Below are positions 1 through 64,000 of a stretch of 64,000 nt of DNA, piece after piece. A model generated the notes under the pieces. It made no database searches. It saw only the letters and a list, made by a program, of their open reading frames with translations, and was not told the origin of the DNA. The translations under genes were made by a program, and so were the position numbers. Source of the DNA: Tubulanus polymorphus (Eukaryota; Animalia; Nemertea); NCBI RefSeq assembly GCF_964204645.1, contig NC_134033.1, forward strand, positions 2,500,131 through 2,564,130. The letters are read 5' to 3'. How positions within the stretch are numbered: the first letter of the stretch is position 1; every line of letters starts with the position of its first letter.

Positions 1-68
1 AGAAAACCTGGCGGTAGGCGCGGGGGTGGCGGTATATGGGAGGGCGGTATATCGGGGGTTCGCTGTAT
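1..68. mobile_element. Right end of a probable Tc1/mariner-pogo-type non-autonomous element, truncated by the window edge
   Basis: Ends in ...GGCGGTATATCGGGGGTTCGCTG|TA, a CTG-TA terminus with GGCGGTATAT subterminal repeats. Only one end is visible. Confidence 0.35.
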
Positions 69-1332
69 ACCTAACGCGATCTCTTCAATTTCGATGTGGT
101 TAAAGATTTGCATAGTTTACGTTTAAGACACTCACTGATTCAAATTTGACCTGTAATTAGGGTATACAAATCAACGACTGACACAAGACTATGAACGTGT
201 GCATGTTCTATGAACCATCCATAGGGTCAAGGCCAAGAGACAGAACAATATATACACAGCCTAATAAGGAAAACGACATCTCGAAAATTTCGGTTTCCAA
301 GATGTTCATATTCTTAACAAAAGATTTCCAGAAATTTTCACGTTTTTGTTTCACATTTGTTCGCATCCCTGTTTTAGTGTAATGTCCACGGAAAATTCAC
401 GTTATGAGACATTATTGAAAATCATCGGCAAGTTATGAGGCATTTATTAAAAATCATTGGCAAATTAAACCAATCCGATGAAGAAATCTCCATATTATTT
501 TTTCTCTTGTGGAAAATAGATATTTTCTGATGCATTTAGAATGGATCTCGTTGAATAACGATAATAACGATAATTCTTTACTTATCACAATGAAAATAAT
601 TATTATACATATATATTGAACTCTACAAAAGCATTTGATGATACCCGAGAAGCTACTCGAGTTTTTTTTTCAGTCAGTAGAAAAAGTACACGGCAGCAGG
701 GTCCATGGGGCCAAGGTTTAAGCCCTAAATCGAATAGTAGTAGCGGGAACAATTTAGGGGCTCAAACCTTTTTTCCGCCGCGATTTCTCGGTTTTAGTTC
801 GTGCTGATTATAAAAATCTAAAGAATTCAAACCATTTTGAAAATGTTTTTGGCCCCGAATTGCGGCCGCATATCACATATTTGCTCGTAGCTAGGCTCAA
901 TGCCACCCTGTACACCGGTTCAATGCGTCTTCGTCGAGATATGACCGACACTTTGGTGATAATCTCATCTTCAAGCGGGCGCATGAGCGACCGAAATGGA
1001 AATCTAAAAAAAAAGACAAAAACAGAAAATTTGAATGAAAGTTTTGTACGAGTTTGAATTCATGTATAATTTGCACGTCGATGTCAAATAAAGTATTTCC
1101 GTATGCAATGTGTTCTGATTGGTCGATTGAAGTTAAGATATCTGAAATTCTGGCCAATCGGAGTGGTGTTTGCATACTGAAAACATAGCTCTGATTGGCC
1201 GATTAACTGATAAACGGGTTCGATGCTGATGGACTAGATGTGCGAGTTGAGATTTGACTCCTTATAGTAAACCTAATAATAATATCAAAAATGAATTAAT
1301 CTAAACTTGGAGTTAACTTAAACTCACAACCC

Positions 1333-1443
1333 TGGACGCAGTTCCACATTGTGAGTTAGAGTTAACTCCTAGTTTGAATTAGTTCATTCTCAATGAGTTA
1401 ACTCCGAGTTAAATCTTCAACTCAGAACAGTGTAACTGGGACC
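1333..1443. mobile_element. Short MITE, family A (about 110 bp, about 35-bp imperfect TIRs)
   Basis: Left end GGACGCAGTTCCACATTGTGAGTTAGAGTTAACTC. The reverse complement of the right end is GGTCCCAGTTACACTGTTCTGAGTTGAAGATTTAACTC. Related copies at 43135-43390, 47206-47313 and 48030-48127. Confidence 0.6.
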
Positions 1444-1850
1444 TTGGGAATTGGATCCCGTGGTTACACAGATTGGACACATCAGATTTAATCAAGTTAC
1501 GAACCGGTTTCAGACTCGCTATTTAACTTACTACGGATTACGACAGTATAACTGCTGTACTCTGTGGATTCCATAAGGCTCTGGTTCAACTAGGGGCCTG
1601 TCAATCTTCAGCTTTAAACAGAATGAAATTGATTTTGAAAACAAAACTGTAACTGTGCAGTAGGTATGTTTAAAGGTCAGTGAATTCATTATTGTCGAGC
1701 CAACTTTGGAAACGATATGATGAAATAAGATAAGGTGAAATAAAATAATATACAGGCTGAGTCTCTTGACTGGGACATACCACGAGGTCTAAGAATACAA
1801 TTACAACTACTGAATAACTTCACAAACTCAGTGATATCACTGTAGAATTC

Positions 1851-2300
1851 GCCACCATAAACCCCCTATGACGTAATCACTGCAACTATCCACCTCAATA
1901 AACCCCCTATGACCTCATCACTGTGACTATTCACCTCCATAAACCCCCTATGATGTCCACAACGTAACTATGCACCTCAATAAACCCCATATGATATCAT
2001 CGCTGTAACTAATCACCTCCATAAACCCCCTACGACGTCATCAACGTAACTGTCCACCTCCATAAACCCCCTGGCCCTGACGTCATCACTGTGACTATCC
2101 ACCTCCATAAATCCCCTATGATGTCCACAACGTAACTATGCACCTCAATAAACCCCATATGATATCATCGCTGTAACTAATCACCTCCATAAACCCCCTA
2201 CGACGTCATCAACGTAACTATCCACCTCAATAAACCCCCTGGCCCTGACGTCATCACTGTGACTATCCACCTCCATAAATCCCCTATGACATCATCACTT
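1851..2300. repeat. About 41-bp minisatellite (about 11 units) with a 168-bp higher-order duplication
   Basis: Unit is approximately CCACCTCCATAAACCCCCTATGACGTCATCACTGTAACTAT. The four-unit block starting at 1932 recurs at 2100. Confidence 0.9.
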
Positions 2301-2384
2301 GAATTGGTCACATACAAATTGGCTATTTACCGTTCACCCTATCTTTACGACGTTGCCAGTATTTGTATTTGGCATGAAACTCGA

Positions 2385-2978
2385 TTAGATAGAAGCGCCA
2401 CCTACCGTGGGAAATGTTGGCAAGCTGGCAAGGTTAAGGTCGAAATATCCGTTGGTCTCGTCGTCTACGAAATCCACCGAACCATAACGAGGCGGCGCCG
2501 AAATAGCCTCGCTTTCATCGAAGGAAGGAGATATCTGTGCAGACGAAAAGAAAACAATATATTCTGTATTTTCGAATCCTTTCTTTGTGTTAATGCCAAT
2601 ATTCTCCGAATTCGGAATGTTTTTCAATGACTTTTGTATACGGTCCCGCATGTATGTTACGGTGGTAAACCGCCATCTTATTTTCACTGTAGATAACGTT
2701 ACGATTAAGCCTGCCTAGAATTTTATTAAAAGTTAAAATGAATTGCTTGAATTGAATTTCCACTATGTATTTAGGATACACAATCCTATACGCCTTGTAA
2801 CGACGGAACCCCGGCCTTTGAAGTGTGTCACCGGCACACGCATTTAAGGAATCTTACCCCGTCCCCCCAACTACTTTGGGACGGTGCCGAATGTATATCT
2901 TCGTTGCTTAAAACATGTCCTCCTCGCGTCGACCCGACCGCCACTTCGCCGGTTGTCATTCGCCGCCGATTCTTCCGA
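2385..2978 (-). CDS. Mucin cytoplasmic-tail exons (2978-2858 and 2534-2385)
   Basis: Translate as RKNRRRMTTGEVAVG...SSWGDG / ISPSFDESEAISAPPRYGSVDFVDDETNGYFDLNLASLPTFPTVGGASI*. Both follow polypyrimidine-AG acceptors and are in phase. Confidence 0.8.
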
Positions 2979-5900
2979 CTAAAATCAAGCGAAAAACATA
3001 AGTACATAATGTACCAAACATAGTAAACCTGTGATTGATGTGTACTACTTTGAGGAGGGTGTGGCCGAGTTGATTTGAGCGATCAAATCTGGGAAGCCAG
3101 TTCGTGGGTTCGACCCCCGTGCGTTATCGTAGCGTCCTCGGGCAAGACACTTATCTTCATTGCCTCTCTCTTCACCCACGAGTAGATGGGTCTGATAGAT
3201 GACTCCTAAGCGCTTAGTAGCTGCACGATGTTACTTTTCCTCATAGAGAGATGACTGATAAATGGTTATCGTTATAGGCTGGGGGTAATCATAAAAGATT
3301 TAATGGAAAGCAATGTTGAACGTTGAATCTCAGTGAAAAGGGCGCTATAGAAATTAAATTACTAAACTACTAAATCACTCAGTTTTCGAACCCATGAGCA
3401 CCACATTCTAATTGGTTTTATATTGGATGATCTTAAATTGGTCTCCGAAGCCATCGCTATGGAAGTAGTTGCTGAATTGCTAAACTCAATCCTCTTTCTT
3501 TTCATTTTCCAAATGTTTATCAACCTCAAAACTAAATTACGCAAAATTTTGATCCAGTAAAATGTAGAAGGAATTCGAAAATGTTTGAGTTCTTTTCGAA
3601 TTTCAAGTTTAAAAGTACGTACAAATTATTGACGCGATATCTACTCACATGTCGTCGATCGAAAAGAGACGCGACTGACGTCTCATACAACACAGTAATA
3701 TTACCGCTATAACGATAAACAATATAAGACACCCGGCCAATGACAGGCCGATGATCACGCCAACTGTCGACGCGCTTCCGAACAGCGTCGCGCTCGTTTC
3801 ACAACGCGTACCGGAATAGCCATCCGAACAACTGGAAAAACGAAATTAGAAATTATCGAATCTAGATATGATGATTGTATGTACTCGGTATAGAATTATC
3901 ATTTCGAAATAATGCGGCGACTAATGCCTGAATTGCTTACACGAATATGGCAAAAAGAAATGCAATAAAGATGAAACAAATCAGTGTTGTATGAAATTGC
4001 CAGAAACCTCCAATAAACGGTGATTCGGCAATTAGGTGAAATGCTTTCTTTTAAGGATAGTCTTCAAATAAAGACAAATGGCACTTTGGAGGTTAACTTG
4101 AAATTTACGAGCTTTCGCTACTAATGTATAGATTAGCTTCATCGGATAAATGACGAAGCTGATATTCACTATAAGTAGCGAAATCTCATACTTTGAATGA
4201 ATCTAATTAACCTTTGAAGTACTATTTGTCTTAACTTTTACTGATTCGAACCCGCGTTAACACTGCTTCTCAACACATCGCCTCACATACCTGCAGACGG
4301 GCGTATTGTTTGTTATCTGGCATATTCCGTTGTTTCCACACTTGAAGTCGAGGCACTTTGACCGACAGAGCGCTCGAAACGTCCCCGGAGTCGTTACGAA
4401 ACAGTTGTAGCCGTACGGACATATATCGATGACGGCACACGGCTGAGCTTGACTCGCCAAACCTGCAACGAATGTTGGTATATTCTTCAATTTTTTAGAT
4501 CCGAGATATTTTCAGCCACACGTTTATTCGATGCGGTAACGTAAAAAACGCCGCATTCAGACATGGCACACTCGGACGCACACAAACAAAAGTGGATAGT
4601 TTTCCCAGATAAAGTCTTTTTTATGTTTAAACGAAAAATGAATTCATGAAAATTTGTGGATTGCCTACAGTAATTTCTGGCAGACGCCGGCACCGCTACC
4701 GATAAAGATTTCAAACTAGGTTAGCTTTATCAATAATATGATTGATATCATTATCAGAAATTTTCTTTTTTTGAGGGGGAGGGGGTGCGGCCGAGACCCG
4801 CCACAATTCCCCTTGGATCTACCCTTACAGTGCCCTAAGACGCGACAGCAACAAAGTCAACGGTCGGATCAACCTTAAAAGGGGGCTGGATCCATGTCAC
4901 AGAATGAAAACCGACCGAATATTGTCCAGGCTGACGTCAAAGCTACAGCATCCTGTATTGTGAACGTACCTAAATTCTGGTTAAGGTTCGCTTGGTAATT
5001 CAAGAAAAAGCCCGAAAGAGTAGCGTTCGGAACACCGAACAAGGGTTTTACGACGTTCACGTAGAACTGAGCGCCGGCGTTGTAAGTCGGGTCGGTCTGG
5101 GATTTCTGAGCTAAAACTTCGGCGTCGTACAAAACGTTGACGTCGACAATCGTGGAGCCGTTTCTGTAAAAAGAATTAGAAATTGAATGTTCGTCGAGGA
5201 AACCCGGAATTCATGTTGTTGCACTTGAACTACCGCTTGAACTTGAAAAATACACAAAATGGGGTACCCGCAGTGTTATTGTGGCAATCGAGGATTCCAC
5301 GTATGGCAGGCGAGGATCCGCCAGGTTCGCTAGTAGATGGTTGGTCGCCCCTGTTCGATTTCTACTACATCGCGATTAAAATTGAATTTCTCTCTCAAAT
5401 AAATTATGAAAACTAAACCCATATCCGAGGAATAAAATGATTGTATATTTTGTGGATGCTGCGATGATATATGGATCCGGGAGTCTAAAATCCAGTTCAA
5501 TGTTCATCGAAAATGAACTAATTTTGACAACGGGCGACCTTCTGCTCGTCACGCCATCTGGTGGCATACCCGGACTTGCGATTTATGTTGACAAAAAGTA
5601 AAAAACAATAACCTTAACGCTCTGTCCGTATTTGAAGCGTTAATAGAAGATAAATGAAAAATGATAACTAAGTTACAGGAAGTCAATCTTCCATCAAAGC
5701 AAGATGCTTTAACTCTTTGTGGGGAACAGGTTGCATAATACGATCTTAAGTATTCGAAAAACGTTCAAAATTTATTAGAAAAAAGCCTCAGACCTCAAAC
5801 CGATGATTCCGACGCCCTTGTAACCTAGGATATTTCGTGAGCTCAGCTTTTGTTCCAACTGAAAATGAGAGAGAAGAAAAGAAACAATCAAAATGAATCA

Positions 5901-8900
5901 TATACTCATCAAGGATGAAACGTGATGTATACTCGACAAGGATTTTAAGAGAAATATAATACTGACCGCTAGTTTGATTTTCCGCACAAACGCTTGATAT
6001 GCATTAGATTTAGGATTGTTGAAAGCTGGAATGAACGTCGTCAGTAGAGTAAGCGATATCTTTATCGGCAGCGTTTTGTTCACTGTAAAAAGCAAACGAT
6101 CAAAAAAAAGCACGATGTGAAAAAATAGTGATGTAAGAAAGCATTGATATTTCTCAAACGAAAAGAAAGATGTACTAACCAAAGTTGGGTATAGGGCTAG
6201 CGAGAGCTGTAGAAACGGTGTACACTTGTGAATGAGTTGTCAGGGATGCTGTTACAGTAGTCGCAGACGCATTATTGCCTGTAGTTCCACTTGTTGGTGG
6301 TACAGTACTGCCTGTTGTTCCACTAGTTGAAGATACAGTACTCCCTGTTGTTCCACTAGTTGGGGAAACAGTACTCCCTGTTGTTCCACTAGTTGGGGAA
6401 ACAGTACTGCCTGTTGTTCCACTAGTTGGGGAAACCGTACTCCCTGTTGTTCCACTAGTTGAGGACATCGTATTGCCTGATGTTCCAGTAGTTGAAGATA
6501 CAGTACTGCCTGCTGTTGCACTAGTTGAGGAAACAGTACTGCCTGTTGTTCCACTAGTTGAAGATACAGTACTGCCTGTTGTTCCACTAGTTGCGGACAC
6601 AGTACTGCCTGTTGTTCCACTAGTTGGTGATACAGTGCTGCCTGTTGTTCCACTAGTTGGTGATATAGTACTGCCTGCTGTTCCACTAGTTGATGACACA
6701 GTACTGCCTGCTGTTGCACTAGTTGAGGAAACAGTACTGCCTGTTGTTCCACTAGTTGAAGATACAGTACTGCCTGTTGTTCCACTAGTTGGTGATATAG
6801 TACTGCCTGCTGTTCCACTAGTTGAGGAAACAGTACTCCCTGTTGTTCCACTAGTTGGGGAAACAGTACTGCCTGTTGTTCCACTAGTTGGGGAAACAGT
6901 ACTCCCTGTTGTTCCACTAGTTGAGGACATCGTACTGCCTGATGTTCCAGTAGTTGAAGATACAGTACTGCCTGCAGTTGCACTAGTTGAGGAAACAGTA
7001 CTGCCTGATGTGCCACTAGTTGAGGACACAGTACTGCCTGTTGTTCCACTAGTTGAAGATACAGTACTGCCTGTTGTTCCACTAGTTGCGGACACAGTAC
7101 TGCCTGTTGTTCCACTAGTTGGTGATATAGTACTGCCTGCTGTTGCACTAGTTGAGGAAACAGTACTGCCTGTTGTTCCACTAGTTGAAGATACAGTACT
7201 GCCTGTTGTTCCACTAGTTGGTGATATAGTACTGCCTGCTGTTCCACTAGTTGAGGATACAATACTGCCTGTTGTTCCACTAGTTGGGGAAACAGTACTC
7301 CCTGTTGTTCCACTAGTTGGGGAAACAGTACTGCCTGTTGTTCCACTAGTTGGGGAAACAGTACTCCCTGTTATTCCACTAGTTGAGGATATCGTACTGC
7401 CTGATGTTCCAGTAGTTGAAGATACAGTACTGCCTGCTGTTGCACTAGTTGAGGAAACAGTACTGCCTGTTGTTCCACTAGTTGAAGATACAGTACTGCC
7501 TGTTGTTCCACTAGTTGCGGACACAGTACTGCCTGTTGTTCCACTAGTTGGTGATATAGTACTGCCTGCTGTTGCACTAGTTGAGGAAACAGTACTGCCT
7601 GTTGTTCCACTAGTTGAAGATACAGTACTGCCTGTTGTTCCACTAGTTGGTGATATAGCACTGCCTGCTGTTCCACTAGTTGAGGAAACAGTACTCCCAG
7701 TTGTTCCACTAGTTGCGGACACAGAACTGCCTGTTGTTCCACTAGTTGAGGATACAGTACTGCCTGTTGTTCCACTAGTTGAGGATACAGTACTGCCTGT
7801 TGTTGCACTAGTTGGGGACACAGTACTGCCTGTTGTTCCACTAGTTGAAGATACTGTACTGCCTGCTGTTCCACTAGTTGCGGACACAGTACTGCCTGTT
7901 GTTCCACTAGTTGGTGATATAGTACTGCCTGCTGTTGCACTAGTTGAGGAAACAGTACTGCCTGTTGTTCCACTAGTTGAAGATACAGTACTGCCTGTTG
8001 TTCCACTAGTTTGTGATATAGTACTGCCTGCTGTTCCACTAGTTGAGGAAAAAGTACTCCCTGTTGTTCCACTAGTTGGGGAAACAGTTCTGCCTGTTGT
8101 TCCACTAGTTGGGGAAACAGTACTCCCTGTTGTTCCACTAGTTGAGGACATCGTACTGCCTGATGTTCCAGTAGTTGAAGATACAGTACTGCCTGCAGTT
8201 GCACTAGTTGAGGAAACAGTACTGCCTGTTGTGCCACTAGTTGAGGACACAGTACTGCCTGTTGTTCCACTAGTTGAAGATACAGTACTGCCTGTTGTTC
8301 CACTAGTTGAAGATACAGTACTGCCTGTTGTTCCACTAGTTGAAGATACAGTACTGCCTGTTGTTCCACTAGTTGCGGACACAGTACTGCCTGTTGTTCC
8401 ACTAGTTGAAGACACAGTACTGCCTACTGTTGCACTAGTTGAGGAAACAGTACTGCCTGTTGTTCCACTAGTTGAGGACACAGTACTGCCTGTTGTTCCA
8501 CTAGTTGAAGATACAGTACTGCCTGTTGTTCCACTAGTTGCGGACACAGTACTGCCTGTTGTTCCACTAGTTGGTGATATAGTACTGCCTGCTGTTGCAC
8601 TAGTTGAGGAAACAGTACTGCCTGTTGTTCCACTAGTTGAAGATACAGTACTGCCTGTTGTTCCACTAGTTGGTGATATAGTACTGCCTGCTGTTCCACT
8701 AGTTGAGGATACAGTACTGCCTGTTGTTCCACTAGTTGGGGAAACAGTACTCCCTGTTGTTCCACTAGTTGGGGAAACAGTACTGCCTGTTGTTCCACTA
8801 GTTGGGGAAACAGTACTCCCTGTTATTCCACTAGTTGAGGACATCGTACTGCCTGATGTTCCAGTAGTTGGAGATACAGTACTGCCTGCTGTTGCACTAG

Positions 8901-11900
8901 TTGAGGAAACAGTACTGCCTGTTGTTCCACTAGTTGAAGATACAGTACTGCCTGTTGTTCCACTAGTTGCGGACACAGTACTGCCTGTTGTTCCACTAGT
9001 TGGTGATATAGTACTGCCTGCTGTTGCACTAGTTGAGGAAACAGTACTGCCTGTTGTTCCACTAGTTGAAGATACAGTACTGCCTGTTGTTCCACTAGTT
9101 GCGGACACAGTACTGCCTGTTGTTCCACTAGTTGAGGATACAGTACTGCCTGTTGTTCCACTAGTTGCGGACACAGAACTGCCTGTTGTTCCACTAGTTG
9201 AGGATACAGTACTGCCTGTTGTTCCACTAGTTGATGATAGAGTACTGCCTGCTGTTGCACTAGTTGAGGACACAGAACTGCCTGTTGTTGCACTAGTTGG
9301 GGACACAGTACTGCCTGTTGTTCCACTAGTTGAAGATACTGTACTGCCTGCTGTTGCACTAGTTGAGGACACAGTACTGCCTGTTGTTCCACTAGTTGAG
9401 GACACAGTACTGCCTGTTGTTCCAGTAGTTGAGGATACAGTACTGCCTATTGTTCCACTCGTTGATGATACAGTACTACCTGATCTTCCACTAGTTGAGG
9501 ACCCAGGACTGCCTGTTGTTCCACTAGTGAATGATACAGTACTGCCTGTTGTTCCACTAGTCGGGGACACAGTACCGCCGGTTGTTCTACTTGTTGGGGA
9601 CACTGTACTCCTTGATGATGTTGCACTAGTTGAGGATACAGGACTGCCTGTTGTTCCACTCGTTGATGATACAGTACTACCTGATCTTCCACTAGTTGAG
9701 GACCCAGGACTGCCTGATGTTCCACTAGTTGAAGACAAAGTACTGCCTGTTGTTCCACTAGTCGGGGACACAGTACCGCCGGTTGTTCTACTTGTTGGGG
9801 ACACTGTACTCCTTGATGATGTTGCACTAGTTGAGGATACAGGACTGCCTGTTGTTCCACTCGTTGATGATACAGTACTACCTGATCTTCCACTAGTTGA
9901 GGACCCAGGACTGCCTGATGTTCCACTAGTTGAGGACAAAGTACTGCCTGTTGTTCCACTAGTTGGGGATACAGTACTGCCTGATGTTCCACTAGTTGAG
10001 GATACAGTACTGCCTGATGTTCCACTAGTTGAGGACACAGTACTGCCGGTTGTTCTACTTGTTGGGGACACTGTACTCCTTGATGATGTTGCACTAGTTG
10101 AGGATACAGGACTGCCCATTGTTCCACTAGATGGAGATACAGTACTGCCTGTTGCTCCAGTAGTTGAGGACACAGTACTGCCTGTTGTTCCACTGGTTGG
10201 TGATACTGTGCTGCCTATTGTTCCACTAGTTGGGGACACAGTACTACCTGTTGATCCAGTAGTTGATGACACAGTACTGCCTGATGTTCCACTGGTTGAT
10301 GATACAGTACTGCCTGTTGCTACACTAGTAGCGGACACAGTACTGCCTGTTGTTCCACTGGTAAGTGATACAGTACTGCCTGTTGTTCCACTAGTTGACG
10401 ACACAGAACTGCCTGTTGTTCCACTGGTTGGTGATACAGTGCTGCCTATTGTTCCACTAGTTGGGGATACAGTACTGCCTGTTGTTCCACTAGTTGACGA
10501 CACAGAACTGCCTGTTGTTCCACTGGTTGGTGATACAGTGCTGCCTATTGTTCCACTAGTTGGGGATACAGTACTGCCTGTTGTTCCACTAGTTGACGAC
10601 ACAGAACTGCCTGTTGTTTCACTGGTTGGTGATACAGTGCTGCCTATTGTTCCTCTAGTTAAGGACACAGTACTACCTGTTGTTCCACTCGTTGAGGATA
10701 CAGTACTGCCTGTAGTTCCACTAGTTGAGGATACAGTACTCCTTGATGTTGCACTAGTTGAGGAGACAGTACTGCCTGTTATTCCACTAGTTGGGGACAC
10801 AGTACTGCCTGTTGTTCCACTAGTAGGGGACACAGTACTGCCTGTGGTTCCACTAGTTGAGGATACAGTACTGCCTGATGTTCCACTAGTTGGGGATACA
10901 GTACTGCCTGTGGTTCCACTAGTTGGGGACACAGTACCGCCGGTTGTACTACTGGTTGGGGACACAGTACTCCCTGATGTTGCACTAGTTGAGGATACAG
11001 TACTGCCTGATGTTCCACTAGTTGAGGAGAAAGTACTGCCTGATGTTCCACTAGTTGGGGAAACAGTACTGCCTGTTGCTCCACTAGTTAAGGACGCAGT
11101 ATTGCCTGTTGTTCCACTATTTGGGAAAACAGTACTGCCTGTTGTTCCACTAGTTGAAGACAAAGTACTGCCTGTTGTTCCACTGGTTGGTGATACAGTG
11201 CTTCCTTTTTTTCCACTAGTTGAGGACACAGAACTGCTGGTTGTTCCACTAGTTGGCGATACAGTGCTGCTTGATGTTCCACTTTTTGAGGAGACAGAAC
11301 CTCCAGTTGTTCCACTAGTGGAAGACACAGTACTGCCTGTTGTTCCACTAGTTGAGGACACAGTACTGCCTGCTCCACTAGTTGATGACACAATACTGCC
11401 TGTAGTTCCACTAGTTGAGGATACAGTACTGCCTGTTGTTCCACTAGGTGAGGACACAGTACTGCCTGTTGTTCCACTGGTTGGTGATACACTGCTGCCG
11501 GTTGTTCCATTGGGTGGTGATAAGGTACTGCCTGTTGTTCCACTAGTTGGGGACACAGAACTGCCGGTTGTTCCACTAGTTGAGGACACAATACTGCCTG
11601 TTGTTCCACTATTTGGGGACACAATACTGCCTGTTGTTCCACTAGTTGATGACACAGTACTGCCTGTTGTTCCACTAGTTGAGGACACAGTACTGCCGGT
11701 TGTTCCACTAGTTGAGGACACAGTACTGCCTGTTGTTCCACTAGTTGATGACACAGTACTCCCTGTTGTTCCATTAGTTGAGGATACAGTACTGCCTGTT
11801 GTTCCACTGGTCGATGATACAGTACTGCCTGTTGTTCCACTATTTGGGGACACAGTACTGCCTGTTGTTCCACTAGTTGAGGATACAGTACTGCCTGTTG

Positions 11901-14900
11901 TTCCACTAGTTGATGACACAGTACTGCCTGTTGTTCCATTAGTTGAGGATACAGTACTGCCTGTTGTTCCACTGGTCGATGATACAGTACTGCCTGTTGT
12001 TCCACTTGTTGAGGACAAAGTACTGCCTGTTGTTCCACTAGTTGAGGACACAGTACTGCCTGTTGTTTCACTAGTTGAGGACACAGTACTGCCTGTTGTT
12101 CCACTATTTGGGGACACAGTACTGCCTGTTGTTCCACTTGTTGAGGACAAAGTACTGCCTGTTGTTCCACTAGTTGAGGACACAGTACTGCCTGTTGTTC
12201 CACTAGTTGAGGACACAGTACTGCCTGTTGTTTCACTAGTTGAGGACACAGTACTGCCTGTTGTTCCACTATTTGGGGACACAGTACTGCCTGTTGTTCC
12301 ACTTGTTGAGGACAAAGTACTGCCTGTTGTTCCACTAGTTGAGGAAACAGTACTGCCTGTTGTTCCACTAGTTGAGGACACAATACTGCCTGTTGTTCCA
12401 CTAGTTGCGGACACAGTACTGCCTGTTGTTCCACTAGTTGATGACACAGAACTGCCGGTTGTTCCACTGGTTGGTGATACAGTACTGCCTGATGTTCCAC
12501 TAGTTGGGGAAACAGTACTACCTGTTGTTCCACTAGTTGAGGACAGAGTACTGCCTGTTGTTCCACTAGTTGGGGACACAGTACTGCCTGTTGTTCCACT
12601 AGTTCCGGTTACAGAAATGCCTGTTGTTCGACTTGTTGGTGATATAGTGCTGCCGGTTGTTCCACTAGTTGATGATACAGTACTGCCTGTTGTTCCACTA
12701 GTTGAGGACACAGTACTGCCTGTTGTTTCACTAGTTGAGGACACAATACTGCCTGTTGTTCCACTATTTGGGGACACAGTACTGCCTGTTGTTCCACTAG
12801 TTGAGGACACAATACTGCCTGTTGTTCCACTAGTTGGGGACACAGTACTGCCTGTTGTTCCACTAGTCGAGGAAACAGAAATGCCTGTTGTTCCACTCGT
12901 AGATGACACAGAACTGCCTGTTGTTCCACTAGTTGGGGACACAGTACTGCCTGTTGTTCCACTAGTCGAGGAAACAGAAATGCCTGTTGTTCCACTCGTA
13001 GATGACACAGAACTGCCGGTTGTTCCACTAGTTGAGGACACAGTACTGCCTGTTGTTCCACTGGTTGGGGACACAGTACTGCCTGTTGTTCCACTAGTCG
13101 AGGATACACTACTGCTTGTTTTTCCACTAGTTGCGGTTACAGAAATGCCTGTTGTTCCACTAGTTGGTGATATAGTGCTGCCGGTTGTTCCACTAGTTGT
13201 GGACACAGTACTGCCTGTTGTTCCAATAGTTGAAGATATATTGCTGCCTGTTGTTCCACTCGTTGATGACACAGAACTGCCGGTTGTTCCACTGGTTGGT
13301 GATACAGTACTGCCTGTTGTTCCACTAGTTGGGGAAACAGTACTGCCTGTTGTTCCACTAGTAGAGGATACAGTACTGCCTGTTGTTCCACTAGTTGAGG
13401 AAACAGTACTGCCTGTTGTTCCACTAGTCGAGGACACAGTACTGCCTGTTGTTCCACTAGTTGGGGACACAGTACTGCCTGTTGTTCCACTAGTAGAGGA
13501 TACAGTACTGCCTGTTGTTCCACTAGTTGAGGAAACAGTACTGCCTGTTGTTCCACTAGTCGAGGACACAGTACTGCCTGTTGTTCCACTTGTTGAGGAT
13601 ACAGTACTGCCTGTTGTTCCACTAGTTGGGGACACAGTACTGCCTGGTGTTGCACTAGTTGGGGACACAGAACTGCCGGTTGTTCCACTAGTTGAAGATA
13701 TAGTGCTGGCTGTTGTTCCACTCGTTGATGACACAGAACTGCCGGTTGTTCCACTGGTTGGTGATATAGTACTGCCTGGTGTTGCACTAGTTGACGACAC
13801 TGTACTGCCTATTGCTCCAGTAGTTGAGGACACAGAAATTCCTGTTGTTCCACTAGTTGGGGACACAGTACTGCCTGTTGTTCCACTAGTTGCGGTTACA
13901 GAAATGCCTGTTGTCCCACTAGTTGGTGATAAAGTGCTGCCGGTTGTTCCACTAGTTGTGGACACAGTACTGCCTGTTGTTCCACTAGTTGGGGACACAG
14001 TACTGCCTGTTGTTCCACTAGTTGAGGATACAGTACTGCCTGTTGTTCCACTAGTCGAGGAAACTGTACTGCCTGTTGTTCCACTCGTTGATGGCACAGA
14101 ACTGCTGGTTGTTCCACTAGTTGAGGATACAGTACTGCCGGTTTTTCCACTAGTTATGGACTGAGTACTGCCTGTTGTTCCACTAGTTGGGGACACAGTA
14201 CTGCCTGTTGTTCCACTAGTTGCGGTTACAGAAATGCCTGTTGTCCCACTAGTTGGTGATAAAGTGCTGCCGGTTGTTCCACTAGTTGTGGACACAGTAC
14301 TGCCTGTTGTTCCACTAGTTGGGGACACAGTACTGCCTGTTGTTCCACTAGTTGAGGATACAGTACTGCCTGTTGTTCCACTAGTCGAGGAAACTGTACT
14401 GCCTGTTGTTCCACTCGTTGATGGCACAGAACTGCTGGTTGTTCCACTAGTTGAGGATACAGTACTGCCTGTTGTTCCACTAGTTGTGGACACAGTACTG
14501 CCTGTTGTTCCACTAGTTGGGGACACAGTACTGCCTGTTGTTCCACTAGTTGAGGATACAGTACTGCCTGTTGTTCCACTAGTCGAGGAAACAGTACTGC
14601 CTGTTGTTCCACTCGTTGATGGCACAGAACTGCTGGTTGTTCCACTAGTTGAGGATACAGTACTGCCTGTTGTTCCACTAGTTGAGGATACAGTACTCCC
14701 TAATGTTCCCCTAGTTGAGGACACAGTACTGCCTGTTGTTCCACTAGTTGGGGACACAGTACTGCCTGTTGTTCCACTAGTTGAGGATACAGTACTGCCT
14801 GTTGTTCCACTAGTCGAGGAAACAGTACTGCCTGTTGTTCCACTCGTTGATGGCACAGAACTGCTGGTTGTTCCACTAGTTGAGGACACAGTACTGCCTG

Positions 14901-17900
14901 TTGTTCCACTAGTTGATGACACAGAACTGCCGGTTGTTCCACTGGTTGGTGATACAGTACTGCCTGATGTTCCACTAGTTGGGGATACAGTACTGCCTGT
15001 TGTTCCACTAGTCGAGGATACAGTACGGCCTGTTGTTCCACTAGTTGCGGTTACAGAAATGCCTGTTGTTCCACTAGTTGGTGATATAGTGCTGCCGGTT
15101 GTTCCACTAGTTGTGGACACAGTACTGCCTGTTGTTACACTAGTTGAGGACACAGTACTGCCTGTTATAACAGTCGTTGAGGACACAGAACTGCCTGTTG
15201 TTCCACTAGTCGGGGACACAGTACTGCTTGTTGTTCCACTAGTTGATGACACAGAACTGCCGGTTGTTCCACTGGTTGGTGATACAGTACTGCCTGATGT
15301 TCCACTAGTTGGGGAAACAGTACTACCTGTTGTTCCACTAGTTAAGGACAGAGTACTGCCTGTTGTTCCACTAGTTGGGGACACAGTACTGCCTGTTGTT
15401 CCACTAGTTGCGGTTACAGAAATGCCTGTTGTTCGACTTGTTGGTGATATAGTGCTGCCGGTTGTTCCACTAGTTGTGGACACAGTACTGCCTGTTGTTC
15501 CACTAGTTGAGGATACAGTACTCCCTAATGTTCCACTAGTTGCGGACACAGTACTGCCTCTTTTACCAGTTGTTGATGATGCAGTATCGCCCGTTGTTAC
15601 AGTTGTTGTTGCCGCAGTACTACTGATTGTACTCGTACTTGTTGTTGATGTTACTGAGCATGTCACTTTTGTTGTATTCCCATTGAGTACTATGCATGTA
15701 AAACCATTTGGGCAAAGACCTACTGCGCTGCAAGGATCAATTTGCAACACTATAACAAAAGAAAAATTTTCTATTTTAGACACCATTGCGGACTGTTTTA
15801 CATCATGAAATGGTCTTTGGCAAACTTTCTGACACAGTGTCATTAGCGACAAATCACTTAAAACGGTTATTAGGTAGAATTGAATGTAACTCGAACCCCT
15901 AGAAAACACTGAAATTTTCATACTTTGCATATTACCTTTAATACTTTCAGTTGTGTATGTCGTGTTTAGTGGCAAAGCAGATATTGTTGTTACATTAGCC
16001 ATCGTTTCTTGTAGAACTTGCTGAACATATTGGTTGAGGCTAAGACCCTTAGCATTTGCTGCACTTAAAAGTGATCCTAGGTTGGCTGATATCCCAAAAT
16101 CGACAATCACACTCCCTTGCCTGTTGCGATAAATGATTTTTTATCAACATTTTTGCAAAGGTAATTCATAACCAGTAACTGAACATGTGCAACTACCTTA
16201 TATTCTTAATCTTTAGAGCCGAAAATCCAGGTATGTTGGAAAACAATGCAGTAAGCTGAAATGTAATGAAGTTTACATATGCTATTATCTTTTTTCGTGG
16301 TGAATGAATAAAATGATTCACATTTTTCTATTGCTATGACTGGATATATGAATCCATTTTTTGGTACGGTAGATATACTGGTATTGGCTTCAGGTAATAT
16401 CTGATTCCATCTATTTCACGTGCCTTACCGCTTGGTTGATTTTAGATACAAAAGTTACGTAATCCTGAGAACTTTGATTGTTGTAGTTTGTATTGAACAA
16501 TACGTTAAAGCTTATTGAAAATGGAACTGACAATGTAGCATTCCCTACAAAAAAGAAAAATAAAATTAATTGATTTTATGCAGGCATTAATAAGCTGCTG
16601 TCACGATCAAACCTCTCAGAGACAGTCGATATGAGTTAATTCCAATGAACGCTGAGACTTCCCATTTGCTTAGGTCAATTGGTCATATAACTATGTATAT
16701 AGAGAATGCATCCATGAAAAAGACTTACCGGTAGCAGCTATGACTACAAGCGCAGTAGTAAATGGTGCAGCAGTCGAGGTTGATGTGTCTATAGAAGTGA
16801 AGCTGACAGTTTGTGAACTGGTCTCTAATGTTGATGTGTCTACCGTAGAGGAGCTGAGAGTCGTAGACGAATCAGTACTGCCTGTTATAACAGTCGTTGA
16901 GGACACAGAACTGCCTGTCGTTCCACTAGTCGAGGACACAGTACTGCCTAATGTTCCACTAGTTGGTGATACAGTACTGCCTGATGTTCCACTAGTTGAG
17001 GACACAGTACTGCCCGTTGTTGCACTAGTTGAGGATACAGTACTGCCTGATGTTCCACTAGTTGAGGACACAGTACTGCCCGTTGTTGCACTAGTTGAGG
17101 ATACAGTACTGCCTGTCGTTCCACTAGTTGAGGATACAGTACTGCCTGATGTACCACTAGTTGAGTACACAGTACTGCCTGATGTTCCACTAGTTGATGA
17201 TACAGTACTGCCTGTTGTTGGACTAGTTGGGGATACAGTACTGCCTGTCATTCCACTAGCTGTGGACCCAGTACTCCCTGATGTTCCACTTGTTGAGGGC
17301 ACAGTACTGCCTGTTGTTCCACAAGTTGGGGACACAGTACTGCCTGTTGTTCCACTAGTTGGGGACACAGTAATCCCCGATGTTCCACTAGTAGGAGACA
17401 CAGTACTGGATGTCATTCCAGAGGTTGTGGACCCAGTACCCCCTGTTGTTCCACTAGTTGAGGACACAGTACTGCCTGATGTCCCACTAGTTGAGGACAT
17501 AGTACTGCCTGTCGTTCCACTTGTTGTGTACACAGTACTGCCGCCTGATGTTCCACTAGTTGATGATACAGTACTGCCTGTTGTTCCACTGGTTGAGGAC
17601 ACAGTACTGCCCGTTGTTGCACTAGTTGTGGATACAGTGCTGCCTGAATTTGCACTAGTTGAGGACACAGTACTGCCTGTTGTACCACTAGTTGATGATA
17701 CAGTACTGCCTGATGTTCCAGTAGTTGATGATACAGTACTGCCTGTTGTTCCACTAGTTGGGGACACAGAACTGCCTGTTGTTCCACTAGTTGGGGACAC
17801 AGTACTGCCTGTTGTTCCACTAGTTGAGGATACAGTACTGCCTGTTGTTCCACTAGTTGATGATACAGTACTGCCTGATGTTCCAGTAGTTGATGATACA

Positions 17901-20900
17901 GTACTGCCTGTTGTTCCACTAGTTGGGGACACAGAACTGCCTGTTGTTCCACTAGTTGGGGACACAGTACTGCTTGTTGTTCCACTAGTTGAGGACACAG
18001 AACTGCCTGTTGTTCCACTAGTTTGGGACACAGTACTGCCTGTTGTTCCACTAGTTGGGGACACAGTACTGCCTGATGTTCCACTAGTTGAGGACACAGT
18101 ACTGCCTGATGTTCCACTAGTTGATGATACAGTACTGCCTGATGTTCCACTAGTTGATGATACAGTACTGCCTGTTGTTCCACTAGTTGGGGACACAGTA
18201 CTGCCTATTGTTCCACTTGTTGAGTACACAGTACTGCCTGATGTTCCACTAGTTGATGATACAGTACTGCCTGTTGTTCCACTAGTTGGGGACACAGTAC
18301 TGTCTATTGTTCCACTTGTTGAGTACACAGTACTGCCTGATGTTCCACTAGTTGATGATACAGTACTGCCTGTTGTTGGACTAGTTGGGGATACAGTACT
18401 GCCTGTCATTCCACTAGCTGTGGACCCAGTACTCCCTGATGTTCCACTTGTTGAGGGCACAGTACTGCCTGTTGTTCCACTAGTTGGGGACACAGTACTG
18501 CCTGTTGTTCCACTAGTTGGGGACACAGTAATCCCCGATGTTTCACTAGTAGGAGACACAGTACTGGATGTCATTCCAGAGGTTGTGGACCCAGTACTCC
18601 CTGTTGTTCCACTAGTTGAGGACACAATACTGCCTGATGTCCCACTAGTTGAGGACATAGTACTGCCTGTCGTTCCACTTGTTGTGTACACAGTACTGCC
18701 GCCTGATGTTCCACTAGTTGATGATACAGTACTGCCTGTTGTTCCACTGGTTGAGGACACAGTACTGCCCGTTGTTGCACTAGTTGTGGATACAGTGCTG
18801 CCTGAATTTGCACTAGTTGAGGACACAGTACTGCCTGTTGTTCCACTAGTTGATGATACAGTACTGCCTGATGATCCAGTAGTTGATGATACAGTACTGC
18901 CTGTTGTTCCACTAGTTGGGGACACAGAACTGCCTGTTGTTCCACTAGTTGAGGACACAGAACTGCCTGTTGTTCCACTAGTTGGGGACACAGTACTGCC
19001 TGTTGTTCCACTAGTTGGGGACACAGTACTGCCTGATGTTCCACTAGTTGAGGACACAGTACTGCCTGATGTTCCACTAGTTGAGGACACAGTACTGCCT
19101 GCTGTTCCACTAGTTGATGACACAGTACTGCCTGATGTTCCACTAGTTGATGATACAGTACTGCCTGTTGTTCCACTAGTTGGGGACACAGTACTGCCTA
19201 TTGTTCCACTTGTTGAGTACACAGTACTGCCTGATGTTCCACTAGTTGATGATACAGTACTGCCTGTTGTTGGACTAGTTGGGGACACAGTACTGTCTAT
19301 TGTTCCACTTGTTGAGTACACAGTACTGCCTGATGTTCCACTAGTTGATGATACAGTACTGCCTGTTGTTCCACTAGTTGGGGACACAGTACTGCCTGTT
19401 GTTCCACTTGTTGAGTACACAGTACTGCCTGATGTTCCACTAGTTGATGATACAGTACTGCCTGTTGTTCCACTAGTTGCGGACACAGTACTGCCTGTTG
19501 CTCCACTAGTTGATGATACAGTACTGCCTGTTGTTCCACTAGTTGAGGACACAGTACTGCCTGATGTTCCACTAGTTGAGGACACAGTACTGCCTGTTGT
19601 TCCACTAGTTGATGATACAGTACTGCCTGTCGTTCCACTAGTTGATGACACAGTACTGCCTGTTGTTCCACTTGTTGAGTACACAGTAATCCCTGTAGTT
19701 GGAAACACTGAAGTTGGTGACATGCTTGTGCCTGTTGTACCAGTAGTTGGTGATGCAGAACTGAATGTAGTACTAACACTTGCACCACTGCTCGTCAGTG
19801 TCGAGGAACAAGTCACATTCGTTGAATTTCTATCATGTAGGAAGCACGTGTAGCCATTTGGGCAGACATTAACTGCACTACAGGGGTCAATCCTCATAGC
19901 TACAACAGATCAGTGGTGTACAAAATGATTTTCGCTTTCAGGTTATTTGGATGATTACAAACAGTTTCCTGTTTTAAATGGACAACTTTCGTATGATAAT
20001 CACGGTCACAATTGTAGTGATCTAGACCATCGAATCTAAAATTCAGTTTTGTTCTCAGGTTTTGCAGATGTAAATTACCTTTAATACTTTCAGTTGTGAA
20101 CGTCGTGTTGATTGGCAGGCCATCAATTGCAGTAATATTTGACATCGTCTCTAGTAAAGCTTGCTGAACAAATTGTTCGACACTTAATCCCTGGGTATTT
20201 GCTGCATCCACGAGGGGTCCAAGATTCATCACCATTTCAAAATCCACAGTAACGCTGCCCTGACTATATAAATGTACTTTGTAAACATTGCTACCAGAAT
20301 ATACATACTGTATGTTACAATTGATCAGTTGAATTTGATTATAATCTGATTAGATGTGTTCATAATCACCTGATCTTCCTAATCTTAATCGACGCTAATC
20401 CTGGGACGTTTGCAAACATCTTCATGAGCTACAAGTGTCACAAAAAACCATAACATTGAAATTTGAAGCTGGCTATTAACTAAATAACTATACGCCACTA
20501 ACGATGAGCAAGGGATCAGAACGTATGATTTACCGCTTGATGAATTTTCGATTCAAACGCTTTGTATTCCGGTGAAGATGGATTGTTGTAGTTTGGGTTG
20601 AAAGGAATGGTAAATTTCATGCCAAGTGGGACGGGTACCGATTTATTACCTACAATGTAGTTATAAAAACAAATTAGATATTCAAACAGCCTAGTTAACA
20701 TACTTGCTTTGAGAATAAAGCTGCATTCTGTCAGTAAGTCATATAATTTACGTACGTAAATTAGGCTTAGCAGTAGCAGCCAGTGGTAAAGCAGCAGTAG
20801 TAGGTGCAGCATCCGAGTTCGATGTGTCTATAGCTGTGGAGCTGATAGGTCGGGACAACGTAGATGAATCTGTACGTGAGCTCGTCTTGGTGCTCGCTGA

Positions 20901-23900
20901 GGTGGATATGTCTACAGTGGAGGAGCCGACAGGAGCCGACGAATCTGTTTTCATAGAGGTTGATGTGTCTATCGTAGAGGAGCTCACATTCGGGGACGAC
21001 GTAGACGAATCCGTTGGTGAACTCGTCACGGTGGTCGCCAAAGATGATGGGTCTACCAAGCTGACGGTTGATGACAACGTAGACAAATCTGTTTGTAAAT
21101 TTGTTTGGGTGCTTGCAGGGGTTGAGGTGTCCATCGTGGAAAAGCTGACTGTTGGTAAAGACGTGGATGAGTCTGTTGGTAAACTCGTCTCGTCGGTCGC
21201 CGAGGTTGAAGTGTCTACCGTGGAGGATCTGACACTTGACGACGTAGACGATTCCGTTGGTGAACTTGTCTCGGTGCTTGCAGAGTGTGAAGTGTCTACC
21301 GTTGAGGAGCCGACAGTTGATGGCGATGTAGATGAATCTATTGGTGAGCTAGTCTTGGGGCTCGTCGAGGTTGAAGTGTCTATCGTGGAGGTACTGTCAG
21401 ATGAGAACGACGCATTATCATCGGTTGGTGAGCTAGTCTCGGTGCTTGTTGTTTCATAAGTTGAGGATAGAGTACTGCCTGTCATTCCACTAGTTGCGGA
21501 CACAATACTGCGTGATGTTCTACTAGTTGAAGATACACTACTGTCTGATGTTCCACTTGTTGGGAACACAGTACTCCCTGATGTTCCACTAGTTGAGGAT
21601 ATAGTGCTGCCTGATGTTCCACTGGTTGAAGACACAGTACTGCCTGTAGTTCCACTAGTTGGAAATACAGTACTGCCTGTTGTTCCACTAGTTGGGAACA
21701 CAGTACTCCCTGATGTTCCACTAGTTGAGGATACAGTGCTGCCTGATGTTCCACTGGTTGAAGACACAGTACTGCCTGTAGTTCCACTAGTTGGAAATAC
21801 AGTACTGTCTGATGTTCCACTTGTTGGGGACACAGTTGCACTAGTTGAGGATACAGTGCTGCCTGATGTCCCACTAGTCCCACTAGTTGGGAACAAAGAA
21901 ACGCTTGTTGTTGCTAAAGTTGATGACACAATACTGACTGCTGTTCCACTCGTTGATGATACAGTGCTGCCTGATGTTCCACTGGTTGCGGATACAGTAC
22001 TGCCAGATGTTCCACCAGTTGAGGATACAGTACTGCCTGATGTGCCACCAGTTGAGGACACTGAACTGCCTGTCGATCGACCAGTTGGGGACACAGTACT
22101 CCCTGATGTTCCACTTGTTGAGGACACAGAACTGCCTGTCGTTCCACTAGATAGGGACACAGTACTGCCTGTTGTTCCACTAGTAGAGGACACAGTACTG
22201 CCCGATGTTCCACTTGTTGGGAATACAGTAGTGACTGCTGTTTCAATATTTGAGGGCAGGGTACTCCCTGCTGTTCCACTAGTTAAGGACACAGTACTCC
22301 CTGATTTCCCACTAGTTGAGGACACAGAACTGCCTGTTTTTCCACTAGACAGGGACGTTGTTCTGCCTGTCGTTCCACTAGATAGGGACACAGTACTGCC
22401 TGATGTTGCACTAGTTGAGGACACAGAACTGCCCGATGTTCCACTTGTTGGGAATACAGTAGTGACTGCTGTTCCACTATTTGAGGGCAGAGTACTCCCT
22501 GCTGTTCCAATAGTCGATGATACAGTACTCCCTGATATTCCACTAGTTGAGGATACAGCACTGCCTGTCGTTCCACCAGTTGAGAACACAGAACTACCTG
22601 TCGTTCCACTAGACTGGAACATAGTACTCCCTGATGTTCCACTTGTTGAGGATACAGAACTGCCTGTCGTTCCACCAGTTGAGGAAACAGTACTCCCTGA
22701 TGTCCCACTAGTTGAGGACACAGAACTGCCTGTTGTTCCACTAGACAGGGACGTTGTACTGCCTGTCATTCCACTAGTTTGGGACACAGTACTGCCTGAT
22801 GTTCCACTAGTTGAGGACACCGTACTGCCTGTCGTTCCACTAGTTTGGGACACAGTCATCACTGTAGTTGAAAATATTGAGGTTGGTGCCATGCTTGTGC
22901 CTGTTGTACCAGTGGTTGGTGATGCAGAACTGTATGTTGTACTAATACTTGCACTACTGCTCGTTGGTGTCGAGGAACAAGTCACATTCGTGGAATTTTT
23001 ATCATGTAGAAAGCATGTGTAACCACTTGGGCAGACATTTACTACACTACAAGGGTCAACTCTCATCGCTAAAACAGAAGATCAGTGTTGTACATAATTA
23101 TTATGGCTTTCAGGTTATTTGGATGAATACAAATAGTTTCCTCTATTGGAATGAACTATTTTCGTAAGATAATCGCTGTCACAATTAAAGTGATTCGGAC
23201 CATCGAATCTTGAATCCATTTTTGTTCTCCGATTTTCATATGTAAAATACCTTTAATACTTTCAGTTGTGAACGTCGTGTTGATTGGCAGGCCGTCAATT
23301 GCAGTAATATTTGACATCGTCTCTAGTAAAGCTTGCTGAACAAGTTGTTCGACGCTGAAACCTTGGGTATTTGCTGCATCCACGAGGGGTCCAAGATTCA
23401 TCACCATTTCAAAATCCACAGTAACGCTGCCCTGACTATGTAAATGTACTTTATAAACATTGCTATCAGAATATATATACAGTATGTTACAGTTGATTAA
23501 TTGAATTCGATTATCATCTGATTAGATGTGTTCATAATCACCTGATCTTCCTTATCTTTAACGAGGCTAATCCTGGGACGTTTGCGAACATCTTCATCAG
23601 CTACAAGTGTCACAAGAACAACAGCATTAAAGCAGGCTGTAAATGAAATAACGATGCGCCAGTAATCGTGAGATTGTGATGAAAACGTAAGATTTACCGC
23701 TTGATGAATTTTCGATTCAAACGCTTTGTATTCCGGTGAAGATTGATTGTTGTAATTTTGGTTGAAAGGAATGGTAAATTTCATAGCAAGTGGGACGGGT
23801 ACCGATTTATTACCTACAATATAGATATGCGTAAGAAATTGAATAGTCAGACAAGTTAACGCATGTGCATTGAGAATAAAGCTGTATTCTTTCAATAAGA

Positions 23901-26900
23901 CATATTATTTACGTACGTAAATTAGGCTTAGCAGTAGCAGCAATAGGTACAGGAGCAGTAGTAAGAGTAGGTGCAGCAGTCGAGGTCGATGTGTCTACGG
24001 TAATGGAGCTGATAGCTCGGGACAATATAGATGAATCCGTTCGTGAGCTCGTCTGGGTGATCGCTGAGGTTGAAGTGTCTACTGTAGAGAAGATGGCGTT
24101 CGAGGACGGCGTAGATAGATCCGTTCGTGCGGTTGTCTGTGCGTTTGTAGGGGTCGAGGTTTCTACCATGGAAGAGCTGACTGTGGATGAAGACGTAGAT
24201 GAGTCCGTTGGAGAACTCATCTCAGTGCTCACCGAAGATGATGTGTCTACCGTGGAGGAGCTGACAGTCGATGAGGGCGAAGGTTTATCCGTTGTTAAGC
24301 TCGAATCAGTGCTCGCAGAGGCCGATGTGTCTACTGTAGAGGAGCTGACAGCTGGTGACGACGTAGACGAATCCGTTGATGAACTCGACACGGTGCTCGC
24401 CGAGGTTGATAAGTCTACCGTAGAGGATCTGACATTTGAGGACGACGTCGACGAATCCGTTTGTGAGCTCGTCTCGGTGCTCGCCGAGGTTGTTACAGTA
24501 GTTGAGGATACAGCACTGCCTGTTGTTCCACTTGTTGGGGATACAGTACTGCCTGTTGTTGCACTAGTTGAGGATACAGTACTGCCTGAGGTTCCACTAG
24601 TAGAGGACCCAGCACTCCCTGATGTAGCACTAGTTGAAGAAACTATACTGCCTGTCATTACACTTGTTGGGGACAGAGTACTGCCTGTTTTTCCAGTAGT
24701 TGAGGACACAGTACTGCCAATCGTTCCACTAGTTGGGGACCCAGTACTGCCTGATTTTCCTGGTGAGGACACAGTACTGCCTGTTGTTCCACTACTAGTT
24801 GAGGCCCCAGTACTGCCTGTCGTTACACCAGTTGAGGACACAGTACTGCCTGATGTTCCGATAGTTGTGGACCCAGTACTCCCTGGTGTAGCACTAGTTG
24901 AGGACACTGTACTGCCTGTTGTACCACCAGTTGTGGATCCACTACTGCCTGATGTTCCACTAGTTGGAAACACAGTACTGCCTGATGTTCCACTTGTTGA
25001 GGAAACAGTACTGCCTGTTGTTCCACTAGTTGCGGACACAGTACTGCCTGTTGTTCCACCAGTTGTGGATCCACTACTGCCTGATGTTCCAGTAGTTGGA
25101 AATAGAGTACTGCCTGTTGTTCCACTAGTTGAGGATACAGTACTGCCTGTTGTTCCACTAGATGAGGATACAGTACTGCCTGATGTTCCAGTAGTTGGAA
25201 ATAGAGTACCGCCTGTTGTTCCACTAGTTGAGGATACAGTACTGCCTGTTGTTCCACTAGATGAGGATACAGTACTGCCTGTTGTTCCACTAGTTGAAGA
25301 CACAGTACTGCCTGATGTTCCACTAGTTGAGGACACAGTACTGCCTGTGGTTCCACTAGTTGAGGACACAGTACTGCCTGTTGTTCCACCAATTGTGGAT
25401 CCACTACTGCCTGATGTTCCACTAGTTGGAAATAGAGTACTGCCTGTTGTTCCACTAGTTGAAGATACAGTACTCCATGTTGTTCCACTAGTTGGAAATA
25501 CAGTACTGCCTGTTGTTCCACTAGTTGAAGACACAGTACTGCCTGTTGTTAGACTAGTTGGGGACACAGTACTGCCTGTTGTTCCACCAGTTGTGGATCC
25601 ACTACTGCCTGATGTTCCACTAGTTGGAAATAGAGTACTGCCTGTTGTTCCACTAGTTGAAGACACAGTACTGCCTGTTGTTAGATTAGTTGGGGACACA
25701 GTACTGCCTGTTGTTCCACCAGTTGTGGATCCACTACTGCCTGTTGTTCCACTAGTTGGAAATACAGTACTGCCTGTGGTTCCACTAGTTGAGGACACAG
25801 TACTGCCTGTTGTTCCACCAATTGTGGATCCACTACTGCCTGATGTTCCACTAGTTGGAAATAGAGTACTGCCTGTTGTTCCACTAGTTGAAGATACAGT
25901 ACTGCCTGTTGTTCCACTTGTTGAGGACACAGTACTGCCTGTTGTTCCACTAGTTGAAGATACATTACTGCCTGTTGTTCCACTAGTTGAGGACACAGTA
26001 CTGCCTGTTGTTCCACCAGTTGTGGATCCACTACTGCCTGATGTTCCACTAGTTGGGGATACAGTACTGCCTGATGTTCCACTAGTTGAGGACACAGTAC
26101 TGCCTGTTGTTCCACCAGTTGTGGATCCACTACTGCCTGTTGCTCCAGTAGTTGAGGACACAGTGCTGCCTGTTGTTCCACTAGTTGGGGACACAGTACT
26201 GCCTGATGTTCCACTTGTTGGGAATACAGTAGTGACTGCTGTTCCACTATTTGAGGGCAGAGTACTCCCTGCTGTTCCAATAGTCGATGATACAGTACTC
26301 CCTGATATTCCACTCGTTGAGGATACAGAACTGTCTGTCGTTCCACCAGTTAAGAACACAGAACTACCTGTCGTTCCACTAGACTGGAACACAGTACTCC
26401 CTGATGTCCCACTAGTTGAGGACACAGTACTGCCTGTCATTCCACTAGCTATGGACCCAGTACTGCCTGTTGTTCCACTAGACAGGGACACTGTACTGCC
26501 TGTCATTCCACTAGTTTGGGACACAGTACTGCCTGATGTTCCACTAGTTGAGGACACTGTACTGCCTGTCATCCCACTAGTTTGGGACACAGTACTGCCT
26601 GATGTTCCACTAGTTGAGGACACCATACTGCCTGTTGTTCCACTAGTTGAGGACCCAGTACTGCCTATCGTTCCACTAGTTTGGGACACAGTACTGCCTG
26701 ATGTTCCACTAGTTGAGGACACCGTACTGCCTGTCGTTCCACTAGTTTGGGACACAGTCATCACTGTAGTTGAAAATAATGAGGTTGGTGCCATGCTTGT
26801 GCCTGTTGTACCAGTGGTTGGGGATGCAGAACTGTATGTTGTACTAATACTTGCACTACTGCTCGTCGGTGTCGAGGAACATGTCACATTCGTGGAATTT

Positions 26901-29900
26901 TTATCATGTAGAAAGCATGTGTAACCACTTGGGCAGACATTTACTACACTACAAGGGTCAACTCTCATCGCTAAAACAGAAGACCAGTATTGTACACAAT
27001 TATTATGGCTTTCAGGTTATTTTGATGAATATAACTAGTTTCCTCTATTGAAATGAACTATTTTCGTAAGATAACCACTGTCACAATTAAAATGATTCGG
27101 ACCATCGAATCTTGAATCCATTTTTTTCCGATTTTCAGATGTAAAATACCTTTAATACTTTCAGTTGTGAACGTCGTGTTGATTGGCAGGCCGTCAATTG
27201 CAGTAATATTTGACATCGTCTCTAGTAAAGCTTGCTGAACAAGTTGTTCGATGCTGAAACCTTGGGTATTTGCTGCATCCACGAGGGGTCCAAGATTCAT
27301 CACCATTTCAAAATCCACAGTAACGCTGCCCTGACTATATAAATGTACTTTATAAACATTGCTATCAGAATATATATACAGTATGTAACAGTTGATTAAT
27401 TGAATTCGATTATCATCTGATTGGATGTGTTCATAATCACCTGATCTTCCTAATCTTTAACGAGGCTAATCCTGGGACATTTGCGAACATCTTCATCAGC
27501 TACAAGTGTCACAAAAACAACAGCATTAAAGCAGGCTGTAAATGAAATAACGATGCGCCAGTAATCGTGAGAATGTGATGAAAACGTAAGATTTACCGCT
27601 TGATGAATTTTCGATTCAAAGGCTTTGTATTCCGGTGAAGATTGATTGTTGTAATTTTGGTTGAAAGGAATGGTAAATTTCATAGCAAGTGGGACGGGTA
27701 CCGATTTATTACCTACAATATAGATATATGCGTAAGAAATTGAATAGTCAGACAAGTTAAAACATGTGTATTGAGAATAAAGCTGTATTCTTTCAATAAG
27801 ACATATTATTTACGTACGTAAATTGGGCTTAGCAGTAGCAGCAATAGGTACAGGAGCAGTAGTAAGAGTAGGTGCAGCAGTCGAGGTCGATATGTCTACG
27901 GTAATGGAGCTGATAGCTCGGGACCATATAGATGAATCCGTTCGTGAGCTCGTCTGGGTGATCGCTGAGGTTGAAGTGTCTACTGTAGAGAAGATGGCGT
28001 TCGAGGACGGCGTAGATAGATCCGTTCGTGCGGTTGTCTGTGCGTTTGTAGGGGTCGAGGTTTCTACCATGGAAGAGCTGACTGTGGATGAAGACGTAGA
28101 TGAGTCCGTTGGAGAACTCATCTCAGTGCTCACCGAAGATGATGTGTCTACCGTGGAGGAGCTGACAGTCGATGAGGGCGAAGGTTTATCCGTTGTTAAG
28201 CTCGAATCAGTGCTCGCAGAGGCCGATGTGTCTACTGTAGAGGAGCTGACAGCTGGTGACGACGTAGACGAATCCGTTGATGAACTCGACACGGTGCTCG
28301 CCGAGGTTGATAAGTCTACCGTAGAGGATCTGACATTTGAGGACGACGTCGACGAATCCGTTTGTGAGCTCGTCTCGGTGCTCGCCGAGGTTGTTACAGT
28401 AGTTGAGGATACAGCACTGCCTGTTGTTCCACTTGTTGGGGATACAGTACTGCCTGTTGTTGCACTAGTTGAGGATACAGTACTGCCTGAGGTTCCACTA
28501 GTAGAGGACCCAGCACTCCCTGATGTAGCACTAGTTGAAGAAACTATACTGCCTGTCATTACACTTGTTGGGGACAGAGTACTGCCTGTTTTTCCAGTAG
28601 TTGGGGACACAGTACTGCCAATCGTTCCACTAGTTGGGGACCCAGTACTGCCTGATTTTCCTGTTGAGGACACAGTACTGCCTGTTGTCCCACTAGTTGA
28701 GGCCCCAGTACTGCCTGTCGTTACACCAGTTGAGGACACAGTACTGCCTGATGTTCCGATAGTTGTGGACCCAGTACTCCCTGGTGTAGCACTAGTTGAG
28801 GACACTGTACTGCCTGTTGTTCCACCAGTTGTGGATCCACTACTGCCTGATGTTCCACTAGTTGGAAACACAGTACTGCCTGATGTTCCACTAGTTGAGG
28901 AAACAGTACTGCCTGTTGTTCCACTAGTTGCGGACACAGTACTGCCTGTTGTTCCACCAGTTGTGGATCCACTACTGCCTGATGTTCCAGTAGTTGGAAA
29001 TAGAGTACTGCCTGTTGTTCCACTAGTTGAGGATACAGTACTGCCTGTTGTTCCACTAGTTGAAGATACAGTACTGCCTGATGTTCCACTAGTTGAGGAC
29101 ACAGTACTGCCTGATGTTCCACTAGTTGGAAATACAGTACTGCCTGTGGTTCCACTAGTTGAGGACACAGTACTGCCTGTTGTTCCACCAATTGTGGATC
29201 CACTACTGCCTGATGTTCCACTAGTTGGAAATAGAGTACTGCCTGTTGTTCCACTAGTTGAAGATACAGTGCTGCCTGTTGTTCCACTAGTTGAGGACAC
29301 AGTACTGCCCGTTGTTAGACTAGTTGGGGACACAGTACTGCCTGTTGTTCCACCAGTTGTGGATCCACTACTGCCTGTTGTTCCACTAGTTGGAAATACA
29401 GTACTGCCTGTTGTTCCACTAGTTGAAGACACAGTACTGCCTGTTGTTAGACTAGTTGGGGACACAGTACTGCCTGTTGTTCCACCAGTTGTGGATCCAC
29501 TACTGCCTGTTGTTCCACTAGTTGGAAATACAGTACTGCCTGATGTTCCACTAGTTGAGGACACAGTACTGCCTGTTGTTCCACCAGTTGTGGATCCACT
29601 ACTGCCTGTTGTTCCACTAGTTGGAAATACAGTACTGCCTGATGTTCCACTAGTTGAGGACACAGTACTGCCTGATGTTCCACTAGTTGGAAATAGAGTA
29701 CTGCCTGTTGTTCCACTAGTTGAAGATACAGTACTGCCTGTTGTTCCACTTGTTGAGGACACAGTACTGCCTGTTGTTCCACCAGTTGTGGATCCACTAC
29801 TGCCTGATGTTCCACTAGTTGGGGATACAGTACTGCCTGATGTTCCACTAGTTGAGGACACAGTACTGCCTGCTGTTCCACTAGTTGAAGATACAGTACT

Positions 29901-32900
29901 GCCTGTTGTTCCACTAGTTGAAGATACAGTACTGCCTGTTGTTCCACTAGTTGAAGATACAGTACTGCCTGTTGTTACACTAGTTGAGGACACAGTACTG
30001 CCTGTTGTTCCACTAGTTGGGGACACAGTACTGCCTGTTGTTCCACTAGGTGAGGACATAGTAGTGCCTGTTGTTCCACTAGTTGGAAATACAGTACTGC
30101 CTGTTGTTCCACTAGGTGAGGACACAGTACTGCCTGTTGTTCCACTAGTTGGAAATACAGTACTGCCTGTTGTTCCACTAGGTGAGGACATAGTAGTGCC
30201 TGTTGCTCCAGTAGTTGATGACACAGTACTGCCGGTTGTTCCACTGGGTGAGGACACAGTACTGCCTGTTGTTCCACTTGTTGATGACACAGTACTGCCT
30301 GTTGTTCCACTAGTTGGGAATACAGTACTGCCTGTTGTTCCACCAGTTGTCGATGCACTACTGCCTGATGTTCCACTAGTTGGGGATACAGTACTGCCTG
30401 ATGTTCCACTAGTTGAGGACACAGTACTGCCTGATGTTCCACTAGTTGAGGACACAGTACTGCCTGTTGTTCCACTAGTTGGAAATACAGTACTGCCTGT
30501 TGTTCCACTAGGTGAGGACATAGTAGTGCCTGTTGCTCCAGTAGTTGAGGACACAGTACTGCCTGTTGTTCCACTAGTTGGGGACACAGTACTGCCTGTT
30601 GTTCCACTAGTTGATGACACAGTACTGCCGGTTGTTCCACTGGGTGAGGACACAGTACTGCCTGTTGTTCCACTAGTTGATGACACAGTACTGCCTGTTG
30701 TTCCACTAGTTGGGAATACAGTACTGCCTGTTGTTCCACCAGTTGTCGATGCACTACTGCCTGATATTCCACTAGTTGAGGACAGAGTAGAGGAGCTGAC
30801 AGTTGACGACGACAAAGACAAATTCCAATCCGATGGTGAGCTTGTCTCGGTATTCCCCGAAGTTGACGTGTCCACATTAGTGGAACTGACAGTTGACGAA
30901 AATGTTGATGAATCCGCTGGTGAGGTCGTCTCGGTGCTCGCCGAGGTTGACGTGTCCACGTTAGTGGAACTAACAGTTGACGAAAATGTTGATAAATCCG
31001 TCGATGAACTCGTTTCGGTGCTCGTCAAGGTTGATGTATCTACGGCAGTGGAGCTAACAGTCGGGAACGACGTAGATGAATATGTTGACGAGATCGTCTC
31101 GGTGCTTGCTGAAGTTGATGAGTCTACCGTAGAGGAGCTGACCGTCGACGAAAATGTTGATGAATCCGTTGATGAACTCGTCTCGGTGCTCGCCGAGGTT
31201 GACGTGTCTACCGTAGAAGAGCTGACAGTCGAGGAAGACGTAGACGAATCCGTTGGTGAACTCGTCTTGGTGCTCGCCGAGGTTGACGTGTCTACCGTAG
31301 AAGAGCTGACAGTCGAGGACGGCGAAGACAAATTCCAAACCGATGGTGAGCTTGTCTCGGTACTCCCCGAAGTTGACGTATCCACGTTAGTGGAACTGAC
31401 AGTTGATGAAAATGTTGATGAATCCGTTGGTGAACTCGTCTCGGTGCTCGCCGAAGTTGATGATGCAGTACCGGCTGCTGTACTTGTCTCAGTAGATATT
31501 GGTGAATGAGATGAAGTTGTTGATTCAGTTGTTTTCAATGTAGTTGTTGTGGTCGTTACTACTTTTCGTACGCAATTTATTGCATGAGTGTCGTTGTGTA
31601 TAACGCAATCGTATCCCGCTGGACATGTTTTCTTCTTTGCACACGGATCTGCCTTTTTTACCGCCGCTGAAAACATAAGACAACAAAATTGGTTCTTTGT
31701 GAGGGGTCGCAATGTCGCCAATTGTGTATTTTCATAACAGGTCAAAGCAGAACACGACTCGCACAGTAAACCCCTCATGTCATCATATGGAATTATGGAT
31801 GAACCTCAAGGTTGATTCGGAAATAACTAGATTTACATAGGATAGAAAGTTTTTTCCAAACCAGGGGGGGGGGACCGGTTGCATAGTCAAGACCAACTTG
31901 ACTCTATAGCCGATCTAACAACTTAAGATCAATCTTAAGACTTAAGACCTTTTTGACTTAAGTCATGACTGTGCAACTGGCCCCCGGACTTTTGGTTTCC
32001 TTGAGTTGATATTAGGTAAGTCAGTTGGCTGCAGAGATATTGATCCTACTTCTAATGGGGTGGATTTTGTACTTTCATTGCCATTTTGAATGATCTTTCT
32101 CTAACTCACTTTTAATTGACTTGGAAATACTGTTATTCAAACTCTTCATATTGACTGTCGTGCCGTTCAAACTAATATTCTTCGCAGTTTCAAGAATCAG
32201 TTGTTGAAACTTTTGCAAATCCGCCATGTTCACGTTGAAATTGAATTCGACCGCCACGCTTCCATTTCTGAAACGTACGAAGATATATACGCCACTTATT
32301 ACTCGGGAATTCCCGATCGGGTCGTACGAGGCTTGGACGTGGGCAGAGGAAGGTCCCGGGAGTACCACCTATATGTAAGCCTTCCAAAATTCCCTTAGAA
32401 GATTTAAAATCCTTTTACACTGAAGACAACTCTTACACTGACTAACTCTGCTCAATGCGATGGTGCTGCGCAGATGGTGCACAGGGAATTGCACAATTTT
32501 ATTTAAGATGATGCTAGCCCGAAAAACAAACAAAAACAATTCTTTAAACATGTCCTGTGTCTTTGTTTGTCGTTGAAATGTTATGCCGACTGTGCTTTAG
32601 GCTTTAGATTTGATGTTGAAATTTAACCAATGTTGTTCAAATCTTTCCATATTTTCGGCCAAAATTGTAACCTCATTAAATAGAGTAAGCTCAAACCTGT
32701 ATCCACCCAAATCCAGTTGATTACATCCGGGTAAATGGCGACATACTTCGTCCATCTGAAAAATATGGAATTTCTCTTCAAAATCAAATGGTGCCGACTT
32801 CAAAAGCTCGACAAACCTTAATGAAAATCTCTTTTTAGGATTAAAAAGAAATTCTAGATCCTCGGTTTCCCAAGATTAACCTTATTGGATTGTTCATTAA

Positions 32901-33598
32901 ACCTCCCGACGAGATCATGGCATTTTAAGTGTTGCCCGCACACTGTAAGCAGCCAGCAGGACGGAACCTGCTTACCGAATCAACTGCTGTTTTTAAAGTA
33001 GTTATACCTTCGCTTGTAAATAGCTGGAGACGTCTCGATATATCTGTGTTTGATTGTTCGCCAGATCGGCTATAAAAGGTGTGTCGAATGTCATCGTGAT
33101 TTTGTTTGATATCGACACATTCGCTGGAATGATATATTTAGAAACAAAATGAACGAATTTAACGTCATTAGCCTTTAAAATGATACCTTGTTTCTCACTT
33201 CTGCTGAGCTTTAGAGTAGACCTGGGGGCCGCCTATCTACTCTGTACATAAGTTTTTTTAAAATCATGATCAAACTAACAATAAAAAACCCGGCAATTGT
33301 TGAAATAAACTGATCACAAAATATATTGCAGTTTACAAAAGTGACCCGGCCGACTATGGGAAACAAGGTATCAACTTTTTCAGCTTTAGGCGAAATATTT
33401 CCACTGAAAAAAGTCGTAAGTAAATGTCATAATGAACGGAAAGAATTTCTAAATTTATGATTCGACCAACTTTTCGGTTTTTGTACCTGGGATTATTTCT
33501 GTTATCACGGTGGTATTCGTCTGAGATTTGATGCGTAGAATATGAAGTAATCCGAATAGTCCGGTGACTAGAATACTGTACGGCTGACTTGCGGCCAT
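2385..33598 (-). CDS. Giant type-I transmembrane mucin with 6 SEA domains, 5 PTS domains, 4-Cys modules and an EGF domain (about 8,280 aa, 28 coding exons)
   Basis: Exons 5'->3': 33598-33487, 33123-33008, 32755-32697, 32267-32110, 31666-27818, 27712-27597, 27499-27441, 27334-27150, 26970-23917, 23813-23698, 23600-23542, 23435-23251, 23068-20756, 20649-20534, 20428-20370, 20263-20079, 19899-16729, 16544-16429, 16255-16197, 16120-15936, 15749-6180, 6082-5967, 5858-5794, 5163-4970, 4462-4291, 3831-3649, 2978-2858, 2534-2385. All introns are GT-AG and phases are consistent. The sum is 24,843 nt = 8,281 codons including TAA. Confidence 0.88.
3054..3365 (+). mobile_element. tRNA-derived SINE with a CORE-like central domain (intronic)
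   Basis: A box TGGCCGAGTTG (3062-3072) and B box GGTTCGACCCC (3107-3117). Then GTCCTCGGGCAAGACACTT...TGCCTC...GTAGATGGG, which resembles the CORE-SINE domain. The 3' end GCGCTATAGAAAT resembles LINE-derived tails. Confidence 0.7.
3649..3831 (-). CDS. Mucin exon: EGF C-terminal half plus transmembrane helix
   Basis: CSDGYSGTRCE...VGVIIGLSLAGCLILFIVIAVILLCCMRRQSR: a hydrophobic span followed by CC and basic residues. 183 nt, phase 2-2. Not in the ORF track. Confidence 0.9.
4291..4462 (-). CDS. Mucin exon: 4-Cys module plus EGF N-terminal part
   Basis: PCAVIDICPYGYNCFVTTPGTFRALC-RSK-CLDFKCGNNGICQITNNTPVC. It joins the next exon to give the canonical EGF ending CxCxxGYxGxxC. Confidence 0.9.
4970..6082 (-). 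CDS. SEA domain 6 (membrane-proximal), exons of 116/65/194 nt
   Basis: NKTLPIKISLTLLTTFIPAFNNPKSNAYQAFVRKIKLA-LEQKLSSRNILGYKGVGIIGLR-NGSTIVDVNVLY. Shows the SEA pattern and an LRNG/STIV motif. Confidence 0.85.
6180..15749 (-). CDS. PTS exon 5 (9,570 nt, 3,190 codons): 4-Cys module plus about 280 11-aa repeats
   Basis: Begins LQIDPCSAVGLCPNGFTCIVLNGNTTKVTC, continues as (TSGTTGSTVS[S/P])n, and ends PIPNF. Acceptor TAG at 15752-15750, donor GTTAGT at 6179. Phase 1-1. Confidence 0.9.
6280..15560. repeat. 33-bp coding tandem repeat, largest block; also at about 16870-19690, 21460-22860, 24490-26760 and 28390-30785
   Basis: Plus-strand consensus CAGTACTGCCTGTTGTTCCACTAGTTGAGGA(C/T)A. Roughly 550 units in total, estimated as length/33. 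Confidence 0.97.
15936..16544 (-). CDS. SEA domain 5, exons of 116/59/185 nt
   Basis: NATLSVPFSISFNVLFNTNYNNQSSQDYVTFVSKINQA-LTALFSNIPGFSALKIKNIR-QGSVIVDFGISANL...TTESIK. Confidence 0.88.
16729..19899 (-). CDS. PTS exon 4 (3,171 nt)
   Basis: MRIDPCSAVNVCPNGYTCFLHDRNSTNVTC followed by repeats. Donor GTAAGT at 16728. Phase 1-1. Confidence 0.88.
20079..20649 (-). CDS. SEA domain 4, exons of 116/59/185 nt
   Basis: NKSVPVPLGMKFTIPFNPNYNNPSSPEYKAFESKIHQA-LMKMFANVPGLASIKIRKIS-QGSVTVDFEMVMNL. Confidence 0.88.
20756..23068 (-). CDS. PTS exon 3 (2,313 nt)
   Basis: MRVDPCSVVNVCPSGYTCFLHDKNSTNVTC, then 11-aa repeats, then degenerate 28-aa acidic repeats. Phase 1-1. Confidence 0.87.
23251..23813 (-). 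CDS. SEA domain 3, exons of 116/59/185 nt
   Basis: Near-identical to SEA2 and very similar to SEA4. Carries ISQG/SVTV. Confidence 0.88.
23917..26970 (-). CDS. PTS exon 2 (3,054 nt)
   Basis: The N-terminal part matches PTS3 and the C-terminal part matches PTS1. Phase 1-1. Confidence 0.87.
27150..27712 (-). CDS. SEA domain 2, exons of 116/59/185 nt
   Basis: Copy of SEA3 including introns, offset about 3,900 bp. Carries ISQG/SVTV. Confidence 0.88.
27818..31666 (-). CDS. PTS exon 1 (3,849 nt)
   Basis: AVKKADPCAKKKTCPAGYDCVIHNDTHAINC, then 28-aa repeats, 11-aa repeats and more 28-aa repeats. Acceptor CAG at 31669-31667. Confidence 0.87.
30790..31460. repeat. 84-bp (28-aa) diverged coding repeat, STSASTETSSPTDSSTSSSTVSSSTVDT-like
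   Basis: CTCGCCGAGGTTGACGTG recurs at 31189 and 31273. Related degenerate units end PTS1-3. Confidence 0.8.
31871..31984. mobile_element. Short MITE, family B (about 115 bp, about 19-bp TIR)
   Basis: GGGACCGGTTGCATAGTCA ... TGACTGTGCAACTGGCCCC. Related copies at 46795-47070, 49108-49229, 56140-56215 and 56885-57000. Confidence 0.7.
32110..33123 (-). CDS. SEA domain 1 (N-terminal), exons of 116/59/158 nt
   Basis: NVSISNKITMTFDTPFIADLANNQTQIYRDVSSYLQAK-MDEVCRHLPGCNQLDLGGYR-NGSVAVEFNFNV. Same intron phases as the other SEA domains and the same 116/59 first two exons as SEA2-5. Confidence 0.85.
33170..33390. mobile_element. MITE family C (PIF/Harbinger-like), diverged copy
   Basis: TGATACCTTGTTTC...GAAACAAGGTATCA inverted ends. 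Colinear with 44909-45126. Partial reverse-orientation copies at 36932-37075 and 41720-41825. Confidence 0.7.
33487..33598 (-). CDS. Mucin first coding exon with signal peptide
   Basis: CAAAATGG start context; MAASQPYSILVTGLFGLLHILRIKSQTNTTVITEIIP. The phase-1 donor fits SEA1. An acceptor 30 nt upstream (33631-33629) implies a further 5' exon. Confidence 0.75.
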
Positions 33599-36500
33599 TT
33601 TGATTATCGTAACTCGCGCAGCGTCTTCCTGAAAGTGAATCGATTATGAAAATAATTCATTATAAGTGCATTACATTATACTAACTTAAAGTATGATGAA
33701 ATAAGAAAGCTTTTAACAACTTAAAGAAAACGATAGGATACAAATATCTTCTAAGTAAAGGTGTTTTTTATCAGATAAAAGGGATTCGACATTTTGGATT
33801 TCTATTCCTAGATGATAGTCACCGAGAGGCATGAAAAACCGAAAAACCTCTCCTATCTAACCTCACAGCTATCAACGATGATTTTATATATGTTACAGAA
33901 TATGTGAGCTACGGTACACGATGATTTACAATGTTTTTATTATAGATTCGTTCGTCCAACTCTTCAGTCGCTGAATAATCCATGAACACATCATTGTATA
34001 TCGCGGACAGCTTGCAGAATTAGCGAGCCATTAGTACATCTTCGAAATACTAATTTCGCGTCGTTTTTTAGAATACTGTTACCAAAAAGATTGAAATGCT
34101 TGTTCACGCGAAGAATACCTCTCTTTTTCTTTTGAATTGAAAAGATTTATTTCAGGTTTGTTAACCTCAAACCACTGAACACCACATAGGGCATTATTAG
34201 CTTCGATATTTCTTCTTCCCAATTGGGGAAAGACCTAACAAGAAAGTTCGACTAAGAAACTCTTTCGCCGTCAGGATTCGAAACCATGAATCCTTGTTTG
34301 ACGAGACCAGTGAACGGCGATACCAGTTAAATGCAGGTCACTGCGGCCCTTTGTTATTGAAACGGGCGACCAGTCTAAATTTTGTGACTATTTTCAAAAA
34401 CGTAAGTGCGTCTACGTATGTAAGTAACTTTAGCGATGTTTGAAGCAGGGGGGGGGGCGTATTTCATAAAAGGTGTTAAAAGTCGGTTTCGTCTGTTCCC
34501 CCAGCAGACGACAGACACAATGTGTCAACACGAAAGACATTCAATGAACATTCTACGACGATCGCGATTTGTAGAATGCGTTGTTGACACGAAATTTCAC
34601 GTGTGAAATTGCCCCTCGCTGTTTGTCCTAATCAAACTCTTATTTAACGGTAATTTTAAATGTACGAACCAGAATACAACGGAATCTACTCAAGGTTTAA
34701 TATAAACTAGATATGTACATATTTACTGGAGGACGTTGGCTTTTCCATATACGTATATCTGCGTGTATTACAACGACCCAGCCCAATAATCAACACTTGC
34801 GAGTCCGAGACTTTTGAAATGTCGCAGACGTTGACAGAAATCTTCGGAACTATCATTTTCGCTTTTAATTTTCATTTCTGCTTGATTCGCGTTTTTGAAA
34901 TTCTAAAAATGTCCCACCTATCGGGAGAGATGTTCATCATTTCCAAATCTTATTTTCATTTAACTTAACATTTTTTTCAAACTTTGAAAAATGTCCCACA
35001 TATTGGGAGGGAACAGTTTCTGAATTATTATTTTCCCCTTTTTTAAACCTAAATTTCCAATTTACATTTTTCGAAATTTTAGATATATCTTCCACATGTT
35101 GCGTAAGATCTTTCGAATCGTCACTTTAAATTTTCTATATTTCTTTAGCTGAACTTAAATATTACGGTGAGCGCGTAGAGTATTTTCGTGAAAAGAAGGA
35201 AAACCTTTAAAAATGTCCAACATGTTTTGGCAGAGATATTTTCCATACGATTCATTTTAGCTTTCACTTTTTTTCTAGAAAATAGCCCGACCGCTTGTGG
35301 ATGACGGTTCAGACCGGTTCAATTGATAAATGTTTCACACCTTCAGTAAGCTCTTATACTTTTCTTCGAATGGTTTTTTAAAAAGAAAGTGAATAAAGAT
35401 GATAATGATATTCTTAATGTCGTTGCGAAACTTGAATTTGAAGAAGTGTTATTGGAAATATGTCATCGGGCGGTTATACTAGAAATTAATACCTGAAATG
35501 TATTCCAATTGATTCATTGCCACTTAAGTAAGAGTTTACAAAATTGTGTGAATACTTATATACGCATTTTTTTTCTTTTTCGCTTATTAACCGAATATCG
35601 ACAAGAATAGGCAAAACCAGATACGTTGAAATATTGAAAATAGAGTTTATTGACGCCTTTCAAAAATTACATATTATATTCGTAATGTCGTAGACAATGA
35701 ATAACACGATAACGCTTATGAATTAAGGATCGGTGAAGTCATTTGAATTTGAATGCATCGACAATTGAATCGAACGGATCGGTAACCAGTTTAGCCCAAA
35801 TATTGATGACGTATAGTGCCATCCACTACCTCGATGTACCCTAATTACCATCGAAAATTCATCCTCAACAGACATGAAAATGATGAATTAAAAGTAAGTA
35901 TCATAAACTAAAAAGCAAACGCCGTTATTCACAATATCGTTATATTCTAATTTCGATGACTATTGATGGCGTAGGAATTTGGAATTTGAAAAAGGATAAT
36001 TCGCTAATCAGCTTGAGGGTTTCTGAAACAGAATTACCATATATAGAAATAAGCCCCTAAATCCACTGCCTACTAATGACGCTAATCTGAGAGGCAAATT
36101 ACGAGATAGACGCACATTTTATATATTTTCGTTATCAATCTCATTTCGTTTCGTTATCGTAGTTTAAACTTCGATATTTACATAAACCTGTATATGAAGC
36201 GATGTACATAGTATCGAAATGATAATCAATCGATAGGCCTAGTAGGTATGAAGGCAATAATACTATAATTACCAGCAAGCATAAACATTATTTTGCTTGA
36301 AGAAATTGAAAATTATGTCTACGGTGATTCATACCCGCACGCGAATTCACGTCTTCTGGGACGATAGTAAAAGAAAGAATGTTTCTTTCGATTTTGATTT
36401 CCCAAAAGATTAATTTTTCCCATATATAATACTCTATTAATACGGTGTCTTTCCAAATGGAAGGAAACCCGACGAAAGTATAATCCCATACCGAAGTTCT

Positions 36501-37886
36501 TAGAGTAGATTTTCCCGATTCCGAAGAATCAGGATTTCAGTACGTCTAATTACTATTAAGGTTATGCACATACGAGCTTAGATATCACCTTTTTTTCTGG
36601 CACGTTTTTGCAGAGTTCGACGATAAAACATTTGAAATCGAATATACGTCCTCGTGGCTTTATCTCACGGGTCCTCCCAAAAAATAAATACAGGCTATTT
36701 CAAAACAGTTTAGATATCCACTTTTCAAAGAGAATATAATGATATGGTCTGTCAAAAATGAACTATAGTTGTTGTTGACTCATAGTGCTTTTTGAAAGCC
36801 AAGAGTCATTTAAATCGCCCAGATTACAGATTTGAATTCAATTGCTCCATAAATTTTACAAGGTTTTTCGAGCACAGAATAAAGAAAATAAACAGTTCAC
36901 AGTGGTATAACGGTCGTTTAAAGCGATATAATAAGGCTAAAAATGATATACCGTGTTTCACCTAACTGGCCGGGTCATTTTGGAAACTGCAATGAAATGT
37001 GTACTTGATTCATTTCTATAGCAGCCAGCTTGATCGTGATTTCAGAAAAAAGTTCAGGGTATATAGTCGACTTTTTTTACCTCGCCAGAAATGATAAACG
37101 CTACTTGCTCGCGTAAGACGCTTGCGTTTTGCTATCTAAATAGATTCATGAATTTTTCATGAATTTTCATATCGACGTGATAATACACACACGTTCATTT
37201 ACACAGCGCTGGCGTCGTGAGGTTATCAGCTTTTACTGTAAATATACTGCTAGCCTTCTTCAGACGCTTGGGTTTTTTTTATCTAAATAAGTTGATAATT
37301 TCTTTTTTAAATTTAAATTCGGGTTAGTCACTAGACTTTGCGCTACCGACACGTACTGTCGTCTAAGATAGTCGGGGAATGCTCTCCGATATAAGACGGT
37401 ATTCATCAGCGAGTTTGTACAGGATATACACGCCGTTCGGTACAAAGTCGTTTCATTTCGGCCGGTATTTCCATATCCATAACCCGAACACAAAGTTCTC
37501 TGAATTCTGACTCAAATTCAACTTATAGGATTCTGACTAGTACATTTTCAATAAATCGGTTCACCTAAATATCTAAAAACCTTTCGATCATATCCGTATG
37601 AGTAAATAATTCAGATAAACCGATTTAACAATTCTAAGTTCTTATTAAATAATAAATGAAATATATAGATATTCACGCGCACGGTCCGCGCTGCCTTTAC
37701 CTGTCGATAGAGACCGCTTTGACCCGCGGCTTGAAGTATTATACCTCGCTATAGATTTCTAACGGGTAGGTTACGAAGCAAGCTTATAGAAACTCACCTG
37801 AAAATCCGCGTAAATTCGGCGGTAGAATTTCGATGTTAGTTCCTGGCCGTTGTACTTTGCGATAGCTTATGCTCGAAATTCAACAG

Positions 37887-38065
37887 GTTTCACGAAACCG
37901 ATCGACGAGTTCTGTTCGCTGTACAAATACGGCGACGGGCTCTTTACTTGGGCGTGGTGCTCATTGCGACGATATCGGACCGCACTCGGGCGCCCCTTCA
38001 ACGACCAACTCCTCGCTGTTATCGACGGCAATCCTCCCATCGTCACCGCAAAGATCAAGTCGTAA
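37887..38065 (+). other. GC-rich exon-like island of unresolved strand and frame
   Basis: Follows CAACAG. One plus frame has C-ending codon bias (FTKPIDEFCSLYKYGDGLFTWAWCSLRRY...), but all three plus frames and one minus frame are open. No consistent gene model could be built. Confidence 0.25.
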
Positions 38066-38459
38066 CCTAATACGATAAAAAAAAAACGGTTTTTGAGACC
38101 GTGGAATTTTCAGTCGGAAACGCGTAAGCGTGATCGGTATGGCTAATTCGTTGAACTATATATGGGACATCTTGAAATTTAATTTCAAAACGGTTTTGAT
38201 TTGACTGCGCCTCTTTGGCAATAGTTAAATTTTTCCGAAGTGAATTTTACACTGAATTGGCCAAAATCGTCCCGACGTTCGCAAGCAGGGCCCGATCTTG
38301 ATCTACATTGCGTGATTAAATTCCTGTACATATTTCTCAGTCATTGCGTGGCGGACGATTCGACGAGGCTTATGGTATTTTTCGAAGTATTTTCACGTTA
38401 GTCAAAAAATGTACGGCAGTTTTTCTCGGCAGTGGAAATTTGAATGGAACTCGCAGTCA

Positions 38460-38761
38460 AATTAAACCCGCACAATATTACTGTGGAACTGGATTCAGAG
38501 TCAAATTAAGCCCGCACAACACTGTGGAACTGGATCAAGAGACAAAATAAACCCTGACAACTGTGGAACTGAGTCCAGAAACGAATTAAACACACACAAC
38601 TGTGGGACTGGGTTCAGAGTCGAATTAGATCCACACGTCAACTGTGTAAGTGGATTCGAAGTCAAGCCAACACAACTGTGGAACTGGGTTTATAGTCAAA
38701 TCAACATTGCAGATCTGAGTCAAAAGTCGAATTAAATCCACATAACTGTGGAACTGGGTTC
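38460..38761. repeat. Degenerate 39-41-bp tandem array derived from the MITE family A terminus
   Basis: ACTGTGGAACTGG-like cores at 38481, 38522, 38561, 38600, 38642, 38676 and 38746. Confidence 0.75.
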
Positions 38762-39241
38762 GGTAATCTTTCTAGTTTGGGCGCGGTTTTTTACTAGATA
38801 TTGTTTACATTCATATATAGCAGCCGATCCTTTACATAATATCAGCGCGTCAATCGGCTCGTTGAAGAGCTATCTCGCAGTACGAACCGTTCTCTTCACA
38901 CGACCGTCAAGTACATTCAAAGAATAAACGTTCGATCGAAAAGCAAATTTGTCCCGGTACAAATTTAAAAATTTGTCAACGCTGTTTATGTACACATCCG
39001 CGCGTTTATAGTCTCGCCAAATATGTAAAGTAACTTGAAACGGAATCTCAGTTCATCTCATACTTGACCCTTTTCATAGTAGCAACACTTAGCTATTCCA
39101 AGGTTTGTTCGTCGATGTGAAGTTAGCAAATGAAGATTGATTGATTCGCTCCTTGTTTCTCTCTTTCTTCTAGTACTTTGGAAACGTCTTAATTGAATTA
39201 ATTACCCAAATTACGACGTTCTTTGTCCTATCAGTTGGCTG

Positions 39242-39507
39242 CAGGGGTGGATATAGGGAAATTGGAAGGCCGGGCTCCAGAAGAAAAGAAAAGGCATTTC
39301 TAAGATAAAGCAGCCATGTCAAAGGCCTCAATTGGGGTTCCGCTGACGGTTTCAGATATTTTTGAAGAAAGGTACCTGCGAAATGTTGAAATTTGCAAGA
39401 GGATGAATGTCAAATCTACAGAGTTTAACGATCTCTGTTTCGAAGAAAATGGCAACCTCAATGGGAAGGCAATGCACACTCTAGACCATCCTCTGAATCC
39501 GCCCCTG
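39242..39507. mobile_element. Probable non-autonomous DNA transposon remnant
   Basis: CAGGGGTGGAT ... ATCCGCCCCTG inverted ends. No clear TSD. Confidence 0.45.
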
Positions 39508-42500
39508 ACTCGGGGTAACACTGACATCTTACAATTTTGAAGAGAAACCTACCATATGAAGAAACAATTACAAAAGTATTTGACGTTTCAATTCTATGAG
39601 ACATTATCGAAAATATTCAGTTTTGAATATGGCTCATAGAATCGAGTTGATACGTCAAATACTCGTTCTTTTTTCATATCGTGGATTGTTCTTCGATTTT
39701 GAAACAAACAGCTGTTCGACTGACACAATGTCCTGACCGTAGAATAGTTTTGACGGCCTTTCGATCGTGAGTAAAACACCTTACCCAACCGAAACATACG
39801 ACGAATTCTTCTATAAAACGTCAAGCTATCATTTTAGCATAAAAACGGATCTCAGCGTCTTCAAATAATAACGCGTTATTCTTCTTAATCAAACACATTG
39901 AATATGCTCACAAAATCACTTTCTATTTTCTTTTGGCAATTCGATTTCGTGTCAGGATCCTCATCCACTCGTAAAGAACCAAATCACAAACAAACTTTTG
40001 TAGTATGTTCCGCGCAATATTAAACCTTGGGCTCATTACTTTTAGTTAAAAATACATTTCGATGTTCGGCCTTTGTCCTTCGGCGCACTCGTAACCTTTA
40101 AGAGTTGAGTTGAGTGTAGTTTATTACCGTGACTTGTGTATGAAATTGAACAAACCTATTTTAATTGCCGAACATACTAAACAAACGCAAACCCAGCCAT
40201 TAAACGCGGGCTTATAAGTCATCGATGACACTTAATAACGTATTAAACAGTTGATTATAGCGAATGGACTTCTAGTAAAGCCATTTTTACTATTCGCATA
40301 TACTCGCACCGTAATGTACCTCACTCAACTATAACTCTTTTATTTGCTCGATAGTAAATGAAATCACGCCCTGCTAGGAATCCCACTAAATTCGTGAAAC
40401 AATGATCACTTCAAGCTTGTTAGTCGCCTGCCGCCCAACGTTCTGTCAAATATCAGTAGTGAATCAGTCAGTGTTGTGGATCGCGATATCCGTGATAAAA
40501 CGATGAGTAAATTAGTAATTCTTCGGGTGGTTGCTGCCACCCTTCATTTAAGAATGCAGAAGGGTGGTAGCGACCACCCGAAATATTACTTATATTTTAA
40601 TAAACTTTTTGGATCAATTCATTTATTGTTGGATTTTTACTCAAATATCAGTATGCTTCTCTAAAAAACTGTATAAAAATTTAACTGGCCACTTTCGCTA
40701 AGTCGGCCTTGGAGTGAGTATCGAAAATCAGGCAACTACCGAGTGCAAAATGAATTCATCTTCAAATTAGAAATCCCGTTTCAACTTTTAAATCTATTGA
40801 GATCACAAAAACTATATGTAAAATAATTTAACATTTTTACGATTTTCATTTGTCTAAATATATATAGCCATTGGCAAAAAAGCGTTTACGCCACAAGTGC
40901 CGCGTTGGCAAAATATCCACTTCATATTCGAAAAACGCTGGAAAGTTTTAATCAACCTACCCGAAAGCGCGCTCTCCTCAAATCGCTGACTTAGTCACTA
41001 ATTCGTATACCGCATGTCCGCTAGAAATATCCGCCCCGCTGAGCCGTTCCTCAAAATCGAAATTCGAATCTTCGCTCAACAGCCACGTTTGATATTGTTC
41101 ACTTCGCCATATTGTTTTATTTTTCGATGTCGAGTCGTTTCGGACGGCCCTGAACGGCCGATTCGAACCGTTAATTTCGGAAAACTGTGAATGTTTCTCG
41201 GAATCACAACTACGTATTAAACGCGGAGCAAACTGTGATGAATAATGCATTAGATTCGACGCGGTTTCAGCGGTATGTCGACTGGCTGATGCACAGGTAT
41301 CATTAATATCGGAAAGAACTATTAGTTAGATATATGTTACATTATACAAAAGGCAGACAGATCGATTATATGAAAAAAACTAAAGCACGATGCTTAAGAT
41401 AAAATGTGTATGTTATAACACTTACCAAGCAGGCGTATTGTTTCAGTCAAAGTTGAACTACTGTTTAGTTAATGGTAGCCCAGTACTGTTCGGTTAAAAT
41501 ACCGAATTAGCCAATTATGTACTTCGATTTAAACAAAAAATTCTGTAAACTAGACCGCCGATCACGCAAATCGATTTCCGATTTCAAAATCAAACCCCCT
41601 GTTTCGCTCCCGGCAGGTGTGGTGGGTCTGTCGGGGACACTCTATCAAAAAATCAAACGAAATCTACCAACCAAATAAATAACAGGGACAATCCCTATTT
41701 TAAGATTTAAAAAAAAAGTAAAATCACTTTGTTTCTCCTTAGTCGGGTCATTTCGTAAACTGCAATGATATTTGTCGTCAGTTCATTGCTACATTGTTAG
41801 CTTGATCATGATTTTAAAAAAACGTGATGAACAGAGTAGCCTTACTATTCCGCTTTTTTAAAATCAAATAAGTCTTTATTAGATAAAAAATAAGATTGCG
41901 TGTATACACATGTCAAACCGGGTGGCGCATTTTAAGACATATTAATTTTACAGATCTCAAGCAAAAAGAGACAAAACATACCCACACGTTACGGACTTAA
42001 CACGTACAGTATTGCGTATGATATTTTTAGAAGGAATCATATGATGTTTTTAGAAGGAATCGGAGATTATTACCGATAAATTCAATTATTCCGTTGAGGA
42101 TGCGTTAAGGATGGCTGTTACGGTCACTCATGCGACCAATGGCCGTCGCACGGAGGTCTGTTCAGTTAAAAATGGCGGTTTGGGCAGCTGATACCGGACA
42201 GCAGTTCAAAACTCGGTTCAACAGCTATGCGATCCAACGCAAGTTTTCGAAACGATCTTAAAAATTCACTAGAAATTTGGGGTATACATTTCGCGCAGAA
42301 CCGACCATATCGATAACGACGACAATCATACAAATATATATTATCATAGTCGAATTAAATGAACATTTATATATGATAGCATCGGCCTTCAGCAGTCGTC
42401 AGCAGACATTCTGTCGACATAGTTTAGGTATATGGAGGATACTTGAAGATTCTGACGAGCAGGCGGGCCGCATGAATATTTCAGCACATCGTATACCGTT

Positions 42501-43134
42501 CAAGGGTCGAGGCGATGTGTTTAATTGCCAATCGAGGAGAAATTACACGATTTTTACCCGGCGAACGAATACATATTTATATTTGCGTTTTGAGTTCGAC
42601 GATAAACGAACCACGCCACAACGCGGGTCGGTAACTTCGCGAGCGCCGGGGTTTTTTCCACGAGGAAGCGCTCTTGAAATATTTCGAATATCTAACGACG
42701 TTTAAGAGGCTGACATTACGAATAGTTTTGAAACATGTTCAGGGTTTTCTGCACACCTTACCCGGTGCTGAGTGGAATTTTTAAATGTTCAAGTGGTATT
42801 AGCGCTCGCGAATAGGTTCTGGGTGTCAATTGGTAGATTTAAGCACGTGTGTCATAAAGAAATGTAATGTTATCGCCATTATAGCTCACACCCATAACTC
42901 AAATAATATTAGAATAAAAATCTGGGTCTATCGTCCCGGGACCCTTCGTCGGGGTTTTCACGCCATAGAAACCCGTCAAAAATATGTGTTCATAAATTGC
43001 TTGCTATGCGTTGTTTAAGGGTTTCTGTGTGAGTCGATGTGCACTACGTCATCAATATTGACGTTTCGAAATAACAGCACAACATTCAGTTGAAGTCATT
43101 GAAGATGAGAAGTTTGACGGGAAAAAAACTCCCA

Positions 43135-43390
43135 GGGCCCCAGTTTTACAGTATTGTGAGTTGGAGCTAACTGTGAACTCAGGGCCTAGTTCCGCAGTTG
43201 TGTGAGTTAGAGTTAACCGTGAACTCAGGATCCAGTTCCGCAGTTGTGTTAGTTAGAGTTAACCGTGAACTCAGGACCCAGTTCCATAGTGTTTTGAGTT
43301 AGAGCTAGGTAACTCTGTGTCCGGAATAAGTCCATTTTCAAACAGATAATTCCGAGTTAAATCTTAGCTCGCAACCGTGGAATTGGATCT
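43135..43390. mobile_element. MITE family A copy with its left end tandemly amplified about 4 times
   Basis: CAGG..CAGTT..CAG..TGTGAGTT.GAG.TAAC.GTGAACT is repeated, followed by the rest of the family A body and the right TIR. Confidence 0.7.
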
Positions 43391-44069
43391 CCGGAGCATT
43401 TTGCCGCTTCTACGCAATTGCTAAAAGCCATCTTCAAAAACAGATCTCTGAGTCGAACCGTCAAAATCCTCCGATCTTTTCACTTATTTCAGTATTTCAT
43501 TCACCAAATAATTCTGAATTTTCTAAAATCGATCAAACTCTCGATCAAAATTTAGTTCATTTTCGATGAATTAACTCCTAGTCAAATTCTAACCCAGAGC
43601 CGATCCAATTATTTATCTAGCGGGAAAATAGTTAACTATTGGCCAAAAATTAGTTCATTTTCGATGAATTCTAACTCGGAACCGGTCCAGCGCTTCAGTA
43701 CATATCTAATAACGGTAATAAATTCCTGGAAAACTTATCCAGATAGTTGCCCGTAGCAACATAACAAAACAAAAACTGGTTGTTTTGAAATACGCCTACT
43801 ACGCACTCATAAACTCCTCGATTCTAGTTTCGATATAAATTCGATAATTACCCGCGTTTCCTTTCTGAACCCCGAGAGCTGCTCGTTGGTGTTTGACGTA
43901 CGCGTAAAACAAAACCTTCGACAAAAAACCGATAGTACGACATGCAAACATACTGCCGGGTGTACTCTGTTCTTAGATTTTCAATATTTTCTGTATGGCA
44001 TTGACTCGGCGAGTGGCCTATATTTACCGCGCGCCAAGCGTATGTCGTCATATTGGCCGTCACGTGTGC

Positions 44070-44254
44070 AGCCCAACGCACACGGCACCGAAAAAACATT
44101 TTTTCCTCGTGAACAAAAAACGTTTTCGATGTTTTTTGTTATGCCGTGTGCGGGGGAGGCAAAACACACAAAACGCCGAACTGAAAAACGTTTTTCACGA
44201 GCAAAAACCGTTTTCTGAAAAACGTGTTTTCTGTTTCGGAGTGTGCGCTGGGCT
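44070..44254. mobile_element. Palindromic MITE-like element
   Basis: AGCCCAACGCACAC ... GTGTGCGCTGGGCT (13 of 14 inverted match), with internal AAAACGTTTT palindromes. Confidence 0.6.
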
Positions 44255-44292
44255 TGCCAGCAGACTTACTGTAAAGAGCGCGAAGACATACA

Positions 44293-44470
44293 CAGTGGGA
44301 CCTCGTTACAACGAACTTCACAGGACCAGGAAATCTGTTCGTTATAACCGATAGGTCGTTAAATCCAGTATGAAATAAATTAAGTTTCCTTACACTTTTT
44401 GGGAGGAAATTCTACGATATATTTGATATATCCGATGATTAAAATCGTTGTATCCGAAAGAGTATCCACT
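44293..44470. mobile_element. Degenerate pogo/Tigger-like MITE
   Basis: Starts CAGTGGGACCTCGTTACAACGAAC with CGTTATAACCG subterminal motifs. The right end is decayed. Confidence 0.45.
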
Positions 44471-44699
44471 TCAGTACTTTGTAGGTTGAGTAGACGTTTT
44501 CAGACGACATACGAGTTTTCGCTACCATTGCCTAGTTGTAGCTTTATCGGGCAAATCAGTCAATAATTGGCTTTTTGATGCCGAAATGAATTTCGGAATT
44601 TCTTCATTCATTGCTACACCTACGTGGCGCGTTATTTTTGAGTGTTCTACGTCATCAATATAGGGGCATTTCGAAATGGCCATATTTGTGTATTGGTAG

Positions 44700-45171
44700 C
44701 ATATCCCGTGTACTGAGGGAGATCAGAATAATTGTTTTAAACCAACTTTGCATTTACTTAGATCATGGACGTACAAACTATTTTTATACGCCCGTGCTTC
44801 GATTTAGACTGCCAATTCTTTTCATATTTAACCGTCACCGTTTTCTGATTTCAAAATCGGCCCTAAGCAGGACTCGAACCAGGCCTTGTCGCTCAGCACT
44901 GAACGTAAGGCTAAAAAAATTGATACCTTGTTTCTCCGCTCTGCTGAGCTTAAATGTTGACCCGGCCGGCCGCCTATCTACCCTATACATTACTTTTTTT
45001 AAATCGTGATCAATTTAACCATAACAGACCCGGCCGCTATAGAAATGAACTGTTTATTAATTTTATCATATTTTACAAAAATGACCCGGCCGCTGCGGAG
45101 AAACGAGGTATCATTTTTGTTTAGCCTAAACGCAACAGCAATCACACCTTATCCCACTGACCTACTGCGCT
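44700..45171 (-). mobile_element. tRNA-derived SINE head (or tRNA pseudogene) interrupted by a MITE; 3' boundary approximate
   Basis: Minus-strand A box TAGGTCAGTGG (45164-45154) and B box GGTTCGAGTCC (44880-44870), separated by the inserted MITE. Confidence 0.55.
44909..45126. mobile_element. MITE family C, intact, PIF/Harbinger (Tourist)-like
   Basis: About 31-bp TIRs, GGCTAAAAAAATTGATACCTTGTTTCTCCGC and GCGGAGAAACGAGGTATCATTTTTGTTTAGCC, flanked by TAA on both sides (44906-44908 and 45127-45129). Confidence 0.85.
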
Positions 45172-45946
45172 AATTTCAAATAGAAGCGTTTAGATAATTA
45201 GAATGATTTCGAGTTAAATCTTGGGTTATAAGTGATCTGTTTCTCGCTCCCAGCAGGTGTGTCGGGTTTGATTGTATACCAAATCGAAATGGAGATCAAA
45301 CGAAATCTACCGATCAAATAGATAACGAGGCAACTCCTTATTTTAAGATCAAAACAAACTATGTAAAGAAATTGAGAAGATTGAAAGCGGAATTCTTTAT
45401 TCAAAATTCAAAAATGGATGACAATACACTCAGTTCTAGTGGTAGCGACTTATTATATAATATATAATTATTTCAATAACAAGGACTCATTTTGTTTTCT
45501 TTTTTTTAATGATACGTTGTGTTTTTCGCCTTTTTTTCTAAATAAAAGAAAAAACCTCTCGACCTCCGAATACGTAATGAGGCACACTTAGAACACGTAT
45601 TAAGCCTATACAGGTCCCTCCTCTAAACGATCATGAACACTTTACACGCAGTGTGTCCTGAAAGTAGAACCTGTCGGAAATCCGAATTCTAATGGCAAGA
45701 ACATATAAATCACACTTGATATATAATGAAAATGTACCGAAAAATCGGCCCCGTAGACGGCTGTTAAAAACACTTTTGACAGTTCTTGAATTTTTTTGCC
45801 TTCTCTGGGCGTGCGTGATGGTACGTATGATTATAGTCTCCGAGTTGGTATTTAGCTATAGGTGTTTACAAGGCCACGATATAAGTAAACATTATGGCAT
45901 TTTTTCGGGTCAAACGCGGAATCCTCGTCGACTTGACCATAATCGT

Positions 45947-48922
45947 TTACGGTTTCGGCGAATCTGCAGCAGTCGCCGCGACCTTGGACCTGGAAATAAT
46001 GAAATTCAAACCGAAACGGTTAGTTCAGAAACGTAAACTCGTTTTATTTTCGAAATATCGAAATGGCCGTTATAAAACCGGTCGTGTCACAAAATTAACA
46101 AGTTCTCTGACGATTTCGGAAAAGTTGGCTAGCTATCAATGATATCATGAAATTTGCAGAGGAATTGTATTCGATCCTCTCGGAATGCCTTCATTATTCC
46201 CCCTATGACATCATCATTAAATTTTCCAGTTATTTTATAAACCGTTGAAAAGGTGAAGCTGCCGCCATAAATCCCCCTTTACCTAAATATACCCTCTCAG
46301 AATATTTACTGCCTTCATAAATCCCCCTATGACATCATCATTGAATTAGCTAGTTATTCTATATGAAAAGATCCTTCCAAAAGATGGACGCCAAGATAGA
46401 TCGCACATGACATCTTCAGAGCCTACGTAGTTTACAAATCCACACATCGGTGACGTCATAGGAGGGCGTCATCGGAACTGCCCTCATTCCCGGAAGGTAT
46501 CGGTGGCCTTCGGCATATTGATTTAGACACTTACACGCAAATCGGCGAGTAGACGTGGTCGAGAATGCAGAACGACCGTGAGGGACACCGTATTGTCTGA
46601 CAGGACGTGACGCAATCAACAGCCAGCGAATCAGCGTCGACGACCACGCACGAGTAACCTACGTCACAGATCACGTGCGAGCAGAGTTGCGATGTATCAC
46701 GTGACAACGTGGCTGAAAATGGAAAATCATCACGATTTTAGAATTTATTTTCTTGAAGATTAAATGTTGATGCAGGGGCCTGTATGGTCTCTGGATCGGA
46801 TAGTCATGGCCTAGACTTAAGACCAGCCCAAGACTATATTAGTTCCAAAGCGAATCTAACAACTAAAGATCAGCCTAAACTCATTTTGGTTCTATAACCA
46901 ATCTAACAACTTATTACCAGTCTAAGCTCATATTGGTTCTATTACCAATCTAACAACTTAAGACCAGTCTAAGCTCATTTTGGTTCTATAACCAATATAA
47001 CAATTCAACACCAGTCCAAAACTGTCTTAGTTTAATTGTCAATCTAACCAAGACCAAGACCACCTTTTGACATAATAATTTCGAGTACGGATCCGGACCC
47101 AGTTAGGTCAGGTCCACAGTTCATAGTGAAGTTTGACGCTTGAAAAACCGATCTGGACCGTCCTCTAGGAGCTGAAATATATTAAGTATCGCGTGGTTGG
47201 ATCGAGGATCCAGTTCCGCAGTTGTGAGTTAAGATTTGATTCGGAGTTAAGTCATTGCAATTTAACTAATTCTAACTTAGAGTTTAACTCACACACAACT
47301 GTTGAACTGAGTGCAAGGGTTTTTAAGTTTATGACGAAAATTCCAACCCATAAATTTGGAAACGGGTGCTCAACAAACACTGCATATAGATATGTACCGT
47401 CGAAACCTTGTTGAGTGTAGGAAACATTTGCTTCGACTCCGAACAAACTGAGGCGCGGTTGAGAGGCGTCCATTTGAACGACGGTAAGCAGGGCTTTACG
47501 CAAGTCACCGCCGCGTTCCCGCATCAACGACCTCAACGACTCTACGTCTAAATGAAGGTCCGTATCGACCAGTATACTGCCGCTTCTGCAACAGAGAGAA
47601 ATTGGATCTTAGCAAGAAAACTAAACTTGAATTGTTTTTTCGCCTTGATAAATAACAAGTAGACATCGCATTGTTTAACATGGCTAATGGCCTCAAAAAG
47701 GCAATTTTCAAAATGGGAAGTGTATGAGTCGATGTGCACTACGTCATCAATATTTGGGTTACAAAATAACGGCTACAATTGTGAATTTTGATGTTCATCT
47801 TGTAATTAGATATAGTTCATGCCTCTTGTTCTATATTTCATATTTCGTGCCTTCTTGATAATTTATTCTAATGACTATTAGAACATAGCGTGAGTGGATG
47901 TGCAAAACGTCACCAAAATTGGGGCTCGACTGTGCGTGGCAATCAAATTGTCGATATTCAAAATAACTTGATCGATGCTGAACGTATATATTGTATGATC
48001 TGAATCATATCATCGATCGTCGGCCAGGGGTCCCCGGTTTCACAGCGGTGAGTTTCAAAAAGTTGACGCACAAATCAGTTTATTTTCAATGTTCTCACTC
48101 TATCTCAGATCTGTGGAACTGGATCCAGTGATTTGTAAGACATATACCATTTTATTTATTAAAAATCGAACTCACGTGACATTATTGACATTAACAGACT
48201 TGACGGCTCCAGATTTCATCAACATTTTTGCCTGCAGAAGATTTTGTATATGATTAACATTTTTGAAAATATCTTTTAGTAATTACGGTGTCAAATACAG
48301 CAAGTTTGAGGACTCGAACCGTTTGAAATACTTACCATCAGTTCTTTGATCAACTGTATTTGCGCATCGGTTAAATTGGTGTTGAATTTGAACACGACTT
48401 TCACCGGAAGTGTAGCGTTTTCTACGACGAGAAATCATCGCACGATCGAAGAAAAATAGGGAAAATAAGTCAATTTTCAACATGACAAGTCGACGTCGTT
48501 TAAGACAGAAATTTAAAACAATCGCAACAGACTCTGCTCGAGTTAAATATTTTTCTGACCCTAAGTGTATATACTTTCTTAATCGAATTCAAATCGAGAA
48601 AAGCGGAAATATGAAATCGGGGGAAACGACCAAAACGGCAGAAAAATGTTGTTGGCCTGCGCCTAATGTATCTTCTATGTACGTCATCTTCAAGCTTTCG
48701 GGCATACTCACTGAAATTAGGCGCCGCTGTGAGCGGCCTAGTCGTCGGCGGAAGTGTGGACGATAGAGTCGTCACTTCCGGCGTTGTCGTCTGCGGAGGA
48801 CAGATACACCGAGTATCCGAAGATGCGATACTCTCGACGCACGGTATCAGAAAGAGACAATGTAAAATGGCCGCCGCCGCGGTAGCAGCAGGCAGCGCGG
48901 ATGTCGTTCGCAAAGTCTTCAT
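45947..48922 (-). CDS. Small secreted SEA-domain protein, a paralogue of the mucin module (about 253 aa, 6 coding exons)
   Basis: Exons 48922-48712, 48421-48336, 48231-48176, 47585-47398, 46712-46535, 45989-45947. Signal peptide MKTLRTT...ILHCLFLIPCVES, then CIC and a short PTS ending APNF. SEA: NATLPVKVVFKFN...VNNVTSGSILVDTDLHL...NVSYTQQGF. Then CSHVICDVGYSCVVVDADSLAVDC and CQTIRCPSRSFCILDHVYSPICV. The last exon and the start (alternative ATG at 48949) are less certain. Confidence 0.8.
46795..47070. mobile_element. MITE family B copy with an internal 47-50-bp segment amplified about 4 times
   Basis: CTCATTTTGGTTCTATAACCAATCTAACAACTTAAGACCAGTCTAA is repeated inside family B sequence. Confidence 0.65.
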
Positions 48923-49439
48923 CTCTGATAACATCGCACACGATACCATGAATTTGAAATAGAAAGAAGAAATAGAAATTTTGAGCAACCAGAAACCCAA
49001 TTTGAATGCTACGATTTTCACGAAGCTGGTATTTTGAAGATTTAGAAATAAATCATAGACAGGCCTGCGTGTTATCAAAATAAACCCTATATCACCGACA
49101 AAGATCTGTAGCACAGTCGTGACTTCAGTACAAAAGTGGTGTTAAATCTGACTGGTCTTAAGTTGTTAGATTGGCTTTAGGGCTAAGTTAGTCTAAGACT
49201 GGTCTAAGCCATGACTGTGCAACCGGCCCTACGTGTACATCAGAATCAACCACATATCACCGAGAAAGATTTGGATTTTAAATTGAATAAAGCTGCAGGT
49301 TAAATTTGATTCTAGGTCACAATTTGAGGGCTTTGGTTAAGTTTGACCCCTGAGTAAAAAGTGGTACATTTCCAACTTTAACATTACTAAATTTTTACCG
49401 ACAAAGCACCGTTAAACTGTGGTTATTAGGCGATGTAGA

Positions 49440-49760
49440 GGTTACTTGCGGATATGCGTCATATTGACCTTAATTGGCAGTCAATCGTGACGTCTAACTT
49501 CAATAAGCCGCTCGCGCTTGACGGTCATTATGACGCAGTGTGACGTCACGAGCATCCTCTACTTAATGTTATATAAGACGTAAATTACGGTAACAAAAAG
49601 TACACACCTTTTTCTTGTTTCAGTAACGTGGAATTCCGCAGACTGTTGAAGATGATATTCCCAAACATCAATCGCAATGTCAAAGTATAGATAACACGAT
49701 TAGATGACGCAATATCGGAGTCACATTACAGCGTACTCATCTCACGCCGCCATTTTCTAG
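49440..49760. promoter_or_regulatory. Candidate bidirectional promoter between the SEA paralogue and the coiled-coil gene
   Basis: Full CRE TGACGTCA (49541-49548), several CRE half-sites (49455, 49488, 49531, 49704), palindromic TTATATAA (49569-49576) and YY1-like CGCCGCCATTTT (49745-49756). A plus-strand donor GTAAGT at 49918 suggests a non-coding first exon. Confidence 0.45.
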
Positions 49761-50714
49761 AAGGCGTTGGCGCAGAAAATGCGCGAAAAAAAAACCATGT
49801 CAAAAGCCTCTCGATAAGAATAAAACTAAACGCGTCGCCGACCGAAACGACGGTCCCGGCTATCGTGGATTAATCTCAAAGAAGTGTTTCCCACCAACGC
49901 CTAAACCCACGTGTTGCGTAAGTCCATATAACATATATTCAAGGTCGTGGTAGAGTTAAGAGAAAAGTAGATCTATTTCTTGACTCTCCGACTCGAGATT
50001 GCGCCTTTCAAACTTGACAGACTTTTTGTCGCGAGTAAATATGTCAAAAATGTTTGACGACTCGATTTGCACGGAATCGTTCCATTGATCGTCTTAAATA
50101 CCACATCATTTTAATCAAGGTCATTGTAAATTGGCAGACGAGCCAAGTTCGGCAATGAACACGAAATCTGACTGGTTTTCTGTCGAGCACTGCTATGAGT
50201 GAGAGGTTCTTTTTAGAACCAACGCGTCTAGTTTAATCACTCACACCCATCAAGAACCCATGAGTGTGTTCTATTCACTCACACCCAACACAGCTATGAG
50301 GGGAGTTCGCCAAGAACCCGTGTGTGCGTCGACATGGGTTCTTGTCACTGCCTCCCACCACAGCATGTGAGGAGGTTCATCAAGAACCCTGCATATGTCT
50401 GTTCTAGTCACTGCTGTAAGCGGCGTACACCCAAGGACCACGCGTCTGTTTTCAGTTACTCAACAAGAAACAGACATAGACTGCCCACAACTTTGATGCG
50501 GAGGCTAACTCAAGTAATTTTCTCATAAGTCCCTTGCTTAACGTTAATACCAGTCTATAAAACGGGGCCCATGTATATCTTCGTAAGGTTACCGAGGAAC
50601 ATACTGAGTAACAGTTCCCAGGACTACCTTAGATACAAAACATGCTCTATAGAAACGGTGTCATAGAAACCACCGAATTCACCAGCCTACCCAGTGTCTA
50701 GGCCTTCGCACGCG

Positions 50715-53700
50715 ATGCCGGGGCCGTCGAAATTCCAACCTACCCGCGACCAGCGCAGGGGGCCCGGTACGAAAGACGTGTCGTTCACGTTACCGGGAAC
50801 CAGTACGGGTATCAGGCGGCCGGAGGTCGTACCGAGCGTCGTAGTTCCTCAACAGCAGTCGACCGAGAGAATGATGACGCCCAGCGTCGACGTGGATCTC
50901 ATGTCGGACCCGAACACGATTCTACCGATCGTCGGAGGGAATCTAGCTCGCAAAAACTCGGCTTTAGAATCGATTACTGATCGACTATCGAAGGTGAACG
51001 AAATTGAATAGATGAAAATGACGCCATATTGCGGCGGGAGATATTTAGATTCGAATTCTTAACGGCGTAATTGAATGCTGAATTATTGCCTTGAAGCAAT
51101 GCGACTCAAAATCTGTCTTTACATTTCCTGATTATTTCAGGCTCTGAACGACTTCGAAAGTCTCTACGACGACAGTCAATCTGAAGAGGTGAGACGTATT
51201 AGAAATTCACGAGACTCCCCCAAACAATTCAGAAATCAATCTGCAATCTCGGCATTGCATGGTTTTACAACCATTCTTCTAGTTTATGATCGTCCACACT
51301 TCACACGTGTTCAGTGCTTCACCCGAGACATTTGTAAATTGAAAATAAACTAAAATACACCAGATATTAGACATTTTATCAGCACACTTTCAAAAACTGA
51401 TCATCCACACTTCACATGTGTTCAGTACTTCACCCGAGACATTTGTAAATTGAAAATAAACTAAAATACACCAGATATTAGACATTTTATCAGCACACTT
51501 TCAAAAACTGATCATCCACACTTCACATGTGTTCAGTACTTCACCCGAGACATTTGTAAATTGAAAATAAACTAAAATACACCAGATATTAGACATTTTA
51601 TCAGCACACTTTCAAAAACTGATCATCCACACTTCACATGTATTCAGTACTTCATCTGAGACATTTTTAATTGAAAATGAACACCGAACACCAGACATCA
51701 GACATTTTATCAGCACACTTTCAAAAACCGATCATCCACACTTCACAGTATTCAAAAGTGTTTTAAAGTCAATAAGAATGGATGCAGATTGATATCAAGT
51801 CATAACTCGTTGTGTCAAAATCGTTTGAAAACTTAATTCCAAAAGTTTGTGACTGCATGAGATTTTGAGGATTTCGAAACAAGTTTGCTTTGTTTATTTT
51901 GTCTAGGACTATATGTTGGCGGAGTTGACGGAAGAGGTCAACGGCATGGAAAGCGGCGCTGTAAGTATGAATTTGTCAGTTATGATGTAATAAGAAAGAA
52001 TTATAGCAGAACAAGACAAAATCTGGCCGTAGTAACGTTACAAAAATAGCCACACAGACACCGGTATAATCAACTTCGTTCTACCTAATTTTATAGATGA
52101 AAGTAAAAATCAAAACGTTCTTGAATCGTTACAAGGATATGTCGAAGCAAATGAATTCGGTTAACTCGTCACGTGACGAGGTAAGACGAGCAATTTCGAA
52201 ATCGGCACGAAATTCCGATACAGTCTATGCATATTCAAATCGCTTCTTTCCGCATTTCAGGCATTGTACGACCTAGCCGATGTAAGTGGCCGAATCTTTT
52301 TCTAAACAATCTACGTAAAAATATTCATTTTTCGAGCGTTTTACAGCGCTATAGAAAATATCACGTATCATGTATTTTGGGATTATTTCATTTTATTGAT
52401 CAATTTCATTCAAATAGACCTTAATTACATACGATTATGGTTTCTCTTACAAAAACATTGCGATGAACTTTGAAGCACACGCCTTAAGCCTGAAGGCTAT
52501 AATAACTCTTTACAGAGAAAGTAGAACACGATTTTTTGAAGAGTTTGTATTGAATTTATTTTCAGTGGTTTACAATGGACCGAACTGATATGGTAGGCAG
52601 AATAAATATTCAATGATTATTTTTCAAAAAAGCACATATCTGTCCATATTTGATAATTTACGTTTCATTTTGTTCGGTTTGTAGAATTTGTAGAATTTTG
52701 ATTTTGTTAAAAAGAATTTTCTCCGTTTTCTGTCTTACTAGGATTCATTAACGATGTCTTTCGCTAAGAAACAGGACGACGGTGAATTGCAGTAAGTGAT
52801 AACAAATCTAGAATGCAATATTTTCCGAGAGATTTTAGATGTTTTACCGACCTTACATTTCGTGTCTACATAGAACTGTGTACGCCGACGCGAAGGTCGG
52901 TTTTCAAAAATTGAAGAACATTCAGGAGGATTTGCACCAGAAATTTGTCTCGGGCGAAAATACGTCCGCCTTACAAAGGTATTTCGAAAATTTGGCTACC
53001 AACGCTGGCTAATTAGGTCTGGCGGGAGGGGTTTTTGTATTTAATTTGATCGTCGGTCTAAACGGATTATAACCTTCTAATCTTTGAGCACATACTTCGA
53101 ATTGGTGTTATGACTGTTGAAATAATGCAGTCTGATTAAGAGTCAATTTGACAGAGATAAGAGTCTCAGAACTCCTTCAATACAGTGTAAACTGATCAAA
53201 AAATGTGACAAAATAATGGCTCATTCAGATTGCATAATCGAACTGGCCATATCAAGACCGATATAGGAATGATGCACTCAAGACATTGAACGAAAATCAG
53301 TGTCACAAGATAAAGTTTAGGCTATTAGTGCATGAAACTCTATTGACACGACGGAACGGGCTTCGAGGTTGGCCGTGACAACTTTGGCGGCCACTTTGAC
53401 CTAAAAGCTATTACGAGTGTTAGGCCAATCCTACCAGCACGGTGAATATCATTTAAAAGAATGGTTCCAGGCATTTTTGTCGATAAATCTTTTGGTTTTC
53501 GCAGGGAAAAAGATAAAATGCAATCGGAGGTTTTGGAAAATTTTCGGAAAGTCAAACAGGGTACGAAAACTTTAATTGATCGGCAACAACTTCGAATAAA
53601 TTCAACTTTCCTCTTGGTACAAAATATTGTATGTTTGTTTTGTTGCTTATTTTCAGTCAGCGCCGAAGAAGCCACTAACCTCGAACGAACAGACGCCGCT

Positions 53701-54884
53701 TGGAAGTACGCCGCGTCCGAAATCTGCGGGATGCTTCACAAAGTCCGCGACAAAGGCATTCAAGGTTCGGCCATCGCGGAAGCGAGAAAAGATCGTCGGT
53801 TCCCAACATCTTCTGTATAGACTAAAAATAGAAAAAAAAATGTTTTCAAATTGTTTCAGATGTTGCCGAATTCGAGAGACATCTAAACAATCTTTTAGAG
53901 ACCCTAGAATCCGAACAGATGAACCTACAAAGGTATGAACGAACAATGCATCTAAAACGAGATATTCTCGTGACTATAGCGCCTCTATCGGACGATGAAT
54001 GAACCGATCTCAAATGCAGTATCACGTGACTAACGGTCTCGTCTACGATTGGTCGGTTGCTCGATTCGTCGTCGGTGATTGGCTGAGAGTTGGCCACTAC
54101 TCGTCGACGATCAAAATAGTTATTGGCATAATTTCTAGTATCACCGACAGATGTCGTCAGTGTCAATCACTTCCCATCCTCAATCACTGCCATTTATTAG
54201 TAAAGTGAATGGCTATTTATTTTCTTCAGAATGGATGCCGAACTTCAGGAGAAGAAATTGGTGAGCGTTGAAATCGTTAACTGAAAATCACCTGTTTTAA
54301 AATCCCTTGTGTTCAGAATTAGAGAGTTTGTCAGTTCAAATTTTACGTAAAATATTACAAAATCACCATTTCATATTTAGTCGAAAAAATTGTATATTTT
54401 TCTCGGATTTGTACGGAAGCCCCTAGGTGACATACGAGAAAATTTTTCCACAATTTTGACTTATTAAGTCGAATTTTGACATAATAAGTCGAATTTCGAC
54501 TTAATAAGTCGAATTTCGTGTTAATTAAGTCGAATTTCGTCTTAATAAGTCGAATTTCGACTTAATAAGTCGAATTTCGACATAATTAGTCGAATTTCGT
54601 GTTAATTAAGTCGAATTTCGTCTTAATAAGTCGAATTTCGAGTTAATTCAACTTATTATGTCGAAATTATTTTTTTTATTATTCTTTATTCACGAATTAA
54701 ATTACACTAGAAAATTACAACAAGATAATATAATAAAATAATGTAATTCAAGTCGATGGACACCAGGAGAAGTTACAAACTTATATCCATAAAACATGGC
54801 CCTGGCGCCCATAGAAATCAAACACACGCACGCACACACACACATGTACACAACCCTGCACCACAACACTCACGCATACGCATA

Positions 54885-54916
<32 letters not shown>

Positions 54917-57900
54917 CACACATCCATTCGACTTATTAAGTCGACATTCGACTTATTAAGTCGAAATTCGACTTATTATGTCGAAATTCGACTTAATAAG
55001 TCGAAATTATGAAAAAAATTATCTCATATGTCACCTAGGGGCTTCCGTAGATTTGAGTTCAAGTTAAGTGAAGTATTTATTTTTACGCTTCGTATCCGCG
55101 GATTGAAGATCGCTCGTAATGAAGTTCTTACAACAATGAAGTTCTTACAATAAACCTCCTACGTTTTAGATTTGCGACAAGTGGTCGGAAGAGAATCAAG
55201 TGCTGCAAAACGAAATACTGAGACTTAAAGAGAACTCGGTTAAAATGAAGCAGAAACTTAAGAACGCCACCAAGGTAAAATACGATATACAATATCAAAT
55301 ACATCAAATACATTCATGAATATTCACTGTAATTGTCAATCAATTGTTTAAATCTATTCAAAAAAAATTCACAAGTTCATTTCAGTGATACCTTAATTAA
55401 CTATAAAATCCCATCATTGGAATGAACCAATCGAGCAGATGTTAATTCGATATTTCGACGGTGTTGCGGGGTTCCCACTAAAAGAAGCCTGTTCAATGAC
55501 ACTGCTCGGGGGGTGCTACTCCAGGCATTGAAAATGTTGAATATCTGTACAGCGGTTTCTCGCTCTCGTTTAGGAACTGAGTAAGCACGACCCCAGCGTA
55601 CAAGTCTTCGTCGAAGAAGACGAAGATAAAGAAGCGGTTAGTATATGAGATTATTAGAAAAAAGGCTCCGTTCAACTATAGACATATAGACTGTCGGTTG
55701 AGCAAAATAAGAAACCTCGAATTCATAAATTTTCTCGGAAATAAATCCAGGAAAGATTGAGAATTGTAATGCGTTGATTTTAACCAAAACAGAAAATGCA
55801 GATGCGATAATAAGATACTCTAAAAATGATGTTTTTTCGATGATTGCATAATGATGCTGATAGGCAGAAAACCCGTTATCGCTGCGCTGCTATTTGCAGC
55901 TATATTACTAAGCTGATGTTTTCCGACGTTTTGCTAATATAAAGAGATGTTTCTTAATTTTTTGTCTAGTCGCGTGGAGGTGGCTTTAGCCGCGGTGGAG
56001 GGGGTCCAGATCCCACCATTCTGAAAGTTCAACTCAAAGACGCTCGCAAACAACTGGAAAATCTGAGAAAGGTACATTTAACCTCTTTAAAATTGAAATT
56101 ATGCAGTCATGTCTAAAAGTGTTTTTTTTTTAAATTTTAAGACGGGTCTTAAGTTGTTTGATTGGTTAAAGAACTAGGTTTTAAACCTAAGCCAAGCCCT
56201 GAGTATGCAGCTGGCCATTGAGTTTTGTTTTGTCTAATTAAGTTCAGATAATTCGAATGTCAACTGAGAAACTAACGTCTAAAAATGAATAATCTTTCTG
56301 ATGTGAAATGAAACGGATCTTCTAACAACTCGAGTTATTATTTCTAGGAAAAAGAAGAAATGACGGAAAGAATTGAAAAACTCACCGAAACCAACGAGGA
56401 TCAAGTAAATGATGACTAAATACGAACGACATTTTTTGAATATTTTTTTTTGTGGCGAAATCTCGATCAAATTTAAGGGATTCTGAATGTGTTTTTACCA
56501 CTATTCAGGCGGACACGATAATGAACCTTGAGGAGGACAAAAGTCGATTGAAAAAGAACGTCGATAAATTGTCGAAACAAATGATCGAAATGGCGAAAAC
56601 CGAACGGAAAGAATCTTCCAGATCGTTCAGGTATGAGATATCTAAAAAAACCATGCAGGGCATCGTTGCAAAGATCGACATCAAGAAGCATCGAAAATGA
56701 AATTCAGTTTTAGATATGTAGTGTAGTATGTTTGGCTAACAAGTGCAGGACACTTGCCGTACAAAACCAAAAACAAATCGAAACTGGGGATTCACAAACT
56801 TTGACGGTCTTTCATGTAAATTACTCATTGTGTTTGCCAACGGCGTAAATCATGTCGAAAAAGTACACGGCAGTTATACTTTTTGGCCCAGTTCCATAGC
56901 CATGGCTTAGTCGTAAGACCGATGTAAGACCATCTTAGTTCTATAACTAATCTAACAACTTAAGAGCAGTCTTAAGATTTAAGACCTTTTTGGACTTATA
57001 GGTCTCAACTAAGGAACCAGCCCCTTACGTTGATAGAGAGTTATAGAGAAACTAACAGTTAGTCGATGTTTGTCTACTGTCAATTCTTATCAAAATCCTT
57101 CACGCTTTGAAAGTTTTCTTATCACTCATAGGAAATAACTCAGGATATTGGGTTTTTTATTGCAAACATTTTTGATTGTGGGTTCTTTGTTCTCGAAAAT
57201 CTTGCCAGTTTCTTTACTCCCTGTACTGAAGAATAGATTATGATCTCTTTCAATAATCAATAGCTATTATATATCTTAAGTATCATCATAATTTCACATT
57301 TCGTAATATCCATATTTTCGCGAGCCCATTCATGTGTATATATTTTCAACCGTTTTGTAAATATTCGTAGAGGAGCCGCGTGTTAACCGCGGGTGTACTA
57401 TAAACACAGCGAGACTCTCTCTCCCACTCCCACCCACTCTCTCTCCCACTCCCGCCCACTCTCTCTCCCACTCCCACCCACTCTCTCTCCCACTCCCGCC
57501 CACTCTCTCTCCCACTCCCGCCCACTCTCTCTCCCACTCCCGCCCACTCTCTCTCCCACTCCCACCCACTCTCTCTCCCACTCCCGCCCACTCTCTCTCC
57601 CACTCCCACCCACTCTCTCTCCCACTCCCGCCCACCCTCTCTCCCACTCCCACCCACTCTCTCTCCCACTCCCGCTCACTCTCTCCATACCCTGTATTCT
57701 ATCTTACACAATGATACTTTTTCAGCGGAAGTCTCAGCGGAATCACGATACGGCCGTCGGAACGCAAGATCGTCTCGAACGTCTGCCCGAAATGTCAAGG
57801 TCGCGTATCCAGGACGCCGAGCACGTTGAAGACGAAAGCGGCTTCGAGCGGAGAAATACAACTGGTAACAAATTTGAAAAGGACCAATTTGAAAAACTTT

Positions 57901-60900
57901 CGCGCGTTTCGATTGGCCTCTGCTTGAATTATGGTACTACACTTCTGGTACGTTCGTTTCGACTAGAATAATCTCTACTTCTAATCGGTTAACCTGATAG
58001 AAGCGGCCGGTAGAGAGTTTGTAATCTATAAACCTGATAGAAGCGGCCGGTAGAGAGTTTGTAATCTATAAACCTGATAGAAGCGGCCGGTAGAGAGTTT
58101 GTAATCTATAAACCTGATAGAAGCGGCCGGTAGAGAGTTTGTAATCTGTAAACCTGATAGAAGCGACCGGTAGAGAGTTTGTAATCTGTAAACCCGATAG
58201 AAGCTGCCGGTAGAGAGTTTGTAATCTGTAAACCCGATAGAAGCGGCCGGTAGAGAGTTTGTAATCTGTAAACCTGATAGAAGCGGCCGGTAGAGAGTTC
58301 GTAATCTGTAAACCTGATAGAAGCGGCCGGTAGAGAGTTTGTAATCTGTAAACCTGATAGAAGCGGCCGGTAGAGAGTTTGTGTAATCCAGAATTGCCTT
58401 CGTAAGCTGGAATTTGGTCAATCGGAACTTGCCTAAAATGCGTTGTATACATTCATCAGTTTCAAACTAATCCAAATATCCCATTTTTCGATCTCGGACG
58501 CGCACGGCATATACGGGAAAACGTTTGTCAAAACATCTTTTGCCTCGCTGTGTGGGTCGGGCTATATATTATGGGAACTTTCTGTACCGTTAAAAAGACG
58601 TCTATTTACGGTACCTAATCCGACTATAAACTCGGAGAAAAGACGCTCGATGACGCGTTCTTCTTCGAATCGATCGTCGAAAACGAAAAAATTCTGACGG
58701 CATTTTTTCCGGTCAATTTAGGCGACGGGTAAACAGGAACCGGACGGGGACACGTTGCTCACACAGTTGAATCACGAACGCGAACGAAGTCACGCGATCA
58801 TACAAAAACTGCAACAACAGCTAAACGTCGCCAACAACGAGATATCAATTCTACAACAGCTCTCGACAGGCTCTTCGGTAAATCAGTTCTCGGCATTAAG
58901 TGTCGAATTCGTCGGCGAATCGCGTTCGCTCTAAACGGATCTAACCGTCGATAAGTTGTTTATTTAGATTTCAATGTACGTAATTATGTATAACATATTT
59001 TGCTTGACATTACAAGAGACACTTTTCCGTAATATTTCACGCCGCTGATAAAGTAGAGCCCTACGTGCCTTTTTTAACATCGCTTAAAACCGTTCGAGTG
59101 TTTCCTCGTCCAACGAAAGCCGAGCCCTTAATTTAAGAAAATCTTTTACTCATTGCCCTTAATCTAGAAAATCTTTTACTCAAAAATATGCCTATACGAT
59201 AGCTGCCTCGTGTTCTGAATTAGAGAACTAGGACAGTCAACTCAATCAACTCATCCTCTTTAAACCTGCTCGAACAGTAGTAGTGGCAGGCTGGATCCGC
59301 CCCTGGATACTATCTATCCCCGATTCTGTTTTCTGACGCCTCGTAATGAAGTCGTTTTCATTGTTTCGTATAGGCTCCGATGCCGACTCCTGTTCCAGAT
59401 CCGGACACCCAAAAGGTAAAGACTTCAAATATCCGCTTTCACGGCGACTCTATATCTGCCAACACCGGGGTCCATTTTCACGAAATAGTGTTAACTTAAA
59501 TTTTTGGTTTCATCGCCACTTGTTGCATTCATTTGGTTTCAATGAAGCAAAACGATTCTAGCTTAAAGTAGACCCAGTTTTTATTGGTTAAATTGGCTCT
59601 TCAAGGGCTATTGTAACAGCAATGTAAAAACCAGGTCAAAATGGCCTTAATTTATTAGATAAGCCATGCACTTTAGAGTCCATGGGTCAGCAATGTGCTT
59701 GATCTATACTCTCTTCGGGTGCGATGACTTGAGAATCTTTCTCGGCTTAGTCAACATTATTTTTTTTTCAATAATAGACAAATTTGAAAATATGATTTCA
59801 GCTGCCTGGCCCGTCTGCCATCGACTCCAAGTTGGACTATCTAGGTCTGGTAGTGGCAGCACCCACCGACAAGAATACTGCGGTAAGATAATGAAATATC
59901 ACATTTAGAAATAGTTTCGAAGAATTACCGAATCCAGTAGTTGGTGCTTCGTACACGTAGGCTCCTATCTTTTTACTAGTGAAATAAATGTTTTTTATTC
60001 AATCTTTTTCAGACTGTTAACGGTATGAAGAAAATGTTCGACAAAGAAATCCAAACCGAAGGAGTAAAGCAGGTTGTTGTATTAACAGTTTCTATGCCTG
60101 CCCCCTGGGCTTCGGGGATCCTTTTCAGGTCATCCGTACTTTACGTGAGAAATGGTGATTGCAGTTTGGAGCGGCGCGGCACAAGCAGCAATTCGACAAC
60201 TCACCTTGTATCACAATGTCGTATGCAATACTTCTACTACTAATACGCCATCTATCGTATATTTTCAGTATAGCGTTCTACCGCCGATCGAAGGTAAACC
60301 GGCCGAACACCTGGACGCGTTAATGCCTCAGTATAACGTAGCGAAAATGATGCGCGAAAACTGCGACCCGGAAGATCTGGCCCACAAAACCGATTTGACC
60401 TACGAAACCTTTTTGAAACAGGTTCGAATTTTGCCGATTTCGCATCGCATAAAGTTTCAAGGTGAAGAGAGATTCTTAGAATTTTCTGAAGCCATAGAAG
60501 ACCCTTTTAGAGAAACAAGGCTTGCGGATCTATATTACGAAAGATACCAGGAAAGACAATTGCCTCCATGGTTTCCTTATTTCCCTAACTCAGAAATATC
60601 TCACGCTACGAATCAATGGATTCAGAAAGAATCAGGACAAATCAATCAAGACCCTCCTTTTCAGACAGTTAGTTACTTTGAGGAGTACATTTGAACTGCT
60701 GTAAATATGAAGCCTGCTTTACATGAATATTAAAATTTGCTAGCATTATCATAATGACACCACTAATTACTACACTTAAGACTTTCGATTCATAATTCCA
60801 CAATTTATCTAACAGTCGTCTTTTTGTAGTTTGCATACATTTGCATAGATTTGCATTAACTGTAATGCACGACTGTAAGGACTGTAAATTGTAAGGCTAG

Positions 60901-63800
60901 AATTGTTACCGGTCAATTCAATTCAAATTCAAAATTAATGATATCAGACGCTGTATCATTATTCATTTGTCGATAATATTTAGTCATATACAAGAACTTT
61001 GATTTCAGTTTGTGATTAACGCTTCACTTGTTTCAGCTAAGGGATATTCTGGAACACGTCGAGTCGTTTGTTCAGTACACCGATCGGTTTTTGAACGAGG
61101 AAACAGCGGCGATGTCGATAGCTAACAAAAAAATCCGGTCAGAAATGCCCGCCGCGAAACAGAGGATCGCCGATAGAGTAAGATATGTTTTCGATATTCA
61201 AATGTTCAAAATAACCGTCGAATTCAGGTAAGCCCGAGAGGATGACTAAGCTTAGGCTACTTCTAAAAGGTTTTGGAAACATTTTGAGACATTTTCGATC
61301 ATCGAAACGGCATATCGAAGGTGTATATAGCAAGGCCTACTGAAGGTTTATATTAGATGCATTTTAAAGCATTCTTAAGCAGAAAACTAGAGTAATTAAT
61401 CAGACTCCAAAAAATATAAGGCAGTAAAAAGCTGAGAGTTCATGCAGTTTAAAACTTAAGTGTCTTGTACGAGACCCCTAAGACTCCCTGGACATAATCC
61501 TGCAGTGAACGAATGAAAAATTTTCAAGTTCAAGCTAAATTTGACCATAGTGAAACTGTTACTGAAACTAGATGGATGTTTTTCTAACAGGAATTGAAGA
61601 AGTTGCCCGGTATTGACACCTACGATAAAGGCGACGCGATAAACGAAGCTTTAGAGAACTACATGGAACCGAGGTCAGTCAAGTCCTAGCTGCTCCTCAT
61701 AAGCAGTTACCCTCAAACCTCACTCCTCATAGGCTGCATCCAAGAAAGATTCATAAGCTTACTAACTAATACTTAGAAATATAGCAAGAACCTATAGGCT
61801 GAGCAAGCGTGGTTGTCACCAGAGGGGTCGGGTTGGTGACAACCCCGCTTTCTGAATCCAAGTTCCGAATTCTTAGATTTCCAAATTTTGTTTTACTTTT
61901 CATATTCCGGAAATTTCATCAATATTTTACTCTAAAACGTGCTCTGAAAAAAAATGAACACTATTTAAGAACATTTATCCAATTTCAATGATTCAGAAAT
62001 ACTCGTTTGCCTTCGGCCCTCTGCGCATACAGCGCGAAGTATGGCATAGTTCCACTCGTATTTATTCTGACCCCATTAAAGAAATCCTAGTGTCGACCCT
62101 TGCAAGCTTTTATGATTTCACTAAAACAGAGTTTCTATTCTACACAGCGCCTTACCACCGACCCCCCGCACACCGGCGCCTGGCGGTCGACAACGCCGTA
62201 CGTCGATAGTAGCGACACCTATGATCGAAACGACGTGGGAAGAACAGATAGAAGTGTTCGCGCTCAACACAGCGCGACAACTGATCGAAAATACTAAACT
62301 TCAACCGCCGAAAGCGAGCATATTCAGTCGACCAATCGCCTTCTTGCTCAGCGATCAGATGACGCTGATTGGTCGATACGCGCGCGAGATCCTATTGGCT
62401 GCCGATAAATTGATACACTACGGACTCAAGAATCAGGTACGTCCGGGTTCGAACCCCGCATTGTAGCAATATTTCGACATCACTCAGAACAGGAAAAAGA
62501 CATTTTCTGAAACAAAGAATTAAATTTTTGACGCCGCCATTTTAATATCCGTCATCTTCCTCAAGCAAATATATTCTAGTTTTCAATTTTGTGGAACTTT
62601 TTTAATCTCGGCCCCCATTTTGGAGTCTGGTGTTTTCTTTATTTTCAGCAAAGTCAATATACTGTATTATACAATATAGCGGCGACGAGCGGATATCCTT
62701 CGATACCGTCTGCGAAAACACCGGCGCCGTCCATGTTCCCGGCAGGACGAGAGGATTTCGGAGCGTTCCGTATGACGACCCCGAAACTGTCTAAATCGAC
62801 CAGCGAACATAGCATCATACGACCGTACCAGGTCAGTAGCGCAAACGTCTAAACACATTTACCCCTGGTGCTGGGTTTTGATGAATTTGAATTCAACCCT
62901 CGACTTTGACTTAAATCTCAGGGCCTCCAATCTCAGGCATCTCCAAGAAATCTTAGAACTTGATTTCACAATAATTCTGCACGAATAATAGAACCTTCTG
63001 AAATAAGCGCGTTTAAGGGTCGATTTCATTTATAGTTCACCAGTTCTGTACCTTCGAACTGGGTTCGTACTAGTCCTGAAAATCCTGGTAAAGTCATAGC
63101 AATTAGTGATTATTTTTTCAAGGCTTGATTAAGTTGTGAAATTTTCAGTTGTGAAAAATCTATTGAATTTTAGAAAAAAAAATGCGTTGTTAGTAATTGT
63201 TAGTAATTGTGAGTAATAGTGGTTTCAGGTACGGTATCAACGTCATCTAGATCAAAGTTATTGAAATAAGTAATCATTCTTTCAGGGCTTGGAAATTTTC
63301 AGTTTTATGTTTGAAGCCGTGAAAAATGTTTATAATTCTAGAAATATTGTCTAAATTCTTATTCTTGGGGTTTAGCGCTGCAGGCTTAATATTGATTTTG
63401 ATAAACTTTCAATTCTGCCTTAGACAGTGTAAAACATGCCCCATTATGGCAACATGGATATTTGGCAATGGAAAAGGTATTGAAAATTGAAGACTGCAAA
63501 TAGTAAGAACCCTATAATCGTTTCCATCAGGCGTCTAAGTCTGACGTTAAAATAAATACTTCCTCGTGCATTTATACAAACGTTGTCACTGTCTCTTGAA
63601 GGCCAGATTATTACTAACACCGCGATCGAACAAAAATTGCGTGTCGATCTTTTCAAAGCGAACATTCTACCGCGCGAGAGTTCGTCGTTAATGAGCGAAA
63701 CGTGTTTCTTAATAATTCACGATATATAGTTCATAATGGACATTTCTCTCCAATTCAGAGTCGCCGCACAAGTGCGCGCAAAAATACCTCGTGCCTACAG
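50715..63800 (+). CDS. Multi-exon coiled-coil protein of unknown function (at least about 900 aa; no stop codon located, probably continues beyond the window)
   Basis: Phase-consistent GT-AG exons: 50715-50993, 51141-51188, 51907-51960, 52097-52180, 52261-52281, 52566-52592, 52742-52791, 52874-52978, 53505-53560, 53657-53764, 53860-53932, 54230-54260, 55170-55274, 55574-55636, 55970-56071, 56348-56404, 56509-56630, 57726-57864, 58722-58877, 59374-59415, 59802-59882, 60013-60072, 60269-60421, 61037-61177, 61591-61673, 62148-62436, 62649-62831, and tentatively 63759-63800. Contains E/K/L/Q heptad-like segments such as LKVQLKDARKQLENLRKEKEEMTERIEKL. Confidence 0.8.
51287..51747. repeat. 111-bp tandem repeat, about 4.2 copies (intronic)
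   Basis: TGATC(A/G)TCCACACTTCAC starts at 51287, 51398, 51509, 51620 and about 51729. Confidence 0.95.
54412..55049. mobile_element. Non-autonomous TIR element with a 6-bp TSD (IS3EU-like termini) and palindromic 20-bp subterminal arrays
   Basis: Perfect 23-bp TIR TACGGAAGCCCCTAGGTGACATA / TATGTCACCTAGGGGCTTCCGTA. GATTTG is duplicated at 54406-54411 and 55050-55055. Internal (GAATTTCGACTTAATAAGTC)n arrays and a (CACG)n tract. Confidence 0.9.
57415..57687. repeat. 22-bp C-rich minisatellite, about 12 copies
   Basis: (CTCTCTCTCCCACTCCC[A/G]CCCA)n. Confidence 0.95.
57991..58382. repeat. 40-bp minisatellite, about 10 copies
   Basis: (AACCTGATAGAAGCGGCCGGTAGAGAGTTTGTAATCT[A/G]TA)n. Confidence 0.97.
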
Positions 63801-64000
63801 GTTGTATACACGAACATAACTATAGTTCGGCGTATTTATGTCACAATTAGTCAACCCATACAGGCGTGAAAAAAGACAGTTACTTTATGGCATGTTTATG
63901 TATATATCGGTATCTTATCGATGTCTTACGGGTCGCCGGTGTAAATTCTGCGCCGTTATGATTGTCGCTCCTTACGTTAGTGGCATTTCTTAGCGACGTC

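Follow-up and report, generated by a model that had tools for sequence, protein, structure and literature searches.

The window analysed here comprises 64,000 nucleotides of genomic DNA from the nemertean Tubulanus polymorphus. On its minus strand, from 33598 to 2385, we rebuilt a 28-exon gene model with a coding sequence of 24,843 nt, which predicts a protein of 8,280 aa. Twenty-six of the exons were set manually and then checked by script; a later step added two exons for the tail (2978-2858 and 2534-2385). All introns of the model are GT..AG, the phases match across each intron, and no exon contains an internal stop. The strand was indicated by GC and AT skew and by the longest ORFs; long plus-strand ORFs across the repeats were rejected as antisense by-products of a stop-free repeat. 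Along the predicted protein, a signal peptide is followed by five successive sets of a SEA domain, a four-cysteine knob, and a Ser/Thr/Gly-rich domain, and then by SEA6, another four-cysteine knob, an EGF-like domain, a transmembrane (TM) helix, and a tail. The original prediction had proposed this architecture, a length of about 8,280 aa, and gene ends at 33598 and 2385; the model agrees on each point, its start ATG lying at 33598 and its stop codon at 2387-2385. The gene is predicted from the genome sequence, and its expression is putative.

Exon 1 (33487-33598, on the minus strand like all exons that follow) carries the start ATG and a signal-peptide-like N terminus in 37 codons plus 1 base (phase 0 to 1), with a hydrophobic core of ~15 residues after the Met; both the signal peptide and the TM helix were judged by eye. 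A module consists of four exons running from phase 1 to phase 1; therefore, the skipping, gain, or loss of a module would stay in frame. The exon plan is common to all six SEA domains (phase pattern 1-0-2-1, with an a exon of 116 nt), and the model gives domain lengths of 110 to 124 residues; the alpha/beta fold of SEA domains has ~110 to 120 residues, and its G-S lies at the beta2/beta3 turn. SEA1 is encoded by exon a (33008-33123; 116 nt, phase 1 to 0), a middle exon (32697-32755; 59 nt, phase 0 to 2), and exon b (32110-32267), in which the Gly of the G/S site lies at 32263-32261 and the Ser at 32260-32258. This middle exon has the best acceptor tract among the candidates listed, and its size and the position of its P-G agree with those of the SEA2-5 middle exons. 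The next exon (27818-31666) encodes knob 1 and mucin stretch 1, with 1,251 aa after the fourth Cys.

The second module comprises SEA2 exon a (27597-27712), which matches Pfam SEA (PF01390), a 59-nt middle exon (27441-27499), exon b (27150-27334; Gly 27330-27328, Ser 27327-27325), and the exon for knob 2 and mucin stretch 2 (23917-26970; 987 aa). SEA3 is read from exon a (23698-23813; Pfam SEA match), a middle exon placed by the exon model (23542-23600), and exon b (23251-23435; Gly 23431-23429, Ser 23428-23426), followed by knob 3 and mucin stretch 3 (20756-23068; 740 aa). SEA4 has the same arrangement, with exon a at 20534-20649 (Pfam SEA match), a modelled middle exon at 20370-20428, exon b at 20079-20263 (Gly 20259-20257, Ser 20256-20254), and knob 4 with mucin stretch 4 at 16729-19899 (1,026 aa). 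In the fifth module, SEA5 exon a (16429-16544) is 53% identical to SEA2a, the middle exon (16197-16255) is again taken from the exon model, and exon b (15936-16120), 62% identical to SEA2b, carries G/S-V-I-V (Gly 16116-16114, Ser 16113-16111). Knob 5 and mucin stretch 5 (6180-15749; 3,159 aa) occupy the largest exon, of 9,570 nt.

The membrane-proximal SEA6 comprises exon a (5967-6082), a profile match to the other a exons; a middle exon of 65 nt and 21 codons (5794-5858), the best candidate and the one with the strongest acceptor; and exon b (4970-5163), with G/S-T-I-V (Gly 5159-5157, Ser 5156-5154). The exon at 4291-4462 encodes knob 6 and the first four Cys of the EGF-like domain, as read from Cys spacing in the sequence. 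In the exon model, the exon at 3649-3831 supplies the end of this domain (C-x8-C), the TM helix (~3767-3687), and basic stop-transfer residues. Among the candidates joining phase 2 with the phase-0 acceptor of the last exon, a predicted cytoplasmic tail exon (2858-2978; 121 nt, phase 2 to 0) has the best acceptor tract; its rivals are two longer candidates with the same donor and a fourth inside the last exon. The last exon (2385-2534), within a 109-codon open frame, encodes an acidic tail and the stop codon.

Some splice choices have alternatives. In SEA2-4, exon b could start 30 nt further upstream at an in-frame acceptor; this would add 10 residues, and the added sequence is conserved to the same degree as the exons. 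SEA5 lacks a nearby in-frame acceptor of this kind, since the final ~20 nt of the intron before its exon b contain no AG. In SEA1, the 59-nt middle exon could be replaced through use of a phase-0 acceptor at 32368, with poorer splice signals. Neither choice of acceptor changes the G/S site.

The most economical reading of these exons is a single gene for all modules, because there is one signal peptide, one TM helix, and one stop, the phases are continuous, and none of the modules carries a separate start or anchor. The same observations are consistent with the single protein of the original prediction. Separate genes for the modules were rejected, since none has a signal-peptide start, TM helix, or stop of its own; no signal peptide, TM helix, or stop was seen inside the array. 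Contigs from two public sequencing runs of one study retain introns and show no splice joints; therefore, these runs look like DNA and say nothing about splicing.

Together, the five mucin stretches span 7,163 aa (740 to 3,159 aa each) and are built mainly of a 33-nt (11-aa) unit and an 84-nt (28-aa) unit. The original prediction called them PTS domains, a loose label, since their Ser+Thr content is 60 to 66%, their Gly content is 11 to 17%, and their Pro content is only 3 to 4%, a low figure for classical PTS domains. The stretches are presumably O-glycosylated. The putative EGF-like domain next to the TM helix has six Cys with the spacing C-x4-C-x5-C-x8-C-x-C-x8-C, divided between the exons at 4462-4291 and 3831-3649. 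Pfam searches with the separate exons gave no EGF match, and a PDB sequence search with the exon for the four-Cys knob and EGF gave nothing significant; the TM exon (3649-3831) had only weak TM-type Pfam matches.

The identity of the SEA domains was examined exon by exon. Over model positions 8-50 of PF01390, SEA2a scored 25.6 bits (E 1.4e-5), SEA3a 25.7 bits (E 1.3e-5), and SEA4a 22.6 bits (E 1.2e-4); these scores cover the first 40% of a model whose whole-domain cut-off is 26.4 bits. The SEA3 b region matched positions 47-99 (13.5 bits, E 0.08), a match that depended on including the intron's in-frame 3' end. The SEA3 a and b pieces are colinear and would sum above 26.4 bits, the searches having been made with single exons. 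A genome-wide SEA scan recovered the same three a exons (SEA2, SEA3, and SEA4). The exact b exons of all six domains and the a exons of SEA1, SEA5, and SEA6 gave no Pfam SEA match. The six SEA domains of the original prediction are recovered in part by Pfam, through the SEA2-4 a exons and the SEA3 b region, with no direct match for SEA1, SEA5, or SEA6.

Profiles built from the a exons extend these assignments. Leave-one-out profiles found SEA6a at E 1e-8 and SEA1a at E 0.004, the latter as the best non-member match in the window, and a profile of the SEA2, SEA4, and SEA5 a exons alone found SEA6a at E 1e-6. SEA1b gave a weak profile match (E 0.07), SEA6b had no independent profile, Pfam, or ESM Atlas match, and independent support was likewise not found for the SEA1 and SEA6 middle exons. 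In the ESM Atlas, the two top feature matches of SEA2b were to SEA clusters, but their scores of 0.82 and 0.81 are too low to count as more than a lead. A complex prediction with the three SEA2 exons as separate chains gave no answer (score 0.14, mark 0.34; alignments unused and one chain of <30 residues) and speaks neither for nor against a SEA domain. Overall, Pfam supports the identity of the predicted SEA2-4 exon by exon, and SEA5 and SEA6 are linked to them through the profiles; for SEA1, weak similarity and the same exon plan weakly suggest a SEA domain.

Whole-gene self-BLAST was swamped by the 33-nt repeat, and modules were compared with one another in its place. Neighbouring modules share collinear blocks of 2.5 to 3.3 kb. 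Exons of SEA2 and SEA4 are 90 to 96% identical and their introns 78 to 87%, whereas modules 2 and 3 have exons 99% and introns 96% identical. Since the exons are better kept than the introns and dN/dS is 0.09 to 0.24 among SEA2-5, the predicted internal SEA copies are under purifying selection. The gene would have grown by tandem duplication of a four-exon module, in which exons of 116, 59, and ~185 nt would encode one SEA domain and a giant exon the four-Cys half-EGF knob and the Ser/Thr/Gly-rich stretch. The outer SEA1 and SEA6 would be old and divergent, and the inner SEA2, SEA3, SEA4, and then SEA5 would stem from recent duplications; the likely ancestor would therefore have consisted of SEA, mucin, SEA, EGF, and TM.

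The six cleavage-type motifs listed in the original prediction were all read as written in the spliced exon model: Y-R-N-G/S-V-A-V in SEA1; I-S-Q-G/S-V-T-V in SEA2, SEA3, and SEA4; I-R-Q-G/S-V-I-V in SEA5; and L-R-N-G/S-T-I-V in SEA6. In each, the residue before the N or Q has a codon split by an intron. We postulate a single gene for a type I membrane-tethered mucin of ~8,280 residues, with tandemly duplicated modules and with self-cutting in some or all of its SEA domains, and we consider this reading probable. By analogy with the established behaviour of MUC1-type SEA domains, we infer that such domains would cut themselves at G/S as they fold and that the fragments would stay non-covalently associated. 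The extracellular filament would then hold a series of several force-sensitive joints. When its distal part is pulled, one joint would break, all beyond it would be shed, and the remaining stump would keep part of the glycocalyx. The segment-by-segment shedding originally envisaged would not follow, because SEA domains in series bear the same load, so that one break releases everything distal to it. The fullest form of the proposal, in which all six SEA domains are cut and the mature protein consists of seven polypeptides chained by six non-covalent joints, seems unlikely.

The gene may also be real and most or all of its SEA domains uncut, serving as folded, N-glycosylated spacers or carbohydrate-associated knobs between the mucin stretches, a role like that of CysD in gel-forming mucins or of the mostly uncut SEA repeats of MUC16; we regard this as possible but on the doubtful side. 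All six domains carry G-S-x-x-V, but under a stricter rule for self-cutting, in which x is V or I (PMC9478142), only SEA5 conforms, since one x position is A or T in each of the other five. The scissile site of SEA1 and of SEA6 also coincides with an N-G-S glycosylation sequon, formed with the Asn that precedes the Ser by two residues. Furthermore, uncut SEA domains are common, as in SEA-1 of the IMPG proteins (PMC9478142) and the ADGRG4 SEA domain (bioRxiv 10.1101/2022.09.20.508530), and gel-forming mucins already alternate PTS regions with a small folded domain (PMC1552070). However, only nine columns are invariant in the alignment of the six b exons, and the G, the S, and the V at +4 are among them, in domains whose identity otherwise falls to 25%; this is hard to account for unless the motif itself is selected. 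Enteropeptidase and matriptase, moreover, are cut at G/S-V-I-A, which means that some variation is tolerated at the x positions.

It is also conceivable, at a similarly tentative level, that the main product is not the complete protein with six SEA domains and that module skipping, or internal promoters or ends, would yield shorter isoforms, with a copy number that may vary between individuals. The symmetrical phases would let any run of modules be skipped in frame, and the likeness of modules 2 and 3 is a sign of very recent unequal crossing-over. Against this, the dN/dS values indicate that the internal SEA domains are translated in some product, and no signal peptide, TM helix, or stop was seen within the array. 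Very improbable, in our judgement, is an inflation of the module count by the assembly, for example by two haplotypes or collapsed repeats placed in tandem. Long near-identical repeats are hard to assemble, and modules 2 and 3 are very similar; however, their introns differ by ~4%, compared with 1.2% (14/1,151 bases) between the window and the other haplotype, seen in run X1. Mucin stretches 2 and 3 also differ in length (987 versus 740 aa) and content, and SEA4 and SEA5 are clearly distinct copies.

In membrane mucins, the SEA domain is regarded as a pre-cut mechanical breaking point; Pelaseyed et al. (2013, cited in bioRxiv 10.1101/2022.09.20.508530) reportedly proposed this for the juxtamembrane domain. 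To our knowledge, known mucins have only one such joint, adjoining the membrane. If our preferred reading of a multiply jointed, tethered mucin is true, six motif-bearing SEA domains spaced over ~7,000 glycosylated residues would demonstrate repeated use of the joint within a single molecule, and the natural motif variants of the six domains (VAV, VTV, VIV, and TIV, with or without an overlapping N-glycan sequon) suit tests of what cutting requires. If all six were cut, a mucin with several mechanical fuses along its length can be envisioned, from which a graded length of glycocalyx would come off under flow, abrasion, or the pull of an attached microbe. The cell would keep a glycosylated stump, the protein would be a natural test bed for the breaking-point idea, and there would be a route for membrane mucin material into worm mucus. 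The gene would also exemplify the building of a giant mucin by tandem duplication of a phase-symmetrical SEA-plus-mucin module, with selection keeping the small folded domain. As a predicted SEA-type membrane mucin gene of a spiralian, it widens a group that the literature searched treats chiefly as vertebrate (PMC1552070), although a sea anemone provides one MUC1-like case (PMC9080433).

The predicted worm protein follows the general plan of SEA-type transmembrane mucins. MUC3, MUC12, MUC17, and MUC13 likewise have a signal peptide, a huge tandem-repeat Ser/Thr-rich domain, a juxtamembrane SEA domain of G/S type near an EGF-like domain, a single TM helix, and a cytoplasmic tail, which is short in these mucins. 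Unlike the worm protein, with its five mucin stretches and six SEA domains, they have one of each; EGF domains flank the SEA domain in MUC3, MUC12, and MUC17, whereas a half-EGF follows each SEA domain in the worm, and the worm repeats are Pro-poor and Gly-rich. The vertebrate MUC3, MUC12, MUC17, and MUC13 are thought to be late vertebrate inventions (PMC1552070), and orthology of the worm gene to them is not supported.

MUC16 (CA125) resembles the worm protein in being a membrane mucin with many SEA domains. Its SEA units form a close tandem array of ~156-residue repeats with short linkers after the main mucin domain, and most of them lack the cutting motif; in the worm protein, 740 to 3,159 residues of mucin lie between SEA domains, and all six keep G-S-x-x-V. 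In MUC2, MUC5AC, and MUC5B, glycosylated stretches are also broken at intervals by a small folded domain (PMC1552070). That domain is CysD, which is not self-cutting, and these are secreted VWD polymers, whereas the worm mucin is membrane anchored.

A profile of the six b exons had no match at E 0.001 among 1.84 billion representative proteins, a search in which such short queries have little power. Against the PDB, the b profile gave only chance matches, SEA2a gave nothing significant, and the sole match of the a-exon profile was the TMPRSS11D SEA domain (E 0.73). Genome-wide profile searches recovered no further member beside the SEA sequences of the mucin gene. On contig C8 (~8.874-8.888 Mb), the same genome has a type II transmembrane serine protease gene that alternates SEA domains bearing G-S motifs and mucin-like stretches, in the order SEA, ~1,600 aa of repeats, LDLa, SEA, and repeats. 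It differs from the mucin gene in family and topology, ends in a trypsin-like protease, and has only two SEA domains, whose sequences are not close. The original prediction knew of no characterised protein with this layout, and six motif-bearing SEA domains alternating with mucin stretches were not found in the literature searched; the claim of novelty is narrower than first stated, since IMPG1 and IMPG2 had been omitted, MUC16 has many SEA domains, and the protease gene also alternates.

The closest likeness in layout is to vertebrate IMPG2 (SPACRCAN), which, like the worm gene, has SEA, a mucin-like region, SEA, one or more EGF-like domains, a single TM helix, and a cytoplasmic tail. IMPG1 and IMPG2 share SEA-1, a mucin domain, and SEA-2, with EGF and TM added in IMPG2; SEA-2, with G-S-x-x-V, is cut in both, and in IMPG2 this membrane-proximal domain is the only one that self-cuts (PMC9478142). 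The distal SEA-1 lacks the motif and is predicted to be uncut (PMC9478142), whereas the worm protein has the motif in all six SEA domains. IMPG2 is also smaller, with two SEA domains and ~1,240 residues compared with six and 8,280, and it has no four-Cys knob after each SEA domain; the likeness is one of layout, a sequence relationship not having been detected in the searches with single exons and short exon profiles. Nevertheless, the IMPG2 layout fits the ancestral form postulated here for the worm gene, of SEA1, mucin, SEA6, EGF, and TM.

Base skews, together with the longest open frames, place the giant gene on the minus strand; the long plus-strand ORFs that overlie it were rejected as antisense by-products of a 33-nt repeat that lacks stops. 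The stretches between the giant exons were inspected base by base, and the less obvious small exons were chosen from enumerated candidates. The resulting 28-exon model runs on the minus strand from an ATG at window position 33598 to a stop codon at 2387-2385. A script found that all acceptors were AG, all donors were GT, the intron phases agreed throughout, and the exons were stop-free; two tail exons were added by candidate enumeration, apart from the exons checked in this way. The coding sequence is 24,843 nt, about 80% of the 31.2-kb span of the gene, and encodes 8,280 residues, which confirmed what the original prediction had observed. Both public sequencing runs that were found (two) consisted of contigs that hold introns and are without exon joints. 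That this is one gene with an alternating SEA and mucin architecture is, in our assessment, highly probable. Directly downstream of its stop codon, there is a tandem array with a period of 41/82/168 nt (window 1836-2299).

Exon 1 encodes a hydrophobic N terminus that resembles a signal peptide. Each of the five modules that follow has an exon a (116 nt, phase 1 to 0), a middle exon (59 nt, phase 0 to 2), and an exon b (~158-185 nt, phase 2 to 1) that starts just ahead of the G-S site, these three together encoding one SEA domain, and then a giant exon (2.3 to 9.6 kb, phase 1 to 1). The giant exon begins with a 4-Cys motif whose spacing resembles that of the N-terminal half of an EGF domain and continues as a Ser/Thr/Gly-rich repeat. 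The repeat stretches total 7,163 residues (Ser plus Thr, 60-66%; Gly, 11-17%; Pro, 3-4%) and are mucin-like but Pro-poor. The last SEA domain, SEA6, has the same three-exon plan as the modules, but its middle exon is 65 nt; next come a sixth 4-Cys motif and a six-Cys EGF-like pattern divided by an intron. The protein ends with a hydrophobic stretch of ~27 residues, basic residues behind it, and an acidic tail.

Introns split the SEA domains, and searches were run exon by exon. The a exons of SEA2, SEA3, and SEA4 matched Pfam SEA at model positions 8 to 50 with 25.6, 25.7, and 22.6 bits, each under the whole-domain cutoff of 26.4 bits, and were recovered again by a genome-wide SEA scan; the b region of SEA3 gave a weak match at model positions 47 to 99. 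SEA1, SEA5, and SEA6 had no Pfam match of their own and were linked to these by internal comparison. SEA5 shares 53% (a) and 62% (b) identity with SEA2. Leave-one-out profiles were searched across every open frame in the window, and the best nonmember match was the left-out exon for both SEA6a (E = 1e-8) and SEA1a (E = 0.004); the SEA1b match was weak (E = 0.07), and there was no independent support for SEA6b, in profile searches or in the ESM Atlas, or for the SEA1 and SEA6 middle exons. All six domains have in common the exon plan, G-S-x-x-V at the start of exon b, and a 4-Cys motif after exon b, and the middle exon has P-G at a matching place in all except SEA6 (I-L-G). At the sequence level, we regard the SEA identity of SEA2 to SEA5 as secure, that of SEA6 as likely, and that of SEA1 as probable.

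The six cleavage motifs were read in the exon model exactly as they had been predicted. The alignment of the six b exons, in which the most distant pair is 25% identical, has nine invariant columns, and these include the G, the S, and the V at +4. By the published self-cutting rule, G-S-x-x-V where x is V or I (PMC9478142), only SEA5 is fully canonical; in each of the other five, one x is A or T. The N-G-S of SEA1 and of SEA6 doubles as a sequon for N-glycosylation that includes the scissile Ser.

Adjacent modules have collinear blocks of 2.5 to 3.3 kb in common. SEA2 and SEA3 differ very little; the SEA4 copy is slightly older and that of SEA5 much older, and the greatest divergence is seen in SEA1 and SEA6. 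Growth of the array was thus internal, through unequal crossing-over of a unit with symmetrical phases; its starting form was probably SEA, mucin, SEA, EGF, and TM. Exons a, middle, and b of SEA2 and SEA4 are 94.8, 89.8, and 96.2% identical, whereas the introns are 78 to 87% identical; dN/dS among SEA2 to SEA5 is 0.09 to 0.24, with dS near intron divergence. Exons are thus better preserved than introns, and the low dN/dS shows that purifying selection has acted on the internal SEA domains ever since they were duplicated, which is unexpected for untranslated sequence and is good indirect evidence that the gene is used.

One intron stretch also shows exon-like conservation. The last 30 nt ahead of exon b in SEA2 to SEA4 (27364-27335, 23465-23436, and 20293-20264) are 97% identical between SEA2 and SEA4, compared with 78 to 87% for other intron sequence. 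In all three domains this stretch holds an in-frame AG acceptor, use of which would add 10 residues that resemble a beta strand, and the weak Pfam match on the b region depends on it. The stretch could serve as an alternative 3' splice site or be a branch-point region under constraint. In SEA1, an acceptor at 32368 is a possible alternative to the middle exon at 32755-32697. A contig from X1, one of the two public runs, covers the whole SEA5 region (window 15650-16800) and departs from it by 14 single-base changes (1.2%) and one gap; the changes fall in exons and introns alike, and the contig probably represents the other haplotype or a second individual.

Profile searches of the 268-Mb genome found no further copies of the SEA subtype of the giant gene elsewhere. 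Upstream lies a small one-module gene, also on the minus strand (window 49141-46419, about 49.0 to 46.4 kb), with a signal-peptide-like start and a short Thr/Pro-rich stretch (in 48503-49141), a SEA a-like exon (48294-48434; E = 0.012 against the a-exon profile), an exon with a G-S-I-L-V site (in 47255-47608), and a 4-Cys and EGF-like region (46534-46737 and 46419-46658); a Pfam search of this gene gave no significant match. Two more tandem-repeat blocks (57333-57968 and 58029-58466), with long open frames on both strands, are probably satellite-like DNA unrelated to the mucin. A gene for a type II transmembrane serine protease on contig C8 of this genome (8870001-8890000, plus strand) encodes a SEA domain, a Thr/Gln/Pro-rich repeat of ~1,600 residues, LDLa, a second SEA domain, a second repeat, LDLa, and a trypsin-like domain; its G-S sites are of the F-R-N-G-S-V-I-A type in the first SEA domain and P-G-S-I-V-A in the second.

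The SEA cut proceeds through an N-to-O acyl shift at Ser, and the SEA joint of membrane mucins is thought to part under force. In IMPG1 and IMPG2, a G-S-x-x-V SEA domain cuts itself during folding and the halves remain associated (PMC9478142); the same behavior of motif-bearing SEA domains is reported by Macao et al. (2006; cited in PMC1552070). The giant gene is an open, selected single gene with the domain order described and six conserved G-S-x-x-V sites. By analogy, if several of its SEA domains cut themselves, the product would be a filament with joints in series. We lean toward the view that at least one domain cuts; that all six do so seems unlikely. Because joints in series bear equal load, a pull would part one joint and remove everything beyond it, and shedding would be graded by the position of the break. 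The original prediction is confirmed in what it observed, the domain order and six sites in a single gene, and supported in part in how this was interpreted; orderly segment-by-segment shedding does not follow.

In literature searched for mucins whose SEA domains are multiple, repeated, or alternating, no membrane protein with six SEA and five mucin domains was described; unnamed invertebrate models of this kind may exist in domain architecture databases. The prediction did not mention the closest published layout, that of IMPG2 (SEA-1, mucin region, SEA-2, EGF, and TM), in which only SEA-2 cuts (PMC9478142). MUC16, like the giant gene, has many SEA domains, but they sit in a close array, and MUC3, MUC12, MUC13, and MUC17 have in common with it the end formed by a juxtamembrane SEA domain, EGF, and TM. 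In gel-forming mucins, PTS alternates with CysD (PMC1552070), and in the transmembrane protease of the same genome, two G-S-bearing SEA domains alternate with mucin stretches. In conclusion, the giant gene is predicted to encode a SEA-type membrane mucin with an IMPG2-like plan that has been enlarged by module duplication.
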